Virus record (IMG/VR): IMGVR_UViG_3300035659_000010
Span: 1 to 63,190 of that record
Length of the DNA: 63,190 nucleotides
DNA from: a virus
Taxonomy: Duplodnaviria; Caudoviricetes
Reading direction: 5' to 3' (one strand)
The notes beneath the pieces are model-generated. The model saw only the letters and a list, made by a program, of their open reading frames with translations, had not been told where the DNA came from and made no database searches. The position numbers and the translations under genes were made by a program. Positions within the stretch are counted from its first letter, which is position 1. The number at the start of each line of letters is the position of its first letter. Below are positions 1 through 63,190 of this stretch, piece by piece.

Positions 1-115
1 CCAGCGTCTCCTCGTCCAGCGGATCGCGGAGCCAGTAGACGAGGTTCTGCACCGTGCCGTTCTCCGTATCCAGGTAGCTCGCCCCTGAATTATCCGACTG
101 AGTGCCTTGCTTCAT
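1..115 (-). CDS. hypothetical protein, partial (runs off window)
   Basis: ATG at 115 preceded by CAGGAG; ATGA overlap with upstream ORF; reads MKQGTQSDNSGASYLDTENG... Confidence 0.55.
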   Translation of the reverse strand, partial: MKQGTQSDNSGASYLDTENGTVQNLVYWLRDPLDEETL

Positions 116-321
116 CGTGTGCTCCTGACTCTGAGTGTGCTCCTGACTCTGACACCTAGCCACGAGCGACAACGGCAACGCCAGCACCAGAGCGCAGACG
201 GTCCTTTGTCGCATCGCATGGGCCGCGAGCACGCCATGCACGGCTCGACCCAAGGTGGCTCGGGCGGCGTGATAGTCACCGGCTCCGTAATCTGTTCCGC
301 GTCGGGCTTCATTCCAGCCAC
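112..321 (-). CDS. small CxxC...CxxC putative Zn-binding protein
   Basis: CMAC and CWRC motifs; coupled to neighbours. Confidence 0.5.
   Translation of the reverse strand: MAGMKPDAEQITEPVTITPPEPPWVEPCMACSRPMRCDKGPSALWCWRCRCRSWLGVRVRSTLRVRSTR
117..152. repeat. 18-bp perfect tandem duplication GTGTGCTCCTGACTCTGA x2
   Basis: copies at 117-134 and 135-152. Confidence 0.9.
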
Positions 322-399
322 CTACGCCTTTCCGCACGCGAAGCCAAAGAACCAGCAGAGGAGAAGACAACCAGCGACGACCAGCGACTCTCGGTTCAT
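322..399 (-). CDS. 25-aa hydrophobic peptide
   Basis: MNRESLVVAGCLLLCWFFGFACGKA; ATGA overlap at 396-399; fills the gap exactly. Confidence 0.4.
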   Translation of the reverse strand: MNRESLVVAGCLLLCWFFGFACGKA

Positions 400-773
400 C
401 GTCCGCTGCGCTCCTTCTCCAGCATCACCTGCGCGGCCATGAGCACGTCATTCCTCTCGAACCCCTCGTCCGGGATCTCGCGAAGGATGGTCGCGACGCG
501 ATCGGCGAACCCAGGCACCTGCGCCTTGCGAGCGAGCTTTGCCCGAAGCACGGCGAGCGCTTCACTCAGCACATAATGGGACTCGCGGTCGTTGTTGACC
601 TGTAGCGTCCAGATCGGTTCGTTGGTCCAGTTTGATGCGAGGCCGTACCTCTCGCCGTGACGCTCACCGCTCCGGAACTCCAAGCGGACCTCGACGAGCT
701 TGGCGGCTGGAAACTCGCGATTGAGCAGCGCGAGGGCATTGTGCAGCATCTGCGGGACGGATTCGTCGCTCAC
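396..773 (-). CDS. hypothetical protein
   Basis: ORF with overlapping start/stop in operon. Confidence 0.7.
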   Translation of the reverse strand: MSDESVPQMLHNALALLNREFPAAKLVEVRLEFRSGERHGERYGLASNWTNEPIWTLQVNNDRESHYVLSEALAVLRAKLARKAQVPGFADRVATILREIPDEGFERNDVLMAAQVMLEKERSGR

Positions 774-1627
774 CGGTGCAGCACCCCGTCTCGGTCCGGC
801 ATGGACCGAACGAACCCTTCGAGCCCCGGCAGGGACACATGCAGGTAGAGCCCGAGAAGCTCCTCGGCCGCGGGGACCTCCCAGTCATGTACGCAGAGCG
901 CCTGCCGCTCGTCCATGTCGTAGAGCGAGCGGAAGCTCGCCTGCTCGAAGGCGTGCTTCGAGTTCCGCGACGTGAGCAGGTACCTGTGGCCTGTGTCCGC
1001 GCCGACGGCCACGAACTGCTGTCGCCGGTTGAAGTCCTCGATCTGCTCCGGCGTCAGAAACGCCTTGAGGACACGTGTCGCGCGGATCTCGACGTCGTCG
1101 AACTCCGGCACCGGGCACCCGAGCGCCGGCTGCGCCACCGTGGCCGCCACCGCGGGCTTGTCCTCCTTCTTGGGCTTCGGCTTCTCCTCCTTCTCGACGG
1201 GCGGCGTCGGCTGGGCCTCGACTGCCATCGCCGGCACTTCTTCCCCGGAGCCGTCGATGACCTGAAGCGTCGCCTCGGAAAGCTCTTCGAGCCGCCCGCT
1301 CGCGAAGCGCACCACCGACACCTGCTTCCGATGCGGCTTCAGCTTCTTCTGCAGGAAGTCCTGCACCTGCGAGATCGGCGCGTCGAGTGCGACCGTCTGT
1401 TCCCGCAGCGAGTCGAGATGGATCTCACGCAGCGCCGTCTCCGATGTCCACGCCTTCTTGAAGGCCCCCGGCTTCACCGCCCGCGCGAAGAGCGCCTTCA
1501 CGGCCTCCTTCTCCGTCGGGGAGAGCCCGACGAGCGTGAGGCGCGTCGACTTGTCCGTGATCTTCTCCAGCTTGATGTCCCCGTAGACCGAGGGCAGGTA
1601 CCACGTGAAGTTCTGGGGCATGTGCAT
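770..1627 (-). CDS. hypothetical protein
   Basis: 285-aa ORF, AGGAG RBS, globular composition. Confidence 0.75.
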   Translation of the reverse strand: MHMPQNFTWYLPSVYGDIKLEKITDKSTRLTLVGLSPTEKEAVKALFARAVKPGAFKKAWTSETALREIHLDSLREQTVALDAPISQVQDFLQKKLKPHRKQVSVVRFASGRLEELSEATLQVIDGSGEEVPAMAVEAQPTPPVEKEEKPKPKKEDKPAVAATVAQPALGCPVPEFDDVEIRATRVLKAFLTPEQIEDFNRRQQFVAVGADTGHRYLLTSRNSKHAFEQASFRSLYDMDERQALCVHDWEVPAAEELLGLYLHVSLPGLEGFVRSMPDRDGVLHR

Positions 1628-2108
1628 GGGGCTTCTCCTGTTCTTCTTCCTGGCTCACCAGATCCGTGAGCGCGTTGATCCGTTTCGTGAGTTTTGCCAC
1701 AGCGTCGGCGTCTGGCTGCTGATCGATCTGCAGCATGCGCCTGGCCGTGAGTAGCTCGTTCAGTTCCCGAGCCATCGACTCCCGCTTCTTCGCTTCGTTG
1801 TTGCTATGGAGGCCGCCCATCGCGGGGCCGATCATCGCGAGCATCTCGCGGGCCATCTGCTGCTGATCGCCGCCGTGCATGGCTCCGCCGCCCCTGATGA
1901 TGCCGTGGTCGACGACGTTTATGCCGTACGCATCCTGCTCGTGCTCGTCCATGTCCTCGGGGCGCGGGTTTATCTCGATCTGGAGCTTCTGCGCGAGCAC
2001 AGCTAGCCGGTTCACGCACGCGAACCTCCCGCGCATGTCGCCGTCGAGTTCACTCCGCATGAGTTCCGAGAGAGCGTCGATCGCTGCCTGGTGCTTGTCC
2101 TTGTTCAT
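1425..2108 (-). CDS. hypothetical helical protein
   Basis: AAGGAG RBS then ATG 2108 (MNKDKHQ); 3' end overlaps next gene by about 200 nt. Confidence 0.65.
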   Translation of the reverse strand: MNKDKHQAAIDALSELMRSELDGDMRGRFACVNRLAVLAQKLQIEINPRPEDMDEHEQDAYGINVVDHGIIRGGGAMHGGDQQQMAREMLAMIGPAMGGLHSNNEAKKRESMARELNELLTARRMLQIDQQPDADAVAKLTKRINALTDLVSQEEEQEKPHAHAPELHVVPALGLRGHQAGEDHGQVDAPHARRALPDGEGGREGALRAGGEAGGLQEGVDIGDGAA

Positions 2109-2275
2109 CTGTCTCCTTCGAGAGCCTCCGTAATGACCGCCATCAGCGCCACGAGCCCGATGGCGTTGAGGCACTGCTTCAATTCGTACGGTATGTGTCC
2201 CAGTGGCTGCGGTGCCGGATGCCAGCGCCAGATCCCCCGCCAGTCCCGTGCGCGCACACCGAGCATGCGAGCCAT
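2105..2275 (-). CDS. small hypothetical protein
   Basis: MARMLGVRARDW...; overlaps both neighbours. Confidence 0.5.
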   Translation of the reverse strand: MARMLGVRARDWRGIWRWHPAPQPLGHIPYELKQCLNAIGLVALMAVITEALEGDR

Positions 2276-2793
2276 CAGTACGGCCCCTCCACGAGTTCTT
2301 CGCCGACGATCATCGCGCTGAACCGCACTGTCCTGCCTGGTGCCAGATTCGCGGCGTTCCGCAGCGTCACCTGCAGGTGCAGCTGATCTCTGGGTTTCAT
2401 CGTGAACCCCGGCAGACGCACCCGCTCCAGCTGCGACTCGCGCTCCAGCCGGTCCCATTCGCTCACGAGGTACAGGTCTCCGTCGACCTCGTCGAGCAGC
2501 CGGTAAGCGCGGTTCAAATCGAGCGAGTTGACGACGAAGCCCGACGTCGAGATCAGGAAATACTTCGGACGGAATTGTCGGTACGCCTCAAGACGCCATG
2601 AGGTGCGCTCTTTACCGACGTCGAGCGCACAAACGTACGTCGCCCATTGGAGGCGCGGCGACGGGCGCGGGCGCGAGCGCGCGAGCCCGGACGCAGCCTC
2701 TACCTCGTCGAGCATGGCGTCGAAGTCCTCCTGTTCACCGAAGAACTCCTTCCCAGTCGCAGACAGGAGTATCCGCTTCTGCTCCCTCGTCAC
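2275..2793 (-). CDS. hypothetical protein
   Basis: GTGA overlap start at 2793 (MTREQKRILL). Confidence 0.65.
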   Translation of the reverse strand: MTREQKRILLSATGKEFFGEQEDFDAMLDEVEAASGLARSRPRPSPRLQWATYVCALDVGKERTSWRLEAYRQFRPKYFLISTSGFVVNSLDLNRAYRLLDEVDGDLYLVSEWDRLERESQLERVRLPGFTMKPRDQLHLQVTLRNAANLAPGRTVRFSAMIVGEELVEGPY

Positions 2794-3740
2794 AGCGTCA
2801 CTCCCAGCAGGCTCGTCAGGTTCTTCGCCGCCATCCAGCATCGTTCGCGGAACATGTCGTCGTAGCCGGGCTCGTTCACTTCAACGGCGATAGCACGCAG
2901 GACGGCCGCCGCCGAGAAGTCCTCGTCCCCGTGCGCCCCGGCCCGCGCAGCGCTCACGAGGCGCTCCGTCTGCTCCTCGTCCTCCAGCACCAGCACAAGC
3001 GTGAGCGCCCAGAGCATCTGCTGCTCGTGCGTGTACTGCCACCAGTCGCGCGGACCCTGACGCGGCCACTTGATCGCCGCCTTCGTCACGTCCGTCAGGA
3101 GTGCCGGCATCACCTCCTCGGCGAACGCCTGCTGTGCCCTGTCCATCGCTTCGTCTCGCAGAAGCTCCGAACAGCACGAGACCCAGACCTTCGCCCGCTT
3201 CTTCTGCGCGGTCGTCCAGGTCATCCCGTCGGAGCCCATCATCACGAGGGCGCGCATCTGGTCCTCGGCCAGTGCGTACTTCCCGAGCGCACAGAGCGCG
3301 ATGCCGCTCGGGCTCTTCCCCGAGAGCTTCGTGTACATGCCCGTCTCGTGGATCACTGGGGCCATGATCTCGACGTAACGCGCCGGGTTCGACAAGAGAC
3401 ACGAGTGGAGCAGCAGCTGCGCGTAGCCCGAGCGCATCGTGACACCGAGACCGCCGAGACCGAGCACGCCCCGGCCGTAACAGTGCGCCTGGTCGACGTT
3501 CCCCCCGGCACATGCGCACGCCACGGAGTAGACGGCCTCCCAGAACGTCGGCTTGCCCACGAGCTTCGGCTTCCGAGCGCCGACGGCGTACCAGCCCGAG
3601 TACGAGCCGTACTTCGCCCAGCGCACCCACGGGCGTCCGTCCTCCGTGCGCGCCGGAGCGTCTGCCGGCGTCGCGACGTCGAGGAGCGACTCGAAGTCCG
3701 GACGCACCGAGACACGGAGAGGGGAGGACTTGTGGAGCAT
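2790..3740 (-). CDS. hypothetical protein
   Basis: long ORF, first gene of leftward operon; start uncertain (3740 or 3803). Confidence 0.7.
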   Translation of the reverse strand: MLHKSSPLRVSVRPDFESLLDVATPADAPARTEDGRPWVRWAKYGSYSGWYAVGARKPKLVGKPTFWEAVYSVACACAGGNVDQAHCYGRGVLGLGGLGVTMRSGYAQLLLHSCLLSNPARYVEIMAPVIHETGMYTKLSGKSPSGIALCALGKYALAEDQMRALVMMGSDGMTWTTAQKKRAKVWVSCCSELLRDEAMDRAQQAFAEEVMPALLTDVTKAAIKWPRQGPRDWWQYTHEQQMLWALTLVLVLEDEEQTERLVSAARAGAHGDEDFSAAAVLRAIAVEVNEPGYDDMFRERCWMAAKNLTSLLGVTL

Positions 3741-3807
3741 GTGCCTGAGCGAGCATGCCGCTAGGGGCTTATGTTGCTGGAGGCAACCACCCGCTAGCGG
3801 CATGCTC

Positions 3808-3845
3808 TGGCTAGCACTGATAGCCAAGCTAGCCACCGGTGTCAA
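3808..3845 (-). promoter_or_regulatory. sigma70-like promoter with GGCTAGC operator-like boxes (leftward)
   Basis: TTGACA-N17-TATCAG; near-identical element at 58869-58906. Confidence 0.7.
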
Positions 3846-3882
3846 GGATGACGAGGGCGGACATTCTGTGTCCTGGCGCTGC

Positions 3883-3900
3883 TTGACGGCCGGCTAGCCA
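3883..3900 (+). promoter_or_regulatory. putative rightward -35 plus GGCTAGCC palindrome
   Basis: TTGACG followed by GGCTAGCC upstream of the YqaJ gene; -10 not clear. Confidence 0.4.
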
Positions 3901-4001
3901 GGGAGCAAGGTGTGTTCCTCGGCACGACAGAAAAGTGCGGGCCGCCCCGAGCATGAGGCGGCCCACGTGTCTGACACAGCACAGAGAAGGAGGACTCAGA
4001 C

Positions 4002-4970
4002 GTGGCAAGAATAGCGCAGAGGCGAAAAGCTGGCAACCATGGCCGTAGCACGGCCCGACCGTTCGTCACGCTCGCGGACTCGGAGAAGGATCGCGCCGGT
4101 TGGCTCAAGGCGCGGGATGAGGGGATCGGCGCGAGCGAAGCTGCGATCATCTTCGGCGTGAATCCGTGGGAGAGCCCGTTCTCGCTCTACCAGAAGAAGC
4201 GTGGCGAGGTCGGGGCACAGCCCGACAACCCAGCGATGTCGTGGGGTCGCAAACTGGAGCACATCGTCGGCGAGACGTTCGCCGAGGAGACGGGGCGCGA
4301 CGTCTGGAAGCACCCGCTCGGCGCGCATCTGCTCCGCTCGCGTGCGTTCCCCTGGCTCCTGGCGACGCCGGACTACGAGCAGCGAAACCCGCGCCTACAG
4401 ACGGATGGGCTGCTTGAGTGCAAGACCACCGGAAGTCGCTACGAAGCCGACTGGTCCGAGGAGGCTCCGCTCTACTACCAGATCCAGGTGCAGCAGCAGC
4501 TTTTGGTTTCTGGGCGTCTGTACGCTTCGATCGCGTGTCTGATCGGCGGACAGAAGTTCATCTACACGCACGTCGTGAGGAACGACAAGTTCCTGAAGAC
4601 GCTGGTCACGAAGACCCAGAAGTTCTGGCAGATGGTGCAGGACGGCACCCCGCCGCCCATCGACGCGAGCGAAGCAACGATCTCGACGCTGAAGAAGATG
4701 CGCGAGGACGGGCGCGTCATCACGTTGCCGAAAGACGTGCTGAAGTGGCACGATCAGATGCTCCTGGCTGCCGAGCATCGGAAAGCTGCCGAGGCTGACG
4801 AGAAGGAGGCGAAGCACGAGATCAGCGCGCTCATGGGGCTTGCGAAGCGCGGGCTGCTCCCGGAGGGGCGAGGCATCTACAAGTTCGAGACGCGCGCTGC
4901 GTACGACGTTAAGGCGCACACAGTCTCTGCATCACGGCAGTTGAAGTTCAGCAACCGCATCGACGTCTGA
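4002..4970 (+). CDS. yqaJ: YqaJ/lambda-type phage exonuclease
   Basis: WLKARDEGIGASE, WGRKLE, LATPD, LECKT, YQIQVQQQL motifs; upstream of RecT. Confidence 0.92.
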   Translation: MARIAQRRKAGNHGRSTARPFVTLADSEKDRAGWLKARDEGIGASEAAIIFGVNPWESPFSLYQKKRGEVGAQPDNPAMSWGRKLEHIVGETFAEETGRDVWKHPLGAHLLRSRAFPWLLATPDYEQRNPRLQTDGLLECKTTGSRYEADWSEEAPLYYQIQVQQQLLVSGRLYASIACLIGGQKFIYTHVVRNDKFLKTLVTKTQKFWQMVQDGTPPPIDASEATISTLKKMREDGRVITLPKDVLKWHDQMLLAAEHRKAAEADEKEAKHEISALMGLAKRGLLPEGRGIYKFETRAAYDVKAHTVSASRQLKFSNRIDV

Positions 4971-4993
4971 GTCACAAGAAGGAGAACCAGAGC

Positions 4994-5992
4994 ATGACCG
5001 AGATTGTTTCCCCCAAGCAGAAGATGGCGAACTTGCGTTCGCTGCTGATGAACGAGAAAGTTCAGGCACAGATCATGTCCGCGCTTCCGCGGCACATCGA
5101 CGGCAAGCGCCTGTTCCGTGTGTACCTCACGGCGGTGCAGACCACGCCCCGCATCCTGGAGTGCGACACGGTGAGCGTGATCGGTGCGGTTATCCAAGCG
5201 GCACAGGTCGGGCTCTCGCTCGACTCGGTGTTCGGCGAGGGGTTCCTGATCCCGCGCTACAACAAGAACACCGGCGGCTTCGTCGCGCAGTTCCAGACCG
5301 GGTACAAGGGCCTGCGCAAACTCGCGTTCACGTCGGACAAGGGGATCCGGGACATCTACGCCCGCGTCGTCTACGAGAACGACACGTTCGAGTACGCCTA
5401 CGAGCCCGCCACGCTCAGGCACACGCCCGCGGACGCAGACACGCGCGGCCCTCTGAAGTACGCCTACGCGAAGGTGATCTGGAAGGAGGACAACTACGAC
5501 CGCTTCATCGTCGTCGGCACGCCGGAGATCAACAAAGCGAAGTCCGCGAGTGACTCCGCCAAGAAGGGCTTCGGTCCCTGGATCGACAACACCGAGGCCA
5601 TGTGGGCGAAAACGGCGCTCCGTCGGCTCTGCGACACGCTCACCTTGAGCGCGGATTCGGATCTGGCCCGCGCGATGGTCTCGGAGGACTCGGAGGAAGC
5701 AGGGAGACATGCCGTGGCGGGGCTCGACCTCGACTTGTCGTCCCTATCGGCAGCGCCTGCTGCGCCGCAACTGCAGGAGCCGACTACGAGCGCGCTCGAT
5801 CAGCTGGCGGAACAGTCCGGTGGGCAGACACCTGCGCCTGTTCAGCAGCGACGGCGGCGTGCGGCTCCGCAGGAAGCCCCGCCGGTTGCGACGCAGCCCG
5901 CTGCCGCGCAGGCAGCACCCACGCAAGCGGAGAGAGACGACGAGCGCATCGTCGGGAACATCGACCGGCGCACTGGTGAAGTGATCGAGTGA
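4994..5992 (+). CDS. recT: RecT ssDNA annealing protein
   Basis: AAQVGLSLD..GEGFLIPR, QFQTGYKGL, VVYENDTF, PWIDNTEAMWAKTALRR. Confidence 0.93.
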   Translation: MTEIVSPKQKMANLRSLLMNEKVQAQIMSALPRHIDGKRLFRVYLTAVQTTPRILECDTVSVIGAVIQAAQVGLSLDSVFGEGFLIPRYNKNTGGFVAQFQTGYKGLRKLAFTSDKGIRDIYARVVYENDTFEYAYEPATLRHTPADADTRGPLKYAYAKVIWKEDNYDRFIVVGTPEINKAKSASDSAKKGFGPWIDNTEAMWAKTALRRLCDTLTLSADSDLARAMVSEDSEEAGRHAVAGLDLDLSSLSAAPAAPQLQEPTTSALDQLAEQSGGQTPAPVQQRRRRAAPQEAPPVATQPAAAQAAPTQAERDDERIVGNIDRRTGEVIE

Positions 5993-6747
5993 CCCAACGC
6001 CTCAAGGTGCGGCTGACGCCCGACCAGATCGCTTACGCGACTCGCATCGGGCGTCAGCGGCACGCTGAGCACGGAATCGACCCGCGCGTGGACACATCCC
6101 GCGACGGAGTTGATCTGCACATCCAGGGCGCGTGCGCGGAGATGGCCGTCTCTGTCGCGTTGAAGCGCCCGTGGGACGGAGCGTTCCAGAAACTCGCCGA
6201 GTGGCGCGTGTGGCGGAAGATCGGTCACGACGTCGGTGGCCTGCAGGTGCGCTGTACGAGCTACACGACGGGCGGGCTCTGCGTGCACAAGATGGACCCG
6301 GACACCCACCCGTTCGTGCTCGTGCTCGACCGCGACGCGCCCGAGTACGTGCTCGCCGGATGGATCATGGGTATGGACGCGAAGAAGGACATGTACTGGG
6401 ACGAGACGCTGATGAGTAAGCGTCCCTGCTACCTCGTGCCGCAGATCGATCTCCGGTCATGTGCCGAGCTTGCTCGCGAGCCCGAGCGCGCCAGTGGCGG
6501 CGCGTACCGACGCGACCCGGCGCCCGACTTCGCTGGACACGGCAAGTGGCCGCAGATGCGGTACGCCGACGACGGAGGGCACCCCTCGAAGTACGGGAAC
6601 ATCATCACGTCGAAATTTTCGTTACCCTGCTGCCGGTGCCAGACCATCATCGAGGCCGGTCAGCCTCTCGGGGGGAACCTCGTGACGGGGACCATCCACG
6701 GCGATCCAGCGATGTGCAAGATGAAGAAGAGGAGGGCTTCCCAGTGA
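5989..6747 (+). CDS. phage protein, possible restriction-endonuclease-like fold, Cys-containing C-terminus
   Basis: GACAEMAV...DVGGLQVRCT...FVLV...LAGWI pattern. Confidence 0.55.
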   Translation: MTQRLKVRLTPDQIAYATRIGRQRHAEHGIDPRVDTSRDGVDLHIQGACAEMAVSVALKRPWDGAFQKLAEWRVWRKIGHDVGGLQVRCTSYTTGGLCVHKMDPDTHPFVLVLDRDAPEYVLAGWIMGMDAKKDMYWDETLMSKRPCYLVPQIDLRSCAELAREPERASGGAYRRDPAPDFAGHGKWPQMRYADDGGHPSKYGNIITSKFSLPCCRCQTIIEAGQPLGGNLVTGTIHGDPAMCKMKKRRASQ

Positions 6748-6795
6748 GATCGTTCACGAAGCCGTCCGTGACTCGAAGCCAGATCAGATTGATAC

Positions 6796-6824
6796 TTGAC
6801 AGGCTAATATCAGCCCTGTAACGA
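6796..6824 (+). promoter_or_regulatory. putative promoter with imperfect palindrome in spacer
   Basis: TTGACA then GGCTAATATCAGCC upstream of RHH gene. Confidence 0.5.
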
Positions 6825-6834
6825 AACAAGTCCG

Positions 6835-7023
6835 ATGAGCGACGAGAACACCGAGGACGAAACCCCGATTCCGAAGCATCTGGTCGTGCAACTGGACAAG
6901 GAGGACCGGGCGCTCCTGGAGCGGCTTTCGGCCATGGAAAAGCTCACAAGGAGCGACATCGTGCGCCGCGCTCTGCGCCGGTACGCAAAGGATCTGGGGC
7001 TCACAACCACACCTGCGGTCTAG
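6835..7023 (+). CDS. ribbon-helix-helix (CopG-like) regulator
   Basis: HLVVQLDKEDRALLERLSAMEKLTRSDIVRRALRRY. Confidence 0.85.
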   Translation: MSDENTEDETPIPKHLVVQLDKEDRALLERLSAMEKLTRSDIVRRALRRYAKDLGLTTTPAV

Positions 7024-7060
7024 GGGGACACGTGACGGAACAGCAAGTTCCACGGGATCG

Positions 7061-8041
7061 GTGCCTCTGATGGACTGGTCCGACGAGCGGTATGTGCGCG
7101 TTTACACGCGGGACACGCCGACGATGAAGCTCCTCCGATGGGAGGGTCGGATGGTCCTGTTCGAGCTACTTCGGAAGGTGGACAGGGCCGGCGTCATGGA
7201 CTTCGGGGACGAGGGGCCAGCCGAGGCCATCTCAGCGGTGACGGACATCCCGCTGGAGCATGTGACGGTGGGACTCCAGCGTCTCCTGGACCGCGGGTGC
7301 GTCGTCGTGAAGGACGGTTCCATCGTGATCTCGAAGTTCCTGGAGGCGCAGGAGTCGCCACAGTCGGACAAGCACCGACAACGGGAGTACCGGGCCAAAC
7401 GGCGCGACCTGGCGAGGCATGGTGTCACAAATCGTGACACGACCGCTGTCACAAATCGTGACACCTCCGACGCTTCTCGTGACACCCCCCAGAAGGGGGC
7501 AGATACCCCCACTGTCACGAAACCAATCATCCCCGTCACGGGACCAATCGCGTCTGACTACAAAGACGCCGAAAACGTCACTCTGTACTGTACTGTGCCT
7601 AACTGTACTGTGCCTAACTGTACCGGTACCCATACTACTGCAGCTGATCGTAGCGCGCGTGAGACCGGAGTCGTCGCCCCCGAGCCCGAGCCCGAGCCGA
7701 CGAAGGCGAAGACCGAGAAGACTCCCTGCCCGGTCGACTTGTGGGAACACATGCCCGAGCCGACGAGGCGAGCGCTCGACGTGGCCCTGATCCCCTCGGC
7801 GGCTCAGGAGTACATGTGCCGTGGATTCGCCGCGAGGTACGCCGGGCGCACCGACCAGCTTCGGACACTGGACCAGTGGGTCTCCAGCGCTGTCCGCGCG
7901 ATCCAGTCTGACTGGAACGACCCGAACAAGCGACCGAAGCAGCCAGCGCCGTCGGCGAACGGCTCCGCGCCTCGCGCGCCGGGTCCGCAGGACTTCAGCG
8001 ACCCCCTGTCGCGACGACTCTTGGGAAGGAAGATCCAGTGA
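7061..8041 (+). CDS. phage replication initiator
   Basis: precedes loader and helicase; folded N-terminus then low-complexity linker carrying DNA repeats, as in lambda O. Confidence 0.75.
   Translation: MPLMDWSDERYVRVYTRDTPTMKLLRWEGRMVLFELLRKVDRAGVMDFGDEGPAEAISAVTDIPLEHVTVGLQRLLDRGCVVVKDGSIVISKFLEAQESPQSDKHRQREYRAKRRDLARHGVTNRDTTAVTNRDTSDASRDTPQKGADTPTVTKPIIPVTGPIASDYKDAENVTLYCTVPNCTVPNCTGTHTTAADRSARETGVVAPEPEPEPTKAKTEKTPCPVDLWEHMPEPTRRALDVALIPSAAQEYMCRGFAARYAGRTDQLRTLDQWVSSAVRAIQSDWNDPNKRPKQPAPSANGSAPRAPGPQDFSDPLSRRLLGRKIQ
7423..7625. repeat. putative origin: iteron-like palindromes TGTCACAAATCGTGACAC x2, partial copies, and CTGTACTGTGCCTAA x2
   Basis: copies at 7423-7440 and 7447-7464, partial at 7477-7485; 15-bp repeat near 7588-7617. 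Confidence 0.7.
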
Positions 8042-8979
8042 AGCAGATCGGCAGCCTGTTGGCGGAAGTGACCGAGTTCACGCAGCGGTACATGAGCGAG
8101 CGCGAGCAGAAGCTCCAGCAGGCCATCGGCAGCAAGCATGTGCTGACCTGGGTCGAGGAGACGTACGGCGACGCCGTCGCGTTCCTGTTTCCGGACGACT
8201 TCTCGATGAACGATCTCGTCACGACCGTCAGTGACGGCGCGCTCGACAACGCGAAGAAACGCCTGAAGCTCTGTGCCACGTGCCCGCCTCACGGCGGCGC
8301 GTGCGCCAGCGAGTACGAGAGTAATCACGGCAAGGCGCCGAAGTGGGATCGCGAGAAGGGTCTTCGGTCGGAGTGGTGCCCGCGCTGGAAGGAACACATC
8401 CTCCGACGGAAGTTGACCAGCGTGGGTGTCGGAGAGGCGTATCTCGGCGAGCGCTTCAGCACGTACGTGCCGACCACCGACGCGCAGCGCGACGCGAAGG
8501 CGCGGTGCGAAGAGTACGCGGCAGCGTTCAAGCGAGGCACGACACGCGGCAACCTGATCCTCGCCGGCCAGAACTACGGCGTCGGCAAGACACACTTGTC
8601 CATCGCCGTGGTCGCGGACCTGCTCGCTCGGTATCGACTGCGCACGGCGATGTTCGCGTACGTGCCGGAGTTCCTGGAACGTATCCGGCGTTCGTACTCA
8701 AGCGACGACCCTGAGCAGCGTCTGGTCGAGAACGCATGCACCACCGATCTTCTGGTGCTCGACGATCTCGCTGCACAGCGCACGACGGATTGGGTGCGCG
8801 AACAGATGAACCTGATCTCGAACGCCAGGTCATCCAACAAGCTCCCCACGATCATCACGACGAACGCATCGTTCAAGGAACTGGAAGAGACGCTCGGGCC
8901 GCGCGCAGCGAGTCGGTTCTTCGGGAACATGTTTGGTGCTGTGGTCGACGGACCAGATCGCCGGGTCGTCGAAGTCTGA
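8038..8979 (+). CDS. DnaC/IstB-like AAA+ helicase loader
   Basis: Walker A GQNYGVGKTHL, Walker B LLVLDDL, PTIITTN, SR arginine finger. Confidence 0.9.
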   Translation: MKQIGSLLAEVTEFTQRYMSEREQKLQQAIGSKHVLTWVEETYGDAVAFLFPDDFSMNDLVTTVSDGALDNAKKRLKLCATCPPHGGACASEYESNHGKAPKWDREKGLRSEWCPRWKEHILRRKLTSVGVGEAYLGERFSTYVPTTDAQRDAKARCEEYAAAFKRGTTRGNLILAGQNYGVGKTHLSIAVVADLLARYRLRTAMFAYVPEFLERIRRSYSSDDPEQRLVENACTTDLLVLDDLAAQRTTDWVREQMNLISNARSSNKLPTIITTNASFKELEETLGPRAASRFFGNMFGAVVDGPDRRVVEV

Positions 8980-10400
8980 TGGCTGACGTCGTCCCGATCC
9001 GGCAGACGGCTGCACCAATCTGTGATCTCGACGCAGAGGCCGCGATGCTCTCTGCGATGTTCGTGGATCCGGCGCGCTACGACGACGTCATCAGCATCTG
9101 CGGACCGGAGCAGTGTTACGCGGACGCCAACAAGCGCATCTTCGAGGCTATCGTCGAGCTTCGAGAAGCCGACAAACCGATCGACATCGTGACGGTCGCG
9201 CAGTCGCTGCATGCGTCCGGACGTCTCGCCCAGGTGGGGGGCACGCCGTACCTCGGACAGATCGTCGACTCTGTGCCGCATGTCGCGAACGTCGCGGAGT
9301 ACGCGGTCATCGTCCGCGAGAAGTGGCGACTGCGACAGGCGATGGCGCGTGCGCAGACGATCATCGGCACCATCCGTGGCGGCACAGTTCCGAACGATGA
9401 GGTTCAGACGCTGCTCGAAGAAGCCGAGCAGTGGTTCGCGGAGATCGCCCACCAGCGGCAAGACAAGTTCCTGGTACCGCTCAAGGACTCGCTCGCCGAG
9501 GCTTTGAAGAGCCTGCAGGACATGTCCAAGCGGGGCGCGACAATCACCGGCACCCCGATGCTGCTGAAGCCGCTCGACGAGGCGATGAGTGGGCTCCATG
9601 ACGGAGACCTGATCATCGTCGCGGGTCGCCCTGGTTCCGGCAAGACGTCGCTCGCGATGGGGATCGGGGAGAACGTCGCGAAGCAAGGACACGGCGTCGC
9701 GGTCTTCTCTCTGGAGATGCCGGCCATCCAGCTGGTCACGCGCATGTTGGCGTCGCACACACGGATCGAACTGAGCACATTCAGGAAACCGAACGAGGTA
9801 GGAAACCATTGGCCCGCAATCACAAGTGCCATCGCGACAATGGAGAAGCTCCCGCTCTGGATCGACGACACGGGCGGCATCACGATCTCGGAGATCCGAG
9901 CGCGTGTCCGTAAGCTGAAGGTCGACATCGCGAACAAGCGCATCGGCACGGTCACATGCACTGGACTGAAAGTCGTCATCGTCGACTACCTGCAGCTGGT
10001 GCAGGCGCAGCGCGGCAAGGGCCAGAACCGTGAGCAGGAGGTCGCGCTCGTGTCGCGCTCGCTGAAGCTCCTGGCGAAGCAGGAGAACGTCGCCGTCATC
10101 GCGCTCTCGCAGTTGAACCGGTCGAGCGAGTCACGGAAGGGCAGTGACAAGCGACCGCAGCTGAGCGATCTCCGCGAGTCGGGGGCCATCGAGCAGGACG
10201 CCGACGCGGTGCTGTTCGTTTTCCGGCCGAGCATGTACGCCGAAGATCCGGAGTTGGAGGGCTGGGCTGAGATCATCATCGGCAAGCAGCGAAACGGCCC
10301 GGTCGGCACCCACAAGCTCGCTTTCGCCAAGGAATGCGTGCGTTTCGACTTGCTTGAACGGAACCAATTCGACGAGTACGATGGTTTCCAGGACATGTGA
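8979..10400 (+). CDS. dnaB: replicative DNA helicase
   Basis: AGRPGSGKT, FSLEM, VDYLQL, ALSQLNR, RPQLSDLRESGAIEQDAD, KQRNGPVG. Confidence 0.97.
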   Translation: MADVVPIRQTAAPICDLDAEAAMLSAMFVDPARYDDVISICGPEQCYADANKRIFEAIVELREADKPIDIVTVAQSLHASGRLAQVGGTPYLGQIVDSVPHVANVAEYAVIVREKWRLRQAMARAQTIIGTIRGGTVPNDEVQTLLEEAEQWFAEIAHQRQDKFLVPLKDSLAEALKSLQDMSKRGATITGTPMLLKPLDEAMSGLHDGDLIIVAGRPGSGKTSLAMGIGENVAKQGHGVAVFSLEMPAIQLVTRMLASHTRIELSTFRKPNEVGNHWPAITSAIATMEKLPLWIDDTGGITISEIRARVRKLKVDIANKRIGTVTCTGLKVVIVDYLQLVQAQRGKGQNREQEVALVSRSLKLLAKQENVAVIALSQLNRSSESRKGSDKRPQLSDLRESGAIEQDADAVLFVFRPSMYAEDPELEGWAEIIIGKQRNGPVGTHKLAFAKECVRFDLLERNQFDEYDGFQDM

Positions 10401-10413
10401 TCCTGGAACCGCC

Positions 10414-11724
10414 ATGGCCAAACGACGCGCGTCTTCTGCCGACGACATCACGCTCTACGACATCGACCCGGTCTTTCAGGACAAGCTGATCGCTTGGCTG
10501 ACACAGAAACCGAAGGGCGTTGTCGTCGACATCGGCGCCACGCCTGAAGCGTTCACGATCACGCTCGACCCCGGCGGCACATTCCTCGACGAGAGCTTCG
10601 AGCATGTGCTGAGCGCTTCGATGGGCTCACGCTCGAAGAAGAAGTACATCGACCCGGAGTTGGAGAACCGGATTCACATGTTCCTTCACGCGGCGAAGGC
10701 ACGTCTGACGTTCGGCGCGAGCAAGGACGGCGTGTTCAACATGACCGTCTCGAATCCAGACTCGCGCGGCACCGCGAGCGACGAGGACTTCGAGTTCGCG
10801 CTCGTGATCGCCGAGGAGAAGTTCTGGGAGAACATGCCGGCTCGGCCGAAGGTGCCGATCGTGACTGTGCCGGCGCCGATGATCAGTCCCGAGGCGCGAG
10901 GGGCGATGCTGGATGAAACGCTGCCGCCTGGGATGGCGCAGTACTTCCAGCCGCGCCCGACGCTGTCGCTACCGGCGCGACCGTCGCTGCCTCCGGCGCC
11001 GGCACAGACGCCAGGCGGATTCGTTGGCGCCTGGCAACCGCCCGCGGCGCGACCTGCGCCAGCGCGACCTGCGCTGCCAGCGCCGAAACCGAAACCGAAG
11101 CCGAAGTCCACGCCACTGAAGTTCCCGTTGGTCAGTCCGGCTGTGCCGGTGATGACCTCGCTCGGTCAGGCGCCGTCGTTCTTCGGGGGCTCGACGCCGC
11201 CGCCGGGACAGTTCATCTCGAAGAACGCTCGCCGTCCGCCACCTCCGCCGTCGTCGAGACCGTTCGATCCGAGCGTGCCGCCTGTGCGCTACGCGAAGCC
11301 GCACCACTTCGCGGTGAATCCACCAACATATTCGCAGGAGCCGTCCGGATACGTGCTCAGGAAATCGTCACGGTGGTCCGCAGGACGGCAGCTTCCGTAC
11401 CAAGGGCCTTCGGCTAGGGAGGTGGGGGTGGTGCCGCAGGTCTACGGCTCGTGGGAAGCGGCAAAACGGGACGCCGACCGCATGTTGAACCCAGTCGGCT
11501 TCGAGGTTGTCGCGATCGATCAGAGCGGGTTCGAGATTGAGCCGAGCGCCGGTTCGCCGCACGGTCGTATGCGGGAGAACCACGCCGGTGCCTGGCGCAT
11601 CCACCTCGCCGGTGGCGACGTTGCTCGCGGAGCCCACGCCGACTACGACGAGGCTGCGCAGGAGGCCCGTCACACGTACGGCCCCTCGGGTTGGACCGTC
11701 GAGTGGCACGCCGCGGGCCGCTGA
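10414..11724 (+). CDS. multi-segment protein with Pro-rich linker
   Basis: start MAKRRASS; short segments separated by ISKN, FAVN, MREN. Confidence 0.7.
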   Translation: MAKRRASSADDITLYDIDPVFQDKLIAWLTQKPKGVVVDIGATPEAFTITLDPGGTFLDESFEHVLSASMGSRSKKKYIDPELENRIHMFLHAAKARLTFGASKDGVFNMTVSNPDSRGTASDEDFEFALVIAEEKFWENMPARPKVPIVTVPAPMISPEARGAMLDETLPPGMAQYFQPRPTLSLPARPSLPPAPAQTPGGFVGAWQPPAARPAPARPALPAPKPKPKPKSTPLKFPLVSPAVPVMTSLGQAPSFFGGSTPPPGQFISKNARRPPPPPSSRPFDPSVPPVRYAKPHHFAVNPPTYSQEPSGYVLRKSSRWSAGRQLPYQGPSAREVGVVPQVYGSWEAAKRDADRMLNPVGFEVVAIDQSGFEIEPSAGSPHGRMRENHAGAWRIHLAGGDVARGAHADYDEAAQEARHTYGPSGWTVEWHAAGR

Positions 11725-11726
11725 TG

Positions 11727-11732
11727 TAGCCT
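11727..11732 (+). promoter_or_regulatory. -10 box of putative leaderless transcript
   Basis: TAGCCT 7 nt before ATG 11740, no SD. Confidence 0.5.
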
Positions 11733-11739
11733 GCGGCAC

Positions 11740-12738
11740 ATGATCGCTCTCGGCGTCGTCATCAACCCGAAGCTGAAGGTGCCCGTGCTCGTGGTGGTCG
11801 ATGGAGGCTACATCAACATCAGAGCGTTCCCGACCGTGGGCGAGGACGGGGAGGATCAGGAATGGGAATACCTGGGGGATGGGTACTACGGGGAGGATTC
11901 CGGATCGTCGATCACTGGCCTGCCTCGGTCGCACACCCCGAATCGTGGCCCGCGACGAGCGCTGAGACGGAACCGCGTCGAGACAGAGGGGATGGGCTAC
12001 GGCACATCGCTGTACACGGCACTCTGTCTTGGGGCGCACCAGAACCACGAGTGGAACGAGCAAGGGGAACGCGACCGGTACAAGATAGGGTCGTACGGCC
12101 CGACCGGTGACGGGATCTCCTCGATGGAGGGGACCCGATCCGAAGAAGCCGAGGCTTGGTGGAGCGCTGCGCGACGGCGGAAGCTCGTCGCATCGGAGGA
12201 GCACCAAGAGAGGGACGAAGGAGTGGACGTCACGAGTGAGTACTCCTACCGGATCGAGGGCCAGGAGTACGGGGGCGGCGAGATCACGAACGTGAACACG
12301 ATCGACGTGGATGTCTCGACGAACACGGTCGTGGACGTCTACACGTGGCAGAGCGCTCTCAAGCACAATCTGATCATCGCGTCGTTCACGGCTACGTTTA
12401 CGCACTCCGAACCGGCTGGCTTGTGGCAAGCACTGCAGCGAGACGGGATCCATGAGGCGTATCCGCTCTGGATCCTCGGTCTCGACGTGCGCGGATTCAC
12501 GCTCGACGCCATCAACCTGCTCGGCCTCATCGGGCAGAGCGCCGGGCTCAGCGATCAGGATCTGTCGAATCTGCGGTATCGCTGGGAGCGCCAGATCGAT
12601 CCGTCGATGCCGGTGCCGCAGATCGTGTTGCCGTTCAAGCCGAACAGCGCGGCCGCGCACGAGGCGATGGAAGCCGTGGAGCAAGCGGCGGAGATCCGAG
12701 AAGCATCCGGATGGGACAACCTAGCGGATCTGCCGTGA
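11740..12738 (+). CDS. GNAT-like acetyltransferase domain protein
   Basis: EGMGYGTSLYTAL (motif A-like) and SSMEGTRSEEAEAWW. Confidence 0.55.
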   Translation: MIALGVVINPKLKVPVLVVVDGGYINIRAFPTVGEDGEDQEWEYLGDGYYGEDSGSSITGLPRSHTPNRGPRRALRRNRVETEGMGYGTSLYTALCLGAHQNHEWNEQGERDRYKIGSYGPTGDGISSMEGTRSEEAEAWWSAARRRKLVASEEHQERDEGVDVTSEYSYRIEGQEYGGGEITNVNTIDVDVSTNTVVDVYTWQSALKHNLIIASFTATFTHSEPAGLWQALQRDGIHEAYPLWILGLDVRGFTLDAINLLGLIGQSAGLSDQDLSNLRYRWERQIDPSMPVPQIVLPFKPNSAAAHEAMEAVEQAAEIREASGWDNLADLP

Positions 12739-13448
12739 CGGATCACTACGCCCGGAGCGACATCGACGACCTGATCGATCGGGCTGCCGCCGCGCTCTCG
12801 GTCTCCGGCGTCGAGTCAGACGACGTCATCGAAGCCATGGTCGAGGACGGGGTGGAGCCGGGCGACGCGATGCTCGCGGCACATGCCGCGGCGCTCATGG
12901 TGCAGACGCGGGATTGGCTGGAGAAGCACGGTGAGGAGTACGAAGAGAACCGGCGCGTGTACCACGGCAGCGCCCGCGCCTTCGCTCCTGAGAGGGCGTA
13001 TCCGATGGAGGGAAGCTACGGTCCTGGGATCTACTTCACGTCCAAGGAGTTTGGCGCGAGGAAGTTTGCGCAAGACGGCGGACAGATTATCGCCTGCGAC
13101 ATCACACTTCAGAATCCCGTGGACTACTTCGCGTACTTGTCCGGCCCTGACGAGTACATCGGCACGAGCGATAAAGTGAAGGAGTCCTGGTCACCGATGG
13201 AGAAAGTGATGAAGTGGGCTCTGTCAGCCGCAACGAGCTTGTTCCCTGACGCATCCTCGGAGGAGGTGGCAGCGGCACGGGAGCGTGGGCGCCTGAAGAG
13301 TCATCTGCTGAGCATGCTCGGCTACGACGGAATCATCGTGGACTTCTCTCACCCGAACGCGAAAGTTCCGCGCACCGCCTCACCGGACGAGGTTTACTAC
13401 ATCCTCTTCAGCCTCTACGGGAAGAACTGCAAGGTCGTTCCGCAGTGA
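12735..13448 (+). CDS. ADP-ribosyltransferase (ART-PolyVal-like)
   Basis: VYHGS, YGPGIYFT, ITLQNP, LGYDGII, DEVYYILF. Confidence 0.8.
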   Translation: MTDHYARSDIDDLIDRAAAALSVSGVESDDVIEAMVEDGVEPGDAMLAAHAAALMVQTRDWLEKHGEEYEENRRVYHGSARAFAPERAYPMEGSYGPGIYFTSKEFGARKFAQDGGQIIACDITLQNPVDYFAYLSGPDEYIGTSDKVKESWSPMEKVMKWALSAATSLFPDASSEEVAAARERGRLKSHLLSMLGYDGIIVDFSHPNAKVPRTASPDEVYYILFSLYGKNCKVVPQ

Positions 13449-15283
13449 TCCCCGCGGTTGAAGTAGTACCGATCGACGCCGAGGAAGCGTCTCGCTTTCT
13501 CGGCGATGGAGAAGGAGGTCTCTGGGTAGAAAGCGAGGGCCTGCTGCTGCAGACGACGAGCAAGGCGCTCGGTCTGTTCGTTGACGGAAAGATGGTCGGC
13601 GCCGCGACGCTATGGCTCTACGACAAAGACGCCTCGGACAGAGACGTCTGGGGGTATGAAACGTGCGAAGTAACCGCACTCGGAATCTTGCCTGAGTACC
13701 GGAAGCGAGGATTGTCAGAGATGCTCGTGCGCGCGGCGCTCGACGAGTGCAAGCGATCTGGATCTACGAAACTGGGCGCGTGGCCTGTGACGGAAGGGAT
13801 GGCTGCTCAGGTTGGAATACCTCGCGGCGGCTTTTCTACGAGACCGTTGATCGCGAACGTCCGCAAGAAGGCGTGGGTCGAGCAGCTTCTCACGAAGCGC
13901 GACAAGATCGAGAAGGCCATCGGGATGCCGCTCGGCACGATGCTCGGTTGCGGCCACTGGGGCTGCGTGTTCGAGAGTACGCCGCCGTGGGTCGTGAAGC
14001 TCTCGATCGATCCGACGGAGGGACCGATCTGGTCGAAGATCAAGGGACTGCTCGACGAGGAGCGATACGGCGACGGGGGCTTCCCGGAGATCAAGAGCAT
14101 CCATCGGATCACGCCGGACCTCGTGACGGGTGGCCGGAAGCGGAAGGTCTGGGCGATTGTGAGGGAGAACGTCGAGCCGGTGTTCAAGGAGTACAAGGCG
14201 CGCGAGCTTGGGCTCCACGGTGGAGGGACAGTGCTGCGGACGTCGCCGTACACGACCGAGAAGCTGGGGCTGCACGCGCCCGTAGGCGCGTACGACTTTC
14301 AGCGGCCACGAGGAGAAGTCGCTGACGCCGCGGTGATGCTCGGTCTCCGCAGGCCAAGTCCCCCAGCGGAGCTTTCTGCCTGGACGCCGCAGCAGGAGGA
14401 CTTCGGCAGGGCGATCGACGGGCTGATGAAGTACAAGGAAGCCGCGACAGCGTGGCACACGCTTCGCTCTCCGGCGCGCACGCACGGCCAGATCAAAACG
14501 CAGAGCTACTACCGCGCGCAGTTCGGCTGCGGTGGCCCGTCGCAGGACCGTGACTGCCTGGAGAAGATCGAATACCGGCTCAACCGCATCGTCGAGACCA
14601 TGTTCCATGGTCCAGCGTGCGCTCCCCTCGGTGAGTCTCTCTCGATGCTCGCGTCGAACGGTGTCTACCTCCGTGACGTGCATCTCCTGAACATCGGCTG
14701 GCACGTCGCGCGTGACGCCGACGACTGGGACCGCATCGTGATCTTCGATCCGGGGCACACGCCGACGAAGAGCACGGGTGGCATCGAAGAGGCGCTCGTT
14801 GAGAACCCCGCCGGCACCTTCACGCTGTACCACGGCACGTACACGAGATTCGACAGACCGACAGAGATACGCGCTCCGCGCGCAGGCACAGACTACGGAC
14901 CGGGACTCTACATGACCACCGACCCGAGAGAGGCGGCGGGCTACGGCGACTACGTCTACGCCGCGACGGTTAAGCTGGAGAAGCCGCTCGACTTACTGGA
15001 CGACGAGCCCGAGGCTCTCAAGAAGCTGCAACGCGGCCTCAAGATCACCGACGAGGATCTGGAGCACGCCGACAACAAAACACTGGAGGCGTTGCGCCTG
15101 GCGAATCTGGTGTACTCGCAGAGCGCGATCAGCAAGTTCCTGATGCGACTCGGGTACGACAGCATCTACGTCGATCACAGCTTGGTCGAGCATCCGGCGA
15201 CCGCCGTCGCTTCCAATTACATCTCTGTGTTGTCACCGAGTCAGATCCTCTCGTGGGATCTGCTTTCGCGGGAGGCGCCGTGA
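13445..15283 (+). CDS. GNAT + kinase-like + ART-PolyVal-like fusion protein
   Basis: ILPEYRKRGLSEML; LGCGHWGCVF, VVKL, RDVHLLNIG, IFDPG; LYHGT, YGPGLYMT, LGYDSI. Confidence 0.8.
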   Translation: MIPAVEVVPIDAEEASRFLGDGEGGLWVESEGLLLQTTSKALGLFVDGKMVGAATLWLYDKDASDRDVWGYETCEVTALGILPEYRKRGLSEMLVRAALDECKRSGSTKLGAWPVTEGMAAQVGIPRGGFSTRPLIANVRKKAWVEQLLTKRDKIEKAIGMPLGTMLGCGHWGCVFESTPPWVVKLSIDPTEGPIWSKIKGLLDEERYGDGGFPEIKSIHRITPDLVTGGRKRKVWAIVRENVEPVFKEYKARELGLHGGGTVLRTSPYTTEKLGLHAPVGAYDFQRPRGEVADAAVMLGLRRPSPPAELSAWTPQQEDFGRAIDGLMKYKEAATAWHTLRSPARTHGQIKTQSYYRAQFGCGGPSQDRDCLEKIEYRLNRIVETMFHGPACAPLGESLSMLASNGVYLRDVHLLNIGWHVARDADDWDRIVIFDPGHTPTKSTGGIEEALVENPAGTFTLYHGTYTRFDRPTEIRAPRAGTDYGPGLYMTTDPREAAGYGDYVYAATVKLEKPLDLLDDEPEALKKLQRGLKITDEDLEHADNKTLEALRLANLVYSQSAISKFLMRLGYDSIYVDHSLVEHPATAVASNYISVLSPSQILSWDLLSREAP

Positions 15284-15603
15284 GCAGCCCTCGCTACCTG
15301 AGCCTCCGGCTCATCGACCAATACATGTCCGCGGCCAGGAAGCTCGGCGTGTCGGTCGTGGCTCGCAGTCCGCGTGGCTTTATGACCGCGTACCGCCGAG
15401 CCGGCGGGGACCCGGATCGGCTGTCGGAGCACTGGGCGCGGAAGCGAGACAACTTCGTGGCGAGGCACATGGCGCAGGTGAAGGCGCATGGAGAGCCGCT
15501 CTGGCAGGACGGCGTGCCAACGCGCAGGCACCTGGCGCTGATCATGTGGGCGTACTCGCCGAGCCCGGCGCGGCTCGCGAAGCTCGCAGCGAGGATGTCG
15601 TGA
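15280..15603 (+). CDS. small basic hypothetical protein
   Basis: GTGA overlap; RDNFVARHMAQ...RRHLALIMWAYSP. Confidence 0.7.
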   Translation: MSSPRYLSLRLIDQYMSAARKLGVSVVARSPRGFMTAYRRAGGDPDRLSEHWARKRDNFVARHMAQVKAHGEPLWQDGVPTRRHLALIMWAYSPSPARLAKLAARMS

Positions 15604-15663
15604 CAAAATAAGCCAGTCCGCTCGTGCGTTGACCGCAGGCATGTTCCCTGGCACTGTTTCGGT

Positions 15664-16308
15664 ATGCCGATCTCGCTGAACCTCCTGGTCAATCCGTCCT
15701 TGGTCGGTCCTCCCCCCGTTCCTACGCCGGCCTTTCCTCCCAGCGGCCAGCTTCTCGTGACTGTTCAATCGGCCACAGCAGATGGTCTCGCTGCCAGCAC
15801 TCAGCGGGCTCTGCTTGACGTTCAAGAACGCAACGTCGAGATTATTGCGAAACTCGGGCCCAGCTACGCTCTGTGGGTCAACGACGCGACTCTTTCTGGC
15901 GGCGGCGACGGACACACGTTCGTTTTGGAGATCCTGTTTGTGTCGGCTCAGATCAATCTTCTGGGACAGCTTGTTGCCTTGCTTGGTCTAGGCATTTCGC
16001 TTGCTCCCGAGAACTTTCGGTTTCAGTTTGCACTGGCTGGCGACGCAGAAAATCTACCGCCGCTTTACGATCCGATGCTGCAGACGTTGTTCGACACGGT
16101 CGACTCGCCTCCGTTCTTGGATTTCGCGGCTTTTGGGATTTTCAACCTGTGGGCCGGAGCAGCGAAGGGGACACGCTTTATGATGGGGGTCGGCGCGCTC
16201 TTTGTGCCGGAACAACAGCAGCTTCGCGCGAGCGCATCGTCCGCCGCCGCTTCCCCGCGCACGATGAGCGACGTGCTCGCCGCCGCCCGCGCGATGCTCA
16301 AGAAGTAG
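15664..16308 (+). CDS. paralog of the N-terminal domain of spike-like proteins 56089 and 57401
   Basis: LSGGGDGHTFVLEILF and AGAAKGTRFM match LTGAGDGHMFFLELE and AGSAKGQRV. Confidence 0.75.
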   Translation: MPISLNLLVNPSLVGPPPVPTPAFPPSGQLLVTVQSATADGLAASTQRALLDVQERNVEIIAKLGPSYALWVNDATLSGGGDGHTFVLEILFVSAQINLLGQLVALLGLGISLAPENFRFQFALAGDAENLPPLYDPMLQTLFDTVDSPPFLDFAAFGIFNLWAGAAKGTRFMMGVGALFVPEQQQLRASASSAAASPRTMSDVLAAARAMLKK

Positions 16309-16376
16309 TCCGCTCACTCGCGACACATGCTCGCGAAAACAAAATGACGTAGGCATGTACGCTTGACTTTCTTGTG

Positions 16377-16412
16377 TTGACGTAATCGTTTCGGTTCCCA
16401 TACTGGCTAGCC
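16377..16412 (+). promoter_or_regulatory. sigma70-like promoter with GGCTAGCC box
   Basis: TTGACG-N16-CATACT then GGCTAGCC and AGGAGG. Confidence 0.6.
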
Positions 16413-16430
16413 AGGAGGAACTGGAACAAC

Positions 16431-16688
16431 ATGAGCAAGCAGTACTCGGGACATTCTCTCATCAGTGACGTCACGCCTTGGTGGTGGTCGAGCCGCTGGG
16501 GCCAGGGCGAGATCAGGCGCGCGGTGCTCGCGCTGCTCGCGACGAGGAAGTTCGACATCTCGCATGTCGAAATCTCACGCGAGGGTCTGCAGGTGAAGCT
16601 CGCGCTCGGCGAGCAAGAGGACGTGAACCGCACACAGGATCGCGTGAACGCCCTGAAGGCGGCGCTCGACGAGATGGTTGCGGCGTGA
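16431..16688 (+). CDS. hypothetical protein
   Basis: RBS; GTGA overlap with ruvC. Confidence 0.65.
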   Translation: MSKQYSGHSLISDVTPWWWSSRWGQGEIRRAVLALLATRKFDISHVEISREGLQVKLALGEQEDVNRTQDRVNALKAALDEMVAA

Positions 16689-17209
16689 TCCGGGTCGTAG
16701 TCGGCATCGATCCCGGTCTCGCCTCGTGCGGGCTCGCGATCGTCACGAAAGAGATACAGCAACCGTGGCGGCTCGTGTACTCACAGACCATCCGAACGCC
16801 GCCGAGCATGGATCTGCACTCCCGGATGCACGAAATCTACACGGCGATGCAGGGGGTGCCGACCGACCTGTTCCGGGGCGTCCATATGCACGAGGCCCTC
16901 TTCGCCTGCGAGAACCAGTCCGGAGTCCTGGAGGGGAAGCGCCGCACCGGGCAGACGAACGCTGCGGCTGCGCTCGTCCAGCAGGTCGTGGGCATGGCGC
17001 GCGTCCGGGCCTTCTCGTTGGTGGTCCGGTTCGTTGAGCCGACGCCAGCGCAGGTGAAGACGGTGCTCGCCGGCATCCCGCGGACGGCGAGCAAGGCGCA
17101 GGTGCAGCGAGCGGTGCGTGCCCTCGTGAGGGACTGCCCGAAGGTGATGAGCGAGCACGCGAGCGATGCGATTGCGGTGGCGCTCGCGGGAGCGAGGATG
17201 GTCCGGTGA
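16685..17209 (+). CDS. ruvC: Holliday junction resolvase RuvC
   Basis: VGIDPGLASCG, ACE, PAQVK, ASKAQVQ, HASDAIAVA. Confidence 0.9.
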   Translation: MIRVVVGIDPGLASCGLAIVTKEIQQPWRLVYSQTIRTPPSMDLHSRMHEIYTAMQGVPTDLFRGVHMHEALFACENQSGVLEGKRRTGQTNAAAALVQQVVGMARVRAFSLVVRFVEPTPAQVKTVLAGIPRTASKAQVQRAVRALVRDCPKVMSEHASDAIAVALAGARMVR

Positions 17210-17391
17210 AAGAGCGCATCAAGCTACCGAGCGACCTCGCCCTCGCCGACGACGCGGCACTGGAGTTTTATAAGGGTGCGTGGTGGATCGTCGCCACGAA
17301 TCAGGGCGGCTACGACTGCACGAGGGTGTCTCTCCCTGCGCTGCTCAGGTGGCTCCGCGCGAACCGCCCCGACTTGCTGAAGGCTCCATGA
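17206..17391 (+). CDS. hypothetical protein
   Basis: coupled small ORF. Confidence 0.55.
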   Translation: MKERIKLPSDLALADDAALEFYKGAWWIVATNQGGYDCTRVSLPALLRWLRANRPDLLKAP

Positions 17392-17549
17392 TGGCGACCG
17401 TCATCTTCGGCTTTGCCGACGGTCGCGTCAGTGGTGGGATCGGGTGCGATCTTTTCAACGGCGCGTTCGCAGAGGTTCTGCGGCTCGCGACGCTGTGCCG
17501 CGCCGAGGCGGTCTGGTGCCTGCCTCTGAATATATGGGAGAAACTGTGA
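17388..17549 (+). CDS. hypothetical protein
   Basis: ATGA overlap; coupled to next gene. Confidence 0.45.
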   Translation: MMATVIFGFADGRVSGGIGCDLFNGAFAEVLRLATLCRAEAVWCLPLNIWEKL

Positions 17550-18181
17550 TGGCACTCAAGACTCCGCTGAAGTTGAAGAACACACCACAACCGCACCGTG
17601 CCTTCCCGCCGCTCCCGGTTATGAAGCCACTGAGCAGCGCGACGCCGAAAGCCCCGACCGGACAGGTCGAGCGCTGGCTCGTGATCCACAAGCGGACCGG
17701 CGGCGTGCTCGGCGTCGCCTGGGACCACTACTGGTTCGGCGCGCGTGCCCGCGCCGAGTGGTACTACAAGGTGCCGCTCGACGCCCTCACGCTCCGGCAC
17801 ATGCCGCTGCTTCAAGTCGAGAAGGACGCGCAGTGCAACATGAGCGGTGAACAGCTGGTGAAGGCTCTTGGGTTGAAGATGCACACGGAGGTCGTCGTCC
17901 AAGACGTCGACCATGCCGAGGGGACGATCACTCTCGGGCGGGGGTGCGGCATGACCTTCTCGTTCAACGACGAGTCCGGCAAATACTTCAGCTGTATGCT
18001 GCCGACTGGCCACACCGGGGATCACCGCGCCTTTGCTGGACCGACTTGCGACGTTGTGTTCCGATGGCGTGAAGGCTCCGTCGGCGGTGCCTTGGCCTGT
18101 CGGCTGGCGCTCGGGCATCGCGGTAAGCACCACGGATACAAGAGGCGCTGGAAGACGGGCGAGGGACTGGTGAAACGATGA
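17549..18181 (+). CDS. hypothetical protein with two CxLxxGHxGxH motifs
   Basis: CMLPTGHTGDH, CRLALGHRGKH. Confidence 0.6.
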   Translation: MALKTPLKLKNTPQPHRAFPPLPVMKPLSSATPKAPTGQVERWLVIHKRTGGVLGVAWDHYWFGARARAEWYYKVPLDALTLRHMPLLQVEKDAQCNMSGEQLVKALGLKMHTEVVVQDVDHAEGTITLGRGCGMTFSFNDESGKYFSCMLPTGHTGDHRAFAGPTCDVVFRWREGSVGGALACRLALGHRGKHHGYKRRWKTGEGLVKR

Positions 18182-18378
18182 CCAATGAAGAGATCGCTGT
18201 TCAGGCCAAGAAGCTCATGTTGGGACTCCGCGGGTCTGGTCTGAAGTCTATTGACGTCCTAACGATCCTCCTCTCGGCGCTGGCGGCCACGGCGGTTTAC
18301 TGCGGCGTGTCGAAAGACGATGTGATGGAGAATGTGGAGCGCGCCTACGATGCGGTATCGGGGCTCAAGCAGAACTAA
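18178..18378 (+). CDS. hypothetical protein
   Basis: ATGA overlap. Confidence 0.6.
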
Positions 18379-18388
18379 AGGGAAGCAC

Positions 18389-18775
18389 ATGACAGACTTC
18401 GGAGGCATGGGCGGTGTGCAGGGCGGGCGTCCGCGGAACGACGAGGATCTATTCGAGGTTGCGGTCGAGCGCGCTCTCGGCGAACGGCTGCGCAAAGAGC
18501 ACACGCCAAACCTGGGCCGCCCGGACTGGTTCGAGGGCACAGGCATCGGTCACCGGCTCTGGGGCTCGCTCTCGAACGTCGACTGGAAGCACGAGAACGG
18601 CGACACCGCGAGCTACTCGTTCCGAGCGGCGGGCGACCTGATCGCGACCATCGTGGGCGAGGGCGACTACATGGACTGGTACTGCTCGCACGACCACGGC
18701 GTCATCGACCCGGAGGTTGCGGAGGCGATGGCGCGCGAGGGCTGGATGGCGACCGTGATGGAAGGGGAGCTTTGA
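18389..18775 (+). CDS. hypothetical phage protein
   Basis: RBS; [12 protein letters not shown]...YMDWYCS. Confidence 0.7.
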
Positions 18776-19077
18776 ACCCGTACTGGCTTGTCGCGATCCC
18801 ACTCGCCTGGCTCTCCGGCTATCTGGTCGGCCAGGATGCGGGCCGCGACGCCGAGCGCAAGCGCGTGAACTACGGCATGAACATCGCGTTGTCGCTTCTG
18901 TCGAGCAAGGCACTGTACCTCCTGAACGGTTGGAACCGTGGAGACATGTCGAAGGAGTACCTCCTGTCCGGGCTCAAGGAGTACGCCGCCGAGAAGAAGG
19001 CGAAGCACGAGGGAGAGCAGCAGGCGCTGCTGGAGCGGCTTGGGCGGTACAGCGAGAAGCAGAAAGAGAGGGAGTAA
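18772..19077 (+). CDS. hypothetical protein with N-terminal TM segment
   Basis: TTGA overlap; hydrophobic N-terminus. Confidence 0.55.
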
Positions 19078-19080
19078 CAC

Positions 19081-20001
19081 ATGTCGTACGAAGCAAAGAT
19101 CCTGGCGGACTCACTGAGTCCGGCTGACCACCGCGTGACCACGATGCAGGTCACATTCCCCCGACTCATTTTGGCGGAGTTCAACACGCACCGCGTACTC
19201 TCGCGCAACAGCGCGTCGAGTCGCGCGATCCCGGTCGAGCGGCGCATCGAGCAGATCAGAGAGAACCCGTTCGTGCCGGAGGCGTTCGGCAAGAACCAGA
19301 GGGGGATGCAGGCGAGCGAAACGCTGGATGATGCGGAGGCGCGACAGGCCGAGAAATGGTGGAGGGATGCGGCGTGCGCGGCGCTGGAGTACGGCGCGAC
19401 GTTGGCGGCGTGCGGCGTCCACAAGCAGCACGCAAACCGGGTCATCGAGACGTACGCCTGGCACACCGTCATCTGTACCTCGACCGAGTGGGCCAACTGG
19501 GACGCGCTCCGCGTGAGCCGGATGGCGCAGCCGGAGATGTTCAAGATCGCCAGCATGATGCGCGAGGTGCGGCAGGCGAGCACGCCGGAGCCGCTGGAGT
19601 ACGGCGAATGGCACCTGCCGCTCGTGACGAAGCCGCCTACTGACACGCACTGGACAAATCGAGATGAGGTCAACGACCTGACCGCTGTCGGCTTCGACCC
19701 CGTCAAGGTTTGCGTCGGTCGCTGCGCGTCGGTGAGTTACGAGCGCCACGACGCGACGACGCCCGACAAGGCGAGTGCGATCTGCGACAGGCTCCGCGCC
19801 GACGGGCACATGTCCCCGTTCGAGCACGCGCTCCGGCCCATGACGGCTCACGAGTTACGGCTCTTTCAGCAGGACGCTTTGGAGTGGAACGGGCGCGAGT
19901 GGATGCCGACCGGCGCCGTACGGCACTTCCTCGGCAACGTCGAGGGCTGGGTCCAGTACCGCAAGCTCTTGCCCGGCGAAGCCGTCTACGTGGGGGAGTG
20001 A
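19081..20001 (+). CDS. thyX: FAD-dependent thymidylate synthase (phage ThyX/Thy1-like)
   Basis: FPRLILAEFNTHRVLSRNSASSRAIP, HKQHANR, GHMSPFEH. Confidence 0.85.
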   Translation: MSYEAKILADSLSPADHRVTTMQVTFPRLILAEFNTHRVLSRNSASSRAIPVERRIEQIRENPFVPEAFGKNQRGMQASETLDDAEARQAEKWWRDAACAALEYGATLAACGVHKQHANRVIETYAWHTVICTSTEWANWDALRVSRMAQPEMFKIASMMREVRQASTPEPLEYGEWHLPLVTKPPTDTHWTNRDEVNDLTAVGFDPVKVCVGRCASVSYERHDATTPDKASAICDRLRADGHMSPFEHALRPMTAHELRLFQQDALEWNGREWMPTGAVRHFLGNVEGWVQYRKLLPGEAVYVGE

Positions 20002-20005
20002 CCCG

Positions 20006-20212
20006 ATGATCGACCTGAAGGAAACCATAGAGAGGGCGGAGGCGATTCTGCGGACGACTAGCACATCGGCCTTCGTTGAGGCGTATGCCTGCTTGAGAGC
20101 GGGCGTGGAGATGTACCTGGAGCAGCAGATCGTTAGGGAGCCGTGCCCGAATCACAAACTAGTGATGCTTGCGCCCGGAGAATTTTGCGCGATCTGCGCG
20201 AACAGCACATGA
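20006..20212 (+). CDS. small protein with CxxH/CxxC
   Basis: CPNH...CAIC. Confidence 0.5.
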   Translation: MIDLKETIERAEAILRTTSTSAFVEAYACLRAGVEMYLEQQIVREPCPNHKLVMLAPGEFCAICANST

Positions 20213-20306
20213 CCTACCCGGAGACGATGGAGGGCGCGTGAAGAACACCTACTGGCAAGGAGTGATCGCTGCGTCCCCGTGGGGCAACGTGCACAGGAGA
20301 GAGAAC

Positions 20307-21512
20307 ATGGAACAGACGACGAACGATGACCTGAATGACCACGCGGTCGAGCGCGCACAGCGCAGCGACGCCGAGCGCATCTCGGCGGAGTGCGACGCGC
20401 TCAAGGTGATGCTGCTGGAGAAGAACAAGGCGTACGGCTCGTCGGCCCTCGCGCCCGTCAGGATCTTCGCGAAGTCCGACACGGTGGAACAGATCCGCGT
20501 CCGCATCGACGACAAGCTCTCGCGGCTCATGCGCGGCAGCGCCGCAGGCGAGGACGTCGTCAAGGATCTCCTGGGCTACCTGATTCTGCTGCGCATCGCG
20601 ACGAAGGAGCAGTGGGACAAGCAGGTTCACGTCGCCGCGTCGCCGGAGGTCATCGAGGAGGCGCTTGCTGCCGAGCACGACTGCGACGACCCCGACTGCC
20701 AGCGGTGCCATCACATCGCGCCGCTGAAGGCTGCGGCGGCACGCGAGGATGTCGGCTTCGCTCTGACCGACGCGGAGGCAGCGGAAGCGGAGCGCGCGGT
20801 GGACGCGGAGGAGTGGGGCGGAGAGGTTCGTCGCAAACTCGGGATCGCCCGCGGGCACCTGGATGGGCTGGCACAGGATCTGGAGGAAACAGGCGGCTGG
20901 GAGGAGACGGTCAAAGAGATCAGGCAGACGCTGCGCGAGACGGCTGATCCGAATCCGTCCGAGCGCCACGGATGGGAGTTCCTCGCCGTCGAGAATCAGC
21001 GGCTCCAGGAAGAGGTTGAGGGATTGGAACGCGACTCGGATACGCTGCAGGCTGCGTACGATGCGGCCGGCATCAGCGGCCTGCAGAATCTGGCGAAGCG
21101 CATCACGGAGATGCGAGAGGAGAGCGAGCGACTGAGGGAGACGCTACGCGCGTTCGACTTGGAGAGGGAGCTACGAGCGCGGGCGGAACAGAGCTACGCG
21201 GCGATGCGAGAGGAGATCGTGAGGCTGCGCCGCGAGCGTGACGATGGGCATGTGAAGACTGAGCAACTCGTCAGCTGCGTTGCGGAGAGCGATGCACTGA
21301 GGGAGAAGCTGGCGTTTCGTGTGCATGAGCCGGGCACGTTCGCTGCGCTGCAGGCAGAGGTCGAGAGGCTCAGGAGCAACTCGGATTCGTTGCATGCCGC
21401 GTACGATGCGGCCGGCATCAGCGACCTGCAGAATCTGGCGCAGCACATCAAGTCGATGCGTGCCGAGCGCGATGCGCTGCTGAAGGAGAAACAGGAGGTG
21501 CAGGGCACATGA
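20307..21512 (+). CDS. Nmad1/DUF1599-like domain fused to a coiled coil
   Basis: LLEKNKAYGSS...RIDDKLSRL...EDVVKDLLGYLIL; internal repeat AAYDAAGISxLQNLA x2. Confidence 0.7.
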   Translation: MEQTTNDDLNDHAVERAQRSDAERISAECDALKVMLLEKNKAYGSSALAPVRIFAKSDTVEQIRVRIDDKLSRLMRGSAAGEDVVKDLLGYLILLRIATKEQWDKQVHVAASPEVIEEALAAEHDCDDPDCQRCHHIAPLKAAAAREDVGFALTDAEAAEAERAVDAEEWGGEVRRKLGIARGHLDGLAQDLEETGGWEETVKEIRQTLRETADPNPSERHGWEFLAVENQRLQEEVEGLERDSDTLQAAYDAAGISGLQNLAKRITEMREESERLRETLRAFDLERELRARAEQSYAAMREEIVRLRRERDDGHVKTEQLVSCVAESDALREKLAFRVHEPGTFAALQAEVERLRSNSDSLHAAYDAAGISDLQNLAQHIKSMRAERDALLKEKQEVQGT

Positions 21513-21865
21513 CCACCGTGAAGCTCCAGTACTGGCCCGTGCTCTCCCGCGATCAGACCGAGGACGGCAAGCTGAAGCGCGGCGGCTACAAGCGCACCGC
21601 GCTCGCGCTGGAGGAGCGCGAAGAGTCGCTCGTCCGACTGGAGACACGGTCTCGCGCTCTGCTCACGTGGGGCGTCGCGAACGCCGCGGAGTTCAGTCTG
21701 AACACCGGACGCTGCATCGGGAACCCTGACTGGGTGCTGATGAAGGAGTCCCGCAAGGCGCTCCGCAAGCTCGCGCGGGAACAGTTCCCCAAGGAGACGG
21801 TTGCGCTGGAGTCCGCCGCGAGCGATGCTTCAGGCACCGAAGGAGCGAACCATGGCGTTGAGTGA
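21509..21865 (+). CDS. hypothetical protein
   Basis: coupled ORF. Confidence 0.6.
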   Translation: MTTVKLQYWPVLSRDQTEDGKLKRGGYKRTALALEEREESLVRLETRSRALLTWGVANAAEFSLNTGRCIGNPDWVLMKESRKALRKLAREQFPKETVALESAASDASGTEGANHGVE

Positions 21866-22445
21866 CGCAGAGGAGCAGGCGATCAAGGAGCTTGCTGAGA
21901 TCGAGGGAAGGTCCGTCGAGGACGTCAAACGGGAACTGCTCCGAGCGAAGCTCGGGCTCTCCAGTTCGCCTCCTCCGGAGCGAACGCCGACCGCGCTCGC
22001 GCGCCGCCCCGGCTCGGGGGACGCGAGCGGCGCAGACCTTGCGCGCGTGCGCGCCGAGGCGGTCCAGCGGCACCAGTCGCAGGAGTTCCCCGGCTCGCCG
22101 GTCGTGCGCTACCGCGGCGACCATCGGAACGAATCGCCCGAGGAGGCGCAGGAGCGTTGGTTCCAGGAGGAATCCGAGCTTGTGGACGGCGTTCACGGAC
22201 TTGGCGGCCAGAGCGCTGGCGGCATCTTTGGCGGCGGCGCAATCGCCACGAGCATCTACGACCCGGAGGCCGAAGGACGCGCCGACGCGAAAACGGGACA
22301 GATGGCCAACATCAAGATGCTCGGGCTCATCGAGCGACTGGAGGCGCGGCTCACGGCGAGCGAGGCGGCGCGGGAGCTTCCGGCCCCGCAGCGCGGCGGG
22401 GCGCTCCCTGGCGCGGCGACGCGACGACTCGGACGGGGCAAATAG
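21852..22445 (+). CDS. hypothetical protein
   Basis: AAGGAG RBS, MALSDAEE. Confidence 0.65.
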   Translation: MALSDAEEQAIKELAEIEGRSVEDVKRELLRAKLGLSSSPPPERTPTALARRPGSGDASGADLARVRAEAVQRHQSQEFPGSPVVRYRGDHRNESPEEAQERWFQEESELVDGVHGLGGQSAGGIFGGGAIATSIYDPEAEGRADAKTGQMANIKMLGLIERLEARLTASEAARELPAPQRGGALPGAATRRLGRGK

Positions 22446-22756
22446 TGAGCGCCCCGAAGGCCATCACATTCATCCGACCGGACCCGTCGGAGTTCGTGCT
22501 GCTCGTGGCGAAGACGCGGGGCAACGGCATCGTCGTCGGCACCGAGAACTTCAAGCCCGGCGGGACGGAGTGGGCCACAGACCGGGACATGCGGGACGCG
22601 GGGTACATGCCGACGGAGGACGGGTGGAAGCTCCTTGCGCTGGTGAAGGAAGCTGCTGCGGCAGCGGCGCTATCCGACGACCGATTCGGCAAGAGTGCGC
22701 GACTCTGGGCGGAGGAGGCGGAACGGATCGTGTCCGGAACGATTACGCAGGGTTAG
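22445..22756 (+). CDS. hypothetical protein
   Basis: TAGTG overlap; MSAPKAITF. Confidence 0.55.
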   Translation: MSAPKAITFIRPDPSEFVLLVAKTRGNGIVVGTENFKPGGTEWATDRDMRDAGYMPTEDGWKLLALVKEAAAAAALSDDRFGKSARLWAEEAERIVSGTITQG

Positions 22757-22767
22757 GTACGTTGCAC

Positions 22768-23217
22768 GTGAAAAAATCGGACGTTCCTCGCGCCGCTGGC
22801 ACCCTCATCGTCGCCGATAACACGGGCCGCGTGTTGCTGCTGGAGCGCACCGACGGTCAGGGCTGGAGCCACCCCGGCGGCATGGCCGAGCCCACCGACG
22901 AGTGCGCCGAGGAAACCGCGATCCGCGAACTTGTTGAGGAAACCGGGCTCCCGCCGATCCTGACCGAGCAAGTCGCCCAGCTTCGCCTGGGCCAGCTTGC
23001 CGACGGGGACGTGGTGCTCGCCGAGGACGACGACGTCCTCGGTGGCCCGGTCGTTCTGGTATACGATCTCTTCGTGGTTACAGTCCGCGAGGAGTTCGTG
23101 CCGACTCTCGACGGGGAGCACACGGCATGGACCTGGGCCGAACCGTCCGACACAGGCCCACATCTGCACCCTGGAGCCGACTGTGCGCTCCGCTGGCTCC
23201 TGAAAGAATTTGGATGA
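22768..23217 (+). CDS. Nudix hydrolase
   Basis: WSHPGGMAEPTDECAEETAIRELVEETG Nudix box; EHTAWTW; LHPG. Confidence 0.9.
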   Translation: MKKSDVPRAAGTLIVADNTGRVLLLERTDGQGWSHPGGMAEPTDECAEETAIRELVEETGLPPILTEQVAQLRLGQLADGDVVLAEDDDVLGGPVVLVYDLFVVTVREEFVPTLDGEHTAWTWAEPSDTGPHLHPGADCALRWLLKEFG

Positions 23218-23717
23218 CATACCATACGCTCGCGGCGCTTCTGACGACCCTCTGCACGTTTTTGCTCGTCGCCCTGGTCGCTCTTTGGCGGGTCTCGCTC
23301 CGTCGCATCGGCGAGCTTCGCCGCGCGCTCGACGAGGCCGCAGCCGCGGCGAACGAAGCTCGGGGGGCGGTCGACTCGCTCGCGGAGATGGCTCGGACCG
23401 AGGAGCGGAAGGCCAGGGAGTTCTTCAGCATCATCGAAGGGGTCGAGAAGGAGCGGGACGGCTGGCAAAAGTTCTACCGAGAGTCGAGTCACGCGGCCGG
23501 CGTCGCTCAGGCGTGGCTGATGCGCGATCTCGGGCGGACGATCGGCCAGGCGAACGCCTACGCCGCACGTCTCCGAGCCCTCGGACAGCAGGCTCCGGCG
23601 GTGAATCTCGACCCGAACCTGCAGGACGTGCTGGAAGAGTTCTCGGTGGCACATGCCGCCGTCGCGCCGGACGCCCCGCCCGCGCCAGGACCCGGCTCAG
23701 CGGTCTCGCCACCGTAG
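23214..23717 (+). CDS. N-terminal TM plus coiled-coil protein
   Basis: LAALLTTLCTFLLVALVALW followed by helical region. Confidence 0.65.
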   Translation: MTYHTLAALLTTLCTFLLVALVALWRVSLRRIGELRRALDEAAAAANEARGAVDSLAEMARTEERKAREFFSIIEGVEKERDGWQKFYRESSHAAGVAQAWLMRDLGRTIGQANAYAARLRALGQQAPAVNLDPNLQDVLEEFSVAHAAVAPDAPPAPGPGSAVSPP

Positions 23718-23765
23718 GGTAGTAACTCTTGCTCTGGCATGTGCTGATGTTTAGGATGTCCGCAC

Positions 23766-24449
23766 ATGTCCGACGAGCCAGGAGAGGCCCGCGATAGCGC
23801 GGAGCCCGAGGAGACCGCTTTAGACCACGCCGAGGGGACCGACGACTCGGAGACCGAGTTCCACCCGTTCGACGAGGTGGACGAGGACTTCCAGCCGGGG
23901 CCTGCGGTGCGGGTCATGGGCCCAGACGGGCTCGTGCAGACCGTCGACACGACGACGGAGAGCGACATCCCCGCGCTCTCGACGGAGTCGCTCGTCTGCA
24001 TGGGCGACTTCTCGAAGTTCGTGCTGCGCGACGACTGGGGAAACATCAGGACCGAGTTCCTTCCGAGCGCCGTGACTCGCCGACCGAACGGCAAGTGGAC
24101 GGCGGAGGACGTGTCCGGCCACGTAGTCGAAGTTTTCCCGATCCGTCCCCAGTGCAAGCACTACGTCCGCCAACAGGGCAGCTTCCATCTGAACGCGCAG
24201 AACAAGAAGCATTACCGCCTGTGCGCTGCGCGCCGCACGACCGAGGGCACGTTTATGACCGTGTCCGATCTCGGCATGTGGGCGTGCGACATGCGCGACC
24301 CGTACGACGTCGCGAGCGTGAAACACCTCGACGACTTCGACACTCTCAAGATCAAGCAGGGCAAGGAACGCACGAACCTGCCCATGTTCCAGGGCTTCGG
24401 CATCTTCGACACGCCGAAGAAGAGCGACGACGAGCAGAAGGAGAACTGA
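23766..24449 (+). CDS. hypothetical protein with acidic N-terminus
   Basis: 227-aa ORF; TAGGAT 8 nt upstream. Confidence 0.7.
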   Translation: MSDEPGEARDSAEPEETALDHAEGTDDSETEFHPFDEVDEDFQPGPAVRVMGPDGLVQTVDTTTESDIPALSTESLVCMGDFSKFVLRDDWGNIRTEFLPSAVTRRPNGKWTAEDVSGHVVEVFPIRPQCKHYVRQQGSFHLNAQNKKHYRLCAARRTTEGTFMTVSDLGMWACDMRDPYDVASVKHLDDFDTLKIKQGKERTNLPMFQGFGIFDTPKKSDDEQKEN

Positions 24450-24451
24450 GC

Positions 24452-24991
24452 ATGCCCGAGACGACCATGACGAATCCGAATCAGGTGAGCGGGGACGACG
24501 AACCGGACACCGAGAGCGAGTTCCGAACGCTCTACACGGACGCAGCGGACGGGCGCGACAGATTCGTTGCGCTGGCGAAGGCCGCCGAGGACGCGGGGAA
24601 CGCCGACGTCGCGAAGGTCTACCGAGAGATCGGCGGGACCGTGATGACGCTGTTCATGGACATGGCAGCCGCGAGCGGCGGCGCGTTCGTGAACATCGAG
24701 GATCAGCTGGATGATCTGCCTGCCGGGGCAGGCGGGGAATCTGCGCTCTTGCAGGAGGACGCCGACAAGTACCTGCAGCTGTTCGAGCAGTTTCTACGGC
24801 TGCTCGATGGCCTGACCGGGCTCGTGCCTGCCGGCGTCGAAGGCGATGCGCAGCGCGAGGTCTTCGCGACGCTCCGGCGCATGACGGATGGCATGGCCGA
24901 GTACACCAAGTCGATCGTGATCGAGGACGATGAAGACGACGAGGATCCGGCGAATGACGAGGCCGACGAGGATCCTGACGGGGACACATGA
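24452..24991 (+). CDS. acidic helical hypothetical protein
   Basis: AAGGAG RBS; ATGA overlap with next gene. Confidence 0.7.
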   Translation: MPETTMTNPNQVSGDDEPDTESEFRTLYTDAADGRDRFVALAKAAEDAGNADVAKVYREIGGTVMTLFMDMAAASGGAFVNIEDQLDDLPAGAGGESALLQEDADKYLQLFEQFLRLLDGLTGLVPAGVEGDAQREVFATLRRMTDGMAEYTKSIVIEDDEDDEDPANDEADEDPDGDT

Positions 24992-27582
24992 CCGAATCCG
25001 CCTCGGCGTCGCAGTCCGAGACGGGACCGCGGCCAATCGACAGGACGCTGCTCACGGAGTCGAATCTCTACGGAGTTCCGTACGCAGCGTACTCCGACAT
25101 GACTCCGCGCGAGCGGGGCGCGATCAAAGCGCGCTGGGCCAAGAAGATCAGGGGAGAGGCAAAGCGCCGAGGTATCGACCAGGACGAGTTCCTTTCGATG
25201 TCAGAGGATGAGAGGGAAGAGGCTCGGAAGAACTTCCCCGAACGAGCGCCCCAGCCAGCGCCGACCGCTCCGCGCAAGTCGTTCGAGGACATCATGCGTT
25301 CGCATTCCCCCCGTGACGAGGGAGACGAGCCCGCTCGCCCTGTCCGTGCTCCGCGGTACAGTCCGCCGGTTGCGGAGATGTACGACGAGGGGCTCGCGGA
25401 GGGCGATCCCGAGACGCATTCCCCGATGGACGACGCCCCACCGACCGAGTTCGACCCGAAGATGCGAGCGAACGCGACGCTGGGCGATGTCCGCCCGGTG
25501 GACAACGAGGATCTCGTCGGCTGGAAGCAGCCGCGGAATCTTCGTGACGTCTACGCGCGCTTCACGATCGGTGACGGGCAGCACTTTGTTCGCGTCGAGC
25601 GGATCGATCCGAAGGTCTGGCAGCAGATCCCGTGCTCGGGCTACCTCGGCGAGATCCGCGAACCGATCAGCGAGCCCGAGTTCCACGCCTGGTACGGCGG
25701 GCGCGTCTACGCGCTGACCGTGTACGGGCCCGACCCCCGCGGGCGTCGCGATCCGAGCACTGGGCTACCTGTCATCAAGGCCAAGACCGAACCGTTCCGC
25801 TACACCGTTCCGCTTCTACCCCCGAATCTCTCGGTTCCTCCCGGAGCCAGTCCGACCAAGCAGGGAGACATGCAGATGAATCCGTTTTACACGCAGCAGG
25901 GGCAGATGCCCGCGACGCCTGCCGATGCGCAGATGCACAAGTCCACCCTCGACTTCTTCAGCACCCAGCTGGCGCGCGGAGAGGAAGAGAGGCAGCAACT
26001 TCGTCGCACCGTGCTCGAAGGCGGCGGGAGCACCAAGGATGTGCTCGGCATCGTCAGCGAGACGAGCGCCAAGGCGCTGGAGGCAGCGCAGCGGGCTGCC
26101 GAAGCGCGCGAGACGGCGCTGCGCGATCAGATCAAGGAGTCCAAGGAGGACAACCGCCGCCTGAACGAGAAACTCGACAAGCTGCTGGATGAGAAGCAGC
26201 AGGGCCGCGCGAATCCGGTACAGGACGCCGTCTCGCTCATGCAGACGGTCAACCCTGGCAAGAACTCCGAGGAGGAGGTCAAGCGGCTCCGCGAGGCGCA
26301 CACCGAGGAGATGTCGCGCGTGCGCGAGGGGCACCGCGAGTCGCTGTCCGCGCTCAAGGAGCGGCAGGACGACGAACTGAAGCGGCTGCGCGAACGGCTC
26401 GACGATGTCGAGAAGGTGGGGCGTGGCAAGCTCGACGATGCGGAGCGCCGCTGGCGCGAGCGTGAGAAGGAGCTTCGCGACCAGATGGACCAGCAGCGTC
26501 GCGACGAGCGCGAGGCTGCGGACCGGCGCGTGCAGGAGAACACGGCACGCTTCGATGACCGCATCAAGGACATGCGCGATCAGCACACCCGCGAGCTTCG
26601 GATGCAGACCGAGCAGCACGCCACGCGCGTCGACACGACGAAGAGCACGTGGGAGATGCAGCTTGCGAACGCGAAGGAGCAGGCGGCGCGGCTGAAGGAG
26701 GACTTGGATGAGGCACAGGCCGAGGCGGAGCGGTCGAAGGATCCGGTGCAGGTGATGGAGAAGGTCACGGCACAGGCCGAGGCGATGGGCTTCACCAAGA
26801 AGGAGGACGATCAGACCGCGGGCGAGCGATTCATCGGCACCGTGGGCATGGGGCTCTCGAAGGCACTGGAGACCATGAACGACTGGCTGCCGCGAGCGAT
26901 GGCGGCGCGCGGGCCGCAGCCGCCGGTTCTCCCTCCGGGACAGCCCGGCGCACCGAGAGGGCTGCCGCCTGGGCAGCGTGGCCCGCAGCAGCAACAGCAA
27001 CAGCCGCCTCGGCAGCAGAGCCGACGGACGGTCGCATGGGCCACGGCGGGCTCGATCCCGGTCGCAGGGCAGCAGCCGATCATGCCGCCCGAGCAGGCAG
27101 TCGCGTCTCCGGTCCAGGCGCAGCCGATGCCGGTGGCACAGCCGTTCCAACCGGTTCCTCCGGTGCAGGAACAGCCTGCGCAGGCTGCACCGATACCGGC
27201 ACAGGCGCCGCCGCCGCCACAGCAGCAGCCACAGCAGGCGTCACCATCGAACGGGCACGCCACGCACGTGTTCGCAGCGATCTTCCCAGACGAGGCGATC
27301 GTGGCCTTCCGTGAGGAGGCAGAGCGCGCGATCAACGTCGGGCTCCCGGCAGACGTGTTCGCTCAACGCTTCGTCGAGGGGTATCCGGCGCAGACGCTGA
27401 TGCTCGTTCGGCAGCACAAGGCGGAGGAACTGATCGAGGTCGTCAAGAGCATGCCGGACGGAGCGGGGTCGGTGATCCTGCGTCGCGACGGGAAGCGCTG
27501 GGTCGAAAAGCTCTGGCAGCAGATGGCCGCACAGCATCAGGCGCTGGCGGCGCAGCCGCAGCAGCAGGGAGCGCAGGCGTGA
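24988..27582 (+). CDS. large coiled-coil protein with Pro/Gln-rich segment
   Basis: 864 aa; long E/R/K/Q helical centre. Confidence 0.8.
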   Translation: MTESASASQSETGPRPIDRTLLTESNLYGVPYAAYSDMTPRERGAIKARWAKKIRGEAKRRGIDQDEFLSMSEDEREEARKNFPERAPQPAPTAPRKSFEDIMRSHSPRDEGDEPARPVRAPRYSPPVAEMYDEGLAEGDPETHSPMDDAPPTEFDPKMRANATLGDVRPVDNEDLVGWKQPRNLRDVYARFTIGDGQHFVRVERIDPKVWQQIPCSGYLGEIREPISEPEFHAWYGGRVYALTVYGPDPRGRRDPSTGLPVIKAKTEPFRYTVPLLPPNLSVPPGASPTKQGDMQMNPFYTQQGQMPATPADAQMHKSTLDFFSTQLARGEEERQQLRRTVLEGGGSTKDVLGIVSETSAKALEAAQRAAEARETALRDQIKESKEDNRRLNEKLDKLLDEKQQGRANPVQDAVSLMQTVNPGKNSEEEVKRLREAHTEEMSRVREGHRESLSALKERQDDELKRLRERLDDVEKVGRGKLDDAERRWREREKELRDQMDQQRRDEREAADRRVQENTARFDDRIKDMRDQHTRELRMQTEQHATRVDTTKSTWEMQLANAKEQAARLKEDLDEAQAEAERSKDPVQVMEKVTAQAEAMGFTKKEDDQTAGERFIGTVGMGLSKALETMNDWLPRAMAARGPQPPVLPPGQPGAPRGLPPGQRGPQQQQQQPPRQQSRRTVAWATAGSIPVAGQQPIMPPEQAVASPVQAQPMPVAQPFQPVPPVQEQPAQAAPIPAQAPPPPQQQPQQASPSNGHATHVFAAIFPDEAIVAFREEAERAINVGLPADVFAQRFVEGYPAQTLMLVRQHKAEELIEVVKSMPDGAGSVILRRDGKRWVEKLWQQMAAQHQALAAQPQQQGAQA

Positions 27583-27728
27583 GCGACAACGTCGAAAGCA
27601 CGCCGCCGCCCAAGCCGCCGAGCGACCCGCGCGAACGGGCCAGGCGAGCGTGGGACAACTGGACCGACGAGGATCGCGCAGCCGAGACGGCAGCGTGGAA
27701 GGAGGTTTCCCGGCCCCTGTCTTGCTGA
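27579..27728 (+). CDS. small hypothetical protein
   Basis: GTGA overlap, 49 aa MSDNVESTPPPK... Confidence 0.35.
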   Translation: MSDNVESTPPPKPPSDPRERARRAWDNWTDEDRAAETAAWKEVSRPLSC

Positions 27729-27740
27729 TAGCCTCCAGGC

Positions 27741-27983
27741 ATGTACTACATCCGATCCTTCGGAGATGACACGCCTTCGGTGCCGGTACAGCCTGCTCCG
27801 CACGAAGATCCCGCTTGGGTCGCCCCGGTACTGATCACCGGGCTGGTCGCACTCGTCGGGTTCGTTGTCTACTCGCAGTACAAGCTGTCCTCGCAGATCG
27901 TACAGAAGGAGGGGGCCCGCGGCCTCCTCGGTTACGAGGCGGGCAGGACCGGGCTCGGGATGCTGGAACGGGCGTCGAGGTAG
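27741..27983 (+). CDS. small membrane protein
   Basis: one TM segment; TAGCCT 6 nt upstream. Confidence 0.65.
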   Translation: MYYIRSFGDDTPSVPVQPAPHEDPAWVAPVLITGLVALVGFVVYSQYKLSSQIVQKEGARGLLGYEAGRTGLGMLERASR

Positions 27984-28015
27984 ACCGCCCCCGCGCCCCC
28001 TGGTAGCCTCCGGGC

Positions 28016-28213
28016 ATGTACCGTCACCAAGGGATGCTTCCGATCGGTGGTCTTGGCTGCTGCGGAGGGCATGTGCCGATGGGAGCCGACGAGACGCAGG
28101 CGAACGTCGGCGGCGGGGCGACTTCCTGGATCTCGGGCGCGCTCATCGTCGGACTCGCCGTCGTGATGTTCGCGATCGACACGAAGGACCCGCTGGGCCT
28201 GAAGAAGTCGTAA
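28016..28213 (+). CDS. small tail-anchored protein (GLG motif)
   Basis: IGGLG, PMGAD, C-terminal TM; TAGCCT 6 nt upstream. Confidence 0.65.
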   Translation: MYRHQGMLPIGGLGCCGGHVPMGADETQANVGGGATSWISGALIVGLAVVMFAIDTKDPLGLKKS

Positions 28214-28377
28214 GGAATGCGCGCCTTGAGCGGCCGGAATCCGGCCGGCAGCGAGCGCCAGAAGTAGGCGAACGCGGCCGAAAAAGCTGCCAGCATGTGC
28301 GATCCTTGAGTTAGGCGGCGGCGACGGCTAGAGTTCTTCGCGTAGGCGCTTCCCGACCCCTGCAACGGGATAGGTCC

Positions 28378-28932
28378 GTGCGCGCTCCGAAACAAACCTC
28401 AAGCCTCTCGGCGTTCCATGGACATCCCGACACGTTGCGGGCCATGGTCGCAGCAGTTCAGGGGCCGCGCGGGGAGCAGAGCCTGCTCGTGCGCCAGGTA
28501 ACGGAGAACGTCGTTCGGGGGGTGCAGCCGAAGGACTACCTCGGGGAGATCCTCGCCATCCGGTACTGGGTGACGGAGAAGGTCCGCTACACGAATGACC
28601 CCCTACACGTTGAGCTAGTGAGAGACGCACAAGCTCTCGTTGAGGAGATCCTCGCGCACGGCACGGTGACCGCGGACTGCGACGAGATCGCACTACTCAT
28701 TGCGTGCATGTGCTTGCAGGTCGGGCGCGTGGCGGAGTTCGTTGTCGCCGGCTTCGGTGAACCGGGCGCATACAGTCACGTGTTCGCGCGAGTGCAGGAG
28801 CCGCGCAGCGGTCAGTGGATCGTGGCCGACCCGGTCGCCGGCACCGACGAGCGGGGAATGCTCGATCGTGTGACCACTTTCTATGTCACGTCCTGTGACG
28901 AGCCGCCGGGAGCACCGAAGAGCATCACATGA
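28378..28932 (+). CDS. transglutaminase-like cysteine enzyme, putative maturation protease
   Basis: VRYTNDP, ADCDE (Cys), YSHVF (His), WIVADP (Asp). Confidence 0.85.
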   Translation: MRAPKQTSSLSAFHGHPDTLRAMVAAVQGPRGEQSLLVRQVTENVVRGVQPKDYLGEILAIRYWVTEKVRYTNDPLHVELVRDAQALVEEILAHGTVTADCDEIALLIACMCLQVGRVAEFVVAGFGEPGAYSHVFARVQEPRSGQWIVADPVAGTDERGMLDRVTTFYVTSCDEPPGAPKSIT

Positions 28933-29636
28933 GCAACATCCTCCGCAATCTTCGCCCGCCGTACCCGGTCTACTCCTCGACGCCGCTCTTCGGCGGGAGC
29001 TTGCCGAGCATCGACGAGATCGGTTCTCCGGACCTGCGCCCGAGCGGGCTCAACCCCTACTACGATCAGTACCGAGGAGCGCGCGGGCGCAACATCGCGG
29101 GCCTGGGAGGCAACAACATGACTGCAGACGTCGGCATCCAAAACTACCCGAACGAACTCGACGCGCTCGCAGAGGCGGACGATGTGCAGGGCAACGGGGT
29201 CTTCGATCCCGCCGGCACGCAGGGGAACATCCACCCGGACTACGGCGTGTTCGCGGACCACATGAACATGCCGGGGTACCTAGTCAGGGACCAGTTCTAC
29301 CAGCCCTCGCAGGTCATCGACGGGACCACGGGCAACCCCGTCATGTACGTGCCAGGCGGAGCGGTCGCGATCGACCAGTCGCAGCTGGACACGATTCGCG
29401 AGCGACAGCTTCTCTGGGAGCTTCCCCCCGGAGTGAGCCCGCAGGGGGTCACGTATCCCGAGGTGTCCGATGGCGGCGGTGACTGGATCCCGCAGGAGTT
29501 CGCGACTGCGATCAACGGGCTCGGTGCCGACGCGCCGTCCTCCGACGCGCAGAGGTCCAAGTTCGGCATCGTCGCCGGGTTCGCCATCGCGGGCGTCGCG
29601 ATCGGCATCTTCGCTGCGACCCTGATGAAGAAGTGA
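28929..29636 (+). CDS. tail-anchored putative virion membrane protein
   Basis: IAGLG, INGLGAD, C-terminal TM + KK. Confidence 0.75.
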   Translation: MSNILRNLRPPYPVYSSTPLFGGSLPSIDEIGSPDLRPSGLNPYYDQYRGARGRNIAGLGGNNMTADVGIQNYPNELDALAEADDVQGNGVFDPAGTQGNIHPDYGVFADHMNMPGYLVRDQFYQPSQVIDGTTGNPVMYVPGGAVAIDQSQLDTIRERQLLWELPPGVSPQGVTYPEVSDGGGDWIPQEFATAINGLGADAPSSDAQRSKFGIVAGFAIAGVAIGIFAATLMKK

Positions 29637-29643
29637 GGAGCAC

Positions 29644-30060
29644 ATGGCGAACGCAAGAAGCATCCTGCCTCACTTTGATGTATTCAGCGCGCCCGGCGTG
29701 AACGTGCCTCCGGGTACGCCGACGCAGGCCGCTGCTGGCGCAGGAGCGCTCGGCAAGTCGCGCTTCTTCGCGCTGAGCCCGGTGATGGCCGCGGTGAAGG
29801 GCCTCGGCGCGGACGATGTGGTGGTGCCTGGCGTTGCGGTCGCCGTGCCGTCGCAGCGCATGGGCGCGGGGGACATCGCGTGGACGATGGCGATCCTCGG
29901 CGTCGCGGGCGCGCTCTGCTACCAGGCAGGCAAGGCCATCGCGCCGTCTCGTCAGGACGCGACCACGTGGGGCTGGATTGGCGTGCCGGTCGGGCTCTTC
30001 ACCGGCGTTCTCGGGCTCGGCGTCATGGGCGTCGTAGCGAACCAGAAGAAGGGCGGCTGA
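29644..30060 (+). CDS. putative virion membrane protein (2 TM)
   Basis: VKGLGAD; two hydrophobic segments; KK tail. Confidence 0.7.
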   Translation: MANARSILPHFDVFSAPGVNVPPGTPTQAAAGAGALGKSRFFALSPVMAAVKGLGADDVVVPGVAVAVPSQRMGAGDIAWTMAILGVAGALCYQAGKAIAPSRQDATTWGWIGVPVGLFTGVLGLGVMGVVANQKKGG

Positions 30061-30063
30061 GAC

Positions 30064-30390
30064 ATGGCGTGCGCACCTTGCATGGCGGGCCTCGGGGCCT
30101 CGTTGAACACGTACAACGGACCGGTGCCTCCGGGCGTACCGAACCCGTACACGGTGATGCTGCACTCGTACCCGACGCGGTTCCACGGTCCGATCTACAC
30201 CCGCCCGCAGTTCGGGCTGGAGTGGGCGACGCGCCCGAACGACTTCGGGATCCAGGATGGGATGATGGGGCTCGGTGAAGATGAGCCGAGCGCTGCGCCT
30301 CCCGCGTGGAAGATCGCCGTCGGGCTCGGGCTCGCTGTTGGTGTCGTGATGCTCGCGATGAAGTACGGGGGACACGCTTCCCGCGTGTAG
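30064..30390 (+). CDS. tail-anchored putative virion protein
   Basis: MAGLG, MMGLG, C-terminal TM. Confidence 0.7.
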   Translation: MACAPCMAGLGASLNTYNGPVPPGVPNPYTVMLHSYPTRFHGPIYTRPQFGLEWATRPNDFGIQDGMMGLGEDEPSAAPPAWKIAVGLGLAVGVVMLAMKYGGHASRV

Positions 30391-30397
30391 CCACAGA

Positions 30398-30745
30398 ATG
30401 TACCGACGCGACAACCAGCAGATGCCGGAGAGCGAGGAGGGCGCGGCCTTCTTCCAGCCGATGACGTTCGAGTCGGAGATGGGCATGGTTCCGCCGCGCG
30501 TGATGGGGCTTCAGCCTGGGATGCTCACCGGCGGCTTCGCCGAAGCACAGGCGCGGGTCAACGCTCCGCGCGTCATGGGACTGAACCCGGACCTGCTCAC
30601 CCGCGGGTTCCCAGGGGCGCGCGGCATGGGAGCAGACGACGAGTCGGGCTATGTGGCCACGGTGGCCGCGATGAATCCCTGGGTCGTCGGCGGCGTCGCT
30701 GCAGCGCTCGGGTTCGGTGGCATGTGTCTATGGAGGAAGCGATGA
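30398..30745 (+). CDS. tail-anchored putative virion protein
   Basis: PRVMGLxP x2, RGMGAD, TM + RKR. Confidence 0.7.
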   Translation: MYRRDNQQMPESEEGAAFFQPMTFESEMGMVPPRVMGLQPGMLTGGFAEAQARVNAPRVMGLNPDLLTRGFPGARGMGADDESGYVATVAAMNPWVVGGVAAALGFGGMCLWRKR

Positions 30746-31884
30746 TCCAAGTTCACGTCCGCGACGGCATCTTCAACGGCGGCGGCTACGGCGGCGGCGT
30801 CTTCGACGGCACGACCATGGGCTTCGGCGGTCTCGGAGCCTCTGGCTGCGGCGAGTCGTCCGGGTGCGGCATCGCTGGCCTCACGGCACCGACGCAGTGG
30901 ACGATCGGGCCGAATGAGTGGCCGTCCACCGTCTCGCAGGCCGTCGTGAAGAGCACGAGCCGGTGGAAGGAGCTTCCGGCGGCGAATCCCGGCATGAAGC
31001 TCGTCACGATCAACGGGCAGGCGAACCTGTCGCCGTGGAAGGTCGGTCAGGTCGTGAACCTGCCGGCGTCCTGGGTGTCCGGGAGCGCGCCATCAGCGAC
31101 AGCTGCCGAGACAACCGGGTTCGCTGTCGACTACTCGGCGCTGCAGCCACAAGAAATAAAACCGTGGCAGATCGAAGTGAACACTCTGCTGGCGAAGGCG
31201 AACGCCACGCTGCTCGTGGTCAGCGGACTGATTGACGCGGCGACATGTGGAGCGGCGCACGCCTTCCTGTCCGCTACCCCTGCCCAGCAGGAGGCGTTTT
31301 CGGTCTACCACCCGAATGTCATGGAACTGGCACCACTGATCCTCGCGGCGTGCAAGATGCCGCCGGTCACCCCAGCTACTCCTTCAGGGCCATCGACGCC
31401 ATCGACGCCATCGACGCCATCGACGCCATCGACTGTGAACCCGTTCGTGGCGATCTGGGCCAGTGCCGGGCTCAACCTGGCGAGCGAGGCGGCGAGGCTC
31501 GGACACGAGCCGTGTTTCGTTCGCGCCTCGGACATGAGCAGCCCGGTGGTAGCCGAGATGCAGCGCACCATGAACGCGCTGCTGCAAAAGAACGACTTCA
31601 AACCGATCCCGGTGAACGGGAACTGGGATGGCCAGACCTGTGGGGCGCTCTTCGCCCTCACCGGCAAGTGGGACCCGGACATCAGCCTGTGTCAGATCGC
31701 GGGGCGCGATGACGTCGGCGGCTGGCAGGTGCCGGCGGGGTGCAAGGCTGGCGTCCAGCCGATTGCTCCGACGCCGGTACATCCGGACGATAAAAAGAAG
31801 ACTGGGAGCACGATGGCCTGGATGCTCGGCGGCCTCATCGGGGCTGCCGCGCTCGCTGGCATCTACGCCTCCAGGAAGAAGTGA
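30742..31884 (+). CDS. tail-anchored protein with LysM-like and peptidoglycan-binding-like domains
   Basis: FGGLG; WKELPAANP...KVGQVVNLP; VAEMQRTMN...VNGNWDGQTCGAL; TM + RKK. Confidence 0.7.
   Translation: MIQVHVRDGIFNGGGYGGGVFDGTTMGFGGLGASGCGESSGCGIAGLTAPTQWTIGPNEWPSTVSQAVVKSTSRWKELPAANPGMKLVTINGQANLSPWKVGQVVNLPASWVSGSAPSATAAETTGFAVDYSALQPQEIKPWQIEVNTLLAKANATLLVVSGLIDAATCGAAHAFLSATPAQQEAFSVYHPNVMELAPLILAACKMPPVTPATPSGPSTPSTPSTPSTPSTVNPFVAIWASAGLNLASEAARLGHEPCFVRASDMSSPVVAEMQRTMNALLQKNDFKPIPVNGNWDGQTCGALFALTGKWDPDISLCQIAGRDDVGGWQVPAGCKAGVQPIAPTPVHPDDKKKTGSTMAWMLGGLIGAAALAGIYASRKK
31390..31434. repeat. 9-bp tandem repeat CCATCGACG x5 encoding a Pro-Ser-Thr linker
   Basis: direct reading; last unit ends in T. 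Confidence 0.9.
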
Positions 31885-31891
31885 GGAGCAC

Positions 31892-32722
31892 ATGACCTAC
31901 GGACCTATCGCATACGAGGACTTGTCCCTGCTGAACGCGCAGTGGTCGCAGGCGCGACCGCCGATGGCTGGACTCGGCTCGACCTGGGGGCAGCACGAGT
32001 ACCGCGATCTCTCGTACCTGAACGCGCGGCTGCGTCCTGGCATGCCGGCACAGGTCGGGATGGGACCGGGCGGCATGGGAGGCGGAAGTCTCGGCGGAAA
32101 CAGCCTGGGGATCATGGTGGACGGAGAGGAGCGTCCCGGCGGCGTCGTCGTCGATGAATACGGGCTCGCGATCCCGTCCGCTAATCAGGAGTCCCCGACT
32201 CCGTCCGACGACATCTCACACGACTACACGCCGCCGGACTACGTTTCCGAGTACGTCGCGCCGACGACGAATACCGCGTCCACCGGACTTGCGCTCAAGT
32301 CTCCCGACTCGCGCGTCTCGGAGCTTCAGGGGCTGCTGAACCGAGTGCTCACGGCGAACGGGTACAATACCCTCGGTACGCCGGACGGGAAACTCGGCAA
32401 GGGGACATGCGGCGCGATCGACTGGTATCTGACTACCGGACACTCGCTGGCCTCTGCCAGTACCGCGCAGCAGATCCAGGCGAACCTCGCGTACACAGGC
32501 GCTCTGTACGACGCGGCTTGCGCAGGTAAGTCCCCGTGGACTTCTCCAAGCAAGCGTTCAACAGCGTCAACGACCAAGACCGATACCACTACAAACAAAA
32601 AATCGTCTACGGCCAGCGTGCTCGGCGGTGGCGGAGGCACGAACTGGATGCTGTACGGCGGCGCGGTCGCTGCGATCCTCGTTGGCGGCGCGCTCGTCTA
32701 CCGTGCGTCCAAGAAGAAGTGA
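31892..32722 (+). CDS. tail-anchored protein with PGBD-like domain
   Basis: MAGLG; VSELQGLLN...PDGKLGKGTCGAI; TM + KKK. Confidence 0.75.
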   Translation: MTYGPIAYEDLSLLNAQWSQARPPMAGLGSTWGQHEYRDLSYLNARLRPGMPAQVGMGPGGMGGGSLGGNSLGIMVDGEERPGGVVVDEYGLAIPSANQESPTPSDDISHDYTPPDYVSEYVAPTTNTASTGLALKSPDSRVSELQGLLNRVLTANGYNTLGTPDGKLGKGTCGAIDWYLTTGHSLASASTAQQIQANLAYTGALYDAACAGKSPWTSPSKRSTASTTKTDTTTNKKSSTASVLGGGGGTNWMLYGGAVAAILVGGALVYRASKKK

Positions 32723-32734
32723 ATCGAGGATCGC

Positions 32735-33376
32735 ATGATGCACTACGGCACGATGGCTGGACTCGGAAGCGGAAGCCTCTCCGGGAACTCACTCGGCATC
32801 GCCGGGCTCGGTACTACGTCGACCTGGATCGGCTGGTACAACCAGGCGAGCGCAGAGCAGCAGGACGAGTTCGATACCGCCGCGGAGGTCATCGACGCTG
32901 GCGGAGCAGTTCCAGACGACGTGTCGGATGCCGTGCGCGAAGCTCTCGTGATCTATAAGGCGGCCGGCGGGCGCGCCGATCTGGTGCCAGCGTCCCATGA
33001 CTTCACTGCCGCCCAAATCACAGCTGCACAGCAGTTCGTGAACACCGCGCTCGCGAAGGCCGGCTACAAGCAGATCGACGCCGACGGAAAGCTGGGTCCC
33101 GCGACATGCGGCGCGATTATTTGGTACCAGGAAAACGTCGACTCAAAGAGCGGCATTTCCTTCATGGCCGAATGCGCGACGCGGGAGATGACGAACCCGC
33201 CGCGCCCCCCAACGAAGCTCTCCTCTGGAGGTGAGGACGGAGGTGACGGAGGGGCTACGGTGCCGTCGGTCAAGCCAAAGGACCCCGCCCAGGCCAACAT
33301 GCTGTTGTATGGTGGCGCGCTTGCCGCCATCGTCGTCGGCGGCGCGCTCATCTACCGCGCATCCAAGAAGAGGTGA
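32735..33376 (+). CDS. tail-anchored protein with PGBD-like domain (paralog of previous)
   Basis: MAGLG, IAGLG; DADGKLGPATCGAI; near-identical tail YGGA.AAI.VGGAL.YRASKK. Confidence 0.75.
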   Translation: MMHYGTMAGLGSGSLSGNSLGIAGLGTTSTWIGWYNQASAEQQDEFDTAAEVIDAGGAVPDDVSDAVREALVIYKAAGGRADLVPASHDFTAAQITAAQQFVNTALAKAGYKQIDADGKLGPATCGAIIWYQENVDSKSGISFMAECATREMTNPPRPPTKLSSGGEDGGDGGATVPSVKPKDPAQANMLLYGGALAAIVVGGALIYRASKKR

Positions 33377-33382
33377 GAGCCC

Positions 33383-33748
33383 ATGCCGACGGCCATCCAG
33401 AGGGTCCAGCAGCGTCTCGGTGTCCAGCAGAGCGGACGCTGGGATAGTCCCACGGACGGAGCCATCCTCGCCTTCCAGCAGACGGCGAAGGGAGCGACGT
33501 ACGCGATGGATCCGCACGGACATCCGGATCCAGCGACGCTCGTGAACCTCGGGTACTACGCGCCAGCGGACATCTTCACGGACGAGTGGACGGCCTACCT
33601 CTCGGGAGGGGCGAAGCCGGGCCACTTCGGGCGCGACGTGCGAGCCTCGATCGATCAGGTGCCGCGGTGGGCGTGGGCAACGCTCGCCGTAGGTTTCGGC
33701 ATCTTCGCGTACATGGCGTACAAGACCGACAAGAAGCGGGGCAAGTAG
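33383..33748 (+). CDS. tail-anchored PGBD-like protein
   Basis: IQRVQQRLGV..SGRWDSPTDGAILAFQ; TM + KKRGK. Confidence 0.7.
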   Translation: MPTAIQRVQQRLGVQQSGRWDSPTDGAILAFQQTAKGATYAMDPHGHPDPATLVNLGYYAPADIFTDEWTAYLSGGAKPGHFGRDVRASIDQVPRWAWATLAVGFGIFAYMAYKTDKKRGK

Positions 33749-33751
33749 CTC

Positions 33752-34663
33752 GTGTACACCGAGAAGCTCGCCAACATGTACGCGGACCTCATGGGTCGCC
33801 CCAGCATCCCGTGGGACAAGCTGGAGGCGGACGGTCACGGGCTCTCCGCTGGCAAGTACGACTCCGCGTACCATGCGTACCTCGATGTTGCCTTCTTCGC
33901 CTTCCTCGATGTCGTCTACGGCGTAGACGGGAAGCCGGCGCTCAGTGAGGAGTTCCGAGGCAAGTACAAGACGATCCGCGCGAAGGACGCGCGGAGCGCT
34001 CTCGGTGAGATGATGACACTGATCGAGCAGGTAGGGGCCGACGTCTGGACCGCGGCCAAGAACGGCGACTGGGGCGATGCGGTGAACTTTCCGAGGACCC
34101 TGGCTATGGATTCGTTCGCGACGTTCGCTGCCAACGCCGTGAACAACTTCGCGATGCACAACTCCGGCGTCATGGAAGCGGCCATGCTCAACGGAAACAT
34201 CACCCCGGAAGAGGTGATGGCGCACGCGAACTCCACGGTGCAGACATTCGCCTCGTTCGTTGACCTGAACAAGTCCGGTGACCTGGATCAGTTCAAGAAG
34301 GAGCCGCCTGTCGCTGGGATGGGCATCGCTCCCATCGTCATTGGCGGCTGGGCTCTCGCGGCGCTCGGCATCGTCGTGGTGCTCGGCGCTTGCTACATGG
34401 TCTACGTCCTCAAGATCGCAGCCCCGATCCAGAACAAGGCCATCGAGTACTGCGACCAGCTGGCCAAGTCCGGCACCAACGAGGACAAGCGAACGTGCCT
34501 CGCCGCGCTCCAGAAGATCCAGGAGAACGGGAACGCCGATCTCCTCGGTTTCTTGGGCAAGGCGATCAGTCCGATCGTGTGGGTGGCTGCCGTCGGACTC
34601 GGCTTGTACGTGGCGGCCATGGTCCTGCCAGGGATGCTCGCGCGTCGGAGGATGACGGCATGA
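33752..34663 (+). CDS. membrane protein (2 TM)
   Basis: VAGMG precedes first TM; C-terminal TM + RRR. Confidence 0.7.
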   Translation: MYTEKLANMYADLMGRPSIPWDKLEADGHGLSAGKYDSAYHAYLDVAFFAFLDVVYGVDGKPALSEEFRGKYKTIRAKDARSALGEMMTLIEQVGADVWTAAKNGDWGDAVNFPRTLAMDSFATFAANAVNNFAMHNSGVMEAAMLNGNITPEEVMAHANSTVQTFASFVDLNKSGDLDQFKKEPPVAGMGIAPIVIGGWALAALGIVVVLGACYMVYVLKIAAPIQNKAIEYCDQLAKSGTNEDKRTCLAALQKIQENGNADLLGFLGKAISPIVWVAAVGLGLYVAAMVLPGMLARRRMTA

Positions 34664-35001
34664 TCTACTCCCGATGGAAGCCGGACACGGGCGGGTTCGA
34701 GTACCTGGAGGTGCCAGGCAGCCACAACATCAATGACGATCTGCCGACGCCGGAGCTTCGGCCGGCGACGAAGATCGGTGTGCCGTCCATCGAAGCAGGG
34801 CGTCCTGTGCCTCCCGGAGCGCAGGTGGTCGGGGAGGGTGATGCCGCTGTAGGCGTCATCGCGCCAGTCGATCGGGCGCGCATCGTCCGCAGGACACGTT
34901 CCCTGGCCGGGCTCGACGGTGGCCCGTCATCGACGGTACTCTGGTTCGCTGCGGGAGCCGCCGGTGTGGCGCTGCTCTGGTACGTCGCAAAGAAGAGGTA
35001 G
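34660..35001 (+). CDS. tail-anchored protein
   Basis: ATGA overlap; LAGLD; TM + KKR. Confidence 0.7.
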   Translation: MIYSRWKPDTGGFEYLEVPGSHNINDDLPTPELRPATKIGVPSIEAGRPVPPGAQVVGEGDAAVGVIAPVDRARIVRRTRSLAGLDGGPSSTVLWFAAGAAGVALLWYVAKKR

Positions 35002-35008
35002 CTCGTTC

Positions 35009-35575
35009 ATGGTACTTCGGGTCGTCGATACCAAGCCGCAGGCGATCAAGACGTTCGAGACGTTCTACGCCCGCGCACCAGCGAAGGAGATCGAGTTCTC
35101 CTTCACCTGGCCGAAGCAGATGCAGGAGATCGGCGTCGGCGGCGCGGAGATGTACCGCTCGAACAAGTGGAAGAAGAACCTGTCCGAGTACGAGGACTAC
35201 AAGCATGTCGACGAGGGGAGCCGCACGATCTACGCGGAACCTGGGTTCCTGCGACCGTGGGGCAGCCCCTCCAAGAAGATCGAGGTCGTCGGACCGATGG
35301 TGAAGTTCGACCCGCCGATGCCGAAGCACTTCACGCAGCTGGGCCCACTGCTCGGGGTGCAGGTGCGTCTGTATCGGGAGTCGGACGACGGTGACTTCGT
35401 GCTGCGCAAGGACGACGAGGGGCTCTTCGAGGTGTCCGTTGCTCGCGCCTGGCTCGGGGCGACGAAGCACCCGAAAACCGGGGAGACATTCCTGTTCGTC
35501 TACACCCCGGACGGGGTGCACATGATCCTGACCGGGGGCTCGCTGACGATCGGCAAGGACGGGATCGCGGGATGA
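35009..35575 (+). CDS. soluble beta-rich hypothetical protein in structural module
   Basis: MVLRVVD start; no TM. Confidence 0.7.
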   Translation: MVLRVVDTKPQAIKTFETFYARAPAKEIEFSFTWPKQMQEIGVGGAEMYRSNKWKKNLSEYEDYKHVDEGSRTIYAEPGFLRPWGSPSKKIEVVGPMVKFDPPMPKHFTQLGPLLGVQVRLYRESDDGDFVLRKDDEGLFEVSVARAWLGATKHPKTGETFLFVYTPDGVHMILTGGSLTIGKDGIAG

Positions 35576-37662
35576 CTTTCTCCAGCGGCCGCGGCCCGCA
35601 CATCTGGGTGCCTCGGCGGCTGTCTGGGCTCGGGCAGGCTCCGGGCGGCAAGTACATCATCCCGGCGACCATCGGAACGATCGAGGCCGTCACCGCGGCT
35701 GGAGCGTCGGCTCCCGCGTTCGTGAGGAGCGTGGCTCCCGGAGCGCAGGGGTACATACCTGCGTCGGTCGCGAGTTCCCTGCCGCGAACGTGGGTGCCGC
35801 TCGTTGACCCGACCACGAGCCAAGGACAATCCGCGCTCGGGCAGTGGGCGAAGGACCAGGCGCTCACTTTCGCGGGGAGCCAGATCGGTCCAGGCATCGA
35901 AGCTGGCCGACGCATGTACGAGGAGAAGCTGTCGGCTGCCGGCAGGCCAGTGGTGGCAGAGATCCGCTCGGCGATGCCCCAGGATGACATCAGCCAGTGG
36001 GGCTACGAATACCTGCTGCACCACCCGGAACTGTTCACTCAGGCTCCGACGCCAGAGGCGGCCGTCGCGATGGCGCAGGCTTTCATCGCGGCGAACTGCG
36101 ATCGAATTGGTCTGCCTCCCGAGTTCATTGCCGCCTCGACGCTCATCCACAACTTCCCCACAACTGTGGAGAACGCGGAGCAGTGGGGGGTCACGCTCGG
36201 GACCGCGTACCTCTCGCAGTTCGGGGTGCCCATCATCACGGATGCGAACCCGAATACCTTCCTCGGTTCCTGTGCCAGAGGCGCGATTGCACAGACGTTC
36301 CCCGGCATCCCGCTTGGGTTGTGCGAGGCGACCTACGGCTCTCTCAGCAACGGGTCGATCAATTTCGACGAAGCGCAAGGGCTTGTCATCCAGGCATGTG
36401 GCTGGATCGCTGGCGCTGTCGGGCAGGCTTTCGGGCTCCCGGCTCCGATCGGAGCAGTACTCGGGCAGGTCATTGCGAGCGTGCTCGTCCCCATCATCTC
36501 GGACGCGCTCGGTTTCGGTCCGAGCGATAGCGAGAAGCTGAACCGTGCGCAGGAGGCAGCGTCACGAGCCGCTGCGTCGGCAACCGTCGCCTGCACCGAA
36601 CTCGCCCGCGCGCTGTGGCTCCAGTACCAGCACTACTGGGAGTCGATGCAAGGCAACCTGCAGACGCTGATGCGAGCGAACCTGGAGTGGCTGGTCACCA
36701 GCGGTAGCTGCGGCCTGAACGACGGCGTTCGTTTGTTCCCGGCGTCATCTCCCAGCGCGGACACGCTCGACATCGTGAGAGACCCATCGGGGGCCGCGAT
36801 CTTGCTGAACGAGAGCGACGTGCGAGCGAAGCGCGCTCGACCGAAGTACATGCGGTACCAGAGACCCGTCGTCGGTCGTGGTTGCGTGCTGCCGCTCGGC
36901 TGCCCATACGGCGCGTACGGCATCGACGGTGTCGTGAATCGCGACAAGTACGATCTCTCCATGGGAGAGTTAAAGCAGGCACATGTTCCTGTGATCAGTC
37001 AAGGCGGGTACGCCGCGTGCGACGCGCTCGGGGCGCTCGCGTTCTGGAACGCGCGCCGGTACGTGACGCCGTATCAGATCGTTCTCGCCATGTACGGCGA
37101 GGAATACGCGCGGGAGACCGGGACCGGCTACGACAACAAGCTCGCCGGTCGCTTGAACATGTGGGTGCAGCGCTACGGCGCGTACCAGGGGAGCCAGATG
37201 GATTCGCGTACCCAGCCGCACTGGGAAGGCGTGGTGCACTCCGATGAGGAGTACCTGCAGTTCATCGGGCGCGTGCGGACCACCGGCAGCGCTGGCGAGA
37301 GCGTCGGCGACTGCATGACGCCTCAATGGGCGACGTACCTGTCCGGTTCGCTGCAGCAGGCAGCGGCGGCGTCGGCGCTCGTGCAGCGCGATGTGACTCG
37401 AACGGTGTTGTCCAACATCACGCAGTACAAGATCCAGCGGCAGATGGAGGAACTGACGGGCAATCAATGGAAGGTCGCGAGCGCGGCGCAACAGCGAGCG
37501 GCCGTACGAGCGGTCGCGGCCCGAGCCGCTTCGTTCCGTACGGCGATTCGCGAGGCGAAGCGAAAGGGCGCGGAGCACAGAGACATGCTCAACTACAGCC
37601 TTCTAGCTGCCGGAGGCGCCGCCCTCGCTGGGTGGGCCGTCTCCAGGAGAAGCAGACGATGA
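35572..37662 (+). CDS. large tail-anchored protein
   Basis: LSGLG near N-terminus; internal hydrophobic hairpin; TM + RRSRR. Confidence 0.75.
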   Translation: MTFSSGRGPHIWVPRRLSGLGQAPGGKYIIPATIGTIEAVTAAGASAPAFVRSVAPGAQGYIPASVASSLPRTWVPLVDPTTSQGQSALGQWAKDQALTFAGSQIGPGIEAGRRMYEEKLSAAGRPVVAEIRSAMPQDDISQWGYEYLLHHPELFTQAPTPEAAVAMAQAFIAANCDRIGLPPEFIAASTLIHNFPTTVENAEQWGVTLGTAYLSQFGVPIITDANPNTFLGSCARGAIAQTFPGIPLGLCEATYGSLSNGSINFDEAQGLVIQACGWIAGAVGQAFGLPAPIGAVLGQVIASVLVPIISDALGFGPSDSEKLNRAQEAASRAAASATVACTELARALWLQYQHYWESMQGNLQTLMRANLEWLVTSGSCGLNDGVRLFPASSPSADTLDIVRDPSGAAILLNESDVRAKRARPKYMRYQRPVVGRGCVLPLGCPYGAYGIDGVVNRDKYDLSMGELKQAHVPVISQGGYAACDALGALAFWNARRYVTPYQIVLAMYGEEYARETGTGYDNKLAGRLNMWVQRYGAYQGSQMDSRTQPHWEGVVHSDEEYLQFIGRVRTTGSAGESVGDCMTPQWATYLSGSLQQAAAASALVQRDVTRTVLSNITQYKIQRQMEELTGNQWKVASAAQQRAAVRAVAARAASFRTAIREAKRKGAEHRDMLNYSLLAAGGAALAGWAVSRRSRR

Positions 37663-37829
37663 GCGCCGCCGTGCAGAAACCAACGCTGACGCAGGAACAG
37701 AAAGATTTTCTGGCAGTCGTTAGCGCTCTGTCTCAGCAAGAGAAAGCGGAGGTGCGTCTCACTTCCGCTGGCGTCGCCGGGCTCGGACTGCTGACTGCCG
37801 CCGCGTACCTGATCTGGAGCAAGCGATGA
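37659..37829 (+). CDS. small tail-anchored protein
   Basis: ATGA overlaps both ends; TM + KR. Confidence 0.6.
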   Translation: MSAAVQKPTLTQEQKDFLAVVSALSQQEKAEVRLTSAGVAGLGLLTAAAYLIWSKR

Positions 37830-38932
37830 GCTTCTCTGGCCTTGGAGGTGGATGGGTTGAGATGCCGCTGCCCGTAGCTGGGCAGTACGACTATCTCAGC
37901 GGAGGCGTCGGACTTGCTGAGCTTCAACGCCTGGCTACCGAGGTTGTCGATTTATTGATCAGCGGGAAGGCCGGCGCTGTCCGTGGTCTTATCCCGTATG
38001 GCAGCGCCAGCGCGTACCAGTGGACCGACGCGAACCGCACTTACGTGCCGGCCAACCCTCTCATCGCAGCAATCTGGAATGGGCAAATCGCCTCGGCGCG
38101 TTTGCTGGCTGCTCTCGTGGTCAACACGCTTGTGCGAGAGCAGGCGACGAAGGCCCCGAAGGATCGCAAGTCCGCTCAGTCTCTTGCGTGGGACGTTGTT
38201 CCGCGTCTTACGAGCACGCTCCTGAACGGTGGCGACCCAGCCGGATGTCTGATGACTCTGCAGGACGGAATGAACGCCTGGAGCGGCGTTGCCAACGTCG
38301 TCGAGGTCACGCAAACATCCGTCCAGAACGGCAGTAGCCGCACGCTGAGTTACTGGTGCGATCGAGAATTTATTCTCTCCAGCAGCACTCCGTGTCAGCC
38401 AGATGCGATCTGTAAATGGAAAGTGGACGGAAGCGGAGTCCCGCGCCCTGTTGTTGTTCCGAAGCCAGCGGCAGACGCGATCCTCGCGCCGAAAACGGCA
38501 GCCTCCAATGCGCCGCAGCCGCCCCCGACGCATGCGCAGGTCGATGCGATCGTCACGCAGAAGATGGCTGACGAGGGACAAAGTCTTGAGCACATGGAGT
38601 CCGTACAGGAACTCCAAGAGCTAGCCATATACCTGGGCGCGCTGGCGCAAGCGCGCCAGTGGCTGACTCTCGGTCTGCATATTCCTGCGGGCGCTACCGA
38701 CGCGCAGGTCTGGGCCGCGCTCAAGGCACGCGACATCGATCCGGCGGAAGCGCTCGACTGGTTCTTCGGGTGCGATGCCGGAGCGGACTGTTTCCGCGAA
38801 CGCATGAACCGCGCGCTCGGTGAGGCCGAAGAGCGTGCGCGAAGCAAACGCACGAAGCTCATGGTTGGCGTCGGCGCTGCTGGGGCCGCACTGGTTGCCA
38901 TCCTCGCGCTCCGTAGTAGAGGGGGTCGCTGA
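37826..38932 (+). CDS. tail-anchored protein
   Basis: MSFSGLG; C-terminal TM + RSR. Confidence 0.7.
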   Translation: MSFSGLGGGWVEMPLPVAGQYDYLSGGVGLAELQRLATEVVDLLISGKAGAVRGLIPYGSASAYQWTDANRTYVPANPLIAAIWNGQIASARLLAALVVNTLVREQATKAPKDRKSAQSLAWDVVPRLTSTLLNGGDPAGCLMTLQDGMNAWSGVANVVEVTQTSVQNGSSRTLSYWCDREFILSSSTPCQPDAICKWKVDGSGVPRPVVVPKPAADAILAPKTAASNAPQPPPTHAQVDAIVTQKMADEGQSLEHMESVQELQELAIYLGALAQARQWLTLGLHIPAGATDAQVWAALKARDIDPAEALDWFFGCDAGADCFRERMNRALGEAEERARSKRTKLMVGVGAAGAALVAILALRSRGGR

Positions 38933-39318
38933 TGCCGGTACGCGATGTTCCCGTGTCTGTGCGCACCGCCGTGGCAGCGAGAGCCGAAACGGCGCAGACG
39001 GAGCGCGACGCGCGGAAGTGGGCGTACCTTCTGATCCTGCTGCAAGAGGCAGGCGTCGATCCGGCGAAGGTGCCGCCTGAGCAGTTGAAGTACGCGCTCA
39101 TGTCGCCGTACGAGCGGCACGGGTACACGCAGCAGTCCGTCGAAAGCTGGGTCAGCATGTGCGATCCAGCCGTCAAGCCGAAGTGGAACGAGATCGACTG
39201 CTTCCGAACACAGGCACGCGCGGCGCTGAAGCGCCCCTCTTCTCTGGGGAGACGTGTCGCGCTCGTCGGCGGGGCGGCGTTTGCCGCGGCTTTTCTGCTG
39301 ACGCGCTCACGTACGTGA
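38932..39318 (+). CDS. tail-anchored protein
   Basis: C-terminal TM + RSR. Confidence 0.65.
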   Translation: MPVRDVPVSVRTAVAARAETAQTERDARKWAYLLILLQEAGVDPAKVPPEQLKYALMSPYERHGYTQQSVESWVSMCDPAVKPKWNEIDCFRTQARAALKRPSSLGRRVALVGGAAFAAAFLLTRSRT

Positions 39319-40059
39319 CGATGGCAGGCGAAGCCTAAGCCAGCCCAAGGTGGAGCCTGGATCTTCGCTCCGATAGGTTGGGATCAGTCTTCCGGCATGA
39401 GTCTCGTACATACGGAGTGGGTCTGGATGCTCCGCGACGCTGGCCGCAGCGAACACACGCCCGATGTCCAGGTGTCGATGGTCGTGCCCACAGCACAGCC
39501 AGACATGTTGGTGAGACTTCAGTAGGTCTGTCATGTCGTGGCGGTTGACGAGCCCATCGAGCGGCTGAAGCAGGCTCAGTTGCGGCCCATGATGCATGGC
39601 TACGACCATGACTTTTCCTAATACCATCGAGGCTCCAGCGATCTCGTGGAGCATCCGTAGCGATGCGCGGTCGACGTATCCGATGGCCCAAAAAGCAGGA
39701 GCCCTTCCTCCCACATGGGTAGAGATCGGCACGATAACAGCGTCGCCAATGTCCGTGAACATCCCTGGAGTGCTGGTATTCGCGAACGCGCGAAGCGGCC
39801 CGTCGATAGCTGTCTGCCATGTCCGAGAGTGGCCATCGTGGTTCCCCGGGACCATGGTTACGGCGTGAGCGGGCCATCCGCGTAGCGCGTTCGCGAGTTC
39901 TTGGAACTCGTTAGGTCGACCATGCCCGGTCAAGTCTCCGGTGAGGAGCAAGTGCTGCGCCCCCAGCCCCCACGCCTTTTCAAGCACTGCGTCGAAGCGC
40001 TGCCTGTGCGCCGCAGATCCATCCAGATGAGTGTCAGTCAGGTGCGCGATGCGCGTCAT
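39307..40059 (-). CDS. calcineurin-like metallophosphoesterase
   Basis: HLTDTH, TGDLT, PGNHD, MHH, GHDH. Confidence 0.92.
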   Translation of the reverse strand: MTRIAHLTDTHLDGSAAHRQRFDAVLEKAWGLGAQHLLLTGDLTGHGRPNEFQELANALRGWPAHAVTMVPGNHDGHSRTWQTAIDGPLRAFANTSTPGMFTDIGDAVIVPISTHVGGRAPAFWAIGYVDRASLRMLHEIAGASMVLGKVMVVAMHHGPQLSLLQPLDGLVNRHDMTDLLKSHQHVWLCCGHDHRHLDIGRVFAAASVAEHPDPLRMYETHAGRLIPTYRSEDPGSTLGWLRLRLPSSRT

Positions 40060-41129
40060 GCTACCTCTCGCAGAGCACGGTCCACAGAATCGAATAGGTC
40101 ATGGTTTCCGTCGTGACGAAACTCACGGAGCTTGTCCGCGTATCTGGGGACGTTCTTCATAAAGGATTGCAGCGCCAGCAACGTAAGCCTGTCGCAGCGC
40201 TCTCCGTAGCCGAGAGCCGAGAGATAGTTTGCGTTCAAGATTTGCTCGAACTGCATCCCGTACGGGACGGCCAACATGGGCTTCCCAAGAAAGATCGCCT
40301 CGGTCATAAATGTGAATCCGGAGCCACCAATAACGCCACGCGCGGCAGCTACATCTCTGATGAAGTCTGCGTCGGAAAAAGGACAGAAGGTGATGTTCCC
40401 GTCGGTCTGCCGTTTTTTCTGCGTGGACTTACCGTAGAGAAGTACCGGCACGTTGACGGTCTGGAGCATTGACGCGAGGCTGGCGTGGTCGGCCTTGTCG
40501 TTGAAGTAAGCAACGATGTGTTCGCCCGTCGCAGCAGTCTCCTTGGCAGCCAGAATTTCGGCGCGCAGGATAGGTAGATGCAACGAGGTCGTGCTGCGCA
40601 GCAGTGGAGCCGCCGCGAAAGTCGTGATCAGGTACCGATGCGCAAACGGGATCAGGTTCTCGCAGATGGTGTACATGAACGACGCGGCTGAGTAATCCCG
40701 GCTCTGGATCATCTCCGGGCGGTGCTGGCAGTGGTTCAAGAAATGGATGTTGTCGACCGCGATGAGCGGCTTCCCCATGAACATGGCGTAGCGCGCAGTG
40801 GCCGGCTCAAAATCCGTAATCACGACATCAGGGAACTGAGTGACGAACGACATGTTCGCTAACATGTTGTGCTGCGCGCCAGCGGCTAGCTTGCATGCGT
40901 TGGAAATAAATGTCCCGAGCGGGGAGACGACGTTGTTCGTGATCTTTGAACCCATGCCGACGATGCCGATCGTCGGCCACCTCCGAGCATGTTTCTGAAG
41001 GTATCGCAGCCCTCCGTCGTGCGACACGAACGTGACTTGATGACCTTGATCTTGTAGATGAGCAGCGAGTACGGCGGAGCGCATGACGTGCCCCATGCCG
41101 TCTCCGCACGCCCCGTACAGAATGTTCAC
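40056..41129 (-). CDS. GT-B glycosyltransferase (MJ1255/VC2487-like)
   Basis: ILYGACGDGMGHVMRS, VITDFEP, GFTFMTEAIFLGKP, QFEQILNA. Confidence 0.88.
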   Translation of the reverse strand: MNILYGACGDGMGHVMRSAVLAAHLQDQGHQVTFVSHDGGLRYLQKHARRWPTIGIVGMGSKITNNVVSPLGTFISNACKLAAGAQHNMLANMSFVTQFPDVVITDFEPATARYAMFMGKPLIAVDNIHFLNHCQHRPEMIQSRDYSAASFMYTICENLIPFAHRYLITTFAAAPLLRSTTSLHLPILRAEILAAKETAATGEHIVAYFNDKADHASLASMLQTVNVPVLLYGKSTQKKRQTDGNITFCPFSDADFIRDVAAARGVIGGSGFTFMTEAIFLGKPMLAVPYGMQFEQILNANYLSALGYGERCDRLTLLALQSFMKNVPRYADKLREFRHDGNHDLFDSVDRALREVA

Positions 41130-41419
41130 GGACGCTCCGGAGAGCGTCCGACGTAGCTAGCTACGCAGGTAGCGAACAGCCCGCAGACGCCGGCCGCGCC
41201 AGTTGCAACCCCCCCCCCGGCGGCCCAGTAGAGCCTGTTTGATCGCGACGGCGCGAGAATGTACCCGGCGACTCCGCCTATGACAGCATCGACCAAAATC
41301 GAGCCGCTGGACCAGGACAGGGTGTGCATCACGGTTCGTGCCGGATCGTCCTCGGTTAGCCCGTGCAAAACGGCCGGGTAGGCCAGGTGCAACGGTCTGT
41401 CTGGCGTCGGTGCCTCCAT
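41126..41419 (-). CDS. small membrane protein
   Basis: two hydrophobic segments; TAGCCT 7 nt upstream; contains a G10 tract. Confidence 0.6.
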   Translation of the reverse strand: MEAPTPDRPLHLAYPAVLHGLTEDDPARTVMHTLSWSSGSILVDAVIGGVAGYILAPSRSNRLYWAAGGGVATGAAGVCGLFATCVASYVGRSPERP

Positions 41420-41467
41420 CGAATGCAGGCTATATTGCCTTAGTTAAGGCAGCAACATCACTTTTCC

Positions 41468-41496
41468 TTGACCGGCGCATGTGCGCTCGGTAGGCT
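41468..41496 (+). promoter_or_regulatory. sigma70-like promoter for core/capsid operon
   Basis: TTGACC-N17-TAGGCT. Confidence 0.65.
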
Positions 41497-41570
41497 CCGA
41501 ATCGTTAGCCAGGCGCTCCCGACGCCTTGCCAGGGCCCCGCTGCGGGGTCGGCAAGAAGAGTCGGAAGAA

Positions 41571-44198
41571 GTGGCAAGTCACAAGGCATACGGTCGCGCA
41601 TTCCCGATCCGCAAGGCGGACGTCGGGGCGTACCGGATGGCGCCGCGCCCGAAGGGCTACCGCCCGAATCCGATGGGCGTCACGACGCTCTCAGCGGTCA
41701 ACGGTCCCGGAGCGTACGCACGGGCCCATGGCTCTGCTCGCGCCGCAACTCACGGCCTTTCACGAGCCGAGCGTGTCGCCCGTGCTCGGCGGCTCATGGA
41801 AAACAGGAGCGGAAGCATGCAATCGAACAGCGTCCACCGAGCCGCCTTCGTGCGGAAGATGAACGAGAACACGGCGCGCAAGCGCAGCCACCGGCACGCT
41901 GGTCTTGGTTCAGCGCCCACCCACTCGAAGAAAGCTCGCGCCAAACACTTCGCGGAGGTTCGCCGGAGGGGCAAGCAAGCCAGGGCTGTCGGTACTGGGA
42001 TGCGGGCACTGAGCAAGAACCGCCGTGCCGCGTCGATGCGCCGGAACAAGCGTCCGCCGACCGGCGCCGAGGCTCGCGCGTATGCGGCTGCGCACGAGAC
42101 GATCTACGGCCCGGCGAAGAAGGCTCGGAAGTCCCGGAAGGCTGCTGCTTCTGCCCCCGCCGCCGCCGCCGCGCCTGCTTCCACTCCTGCTCGCCGCGCT
42201 CGCATCTCGAAGACCGTGAAGGCGGCGCAGAAGCGGATCAAGGCCGCCGAGAAGCGGTACGCGGCTGCTCAGAAGGGCGTCGAGCGCGCGAAGACGCAGG
42301 CCGAGGCGGCTGCTCAACGCGAAAAGAAGGCCATCGAGAAGGCGAAGATCCGCATCGACAAGATGAAGATCGCGGAGGCGGCGCGCAACACGCCTGAGAA
42401 GGTGGCAAGGCGCAAGCGTGCCGCCGTGAAGCGAAAGTGGCCGAAGCAGAGCCGGACACAGGGTCGCGGCAAGACGAAGCGGCGCGTGCGCGTCGCCTAC
42501 GGTCCGTATCGTCGCGCGAGCCTGTCCCACCCGCGTCGCGGCGGTCGGGTGCTCAGCTACATGACGCGCAGCAAGGGCAAGGCCCTTCGCAAGATTCCGG
42601 CGTGGGCCATCGCCGGAGCGATCAGCGCCAAGGACTACAAGACCGAAGGCGCCTACCAGAAGGCCAAGACGCGAATCGCGGCTCGGCGCAAGGCAGCTGC
42701 CAAGCGCGCAGAAGCAGGCTGGGACGCATTTACCCCCAACTCGGGAGCAGGCCACATGTACGAGAACAAGAGCAAGAAGAAGAAGAAGAAGAAGAAGAAG
42801 GCCGCCTCCCGCAAGGGCAAGAAGCGGAGCAAGGCTTCCCGGAGCAAGGCTGCCCGTAAGGCAGCGGCTACCCGCAAGCGGAACAAGGCAGCGCGAGCCG
42901 CTGGCCGCAAGAAGTCTCCCAAGAAGAAAGCCCGCAAGTCCTCGAAGCGGAGCAAGGCTGCCCGTAAGGCAGCGGCTACCCGCAAGCGGAACAAGGCAGC
43001 GCGAGCCGCTGGCCGCGCGAAGCCTAGTCGCAAGGGCAAGCGCAAGTCCAAGGCGGGCAAGAAGTCCCGTCGATCAAAGTCGCGCAGGGTTCGCATGCCG
43101 CGCAGGATCGGTCGCCGCAAGGTCCGTCGTCTGCGCAAAGGACTGTACTTCATCGCCAACCGTCGTCGCGGCGGTCGGTACACGATGAACGGCTTCGCCA
43201 GCGACCTCAAGACGCTGCTGAAGACGGGCGCGCTCGTCCTGACCGGCTTCTTCATCCACAAGGCCCTGACGGGCGTAGTGGCGAAGGCACTGGTCTCGGC
43301 GGACGGCACCAAGTTCGCGGGCATGGCGCTGATGACTGCCGACGGCAAGATTTCCGTCATCGGACAGTGGGCGAAGCCCCTGACCGGTGCGGTGGTCGGC
43401 GCTGCCGGTATCGCGGCCGTCTCCATGGTGCCCGGAAAGGCCGAGACACGGATGGCGGTCGGTGCCGGTATGATGGTCTCCTGGCTGGAGTCTGTCGTCC
43501 GGACAGCGCTCCTCGCCTCGGATCAGACGAAGGCGCTCTCGTACCTCGAAGGCTACTCGAACAGTGCAGCGTACGCGCTGCGCGGTAGCGGACGGTACGT
43601 TCCTCGTCACCTGCGTCGAAGTGGTGCGGCCGGACTCGGCGTCGCTCGGAACGCGACCTCGATCATGCCGCAGTTCGCGCCCATCGGAGCTTTCCAGCAG
43701 GCCGCTGCTGGGATGGGCGAGTTCTTCACCCCGCAGTCTGGGATGGGCGAGTACTTCGCCGGCCCCGGCACGCAGGGTGTGGGCTTCTACGAGAAGGCGG
43801 GTCCGCTCGCTCTTCAGCCGGGTCGTTCGCACATGGGCCAGCTGCCTGTGGACGACGGCATCCGGCCGGACGCCAACCTGGACCACGTCCTCGACCTCGC
43901 GGAGTCTGCCGCTGGTCTGGGTCAGGGCTTCCAGCAGGCGGCGGCGGGCACCGGGGCCTTCCAGCAGGCGGCGGCCGGCCTCGGCCGGCGCGGAGTCCGC
44001 GGCATGGGCGAGTTCTTCACGGCCTCGCCGAGTGGCGACGGTTTCGCGGAGAACTCGGTACCGACCCAGTCGCAGTGGATCCCGAACGGTCCGCTTTGGG
44101 CGGGGTCTACCCCGGCCGAGGCGCACTACACGGAGTCCGAGCTTCCCGCAGGGATCCTCCAGGGTTCCGGTGGGAACGGAGTGCTCAGCGGCGGCTGA
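41571..44198 (+). CDS. very basic core/DNA-condensing protein with hydrophobic domain and Gly-rich repeats
   Basis: about 550 aa K/R/A-rich region, K9 run, then hydrophobic helices, then FQQAAAG and GMGE[FY]F repeats; GTG 41571 lies downstream of the promoter. Confidence 0.75.
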   Translation: MASHKAYGRAFPIRKADVGAYRMAPRPKGYRPNPMGVTTLSAVNGPGAYARAHGSARAATHGLSRAERVARARRLMENRSGSMQSNSVHRAAFVRKMNENTARKRSHRHAGLGSAPTHSKKARAKHFAEVRRRGKQARAVGTGMRALSKNRRAASMRRNKRPPTGAEARAYAAAHETIYGPAKKARKSRKAAASAPAAAAAPASTPARRARISKTVKAAQKRIKAAEKRYAAAQKGVERAKTQAEAAAQREKKAIEKAKIRIDKMKIAEAARNTPEKVARRKRAAVKRKWPKQSRTQGRGKTKRRVRVAYGPYRRASLSHPRRGGRVLSYMTRSKGKALRKIPAWAIAGAISAKDYKTEGAYQKAKTRIAARRKAAAKRAEAGWDAFTPNSGAGHMYENKSKKKKKKKKKAASRKGKKRSKASRSKAARKAAATRKRNKAARAAGRKKSPKKKARKSSKRSKAARKAAATRKRNKAARAAGRAKPSRKGKRKSKAGKKSRRSKSRRVRMPRRIGRRKVRRLRKGLYFIANRRRGGRYTMNGFASDLKTLLKTGALVLTGFFIHKALTGVVAKALVSADGTKFAGMALMTADGKISVIGQWAKPLTGAVVGAAGIAAVSMVPGKAETRMAVGAGMMVSWLESVVRTALLASDQTKALSYLEGYSNSAAYALRGSGRYVPRHLRRSGAAGLGVARNATSIMPQFAPIGAFQQAAAGMGEFFTPQSGMGEYFAGPGTQGVGFYEKAGPLALQPGRSHMGQLPVDDGIRPDANLDHVLDLAESAAGLGQGFQQAAAGTGAFQQAAAGLGRRGVRGMGEFFTASPSGDGFAENSVPTQSQWIPNGPLWAGSTPAEAHYTESELPAGILQGSGGNGVLSGG
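42840..43016. repeat. 69-bp direct repeat in core gene (RSKAARKAAATRKRNKAARAAGR x2)
   Basis: copies at 42840-42908 and 42948-43016. Confidence 0.9.
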
Positions 44199-44213
44199 TC
44201 ACTTCCTCTCGCT

Positions 44214-44323
44214 CCCAGGTCCGGTAGGCGTCGCGCAAGCGACAGACCCCGGACCTCGGGGCGTTGAACCGGCTGCGGGATACAGGGACGACACCCTGAC
44301 AAAACGGGCCCGCGGTCATCAAC
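44214..44323 (+). other. structured RNA leader upstream of putative major capsid gene
   Basis: AGGTCCGG/CCGGACCT stem enclosing GTCGC-GCAA-GCGAC; second nested stem set. Confidence 0.55.
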
Positions 44324-44345
44324 CCGTCTCCAAAGGAGAACTACC

Positions 44346-45161
44346 ATGGCAAAGCTGACGAACGTCCGCGAACGTGTGCATCAACCCTTCTATGACACCC
44401 TCGTCCGGACCTCCGGACTCGGTGGCAACATCCAGTCCGTGAACCAGAGGCAGTCCCTCTTCACGAACGCGGCTCGGCAGGACGACATCAACGCCCTGAC
44501 GAACCTCCAGAACGGTTCGACGCTGCCGTCCGACCAGTCGCACGTGACGCTCGCCCTGCGCGTGTTCACGTGGTTCCGCAACCCGATGATTCGCGGAGAA
44601 GGCTTCGCGAACGGCAGCATCAAGAAAAACGGCGACTTCTCCCAGGCTGGAGCAGCGGCGTTCTTCTCGACGGGCATCACGGCCCCCATCCCCGACCCGA
44701 ACGGCGCTCTCAAGGGTCCGGGCGCGGGCAACTACCTCGGTTCGACCGAGGACGTGTACCGTCTGTACTGGCAGGCGGAGGAGCAGCTTCACTGGAGCTA
44801 CGGCACCGGCGAGAAGTTCTCCATCACGAACATGCCGACGAAGTACTTCCCGGACGGCGGCGGCCTCTGGGGCGACCTCGGCGGTTCCTCGGACCTCATC
44901 CACTTCAACAACGGGACCCCGGATCACACTGCAATTTTGCGGCTGGCCCGAGCCATCCTTTTGCCGCCACGGCAGAACGTGAAGTGCGTCGCCGAGATCA
45001 CGCCCCTTCCCGATGGCGGGAATGCGTCGACCTACGGCCTGGTGAACCCGTCCAACGGCCGGAACATGCTCTCGCTGCAGAGCAACCTGAACGCCACGGA
45101 CGGCATCAACAAGGTGATCCAGTTCACCTTCGATGGCTTGTTCGCTCGCGACGTCCAGTGA
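44346..45161 (+). CDS. putative major capsid protein (jelly-roll type)
   Basis: AAGGAG RBS, strong codon bias, alternating beta patterns (QPFYDTL, TNLQNGSTLP, ILLPPRQNVKC, IQFTFDGLFARDVQ); position after core gene; fold is inferred. Confidence 0.6.
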   Translation: MAKLTNVRERVHQPFYDTLVRTSGLGGNIQSVNQRQSLFTNAARQDDINALTNLQNGSTLPSDQSHVTLALRVFTWFRNPMIRGEGFANGSIKKNGDFSQAGAAAFFSTGITAPIPDPNGALKGPGAGNYLGSTEDVYRLYWQAEEQLHWSYGTGEKFSITNMPTKYFPDGGGLWGDLGGSSDLIHFNNGTPDHTAILRLARAILLPPRQNVKCVAEITPLPDGGNASTYGLVNPSNGRNMLSLQSNLNATDGINKVIQFTFDGLFARDVQ

Positions 45162-45169
45162 TCTCGCGC

Positions 45170-45302
45170 GGTTACGTGTAATCCTTCACGTAACCAGTGA
45201 CTCCCGGCCGGCTCCGCAATGGGCCGCCGGGAGGCACAGACCTGACTGATGGTACGGACGGGACGGTCGGGAGCATGTACTCTCGGCCCCGCCGTCCGGT
45301 AC
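45170..45302 (+). other. three consecutive RNA hairpins downstream of putative capsid gene
   Basis: GGTTACGTG/CACGTAACC; CTCCCGGC/GCCGGGAG; GTACGGACGG...CCGTCCGGTAC. Confidence 0.6.
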
Positions 45303-45323
45303 TCCCAACCGGAGGCACATATC

Positions 45324-46295
45324 GTGGCGACATTCGAGCAGATCGTTCAGAATCTCCAGCAGCAGGCTGGGTACGCGGCATCGCAGGCCAAGCAGGCCAA
45401 CGAGGCCGTGCGCGGGATGCAAGGCGACAGCGCGCTGATTCGTCAGGCGTTGGAGCGCAACACCCGCGACCTGCAGAACCTCGCGAATGCCCTGCAGGGC
45501 GTCGAGGGCAAGTCCATCGGTGGGGGGAACACCAACGACCACGTCCGGTACATCGAGTCGATTCCGGGCCGTCGCATTCCCTTCGACCTCATCGTGTCGA
45601 TCCCGATCGGCACGAATAGCATCGCTGAAGCGCAGGGCACGAAGATCATCTCTCAAGACGGTCCGTTCGTGGCCGTCGCGCGCTTCGCTACCTTCCAGTC
45701 GGCCTTCCAGTTCGCGAAGCTCGACCCGACCACGCAGCAGGGCGCAACCTTCCAGGGGCGCTCCTTCGGTCGCTTCCGCCCGGTCCACTCGGCCTGGGAT
45801 CTCAACGACGGGCAGATGGGCTACCAGCCGATCGTCGGCATCGCGGCTCCCGGCACAGGCGCTCCGATCTACGCGAGCCCCTCGAACCACTCGTCCTTCC
45901 GGTCGATGGAGTTCGACGGCACCATCGAGATGCTGAACCAGGGCGCGGCGTTCCCGCGCTCGAACGACCCGCTCCCCTCCTCGTTCTACTCGGAGAGCAT
46001 CAACAGCCCGTTCCAGCTGGGCGCGCTCGACTTCTTCGAGCGTGGCGAGACAATCCAGTGGAAGGTGCGCCCGACGCACGTGAACAACCCGCCCGCCGGC
46101 AACGCCTCTGGGTACGGCGCTGGCGGTCTGTTTCCGTTCCTTGGGAGCCAGTACGACGTCCACGAGGGCGTCGTCGATCAGCAGAACCCGGACGCGGCGA
46201 CCGATCCGGTCACGCGGCTTCCCGACGGGATCCTCGTCGTGGGGCTCCACGGCTTCCGAATCATCCAGCCGCCGGGCCCGGTGCGTCTGACGTAA
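45324..46295 (+). CDS. putative second capsid protein (N-terminal coiled coil + beta sandwich)
   Basis: GGAGG RBS, GTG start; ISQDGPFVAV, FFERGETIQWKV, ILVVGLHGFRI. Confidence 0.55.
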   Translation: MATFEQIVQNLQQQAGYAASQAKQANEAVRGMQGDSALIRQALERNTRDLQNLANALQGVEGKSIGGGNTNDHVRYIESIPGRRIPFDLIVSIPIGTNSIAEAQGTKIISQDGPFVAVARFATFQSAFQFAKLDPTTQQGATFQGRSFGRFRPVHSAWDLNDGQMGYQPIVGIAAPGTGAPIYASPSNHSSFRSMEFDGTIEMLNQGAAFPRSNDPLPSSFYSESINSPFQLGALDFFERGETIQWKVRPTHVNNPPAGNASGYGAGGLFPFLGSQYDVHEGVVDQQNPDAATDPVTRLPDGILVVGLHGFRIIQPPGPVRLT

Positions 46296-46305
46296 GGAAG
46301 GCGAC

Positions 46306-47208
46306 ATGAACCAGCCCCAGCATCTCTCACACAGGCAGATCGCGGGGCTGGGCCTTCCGCCGGTCCAGCCGCCCGCCCGCCCGGCACCGTACCTGTATCC
46401 GGGGCTCGGCGATGCTCCGCCTCCCGCGCCCTATCCCGGCGAGGGATCCACCTGCGGTGCGGCGCGCGTGCAACTCGCGGGCGGCGCTCTGAACACGCTC
46501 CTCGTGAACCCGGAGGTCGTGCCCTTCGAGCAGCTGTACCGTCGGCTGCCCGAGGAGGGCATGTTCCTCGACTCGGTGAACCCGGAGGAGCCGTTCGCGT
46601 TCGAGCTTGGGGCGTTCCGGGTGCCGAGCACCTTCACACTCCTCCTGTTCGATCTCCGTCCGGACATCTACCGGTTCAGCGGCGTGGACGCGGGCGACAC
46701 GGTACCGGTCGAGGCGCGGCGGTTCTCGTCGATCATGGGCTTCCAGATCAGCGTCGACCAGCGGCAGCCGGGCAACCTGCTGTACCAGCTGGACCCGGTG
46801 CCGATTCAGACGTTCCAGCAGGCGTTCACGCAGCCGCTGGCTCCCGGCAACCCGGAGATCCCTCCAGCGCTCTTGGCCGCGCTCGGGGCGGCGAACGGGT
46901 CTCGGTTCAACATCGCGGCGGCGTCGAACTTCGCGAGCGCGGCGGGCGCAGGCACGTCGCTTCTTCCGCAGCGGCCGACGCGGCCCGGCGCGCTCTCGAT
47001 CCCGTACACGCTCTACGCGCGCAGCGGCTCCACGGTGCAGATCCGTTGCGTGATCTTCAACCCGATCCCGTCTCCGATCGCGTTCATTGAGTACGACATC
47101 GCCGGCCTGCTCGTGCCGGATGCGTACCTGAACTCGCTGACCGAGTGCATGAAGCCGTTGACGAACGCGAGCCTCGGGCCGGGGTCGCTAGGTGGCGGTC
47201 CGCGATGA
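46306..47208 (+). CDS. putative third capsid/vertex protein
   Basis: IAGLG and YPGLG in N-terminus; ELGAFRVP, YARSGSTVQI, IEYDIAGLL beta patterns. Confidence 0.5.
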   Translation: MNQPQHLSHRQIAGLGLPPVQPPARPAPYLYPGLGDAPPPAPYPGEGSTCGAARVQLAGGALNTLLVNPEVVPFEQLYRRLPEEGMFLDSVNPEEPFAFELGAFRVPSTFTLLLFDLRPDIYRFSGVDAGDTVPVEARRFSSIMGFQISVDQRQPGNLLYQLDPVPIQTFQQAFTQPLAPGNPEIPPALLAALGAANGSRFNIAAASNFASAAGAGTSLLPQRPTRPGALSIPYTLYARSGSTVQIRCVIFNPIPSPIAFIEYDIAGLLVPDAYLNSLTECMKPLTNASLGPGSLGGGPR

Positions 47209-47353
47209 AGTTCTCCCCCTCAGAAGCCAGTCGGCCGACGTCGCTCTTTCGGCGGGCATCGACAACCGCTCCCGCGTCGGACATGTGGGTAGCCGAGTCG
47301 TGCTCGGGAAACGGCGGCCGGCTGGCTTCTGAGGGCGAGCGAGTGAGGTCCCC

Positions 47354-48133
47354 GTGGTGATGAAGACCAACTACATGGAGCACGGAGGCGCAGGCGCTGC
47401 CTGGGACTCGCTGCCCATGATAGTGGCTCCCCCCGGCACATCCCTGGGCGCGATGGACGCGCAGGGCATGCTCGCGGAGGTCGCTGCGACGCTGCAGCTG
47501 CAGCCGCTCGGCATCTACACGCCCTGGGCGACGCGCTCCGGGGACATCTCCTGGGAGGAGATCAAGAACCCCGACACGAACATCGTCGTCTGGGGCATCA
47601 CAGACGCGCAGGTGAACGCGGTCTCTGAGATCACGCACGGCAGCCCGCTTCCGTTCGTGGCGATCATCACGAAGGGGCCCATGACGCAGGCGTCGGTCGC
47701 CGCCATGTGGGACGGCACGGCGTACCAGTCGTACGAGACGCAAGCGGTCTACCGGCAGGACGACGCGAAGGATGTTCCGACGGTCGCGTTCCTCCACTGG
47801 GGTGAGCGCATCGACATGGAGAAGCTGCCGAAGCAGACGCTCGCGCTCGTGCCGAGAGCGACTGCTGTCGGCGGCGCGCTCCTCTTCGCGGCGCAGGTGG
47901 CTGTGCCGGGCACGACGACGCGCGCCGTCCCGCCGGTGACCTTCCAGAGCGCGCTGGAGTCGCAGATGCTGGCGCAGAGCGCGCCGCCTGCGCCGCCTGC
48001 TCTGACCATGGATGTGCCCCCGCCGGCACATGTTCGGCCCGTGGCGGCGCAAGCGAAGATGAACCTCGGCCTGCCCATCGCTGTCGGGCTCGGCGCCGCC
48101 GCTCTCAGTTACATGCTCTGGAGAAAACGATGA
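47354..48133 (+). CDS. tail-anchored protein
   Basis: C-terminal TM + RKR. Confidence 0.7.
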   Translation: MVMKTNYMEHGGAGAAWDSLPMIVAPPGTSLGAMDAQGMLAEVAATLQLQPLGIYTPWATRSGDISWEEIKNPDTNIVVWGITDAQVNAVSEITHGSPLPFVAIITKGPMTQASVAAMWDGTAYQSYETQAVYRQDDAKDVPTVAFLHWGERIDMEKLPKQTLALVPRATAVGGALLFAAQVAVPGTTTRAVPPVTFQSALESQMLAQSAPPAPPALTMDVPPPAHVRPVAAQAKMNLGLPIAVGLGAAALSYMLWRKR

Positions 48134-48921
48134 CGTACAGAAGCAGTTCGACACATGCTCCGATGAGGGGCCTTGGCGCTCCTCTGCCTCTGTTGGACCC
48201 GGCCGCGATCGGGTATCTGATGAAGGCGTTTGTCAACGCTGGCGGCTGCACGCCGGCATTCCAGGCCAACCTGAAGGCTCAGGGTTGCTTGAACACGCAG
48301 GCCGTCCAGTGGCTCGGTTCGTGTTACCTCGGAAAGACCCCGCCCGGCGTGAACGATTGGGAGTTCGCGGCGGCGTGCCTCGCACTGGGCAAGTGCGGCG
48401 GGTTCGACATGATGGGGTGTCCTGGCGACGCCGACGCGATGATGGCGCAGGTCCCGTCGTGCCTCACTCCGGAGATGGCGGGCGAGTTCAGCCCCATCGT
48501 CGACTACTGCAGAGCGAACCCGACGTTCCAGGGTCCGAACAAGACTTTCAACGCTGCCTGCTGGAGCATGTCTCGCTACCCGACTCTGTTCCAGAAGGTG
48601 ATGAACACGCCGCTGTGCGCGGCTGCGATGCCGCCGCCGGTCACGGCTCCCGCGACGAATACGACGCCGCCGCTCGATACGACCTCGCAGGTGACGTACG
48701 ACTCGTACGCTCCGGATTCGAGCGCGACCACGGTACTGACGAACGACACCGTCGTGCCAGGATCCGACTGCGGTTCGCGAGGCCCGCACTTCGCCATCGA
48801 CCTGTCGACTGGAGAGTGTGTCGAGCACAAGCTAGCCATGTCGCCCGCCACGATGGCCATGTTCGGCGTCGGCGGGATCCTGGCGCTAGGTCTCGGGTAC
48901 ATGTTGCTGAAGAAGAAGTGA
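48130..48921 (+). CDS. Cys-rich tail-anchored protein
   Basis: MRGLG; many Cys; TM + KKK. Confidence 0.72.
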   Translation: MTYRSSSTHAPMRGLGAPLPLLDPAAIGYLMKAFVNAGGCTPAFQANLKAQGCLNTQAVQWLGSCYLGKTPPGVNDWEFAAACLALGKCGGFDMMGCPGDADAMMAQVPSCLTPEMAGEFSPIVDYCRANPTFQGPNKTFNAACWSMSRYPTLFQKVMNTPLCAAAMPPPVTAPATNTTPPLDTTSQVTYDSYAPDSSATTVLTNDTVVPGSDCGSRGPHFAIDLSTGECVEHKLAMSPATMAMFGVGGILALGLGYMLLKKK

Positions 48922-48924
48922 GCC

Positions 48925-49275
48925 ATGTCAACAGCCGATTACCCAACAGGAATACAAAGCGGCACCGGGCCTCCCCCCGTCATGGACACGTCATCGTCCA
49001 TGCCAGAAACTTCTGTAGTGCAGAAGTACTCGATCCAGATCATCAACGGGCTGGAGGCGGTACGCGCAGACGCTGTGGACGGACAAGGCAACGTCCAGGG
49101 TACGTCCTACGTGTATCCAGGCGATCCGTCCTACGCGAAGCTCTACACGACCGCGACGGGGCACGCGCCCACGCAGGGCTCTCTGGAGTTCTTCGGTCTG
49201 AGCAAGCCGGTCGTCTACGGAGTGGCAGCGGTGGTGGCGCTCGGGCTCGGCTACCTGCTCCTCAGAAAGAAGTGA
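48925..49275 (+). CDS. tail-anchored protein
   Basis: TM + RKK; tail ALGLGY like previous gene. Confidence 0.7.
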   Translation: MSTADYPTGIQSGTGPPPVMDTSSSMPETSVVQKYSIQIINGLEAVRADAVDGQGNVQGTSYVYPGDPSYAKLYTTATGHAPTQGSLEFFGLSKPVVYGVAAVVALGLGYLLLRKK

Positions 49276-49278
49276 GCC

Positions 49279-50004
49279 ATGTACCGCAGCATGACAGGGC
49301 TCGGGCTTCTGGAGTGGACCGGCACCGGCGTGAGGTCTGTCGGGACGCCGACCTGTGTCACGCAGGGTGAACTGGCCGAGGCGCAAGCGAAGTGCCCGCC
49401 GGAGTACCACAAGAGGCTCTCCGGCCTCGGGCTGACACCGACGGGTCCGATGTCGGGTCGACTCAGTCCCTTCTCGGCGTGCGCGGTGGCGGCGCTTCCG
49501 GTGTGTCCAGCGCCGAAGTGCATTGACCAGTACACGGCCGGATTGATCGCGGCGTGCGTCGCCGGCACCTCTACAAACCCGGACCTCGACTGCTCCTCGC
49601 TCTACGCCTACGCGCTGTCGCAGCTGCCGTACTGTCCCGGCGCTTCCGGGCTGCAGCCGGTGCCTAGATGTCTCTCTCCAGAACTGCTCGCGTTGCGCGA
49701 CTACTGCGCCAGCACGAACGGCAATGGAGCGAACAAGGGGATGAACGCTGTGTGCTGGGCAGCGATGCACGACCCGAGCTACTGGGCTCAGGCCATGGCT
49801 GCGAAGCCTTGCTACGAGCAAGCGTACGTGCCGCCTGTGACGTCCGCTCCGGAATCGACTCCGCAGCAGCTGCCCGCGGAGCAGCCGACAGTGGCGTACG
49901 TGCCGGAGAAGCAGGAAGCGTCGATGGCTGGCACGTGGGGGATCCTCGCTCTCCTCGCGGTGGCGGGCGGCGGCTATTACATGTACCGCCGGAACAAGAG
50001 GTGA
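49279..50004 (+). CDS. Cys-rich tail-anchored protein (paralog of 48130)
   Basis: MTGLG, LSGLG; VPRCLSPE..DYC..NKGMNAVCW; TM + RRNKR. Confidence 0.72.
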   Translation: MYRSMTGLGLLEWTGTGVRSVGTPTCVTQGELAEAQAKCPPEYHKRLSGLGLTPTGPMSGRLSPFSACAVAALPVCPAPKCIDQYTAGLIAACVAGTSTNPDLDCSSLYAYALSQLPYCPGASGLQPVPRCLSPELLALRDYCASTNGNGANKGMNAVCWAAMHDPSYWAQAMAAKPCYEQAYVPPVTSAPESTPQQLPAEQPTVAYVPEKQEASMAGTWGILALLAVAGGGYYMYRRNKR

Positions 50005-50007
50005 TCC

Positions 50008-50202
50008 GTGGCGACAAAAAGCAAAAAACCCAGGTCCACGACCGCAAAGAATCTCGACGCAATCTACGATGCTCTGTACGACGATCTGGACAGGCTCTGG
50101 AACGCGAGCGCGATCAGCGCCACAGAATACGATCGCCTGTACGGCAAGCTGAATGCGGGGATGAACAAATTGAGCGAAGTCGTCTCGGAGCTACACGGAT
50201 GA
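50008..50202 (+). CDS. small helical protein
   Basis: GAGGT RBS; DRLWN. Confidence 0.55.
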   Translation: MATKSKKPRSTTAKNLDAIYDALYDDLDRLWNASAISATEYDRLYGKLNAGMNKLSEVVSELHG

Positions 50203-50224
50203 ACATGTACCGGAGGAACAAGCA

Positions 50225-50431
50225 ATGAAACGCAGGAAGCACAGCGCCTACAATGCAATCGGCGCGAATTATCAGAAGGCGTTCGATCGTCTCTGGAACA
50301 TGGTTGGCGATCTGGAAGCAGATGGTCGGCTCACTGGCGCGAAAGCCAACGCCCTGTTCTTCTCGCTCGACAAGAACGCGAATCAGTTCAACGACCTGAT
50401 CAACAAAGTCGCGAAGGCGGCTAAGGCATGA
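50225..50431 (+). CDS. small helical protein
   Basis: GGAGG RBS; DRLWN. Confidence 0.6.
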   Translation: MKRRKHSAYNAIGANYQKAFDRLWNMVGDLEADGRLTGAKANALFFSLDKNANQFNDLINKVAKAAKA

Positions 50432-50658
50432 ACATGAACCTTGTCGGCATCGCAGGAGTTCCTGCGCAGGACATGTCCGGCAAGCTCGTCGGCGTGGGCG
50501 GCTGCGGCTGCAACGCTGGCATGGGAGCGTACGCGCGTCCGGTCGGTGAGACCTCCCCGACGCCAGAGCAGGCGCAGGCGTTCCGCTGGATAGCGGTCGG
50601 CCTGCTCGGCGTGGCGGCCATCGGTCTCTGGTGGATGGAGAGCCGGAGGCACGCTTGA
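50428..50658 (+). CDS. small tail-anchored protein
   Basis: GCGCNAGMGA; TM + RR. Confidence 0.65.
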   Translation: MNMNLVGIAGVPAQDMSGKLVGVGGCGCNAGMGAYARPVGETSPTPEQAQAFRWIAVGLLGVAAIGLWWMESRRHA

Positions 50659-50879
50659 TGGACAACATGCGCGCAGCAGCCGCGGCGGCGGACGCTCTCG
50701 GCCCGACGATGGACAACGTAGGCGGCCCTCTCGGCATCGTCGGCAGGGCCATCGGCCTCGGGGGTGACGAGATCGAGGCGGGCGTGCCCGGCTGGGCGTG
50801 GCTCGGCATCGGTGTCGTTGCTGGCGGGATCGCCATGTACTTCCTGCGGCCGCGGGTCGAGGCTTTCGTCGGGGACTGA
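50658..50879 (+). CDS. small tail-anchored protein
   Basis: AIGLG; TM + RPR. Confidence 0.65.
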   Translation: MDNMRAAAAAADALGPTMDNVGGPLGIVGRAIGLGGDEIEAGVPGWAWLGIGVVAGGIAMYFLRPRVEAFVGD

Positions 50880-50915
50880 GCCGGGGTACATTCCCTGGGA
50901 AGGATCGAGAATCAC

Positions 50916-52109
50916 ATGTCGCTAGGCGCATACTTCGGAAGCACCAAGATCACTCAGGGCGCTGGCGGCTTGGGCCAGGACGGACCGCTGCAGGCGTACG
51001 CGGACGGCATCGTTGGCGGCAACGCCCCGAGCGCCGAGAACCCAGGGCCACTGTTCGCGTACGCGGACGGCTCGCTCGGGGCTGCGCCGCTCCAGGCGTT
51101 CGCCGACGGCGTCGTCGGTGGCTCCTCGGCGAACCCAGACATGCCCGGTTCGTTGTTCGCCTACGAGGACGGCTCCCTCGGTCCGCTCTCGCGCGGGGCT
51201 CCGTACGCGGACGCTCCGGATGGCGGCGTCTTCGGTGGTGGTGGCGGTGGCGGATCTGCCGACGGTGGCAGCATCGAGATGGCCGATCATCCGGCGCCGG
51301 TGCTGGCCTACCAGGACGGCGTGTTCGGTGGGCGCGGCACATGCGGGCTCGGCGCTGTCGGCCCGCTCCGCGCGTACTCGGACGGCTCGCTCGGCAGCGA
51401 CGACGATGCCGGCGGGACTCCGATCTCCGTCTTCGGTCAAGGGATCTTTGGCGAGCACGGCGAGGGCATGAACCGGTTCGGTCCACTGCAGTCGTTCCAC
51501 GACGGATCGCTCGGCGCTGTCGGCGCGACCGCTCCCGGACTTGATCTCGGTGACGAACAGACGCTCATGGAATTGAAAGTGCTGCTCGGGATGAGCAGCG
51601 CGTTCGCGATGAGCCCGGAAGGTCAGAAGACCTATACGCCGGAGTGGTACCGAACCGGCATCTGGGAGCCGTCGGCGAGCGCGCTCTGGCAGTCGGTGGT
51701 GAATGCTCCCGAGCCGTACGGCCGCATGTTCGTGGGTCAGAAAGTGAGCGACGAGGAAGCGTCCCAGACCTGGCCGAACGGGACCGGGATCTTCATCATG
51801 TTCTCGACGCTGATGACGCCGGACGCTGGCTTCGCTGCCAGAAAAAAGGCGATGGAGGAGACTCTCCCGACGCTCTCGGGATGGTTCTCTGGCGCGACGG
51901 CCTTCGTGCAGGCGAAGACACAGTCGTGCAAGGAAGGGCAGACGTGCCCCTTTCCTTCGTTGCCTGTCCTGGGGCCGTACCTCTCTCTCACCGACAAGGT
52001 GAAGGGAGCGCACGCTGGGGGCTCTTCCAAGGCGAGCATGATGGCGTGGTACGGGCTCGGGGCTGCGGGCCTGCTCGGGCTCGCGCTCGTTTTTCGGAAG
52101 AAGCGCTGA
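50916..52109 (+). CDS. tail-anchored protein with N-terminal GPLxAYxDGxxG repeats
   Basis: about 7 repeats; TM + RKKR. Confidence 0.75.
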   Translation: MSLGAYFGSTKITQGAGGLGQDGPLQAYADGIVGGNAPSAENPGPLFAYADGSLGAAPLQAFADGVVGGSSANPDMPGSLFAYEDGSLGPLSRGAPYADAPDGGVFGGGGGGGSADGGSIEMADHPAPVLAYQDGVFGGRGTCGLGAVGPLRAYSDGSLGSDDDAGGTPISVFGQGIFGEHGEGMNRFGPLQSFHDGSLGAVGATAPGLDLGDEQTLMELKVLLGMSSAFAMSPEGQKTYTPEWYRTGIWEPSASALWQSVVNAPEPYGRMFVGQKVSDEEASQTWPNGTGIFIMFSTLMTPDAGFAARKKAMEETLPTLSGWFSGATAFVQAKTQSCKEGQTCPFPSLPVLGPYLSLTDKVKGAHAGGSSKASMMAWYGLGAAGLLGLALVFRKKR

Positions 52110-52119
52110 AGGAGATCAC

Positions 52120-52530
52120 ATGTACCGATCACAAGGAGCGATGGGCGAGTATTTCGCGGCACAGTCCGGCATGGGACAGTACGAGCAGGCTGCTGCCGGG
52201 ATGGGCGAGTACTTCGCGGCACAGGGCCTCGGTGGCCCGCTCGTGAACTGGGCGCGACAGGAAGAGGCCGAGGCCGGTCACGCAGGCATCTTCGGGCTCG
52301 GGGAGTACTTCGGAGCGAACGGTCTCGGCGAGATGCCTCCGCTGGACGCTGAGCAGAAGAAGAGCCTCGCGATGTACGCCGGTGGCGGTTTGGCCGTCGG
52401 TCTGCTCGGCGCGTACCTGATGAAGAAGACCAAGGCCAAGGGCCTCCTAGTCGGTGGCGGTCTGGGCACTGCGATCGGGCTCGGTGCGTTCTGGGCCCTC
52501 AAGATGCCGAACACGCTCTCGGCGACGTGA
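52120..52530 (+). CDS. membrane protein with GMGEYF repeats
   Basis: AAGGAG RBS; repeats shared with core protein C-terminus; 2 TM. Confidence 0.75.
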   Translation: MYRSQGAMGEYFAAQSGMGQYEQAAAGMGEYFAAQGLGGPLVNWARQEEAEAGHAGIFGLGEYFGANGLGEMPPLDAEQKKSLAMYAGGGLAVGLLGAYLMKKTKAKGLLVGGGLGTAIGLGAFWALKMPNTLSAT

Positions 52531-52832
52531 GCCATCCCCACTGGGAGGTCCCGATGATGTTCGCTGGAATGGGAGACGTCTCTGCGGAAACACCGGTGCC
52601 GGTGGTGCCGGGACCTATCGCTCCGCCAGCGCCGCCTCCGTCGCGTTCGGGCGCGCTCGCGCTCGACCTCGACGTCGTCGCTTTTTTTGCTGTCCCGGCG
52701 GCCATCGGTGCGGGAATTGGACGGATGGTTGGTAGCAAGCGCTACCTACGGAACGCTGCAATCGGGGCAGCGGTTCCTGTCGGGCTGGTCGCGTCTTATT
52801 TGGCGCTCGTCGCAATCACCGGCAAGACCTGA
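52527..52832 (+). CDS. small membrane protein (2 TM)
   Basis: FAGMGD; two hydrophobic segments. Confidence 0.6.
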   Translation: MSHPHWEVPMMFAGMGDVSAETPVPVVPGPIAPPAPPPSRSGALALDLDVVAFFAVPAAIGAGIGRMVGSKRYLRNAAIGAAVPVGLVASYLALVAITGKT

Positions 52833-52840
52833 AGCAGAGC

Positions 52841-53536
52841 ATGGACATCTTCGAGCGCCTCCGTCGTGCCACCGGGGACATCCCGTGGGACACGTTCGTG
52901 TCCGTCATGGCACAGAACCTCGGCGCGAACGGCGCGGCCGCGCAGGAGATCGTCGCTCAGCTGAAGGAGTGGGGCTCGCACCTCACGAAGAACGCGCTCT
53001 CGAAGTGGAGCGTGTCCGTCATGTCCCCGGTCGCGTGCGACTCGCCGGACGTGAGCAGCGGACGTCCGCAGACGTGTCCGTCGTTCGCGGTCGTGAAGTG
53101 CGACGTGTGCGGCCGCCCGTGCTGTCTGGCACATGCCCGCGTGGACTACATGGGCGACGCGATCTGCGAGGTCTGTATCGGCGAGGCGAAGGTGCGTCGC
53201 CGGACATCGTCTTGGGCTGATGGCGGTCCGACGCCGTACGCGCGCCCGCACGCTGGAGAGCCACGCGCTGAGCGCAAGGGTCGGGCTGAGCCCCCTCCGC
53301 CAGCGCAGAGCGCTCCGGGGGTTATGTCGCGCGCCGAAGCACTCCGCGTGCTCAAGCTGCCGAAGAACTCGACCTGGCTGCAGACGAAGACGCAGTACCG
53401 GAAGCTCGTCTTGAAGCACAACGCGGACCGCCCGCAGAGTGATGCGGAGCGCGAGAGGAACACCGAGCGCCTGAAGAAGATCAACGCGGCGTACTCGGTG
53501 CTCAAGGGACACTACGAGCAGAAGGCGGCGGCATGA
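52841..53536 (+). CDS. Zn-finger plus C-terminal J-like domain protein (HPD degenerate)
   Basis: CDVCGRPCCLAH..CEVC; EALRVLKL..YRKLVLKHNADR..LKKINAAYSVL. Confidence 0.8.
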   Translation: MDIFERLRRATGDIPWDTFVSVMAQNLGANGAAAQEIVAQLKEWGSHLTKNALSKWSVSVMSPVACDSPDVSSGRPQTCPSFAVVKCDVCGRPCCLAHARVDYMGDAICEVCIGEAKVRRRTSSWADGGPTPYARPHAGEPRAERKGRAEPPPPAQSAPGVMSRAEALRVLKLPKNSTWLQTKTQYRKLVLKHNADRPQSDAERERNTERLKKINAAYSVLKGHYEQKAAA

Positions 53537-54117
53537 ACACTCTCGATTCTGTGCGTATTCTTGTTACTGAAGAAGAGGCCCATCCCGGCGGCGGCAGACA
53601 TGCGTTCATCTCGTTCTACGGCGGGCTCAAGCTGAGTATCGTCGCCGGTCCCGATCAGTACTCGGCGCCAAGCCGCGCCCTTCCGGCTCTGGTGTTGTAC
53701 GACAGGGTGGAAGTGGCGATCGGCGGTCCTGGTAACAATTTCATCAGGCCGACTGAGGATAACCTACTGGCACATGGGCTGACGGCGCTCGTGCCGTACG
53801 CTGTCCAGAATGACGATGTGATGGCGTACGTGCCGATGGAGGCCGTACTGAGCGCGATCAGTGGAGCGTCGATGCTCAGCGAGGCGTTGGGGAATATGGA
53901 ACGCAACGCCCCGCGCCTCACAGGCCGATGCGCGCTCGCTAGAATCCCACGCATCCTCATTGAGCGTGCCGCCGAGAAGTCCGGTCTGCCTGTCTCGGAA
54001 ATCGAGTCCATGATCGTGGACAACGAAGTGATCGCGGAGAACGTAGAGGCGGGTCGCGAGATCACGCAACGCGATCTCAGCAACATGGTGGAAGCATATC
54101 TGGAGGGTCCGTTTTGA
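53533..54117 (+). CDS. hypothetical protein
   Basis: ATGA overlap. Confidence 0.6.
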   Translation: MNTLDSVRILVTEEEAHPGGGRHAFISFYGGLKLSIVAGPDQYSAPSRALPALVLYDRVEVAIGGPGNNFIRPTEDNLLAHGLTALVPYAVQNDDVMAYVPMEAVLSAISGASMLSEALGNMERNAPRLTGRCALARIPRILIERAAEKSGLPVSEIESMIVDNEVIAENVEAGREITQRDLSNMVEAYLEGPF

Positions 54118-54500
54118 GCTACCACGGCGTCGGTGCAGGCCCCGGACCGGTGAAGACCTACAAGGTCGACGCGCCGTTTCCGTGGGGCGTGAACACGGAG
54201 ATCAAGATCCCCGTGCAGCAGATGGCTGACGACTCGTACGCCGCGGTCTTGCCGCACATCCTGGAACTGGAAGGCAGGCTCATCGCCGACGTCGAGGACG
54301 AGATGGCCCGCGTCGTTCCAGACATGGTGCAACGGGTCATCAACGAGAACGTCCGCCCCGAGCTTGCGAAGCAGATGGAGATCGCTTTCGCGAAGGTGGA
54401 CATCGCCAAGGACGACGCGATCAAGGCCGCGGTCGGGATCGCTGCCGGGCTCGCCCTGGCCATCGGGCTCTCGGCCTGGTGGGTCAAGAAGGGCGGCTAG
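54114..54500 (+). CDS. tail-anchored protein
   Basis: YHGVGAGPG; TM + KK. Confidence 0.7.
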   Translation: MSYHGVGAGPGPVKTYKVDAPFPWGVNTEIKIPVQQMADDSYAAVLPHILELEGRLIADVEDEMARVVPDMVQRVINENVRPELAKQMEIAFAKVDIAKDDAIKAAVGIAAGLALAIGLSAWWVKKGG

Positions 54501-54503
54501 GGC

Positions 54504-54734
54504 ATGTACCGCGCGGTGGGAGCCGGTCCCGGCAAGACGATCACGTACCTCGTGGACCTCCCGCAGCCGTGGGGGAGGGACACCCAGGTGACCATTCCGG
54601 TCGACGCCCTGGTGGGTGATGCTCTGGTCGCCGCTCAGCCGAGCATGGACGCCGCGGTCATGCGGGGCGTCGTGGGCGTGGCCGCTGCCATGGTCCTGGC
54701 CGTCGGGCTCGGGGCCTGGTTGCTCCGCAGGTGA
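54504..54734 (+). CDS. tail-anchored protein (short paralog of 54114)
   Basis: VGAGPG..TY.VD.P.PWG shared; TM + RR. Confidence 0.7.
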   Translation: MYRAVGAGPGKTITYLVDLPQPWGRDTQVTIPVDALVGDALVAAQPSMDAAVMRGVVGVAAAMVLAVGLGAWLLRR

Positions 54735-54766
54735 CGCCGGGGGCTCGGCCAGGTAGACTCCGGCAC

Positions 54767-54949
54767 ATGCTGGCACCGAGGACCGAGTATTGGGACGAGC
54801 GGCTCGGTCGCAGCGTTGGCCCGCTCGATCCAGCGTACGATGCAGAACGCTTCGGGGCGCTCGTCGCGAGAGGAAGCTCCGACACCGCGACGACCGGGCG
54901 AGACACGGTCCCATGCCCGCCGCCACTTCCTGATGGAGACACACCATGA
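54767..54949 (+). CDS. small hypothetical protein
   Basis: TAGACT 7 nt before ATG; ATGA overlap. Confidence 0.45.
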   Translation: MLAPRTEYWDERLGRSVGPLDPAYDAERFGALVARGSSDTATTGRDTVPCPPPLPDGDTP

Positions 54950-55497
54950 GCTTCTGGAACGTACCTGATTCCGACTACGTCGAGCTTGCCGTGGCGACGC
55001 CCGGCTGGCAGACCGCGCCCGTGCCCGGCTGGGGCATCAACCCTCTGCGTGCGGGACCGATGCGCGTGGGCATCGGGCTCGGACAGAGCATCCCCGGAGA
55101 GGACGACTTCCTCCCGCACTGGGCAGCGCTCGGGGCGGATCCGGAGGCGGCGTACAAGGAGACGTCGTGGGGCGTCGTCGCCGGAGCCGCCGCGCTCGGT
55201 ATCGGGCTCGGGCTCCTCTTCGGCTACGGCTGGTGGGGCGGCAAGAGGCTCACGCCGAACAAGAGTCGTCGTCGCTCCAGACGGAAAGGCGGCAAGATGC
55301 GGAGGAACGGTTACATCTCGTCTCAAGGATGGGGAGTGGTGTCCGCCGGCCAGTTCGATCCGGTCACAGGAGAAGCGTACCGGGTGCCGCACGTCCGAGC
55401 CAGGTCGAGGGCGAACGATTGGTCGGCACCGGCGTATCCGGACACGAAGGCCGGGCTGCGGCGCCTTATCAACGACGCGAACGCCGGCCGATTCTGA
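54946..55497 (+). CDS. membrane protein with basic C-terminal extension
   Basis: IGLGQ; TM; LTPNKSRRR, MRRNG. Confidence 0.7.
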   Translation: MSFWNVPDSDYVELAVATPGWQTAPVPGWGINPLRAGPMRVGIGLGQSIPGEDDFLPHWAALGADPEAAYKETSWGVVAGAAALGIGLGLLFGYGWWGGKRLTPNKSRRRSRRKGGKMRRNGYISSQGWGVVSAGQFDPVTGEAYRVPHVRARSRANDWSAPAYPDTKAGLRRLINDANAGRF

Positions 55498-55796
55498 TGC
55501 GCACGAACACCCACCTGTCGCCGGAGCAGTACATCGACGAGGACGATCTCGGCGATCTGCTCACTGAAGAACTGAACCACGCAGCGAGCGAAGCCCTGGG
55601 ACATGACGCCGTCGTGGTCTTCTTCAACGAAGGCCGCTCGGGACTCGTCGGTTACGAGGTCCGAGAGGGCGACCGGCACGTGCGGATCGACGGCGGTCAC
55701 GCGAACGTGCTGGAGGCGATCATCGCTTTCGACGAGTGGTGCGAGCGCGAGTCGGACGACGAGGACGATCTCGACGACGACGAGCCCGAGGACTGA
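55497..55796 (+). CDS. acidic hypothetical protein
   Basis: TGATG overlap. Confidence 0.6.
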   Translation: MRTNTHLSPEQYIDEDDLGDLLTEELNHAASEALGHDAVVVFFNEGRSGLVGYEVREGDRHVRIDGGHANVLEAIIAFDEWCERESDDEDDLDDDEPED

Positions 55797-55799
55797 CGC

Positions 55800-56075
55800 A
55801 TGCACGGCTACGTGGGCTTCCAGCGAGCGACAGGCCAGGTGGACACCCGCATGGCCGTCGTCACGTGCCCCGAGTGCACGTATCTCAGCGATGGCGACTG
55901 CGTCGTCTGCGTTGGCCCCGACGATCACCCGTCATGTGACGGCTGTCGCGACGGTCGTGTCGTCTGGTACCGTCGCCCATTATTCATCTCGGTCACGACG
56001 GCCGTGGTGGTCTCGCTCATAGCCGGCATTGTCGTGAGGAAGATTCAGAAGCACTCAAAGTTGTTCTCAGACTGA
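55800..56075 (+). CDS. Cys-rich small membrane protein
   Basis: three CxxC then TM + RK. Confidence 0.65.
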   Translation: MHGYVGFQRATGQVDTRMAVVTCPECTYLSDGDCVVCVGPDDHPSCDGCRDGRVVWYRRPLFISVTTAVVVSLIAGIVVRKIQKHSKLFSD

Positions 56076-56088
56076 ACAGGAATCGCAC

Positions 56089-57381
56089 ATGTCTCGATAT
56101 GGAACCGTCCTGGGTGGCACCGCGAACGCTCGTTGTTTCGTGGTGCAAGGAGCAGATGCCGACAGCCTGTTTGTGGCTGCCGCAACCGCCTTCGCCGCGG
56201 CTACGGCCATCGTGCCGCCGTTGGTGGATCCGATCATCACGTCCCTCACGCTCACCGGGGCGGGCGACGGGCACATGTTCTTCCTGGAACTGGAGTTCGC
56301 CGCGGCGGCAAACGTGGACGGCGGCGCGGATGTGACCGGTGTACAGTTCCTTTTGTCGTCGACCGCGGAGGATCTGCAGAAGCAGATCGCTGCGCTGCAG
56401 AACGCGACCCCGATCCTCGACGTGCAGATCGCTGGTTCTGCCAAGGGCCAGCGCGTAATGGGGCTCGTGGTCTTCGGGACGCAGCGTCCTCCGCTGGAGT
56501 GCAGCTGCACGGTCGTGTGGAGGCCCGACGGGCTCGGCGACGAGACGACGTTCGATGGCGTGATGAGGCACGTCGCCGCGAACAAGGGGCCGATCACGGT
56601 CTACTGCCCGCAGGTGAGTCCCGGAACCGTCTACGTCATCGAGCCTGGCCCGCCCCCGGCCACGCCGGTCGTGTACGACATGAAGGGCTCGCAGTTCGTT
56701 GCGCCGCGAGGGCCGCACGACGCGATCCCGATCCAGATCCGCCGCGGCGCGACGCTGCTCAACCTGGCGCGCATCGCAGGCGGCTTGCGCCTTCAGGCGA
56801 GTAAGCAGGCGGGAGATCCGCAGGCGCTCACATTCAGCACCGCCGACCCGAGCGTTGCGGTCGTGTTCTTGGTGGACGATGGAGCCGAACTGAAGAACCT
56901 CGGGTCGGCCACCGACGCAGTGCTCACTGTCCCCGGTACGGGGCAGGAGTACTACGTCGTGTTCAACCAGATGGGCACCGCGCAGGCGGACGGTGGCTTC
57001 CCGGCCGTCATCGCGCTCGCTGGCGCGATCCTGAACGTGAACGTGCTGTCGGGCGGGCTCTCGCTCGACACCGTCCAGCCGCCAAACTGGATCGGTAGCG
57101 ACCCGGCCGCGACGGTGAACTGGATCCACGACGGCACGATGGCGTTCCCGCCTGGCTTCTGGACCGGCTACCACCCGAACAACGCAGGCACGAACGTGAA
57201 TCAGCCGACTGGCACCGGTGGCGGCATGGGGCCCACTGCGTTCCGTCCTGTGTTCCAAAGCGGCGGGCCGCCCTCGATGGGCTGCATGTACTTCGACACG
57301 GACCTGGCCGCAGGCGCTGGGATGCCGGTCTGGTACAACGGTGCGGCACCGTGGGTCGACGCGACCGGCACACCGGCCTGA
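56089..57381 (+). CDS. putative spike/receptor-binding protein
   Basis: N-domain shared with 57401; beta-rich body; C-terminal GCMYFDTDL..PVWYNG..WVDATG fibre-like motif. Confidence 0.6.
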   Translation: MSRYGTVLGGTANARCFVVQGADADSLFVAAATAFAAATAIVPPLVDPIITSLTLTGAGDGHMFFLELEFAAAANVDGGADVTGVQFLLSSTAEDLQKQIAALQNATPILDVQIAGSAKGQRVMGLVVFGTQRPPLECSCTVVWRPDGLGDETTFDGVMRHVAANKGPITVYCPQVSPGTVYVIEPGPPPATPVVYDMKGSQFVAPRGPHDAIPIQIRRGATLLNLARIAGGLRLQASKQAGDPQALTFSTADPSVAVVFLVDDGAELKNLGSATDAVLTVPGTGQEYYVVFNQMGTAQADGGFPAVIALAGAILNVNVLSGGLSLDTVQPPNWIGSDPAATVNWIHDGTMAFPPGFWTGYHPNNAGTNVNQPTGTGGGMGPTAFRPVFQSGGPPSMGCMYFDTDLAAGAGMPVWYNGAAPWVDATGTPA

Positions 57382-57400
57382 TCGTTAGGAGACGAAGAGC

Positions 57401-58567
57401 ATGTCAAGGTACGGCACCATCAACGGCGGCACCGCCAACGCGATCACAGCGGTCATCCAGAGCGCCAGCGCCGAGGACATGATCCCGCTCATCATCGCAG
57501 CAGTCGGTCCGCTGCTCGTGGGCGTCGTGGACCCGGTAGCGACGTCCATCACGCTCACGGGTGCCGGCGACGGGCACATGTTCTTCCTCGAACTGGAAGG
57601 CGCTGCCGGGGCGAACGTGGACGGTGGCGCTAACATCACCGGCGCGGAGTTCCTCATCGCGGCGACCGCGGAGGATCTGCAGAAGCAGATCGCTGCGTTG
57701 CAGAGTGGCCAGCCGATCCTGGACGTGCAGATCGCTGGTTCTGCCAAGGGCCAGCGGGTGCTCGGTCTCGTGTTGTTCGGGACGCAGCGGTCATCCAGTG
57801 GAGGGTCCGCGGTGCTGGTGTTCCGTCCCAACGGCGTTCGTTCCGGGAATGTCTACCCGGTATGGTCCGATCTAGTGGCGGCCTGCGCGTCCATGTCCGG
57901 ACTCCGGGTCATCTGGCTCGACAATAGCCTCGGGACTTGTCAGGTCCCGCCTGGGTCATGGGACCTCGGGGAGCATGACGAAGTACAGATCCAGGGAGAT
58001 GGAACGCGGCTCGATCCGACAGGGCTGACGTTCCTGGACGGGGCATCCATCACGGTGGTGTCAGTGTTCCGTGACGTCGCAATCGAGGCGCAAGGTTCGG
58101 CTCCCGCGATGCAGGTCACGAGCCCGAAGCGCAAGATCATCTTTACGGGCACGACCACCGGGGTCACGACCGGCACCCAGCCTTTCATTCGGAACTTCTT
58201 GTCGACGGTCCTGCTGCTCATCTGCGACGAGTACGCGAGCATCAACACGGGAACGGTTGCTTTTTTTGACAACCAGTTGCCCGGAGCGAGCATCACGATG
58301 CAGGGCTTTCAGGGCGGCTTCATCGACGCGAACGTGCTCTCTGGAGTCGCCGGGGCTTCGTACTCCGGCATTCGAGGAAGCTCATCGGTGTTCGTCGCGA
58401 CGGCTCAAGCAGGGGTTCCGGGAGGCGCGATCTCGGTGGGGATCTGGGACATCTCTGACGGCGTGCAATACAGCCCGGCGGTGCTCGCGGACTGGAGCGG
58501 GATCGCTCCGGGCAACGTCCAGAACGCACTCGATCGAATCGCGGCGAAGATCACCCCCATTCCATGA
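57401..58567 (+). CDS. putative spike/receptor-binding protein (paralog)
   Basis: shared N-domain; beta-helix-like body; NVQNALDRI tail. Confidence 0.6.
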   Translation: MSRYGTINGGTANAITAVIQSASAEDMIPLIIAAVGPLLVGVVDPVATSITLTGAGDGHMFFLELEGAAGANVDGGANITGAEFLIAATAEDLQKQIAALQSGQPILDVQIAGSAKGQRVLGLVLFGTQRSSSGGSAVLVFRPNGVRSGNVYPVWSDLVAACASMSGLRVIWLDNSLGTCQVPPGSWDLGEHDEVQIQGDGTRLDPTGLTFLDGASITVVSVFRDVAIEAQGSAPAMQVTSPKRKIIFTGTTTGVTTGTQPFIRNFLSTVLLLICDEYASINTGTVAFFDNQLPGASITMQGFQGGFIDANVLSGVAGASYSGIRGSSSVFVATAQAGVPGGAISVGIWDISDGVQYSPAVLADWSGIAPGNVQNALDRIAAKITPIP

Positions 58568-58872
58568 ACGAGTACGAGCTTCTCCCGCAGACGGTCGAGC
58601 AACGCCAGGTGGCGTTCCTTGCCTTCGCCGGCATCGTCGGCGGGGGCATCCTCGCCTACGAGGCCGGTCGCTCGATCCGTGAAGGGGACCTATTCAAGAC
58701 GGACCCGGTCCCGGAGAACCCACAGGTCGGGGCGGTGGCGCTGATCGGCGGCCTGGGCATGTTCGCCATGATGGTCAAGGAAGCTGTCAAGGAAGTTGGA
58801 TGGAAACCGCTCGTCGCGGGCTCCGTCGGCATCTTCGGCATGGCCGTGGTTCTGCGCGCTGCACGCCGTTGA
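58564..58872 (+). CDS. small multi-TM membrane protein
   Basis: three hydrophobic segments; RR tail. Confidence 0.6.
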   Translation: MNEYELLPQTVEQRQVAFLAFAGIVGGGILAYEAGRSIREGDLFKTDPVPENPQVGAVALIGGLGMFAMMVKEAVKEVGWKPLVAGSVGIFGMAVVLRAARR

Positions 58873-58906
58873 CATGTGCGGCTAGCCGGGCTATCAGTGC
58901 TAGCCA
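58869..58906 (+). promoter_or_regulatory. sigma70-like promoter with GGCTAGC boxes
   Basis: matches 3808-3845 element with identical spacing. Confidence 0.7.
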
Positions 58907-58907
58907 C

Positions 58908-59504
58908 ATGTCCGACCCAGTAAAGGGCGGCTCCTCCATCGGGGCTAGCCCGCTGCAGATCATCGTCAAAGGCGGCACGACTTCCAGCGCGCACGACAAG
59001 GAGCGCGCGAAGCAGAAGGCCATGGCGGACCTTGGGCGGGCGCACCAGGACAAGCAGCAGCTTGCTGCGGACCAGGGCACCCGGATGACGAAGGACGGCT
59101 TTGTCAGTTCTCGACTGACGTCGCTCAAGATGATGGACGGCGGCTCGCCACGCGCGGTCCTGTTCTACCTGAACAAAGACAAGTCGGTCCGGCAGGAGTG
59201 CATCTCCGAGGTCGTGCTGGCGAACGGGGAAGACATGACCTTCACGATGGTCTGTCCGAAGTGCCTGGAGCGCGGAGAGCCGCACGGCTCGGCGCAGATC
59301 ATGGTGAAGAAGTCGCACAGGCGATGGCAACTCGACACGAAGCGTGCGGGCGAGGTCGTGCCGGTGCTCGACCCGTTCCACAATCAGATGATGGGGATCC
59401 GGATCTGCGGGACGATCAATGCGCAGGACGAGATCCTTCGCTGCTCGAACTTCGGCTGTACGTGGGCGGTGAAGATCGCGGACAGCAAAGTCGAGGAAGT
59501 CTGA
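58908..59504 (+). CDS. hypothetical protein with Cys motifs
   Basis: CPKC and CSNFGC. Confidence 0.7.
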   Translation: MSDPVKGGSSIGASPLQIIVKGGTTSSAHDKERAKQKAMADLGRAHQDKQQLAADQGTRMTKDGFVSSRLTSLKMMDGGSPRAVLFYLNKDKSVRQECISEVVLANGEDMTFTMVCPKCLERGEPHGSAQIMVKKSHRRWQLDTKRAGEVVPVLDPFHNQMMGIRICGTINAQDEILRCSNFGCTWAVKIADSKVEEV

Positions 59505-59649
59505 GCGATGGTGTTGTCGCAGCGGCTTCCGGAAGAGACGAAGCAGACCCGCCGAATGGTGGACGCGGTCCGAGAGATTCTGGGGATGGACCCGCTGTAC
59601 TGCAGCGGTGAGCCAGAAGCTCCACAGCACAGGAACAGAAGGAAAACAC

Positions 59650-59946
59650 ATGAAGATCAGGCCGCTCAACAATCTTGTCCAAGTTCGCCGTGACCCTCCG
59701 ACCGACGTGACCAAGGGCGGCATCGTCATCCCCGACTCGGCGAAGGACAAGCTGACGAAGGGCACCGTGGTCGCGGCGGGGCGCGGGAAGATGTCCGCTC
59801 ACGGGCACTTCATCGAGACGACGCTGAAGGTAGGCAGCCGCATCGTCTTCGGCAAGTACAGCGGCTCGGAGGTCGAGAGCCGCGGTGACGAGGACTTGAT
59901 CTTCATGTCCGAGGACGACGTGCTCGGCGTGATCGAGGAGGAGTGA
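59650..59946 (+). CDS. groES: co-chaperonin GroES
   Basis: MKIRPLNNLV, TKGGIVIPDSAKDK, GTVVAAGRG, FGKYSGSEV, EDDVLGVIE. Confidence 0.95.
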   Translation: MKIRPLNNLVQVRRDPPTDVTKGGIVIPDSAKDKLTKGTVVAAGRGKMSAHGHFIETTLKVGSRIVFGKYSGSEVESRGDEDLIFMSEDDVLGVIEEE

Positions 59947-59957
59947 ACTGAGGACAC

Positions 59958-61316
59958 ATGTCGGAACTCACTGAACAGCTAGCTGCCTTCCGCTCCCCAT
60001 CTTCCGTCCTGGACGGCGACGGAGCAGCGCAGGCTCCCACCGATGAAGAGCTTGCCCGCCCCGTTGTGGCCCCCGGCACAGATGCTCTGCTTCCGTGCGG
60101 CATCGAGTTCCAGGCGGGCTGGGACATCCTGGAGGATGGCCTGGCCCGGCACGGGCGCGCTCAGGCAAAGGCCCTGGCGCGCACCGGTCTCCCGGTGATG
60201 CTTCGGCGTCTGCATAGGCCGAAGTTTATGATGGAGGACGACGTGGACCCAGGCGTCCGCGCGAGCGTCGGGTACATGCGCGACACGTCCGTGGGGTCTG
60301 TGGCGGTGGCGATCCGGCAGCTGGTGATCCACGGCTCGACGTTCCTGGAGAACACAGTCGCGCCGGCCGGTGCCCGCATGTCCGGGTTCTCGAACGAGGT
60401 CGGGGTCTACCGATCAACCATCGTCTACACGCCCTGGGAACGCACGACGGTGGCCCCCGCCATCGTGGAGGTCTTGAACCGCTGCGCCGAGACGTGGGTC
60501 CACGGCGAGTGGTGCGTGGACATCTTCGAGCGAGCAGGCGTCGAGCGCGTCTACGCGATCCCGATGCCCTACGATCCGGACACGAGCCTCGCCTGCCAGG
60601 TGTCCGCTCCCCGAGGTTCGGAGACTGTGCCGGAGGGGAAGCGTTTCTACGCCATCGGCAAGTGGGAGCCACGCAAGAACTACGATGCGCTCCTGGGGGC
60701 CTTCCTGCAGGAGTTCAGCCCGAAGGAGCGGGCGTCGCTCTTCATCAAGACGTACGAGTGGGGCTCCTGGGAGAACTACCCGTCCGTGGAGGAGTCCATC
60801 GCGAAGTGGCTCGCCCATCCAGAGGTACAGGCGAAGGGCTGGACGCGGCGGAACTACGGCAAGCGCGTTCGCGTGCTGTCGAAGAAGATCCCGGACGCGA
60901 AGATTGCGCAGCTGCACCGGGACAACAACATCTACGTCACATGCTCGCACGCAGAGGCGTGGGACATCCCGGCGTTCGATGCGCGCTGCGCCGGCAACCG
61001 CATGGTCTACACGGGCTGGGGCGGTCCGGCGGACTTTGCCGGCGACGGAGACAGCGGCGTCTGGACCGGTTTCGTGCCGATGGAGCCCGTGCATCCGGGG
61101 TACGGATGGGAGTCGAACGCGCGCTGGGCGAAGTGCGACGTCCTTTCTCTCCGTTTGTCTTTGCGCGAAGCGCAGCCGCCGCAGCGCCGCATTCACCCAC
61201 CGGAGTTCTACCGAAAGTACGGGTTCGGGGCCGTCGGGGACATGATGGCGAAACGGATCGAGGAGCGGTTCCCGGAGGCGTACGAGAAGCTCGTAGCAGC
61301 GGGAGGATTCGGATGA
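59958..61316 (+). CDS. glycosyltransferase (GT4-like)
   Basis: PWE, FYAIGKWEPRKNYDALL, YVTCSHAEAWDIPAFDA, TGWGG. Confidence 0.85.
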   Translation: MSELTEQLAAFRSPSSVLDGDGAAQAPTDEELARPVVAPGTDALLPCGIEFQAGWDILEDGLARHGRAQAKALARTGLPVMLRRLHRPKFMMEDDVDPGVRASVGYMRDTSVGSVAVAIRQLVIHGSTFLENTVAPAGARMSGFSNEVGVYRSTIVYTPWERTTVAPAIVEVLNRCAETWVHGEWCVDIFERAGVERVYAIPMPYDPDTSLACQVSAPRGSETVPEGKRFYAIGKWEPRKNYDALLGAFLQEFSPKERASLFIKTYEWGSWENYPSVEESIAKWLAHPEVQAKGWTRRNYGKRVRVLSKKIPDAKIAQLHRDNNIYVTCSHAEAWDIPAFDARCAGNRMVYTGWGGPADFAGDGDSGVWTGFVPMEPVHPGYGWESNARWAKCDVLSLRLSLREAQPPQRRIHPPEFYRKYGFGAVGDMMAKRIEERFPEAYEKLVAAGGFG

Positions 61317-61522
61317 ACGACTTCGCAGCCAGAGAAGCACAGCCCGACAGCCGCGACTGGGAACCGCCGGAGGACATGGCGGGTATCTTCAAGTCGATCC
61401 AGCAGGCGCGCAGAGCCATCAACATCGACGGTGACGGGGTCGAATACGCGGTGGAGTACCTGATCGACGCGGTAGAAGCCCTGGCGACGCAGATCGCCGG
61501 AGACAGAGGACGACATGGCTGA
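61313..61522 (+). CDS. hypothetical protein
   Basis: ATGA overlap, GGAGG RBS. Confidence 0.55.
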   Translation: MNDFAAREAQPDSRDWEPPEDMAGIFKSIQQARRAINIDGDGVEYAVEYLIDAVEALATQIAGDRGRHG

Positions 61523-61733
61523 CCCGACCGGACCTGTGTTCAGTGACGCCTTCGCTGAAGCGATGAAGCGCGTCGAGGCCAAGCGACTCATGCCGGAGCC
61601 GGTGAAGCAGAAGCTCCTGCGGCGCAGCGGACTCATGCAGCACGAGATGCCGAACACGAACTTCGCCGTGTTCAACTTCCTGGGATGGATTCACACGCAG
61701 GGCAAGCTCCGCCAGGTGAAGGCACGAGCGTGA
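61515..61733 (+). CDS. hypothetical protein
   Basis: RBS; coupled ORF. Confidence 0.55.
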   Translation: MADPTGPVFSDAFAEAMKRVEAKRLMPEPVKQKLLRRSGLMQHEMPNTNFAVFNFLGWIHTQGKLRQVKARA

Positions 61734-62851
61734 GCGAGCCCCGCGTCCGCATCTACGGTCACTCGCGAGGAGAGCACTCGTTCCCGCAGGTCACTCGGGG
61801 CATGTGCCGGGCGTTGGAAGCGGCTGGCGAGTTCGCGGGCTTTTGCCCCATCGACCGCGACGCGGACGAATGGGAGGAGGCGCTCGGGCCGGACGCCCCG
61901 GTGTCCCTGAACATCGGGGCTCCGATGGGGCTCATGCAGGCGCACCGCATGGGCTCGCACCGCTCACACTGGCTCCTGCTCGCCCCGAACAGCGAGAGTC
62001 TCCCGAAGGGGCTGATGGAGGCGCTGCTGGCTCCGTCCGACGTGCTGCCTCGCGGGCTGCTAACCGGCGGTCTCCTTGCCCCGAGCGCATGGGCTGCTGC
62101 CGTGCTCCGTCGTGCGGCGCCAGCCACCATGCCGGTGGTCGTGGCCCCGCACGGGGTCTCTCCAGAGGTACACAAGATCGACCGGGAGGCGCGCGACGCC
62201 GCGCGGACGTCTTTTCGACTCGGGCAGTTCAACGTGCTGCACATGACGAGCAGTGAGACGGAGCGCAAGGGCACGAAGCTCCTGCTCCGCGCCTGGAAGC
62301 AGGCGAAGTTGGAGGGCTTCCTGCCCAAGAGCGCCAAGCTGTTCGTGGCGATGAACCCACAGCACATGTCCAAGCTCCGCTGGTGGTGCGAGGATCTCAA
62401 CCTGGGCGACGACGACATCCAGGTGTCCCCAGGGCTCGTCTACGACCAGGCCGGAGTCGCAGGCATGTACGGCTCGATGCACGCCGTCTGTCAGCCGTCG
62501 CGAGGGGAAGGCTTCGGCATGGTCCCCCTGGAGGCGCTGGCTTGCGGCGTTCCGATCATCGCTACGGCATGTACCGGCCACGCCGAGTACCTCGGGATCA
62601 GGCCGCCTGGGACCGTCATCGTCGAGCACCACGCGCTCGCCCCGATGGACGACTTCCCTGGTTCGATGGCTCCGATCGTCACGCAGATGGCGATCCGGGA
62701 CGCGCTGGCGTCGGCGTTCGTGGCCTGGGAGTCCCTCGCGGAACGCGCAGAGCAAAACGCAGAGGCCATCGCGTCCGCGTGGTCTTGGGAAAACAAGAAC
62801 GTGCCGGCGATCCGGCGCATGATACAGGAGGCAGAGAAACATGTCCGGTGA
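61730..62851 (+). CDS. glycosyltransferase family 4
   Basis: VVAPHGV, RKGTKLLL, QPSRGEGFGMVPLEALACGVPII. Confidence 0.9.
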   Translation: MSEPRVRIYGHSRGEHSFPQVTRGMCRALEAAGEFAGFCPIDRDADEWEEALGPDAPVSLNIGAPMGLMQAHRMGSHRSHWLLLAPNSESLPKGLMEALLAPSDVLPRGLLTGGLLAPSAWAAAVLRRAAPATMPVVVAPHGVSPEVHKIDREARDAARTSFRLGQFNVLHMTSSETERKGTKLLLRAWKQAKLEGFLPKSAKLFVAMNPQHMSKLRWWCEDLNLGDDDIQVSPGLVYDQAGVAGMYGSMHAVCQPSRGEGFGMVPLEALACGVPIIATACTGHAEYLGIRPPGTVIVEHHALAPMDDFPGSMAPIVTQMAIRDALASAFVAWESLAERAEQNAEAIASAWSWENKNVPAIRRMIQEAEKHVR

Positions 62852-63182
62852 AGCACAAGCAGAGCAGGTAAACGAGAACGTCGGCGAGCGTCCTACGGGG
62901 TGGTTCGCCTTCAACGAGAAGCCGGTGATGATGCAGCTGCGGGAGCCGTACATCGGCTGCACGTATGCCTACCAGGCGACGCAGGACGAGTCGTCCGGCG
63001 GCGTGCGCGCAGTGCCCGTGCTGAGCGGTGTGCTGCATGTGGAGCCGGACGGGTGCGGAGGCGTGATGCTCGTCGTCCAGATGCCGACCGGCCACGGGAG
63101 TGACTTCGCGATGGTCGCGCTCAAGCCTGCCGATGTCGTGTACTGCACGCACATCCATCAGTCGCGGATCGTCACGCAGTAG
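62841..63182 (+). CDS. hypothetical protein
   Basis: AGGAGG RBS; complete 113-aa ORF. Confidence 0.6.
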   Translation: MSGEAQAEQVNENVGERPTGWFAFNEKPVMMQLREPYIGCTYAYQATQDESSGGVRAVPVLSGVLHVEPDGCGGVMLVVQMPTGHGSDFAMVALKPADVVYCTHIHQSRIVTQ

Positions 63183-63190
63183 TCGTGAAG

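Follow-up and report, generated by a model that had tools for sequence, protein, structure and literature searches.

The late gene block at positions 27741-58872 of the 63,190-nucleotide stretch of viral DNA analysed here (the window) is very likely a virion membrane module, and its proteins share a short motif, G[LM]G, that we regard with strong confidence as a functional signal. In the reading that we tentatively prefer, the motif is a site in virion precursors that is cleaved by the transglutaminase-fold enzyme encoded at 28378-28932.

The module would derive from an uncultivated dsDNA virus of bacteria, apparently tailless and with a lipid membrane inside the particle. Judged by its gene content, the element is a bacterial-type virus, encoding YqaJ, RecT, DnaB, RuvC, ThyX and Cpn10, in agreement with a previous reading made from the letters of the DNA (the sequence-only reading). 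Searches found no terminase, HK97 capsid or packaging-ATPase signal, and neither a double jelly-roll capsid protein nor an FtsK-type packaging ATPase was recognised. Our gene model, guided by GC3 and refined by hand, comprises 42 late proteins and 39 others; the late proteins form 38 sequence-unrelated clusters and include four paralogous pairs. RBS-like GGAG/GAGG/AGGA sites precede 27 of the 42 late starts (12.5% of random positions), and orthologue alignment also backs the gene starts. The late block continues past 55497, where the sequence-only reading had ended it, up to 58872, and the module (Table 1) is syntenic in ten viral records. Four complete relatives measure 112-144 kb, and literature searches returned no published description of the lineage.

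Table 1. Features of the probable virion membrane module, with positions in the window
Position	Strand	Feature	Basis or detail
27741..28213	+	Two small membrane proteins	27741-27983, mid helix; 28016-28213, tail-anchored, IGGLG at residue 10
28378..28932	+	Enzyme, soluble, 184 aa, transglutaminase fold	PF01841, triad, fold match
28929..35001	+	Run of eleven consecutive genes with C-terminally anchored products	Hydrophobicity windows; starts listed: 28929, 29644, 30064, 30398, 30742, 31892, 32735, 33383, 33752, 34660
35009..35575	+	Soluble conserved protein, 188 aa, unknown family	60-76% identity in relatives
35572..39318	+	Four C-terminally anchored proteins	35572-37662, 37659-37829, 37826-38932, 38932-39318
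39307..41419	-	Insert: metallophosphoesterase, family-1 glycosyltransferase, small two-helix protein	Pfam matches
41481..44198	+	K/R-rich protein, about 870-905 aa	Motif array at C-terminus
44346-45161, 45324-46295, 46306-47208	+	Three capsid-protein candidates	Most conserved late proteins, 65-87% identity in relatives
47360..52832	+	Nine C-terminally anchored proteins and two small soluble proteins (50008, 50225)	Hydrophobicity windows; anchored genes start at 47360, 48130, 48925, 49279, 50428, 50658, 50916, 52120, 52554
52841..53536	+	Protein with Cys-rich N-terminal domain and C-terminal J-domain	PF00226, 28.9 bits vs cut-off 27.8
54114..56075	+	Tail-anchored paralogues, mid-helix protein, tail-anchored protein	54114-54500 and 54504-54734; 54946-55497 (mid helix, basic tail); 55800-56075 (tail-anchored)
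56089..58872	+	Two paralogues (388-430 aa), then three-helix membrane protein	End of syntenic module

The stop of the enzyme gene overlaps the start of the next gene, and in the proteins of 28929..35001 G[LM]G lies mostly near the N-terminus or 8-25 residues ahead of the helix. One of them, 32735, has a weak peptidoglycan-binding match (PG_binding_1, E 9e-4, below cut-off). Pfam and PHROG searches with the soluble protein 35009..35575 gave no match. LSGLG stands at residue 17 of 35572-37662 (696 aa, helix below threshold) and FSGLG at residue 3 of 37826-38932. The minus-strand insert is outside the conserved module, and tblastn of the complete relative G004 found no match to it. In the second run of anchored proteins, 48130 and 49279 are Cys-rich paralogues with 12 Cys each, 50916 holds 7 copies of AYxDGS[LV]G and 52120 holds 4-5 copies of G[LM]G(E/Q)YF. 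The J-domain protein, kept in 5/5 close relatives at 42-65% identity, may serve to bring host DnaK to the tail-anchored proteins. Toward the end of the module, the paralogues 54114-54500 and 54504-54734 begin MSYHGVGAGPG and MYRAVGAGPG, while those of 56089..58872 have about 149 N-terminal residues in common (MSRYG...), and the C-terminus of 56089 matches phrog_20787, a 'virion structural protein'.

We scored a tail anchor where the last hydrophobic window (17 aa, Kyte-Doolittle mean of at least 1.5) ends 12 or fewer residues from the C-terminus. Such anchors occur in 26 of the 42 late proteins (27741-58872) and in one of the 39 others, which comes from the minus-strand island within the module; 33383-33748 and 35572-37662 appear tail-anchored by eye and lie under the threshold. 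The residues beyond the anchor helix have a net charge of 0 to +4, mostly +2 to +4. A hydrophobic 10-mer within the first 40 residues is present in just four late proteins (27741, 56089, 57401, 58564), a scan of all 42 found no lipobox or Tat motif, and no anchored late protein has an N-terminal signal of any kind sought (signal peptide, lipobox, Tat). The sequence-only reading had described about 25 tail-anchored proteins without signal peptides and had named signal peptides as evidence for ordinary export; its count stands, and the scan found no export signals in the anchored proteins.

Motifs were counted outside helices, with expectations taken from 1000 within-segment shuffles. The late proteins contain 42 copies of G[LM]G where 10.7 +/- 3.2 are expected (z 9.7; 0/1000 shuffles) and 19 of [MLIFV]xG[LM]G where 2.5 are (0/1000), and each of the pentapeptides first listed (MAGLG, IAGLG, LSGLG and so on) was recovered. 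A similar frequency in non-structural genes, which would have spoken against the motif, is not seen, as the 39 other proteins hold 9 copies of G[LM]G against 6.2 expected (170/1000) and 5 of [MLIFV]xG[LM]G against 1.5 (15/1000). The late proteins are Gly-rich (10.8% vs 7.5%). This composition fails to explain the motif, because GLG ranks first among all tripeptides in the late proteins (31 vs 7.5, z 8.6) and about 2955th in the others, and because the controls G[IV]G, GAG, G[LM]A, A[LM]G and GG[LM]/[LM]GG show no enrichment in the shuffle test. The motif is spread over 21 of the 38 sequence-unrelated late clusters, two capsid candidates and the K/R-rich protein among them. Its placement near the N-terminus, also proposed earlier, is borne out by the 16 of 42 motifs that fall within the first 30 residues, which make up 15% of non-helix residues (binomial p 2e-4); many lie at residues 4-9. 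Y or F is found at residues 2-4 in 21/42 late and 4/39 other proteins (Fisher p 1e-4). Around the motif, Arg is enriched 2-2.6-fold at -5 to -3, a hydrophobic residue occupies -2 and Q is in 4-fold excess at +1 (27/161 instances), and the peptides upstream are themselves conserved. We propose that [AMILV]-[AS]-G-[LM]-G tags proteins bound for the particle, often after an aromatic residue at position 2-4 or within the linker ahead of the anchor; in distant relatives the middle residue may be I, V or F.

Conservation among relatives points the same way. Across five syntenic relatives G-[LMIVF]-G is kept at 100 of 144 aligned positions, and in their orthologues identity is 0.73 in the motif versus 0.56 in its flanks (Wilcoxon p 0.006). 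Among six more distant relatives the motif is enriched in four (z 3.1-5.1). One relative counts against cleavage by the enzyme: G007, whose enzyme matches closely (E 1.3e-92), shows no surplus of G[LM]G near its capsid gene (7 vs 5.5), although it uses G[IV]G variants.

Two capsid candidates carry the motif near their N-termini, SGLG at residues 23-26 of 44346-45161 and IAGLG at residues 12-16 of 46306-47208. Among homologues of 46306, G[LM]G lies in the first 45 residues of only 42 of 100 full-length proteins, with the second Gly often replaced, which counts against cleavage. The 668 homologues of the capsid candidate include none with a Pfam domain or a name beyond 'hypothetical protein', and the best matches of its AF2 model, a poor one, are jelly-roll capsid proteins of membrane viruses (Z about 7). 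The K/R-rich protein, the gene of which probably starts about 28 codons downstream of 41481, is a candidate genome-condensing core protein. Its residues 301-570 are 40% K+R and are followed by a hydrophobic middle and then by 220 C-terminal residues in which AAG[LMV]G(E/Q)(Y/F)(F) is repeated to give 6-7 copies. The array has 6-7 copies in each of six genomes, and its counterparts in four more distant relatives read AAAG[IFMV]G, then E/Q and often Y/F.

The Cys-His-Asp enzyme of transglutaminase fold that the sequence-only reading placed at 28378-28932 is confirmed by a PF01841 match (25.1 bits vs cut-off 23), by a Cys101-His134-Asp151 triad invariant in 31 sequences and by the fold of its AF2 model (pLDDT 85), which matches 3kd4 at Z 13.1 and TG3, FXIII and TG2 at about 12. 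Further fold matches are PNGase (Z about 10), LapG (Z 9.7) and two pseudomurein endoisopeptidases, PeiP and PeiW, among them the enzyme of phage psiM2. The window enzyme does not belong to the adenains; a PF00770 profile search gave no match, although its control matched nowhere either. It is present in 5/5 close relatives, where its conservation equals that of the capsid candidates (73-79% vs 65-87% identity), and in 5/5 more distant ones. The enzyme and the capsid-candidate gene occur together in 10/10 related viral records, and the 569 homologues of the enzyme, set beside the 668 of the capsid candidate, suggest that it belongs to the core genes of the lineage. Tail-anchored forms make up 18 of the 150 best representatives, and in 11 of these the linker that joins the catalytic domain to the anchor contains G-[LMIVF]-G, against 5.5 expected (15/2000 shuffles); for strict G[LM]G the excess is not significant (5 vs 2.5; 188/2000). 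A motif in this linker fits the requirement for self-release. What connects enzyme and motif is confined to adjacency, co-conservation and a modest motif excess in membrane-anchored enzyme forms.

We infer membrane insertion, topology, cleavage and the identity of the cleaving enzyme as follows. The roughly 26 tail-anchored proteins would be made in the cytoplasm without signal peptide and inserted post-translationally, probably with the help of host DnaK that the virus's J-domain protein brings in, and would become virion membrane proteins with their short K/R tails facing the genome. The motif would be the recognition and cleavage site of a maturation protease, the enzyme 28378-28932, whose papain-like catalytic centre would take Leu/Met in S2 and cut after the second Gly. 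It would trim N-terminal targeting peptides, detach some ectodomains from the anchor and cut scaffold-like repeat proteins into pieces. If this is true, the enzyme would work like adenovirus or T4 head maturation. The sequence-only reading had joined motif and enzyme into such a maturation or assembly signal; the motif is real, late-specific, conserved, biased to N-termini and adenovirus-like in form, but the enzyme is of another family than the adenovirus protease.

The resemblance to adenovirus sites holds, as [AMILV]-x-G-[LM]-G matches the pVI site IVGL|G quoted in PMC4246237, and the protease AVP (adenain) likewise uses a short Gly-flanked site, hydrophobic-x-G-x-G. Many precursors of the adenovirus virion, basic core proteins that condense the genome among them, also have their sites close to one terminus or the other. 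Both enzymes are cysteine enzymes, and SSIP-1 gp34, the closest cultured homologue of ours, bears the annotation of a virion structural protein. The systems differ in the fold of the enzyme (transglutaminase versus adenain), in the bacterial host and in the candidate substrates, which are mostly tail-anchored membrane proteins. In tailed phages many head proteins begin with a short conserved peptide that closes with a simple cleavage motif; this peptide targets them to the procapsid and is then removed. Prohead proteases of this kind are T4 gp21, with the internal proteins, and phiKZ gp175. The likeness lies in a short conserved N-terminal peptide with a simple motif on many particle proteins. 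However, these prohead proteases are serine enzymes of herpesvirus-assemblin type from HK97-fold phages, with motifs ending in Glu, whereas HK97 capsid and TerL signals were searched for in the window virus and none was found.

Nearly as likely as cleavage, although we consider it doubtful, is that the motif is a docking hook and is never cut. A single Leu/Met side chain, flanked by glycines, would fit into a pocket of the capsid lattice or of a common adaptor, and membrane proteins, genome-binding core protein and capsid N-terminal arms would all be attached alike, tying genome, membrane and shell together. Tandem arrays recur lineage-wide (6-7 in the K/R-rich protein of each of six genomes, 7 related ones in 50916, 4-5 in 52120), a motif at the very N-terminus or 8-25 residues ahead of the anchor has the right membrane-shell reach, and two capsid candidates bear the motif on their N-terminal arms. 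The conserved upstream peptides suit a hook and count against cleavage, as does the very short peptide that would be released from motifs at residues 4-9; a hook fits these motifs and the tandem arrays equally well. For 6-7 copies per 220 residues, or 4-5 in 52120, multivalent binding is at least as fitting, but arrays are compatible with cleavage too, since the adenovirus scaffold L1 52/55k is cut at many sites. A hook would leave unexplained the intact Cys-His-Asp enzyme as a core gene at the module head, the motif in linkers of anchored enzyme forms and the motif's closeness to a site that a known protease cuts. It is quite possible, if short of probable, that the enzyme is unrelated to the motif, being a virion-borne cell-wall endopeptidase used in entry, a PNGase-like deglycosylase or a particle-cross-linking transglutaminase, with adjacency reflecting late operon order; this would be compatible with docking as well as with the handling signal considered below. 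Its structural neighbours are not solely proteases, which counts against cleavage, and a lysin or cross-linker role is conceivable because the nearest structures include transglutaminases, PNGase, LapG and pseudomurein endoisopeptidases. Other membrane phages have virion lysins (PRD1 P7; P23-77 ORF29, annotated as virion-associated lysozyme), no second lysin was recognised among the scanned late proteins, and the weak peptidoglycan-binding match lies 4 kb downstream. However, conservation equal to that of capsid candidates gives the impression of being high for a lysin, anchored enzyme forms have the motif within their linkers, and no motif-tied Gln/Lys pattern was found beyond the Q at +1.

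An improbable reading makes the motif and N-terminal aromatic a biogenesis handling signal. Its reader, either the J-domain protein together with host DnaK or a different targeting factor, would keep tail-anchored proteins soluble and route them to the particle-forming membrane patch. The conserved J-domain gene mid-module, the nearby Cpn10 gene and the Arg and hydrophobic preferences ahead of the motif favour it, as does the dependence of the E. coli tail-anchored proteins DjlC and Flk on DnaK, SRP, FtsY and YidC, stated in the excerpted part of PMC6794478. Against it, the motif is also on the anchor-less capsid candidates 44346 and 46306 and in the core protein's C-terminal region, and arrays are hard to read as targeting signals. 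G-L-G is, moreover, a poor Hsp70 binding core. It is very unlikely that these are ordinary exported surface proteins, sorted by a signal of sortase or exosortase type that consists of the C-terminal motif, the helix and the basic tail. Such signals do have a C-terminal helix followed by K/R, and Cys-rich ectodomains (48130, 49279) or Pro/Thr/Ser linkers are common in exported proteins, but no export signal was found in the anchored proteins, no common motif directly precedes the helix and the genes sit in a syntenic viral structural module. Least probable of all is an artefact of Gly/Ala/Leu-rich composition in 65% G+C DNA, of paralogy or of wrong gene calls. Gly-richness, the four paralogous pairs and a hand-made gene model would allow for it; against these stand an excess that survives within-segment shuffling while five permuted or related patterns show none, the top rank of GLG, the spread over unrelated clusters, conservation above the flanks and the support for gene starts.

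Returning to cleavage, LapG is likewise a transglutaminase-fold Cys-His-Asp enzyme, and it makes a single specific cut at a small-residue motif, freeing a protein from its anchor. LapG is periplasmic and calcium-dependent with one giant adhesin as substrate, and no sequence-level match to the window enzyme was found. PRD1 and P23-77, both internal-membrane phages, resemble the window in encoding small membrane proteins one after another next to their capsid genes. Unlike it, both have an annotated packaging ATPase; by our criterion they have 0 and 3 tail-anchored proteins, and neither shows a motif excess (1 vs 3.5 and 7 vs 4.7). The membrane-containing Salisaeta phage SSIP-1 encodes a homologue of the enzyme, gp34 (tblastn E 3e-6; hhalign probability 97.7%, E 1.6e-12), which is annotated 'structural protein' and is thereby recorded as a virion component. 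The enzyme was the sole match when all window proteins were compared with SSIP-1 by tblastn, and again when 6 window profiles were compared with 24 SSIP-1 proteins. SSIP-1 gp34 is membrane-anchored whereas the window enzyme is soluble, and the SSIP-1 genome is about one third the size of the complete relatives. The late genes of SSIP-1 give a weak echo of the window: 8 of their products are tail-anchored and 4 have G[LM]G among the first 35 residues, with marginal motif enrichment (8 vs 4.0; 25/500), and PRD1 gives no such echo. According to reviews, the major capsid proteins of SSIP-1 are of two types, possibly with a single jelly roll.

The G[LM]G motif of this virus's virion proteins is a genuine signal, and one shared across its lineage. 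In our gene model, the late module (27741-58872) comprises 42 plus-strand genes, with RBS-like sites upstream of 27 of the 42 starts compared with 12.5% of random positions. Outside helices, their products carry 42 copies of G[LM]G in 23 proteins where 10.7 are expected (z 9.7, 0 of 1000 shuffles), and the five-residue form [MLIFV]xG[LM]G occurs 19 times against 2.5 expected. The other 39 proteins hold 9 copies of G[LM]G against 6.2 expected and 5 of the longer form against 1.5, so the shared motif noticed in the sequence-only reading is genuine and specific to the late genes. Consistently, no tripeptide is more over-represented in the late proteins than GLG, which is unremarkable in the others, and five related or permuted control patterns show no excess in the late proteins. 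Paralogy does not explain this distribution, as the motif is present in 21 of 38 late-protein clusters that lack detectable similarity to one another. The first 30 residues hold 16 of the 42 copies, though they make up only 15% of non-helix residues (p 2e-4), and a second group lies 8-25 residues upstream of the membrane anchor, where G[LM]G-[AG]-D-[DE] is a frequent form; extended on both sides, the consensus reads [AMILV]-[AS]-G-[LM]-G-[AQED]-[DY]-[PFE]. A separate pattern, absent from the sequence-only reading, is a Tyr or Phe at residue 2-4 (MYR..., MSY..., MTY..., MSF...), found in 21 of 42 late proteins and 4 of 39 others (p 1e-4).

The late proteins had also been described as including about 25 tail-anchored proteins without signal peptides, and within the limits of a hydropathy scan this description holds. 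A C-terminal hydrophobic window within 12 residues of the end is present in 26 of the 42 late proteins and in 1 of the other 39, and in these 26 it is followed by a tail of 0-11 residues with a net charge usually of +2 to +4; several have additional weaker hydrophobic windows. Only 4 of the 42 have a hydrophobic stretch within the first 40 residues, and pattern scans found no lipobox or Tat motif among the 42; by these scans, no anchored protein carries an N-terminal signal sequence, the multi-helix 58564 (proteins are named by start coordinate) excepted. The anchored proteins differ from the sorting-signal architecture of sortase and exosortase substrates, having neither signal peptides nor any shared motif among the 15 residues that precede the helix. 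For post-translational insertion with a cytoplasmic N-terminus, the K/R tails would conflict with the positive-inside rule, and some ectodomains are Cys-rich or resemble peptidoglycan-binding domains. Most late-protein ectodomains have no Pfam match. The K/R tails may face the packaged DNA. In E. coli, tail-anchored proteins are reported to require DnaK, SRP and YidC (PMC6794478), and a conserved J-domain protein is encoded among the anchored-protein genes here.

The proposed Cys-His-Asp enzyme at the head of the module (28378-28932) was borne out by a PF01841 match above the cut-off (25.1 bits versus 23, E 2.3e-5, entire profile covered), by a triad of C101, H134 and D151 that is invariant among 31 sequences with 54-82% identity to it, and by its predicted fold. 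The AF2 model (pLDDT 85) resembles 3kd4, a putative Parabacteroides protease (Z 13.1, 149 aligned, rmsd 2.9), the true transglutaminases TG3, FXIII and TG2 (Z 11.4-12.8), PNGase (Z about 10) and LapG (Z 9.7), and Foldseek matches include pseudomurein endoisopeptidases. On the basis of this model we consider the transglutaminase core fold settled; the reaction catalysed may be that of a protease, transamidase, amidase or glycanase, all four of which are represented among the fold neighbours. Against the PDB, a sequence search with the enzyme gave no match and a profile search gave only noise (E > 0.5). The enzyme has 569 homologues, many with PF01841 in a precomputed table, and a full profile search recovered 3672 cluster representatives. 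The enzyme gene is present in 10 of 10 related records, and an identity of 73-79% in the five close relatives makes it as conserved as the capsid candidates.

Among predicted viral structures, the best match to the enzyme is an unnamed 304-residue entry, which from its equal length is probably gp34 of SSIP-1 (Salisaeta icosahedral phage 1). This tail-anchored protein, annotated as structural, is homologous to the enzyme (tblastn E 3e-6, hhalign 97.7%). When six profiles (45324, the enzyme, 44346, 46306, 35009 and 28929) were compared with 24 SSIP-1 proteins by hhalign, the enzyme and gp34 were the only pair recovered, the others reaching a probability of at most 6.3%. Tail-anchored forms number 18 among the best 150 family representatives, and in 11 of these a G-[LMIVF]-G lies in the linker from catalytic domain to anchor, where 5.5 would be expected (15/2000); for strict G[LM]G in this linker, the excess is not significant. 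Across the enzyme family, F13-x-G15 is invariant and forms part of a conserved N-terminal peptide, L-S-G-F-x-G-x-P-D-T (28378-28440 in the window), and public gene calls begin downstream of this peptide, at Met23. A complex prediction of the enzyme with residues 1-205 (non-helix) of the translationally coupled 28929-29636 scored 0.00, which speaks neither for nor against binding.

The 63,190-bp record has a CheckV completeness of 46% and no terminal repeats, and belongs to a larger lineage. The 323-aa capsid candidate (45324-46295) has 668 homologues, all of them without a Pfam domain and named 'hypothetical protein' at most, and it also matches eleven IMG/VR contigs; four of these, of 138, 136, 112 and 144 kb, are complete and have direct terminal repeats. 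Five close relatives contain the whole late module in the same gene order and retain G-[LMIVF]-G at 100 of 144 aligned motif positions, with a conservation of 0.73 for motif residues versus 0.56 for flanks (p 0.006). Six more distant relatives share 42-59% identity in the capsid candidate; four have a G[LM]G excess (z 3.1-5.1) and two do not (z 0.7 and 1.0). In these genomes I, V or F can also occupy the middle position, and recurrent N-termini include MSYVGLG, MNYTGIG and MYAGLG. TGA recoding in the distant relatives, considered on account of 'stops inside', was dropped, as the enzyme tblastn alignments contain no internal stop. MAG bins holding relatives (L037-L041) are labelled Pseudomonadota, Pirellulales, Pseudomonadales, Burkholderiales and even Methanomicrobiales; we take these conflicting labels as binning noise and assign no host from them. 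One binned relative is a 122.7-kb contig that is probably an entire viral genome. The complete relative G004 encodes an 856-aa protein with a GDSL lipase domain and a 1249-aa protein with tyrosine-recombinase domains (L011:13588-17337; PF00589, E 7e-17), and members of the lineage may therefore integrate. We found no description of the lineage or the motif in the literature searched.

The virion is apparently tailless and lipid-containing, judging from the many predicted membrane proteins and from the lack of any TerL ATPase or HK97 capsid profile match in the window and four complete relatives (5/5 records). The adenain family PF00770 likewise has no match in these 5/5 records, but control genomes are equally unmatched, which makes this negative uninformative. 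In a pattern scan for the FtsK/HerA-type packaging ATPase expected near the capsid genes of internal-membrane icosahedral phages with vertical single jelly-roll capsid proteins (Helvetiavirae, SSIP-1-like), the window gave two Walker A matches, one in DnaB, the only known ATPase of the two, and the other in the Cys-rich anchored 48130; in G004 the plausible P-loops belong to an AAA+ protein, to DnaB and to a loader-like protein. Our candidate capsid proteins are 44346, 45324 and 46306, which surpass all other late proteins in conservation. The AF2 model of 45324-46295 is poor (pLDDT 53), and the best matches of its beta region, to an HCIV-1 capsid chain (Z 7.2), P23-77 VP17 (Z 6.9), STIV and SPV1, lie at a Z of about 7 that is in the background range; we treat the modelled likeness to single jelly-roll capsid proteins of membrane viruses as a lead only. 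Atlas scores of this protein to PRD1 P2/P3 are only 0.76-0.77, and an Atlas search with it returned only unnamed viral clusters. The capsid-candidate profile matched PDB sequences only through coiled-coil noise from its N-terminal helix, tblastn of 45249-46295 against a phage collection gave no match, and no PHROG matched the enzyme, any of the three capsid candidates, or 35009, 35572, 53533 or 23766. Upstream of the capsid candidates is a 905-aa K/R-rich protein (41481-44198), in which residues 301-570 are 40% K+R and are followed by hydrophobic sequence. Its C-terminal part bears 6-7 motif copies in each of six genomes compared, and it looks like a membrane-tied genome-condensing protein.

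The motif may be a virion maturation site cleaved by the 28378-28932 enzyme, a tentative reading to which we give somewhat less than an even chance. Adenain recognises a consensus of (M/I/L)-x-G-x-G, and sites of this type likewise occur in several virion proteins here (19 five-residue copies against 2.5), although the candidate enzyme is of a different fold. An active site of clan-CA type would also be expected to prefer Leu or Met at P2. A core, triad-intact papain-like enzyme stands at the head of the module, its SSIP-1 homologue is annotated as a virion structural protein, its anchored forms carry the motif in their own linker, and the motif closely resembles the adenovirus pVI cleavage site IVGL|G (PMC4246237). 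Against cleavage, processed termini are not known, many sites lie at residues 4-9, the wider 46306 family keeps the motif in only 42 of 100 members, and one relative has no G[LM]G excess. The conserved tandem arrays are also awkward for a cleavage site, though adenovirus L1 52/55k likewise undergoes multiple cleavages. These arrays, together with the capsid arms, are well accounted for if the motif is instead a hook for docking that is not cleaved, a proposal that leaves the enzyme unexplained and to which we give a chance only slightly lower than to cleavage. A role as a biogenesis handle is quite improbable, and we assign the remaining probability to unknowns.

If the enzyme does cleave the motif, its substrates would be more than 20 virion precursors, namely tail-anchored membrane proteins, capsid arms and a protamine-like core protein, and the maturation scheme of adenovirus would have been reached convergently in a virus seemingly without the usual packaging ATPase, its DNA perhaps condensed by a membrane-anchored basic protein. 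The broader proposal of a widespread, undescribed membrane-virus lineage of ~110-180 kb, with particles matured by a transglutaminase-fold cysteine protease cutting G-hydrophobic-G, is doubtful. We are not aware of a maturation protease from any non-tailed prokaryotic virus, or of precursor processing reported for any membrane-containing tailless phage. Among such phages, PRD1 lacks both tail anchors and a motif excess, P23-77 combines 3 anchors with an excess that is not significant, and SSIP-1, described as a tailless phage with an internal membrane, has 8 anchors, a marginal excess with N-terminal bias and, alone of these controls, the enzyme; this pattern fits the overall picture.

Few membrane-containing tailless phages are in culture, and the present data point to an uncultivated lineage, with hundreds of metagenome homologues, in which a proteome-wide assembly signal is tied to a conserved cysteine enzyme. 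Were the motif cleaved, protease-driven maturation in non-tailed viruses would be more ancient than assumed, or would have been reinvented more often, and it would become possible to test directly whether bacterial membrane viruses are linked to adenovirus-like viruses, as has been supposed. Were it a docking hook, it would offer a simple, general answer to how capsid shell, lipid vesicle and genome are tied together. Under either reading, about 26 tail-anchored proteins within a single operon are an unusual natural test set for bacterial tail-anchor insertion, and SSIP-1, which shares the enzyme, is grown on Salisaeta sp. SP9-1 and has G[LM]G in orf36, gp37, orf52, gp53 and gp34, provides a cultured system for testing these ideas.

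Additional features of the window, with coordinates
Feature	Coordinates	Strand	Remarks
Metallophosphoesterase (PF00149), family-1 glycosyltransferase (PF13528, E 4e-84) and small two-helix protein	39307-41419	minus	Pfam; island within late module
Two adjacent early proteins with PF18760 (ADP-ribosyltransferase domain of polyvalent proteins)	12711-13448, 13445-15283
Cpn10/GroES, PF00166, E 8e-26	59608-59946
J-domain protein	52841-53536
864-aa protein with long coiled coil and Gln/Pro-rich stretches	24988-27582		Directly upstream of late module
Tandem paralogues	56089-57381, 57401-58567		62% identical across first ~149 residues, then unrelated
Two small soluble proteins, alike by eye, both with DRLWN	50008-50202, 50225-50431		Among anchored-protein genes

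Outside the late module, the left part of the window encodes replication and recombination genes of bacterial-virus type (YqaJ, RecT, a replisome organiser, DnaB, RuvC and ThyX), and the right end encodes Cpn10 and glycosyltransferases. Almost every gene is on the plus strand, tRNA genes were not detected, and G+C is 61-69%, falling to 0.608 at 40-42 kb in the region of the minus-strand island. This island, which has no tblastn match in G004, looks like an inserted moron. The two PF18760 proteins, the second of which additionally has a GNAT acetyltransferase domain, may modify host proteins. Two co-chaperones, Cpn10/GroES and the J-domain protein, are thus encoded in one phage-like genome. The two DRLWN proteins have no orthologues in the five close relatives. 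The 864-aa protein, which shares 49% identity with its counterpart in G004 and matches no family save weakly a coiled-coil PHROG 'tail protein', may be a scaffold or length ruler. A role as exchangeable receptor-binding proteins is possible for the tandem paralogues; the first matches phrog_20787, 'virion structural protein', with its C-terminus, and their counterparts in relatives are longer, at 521-918 aa.
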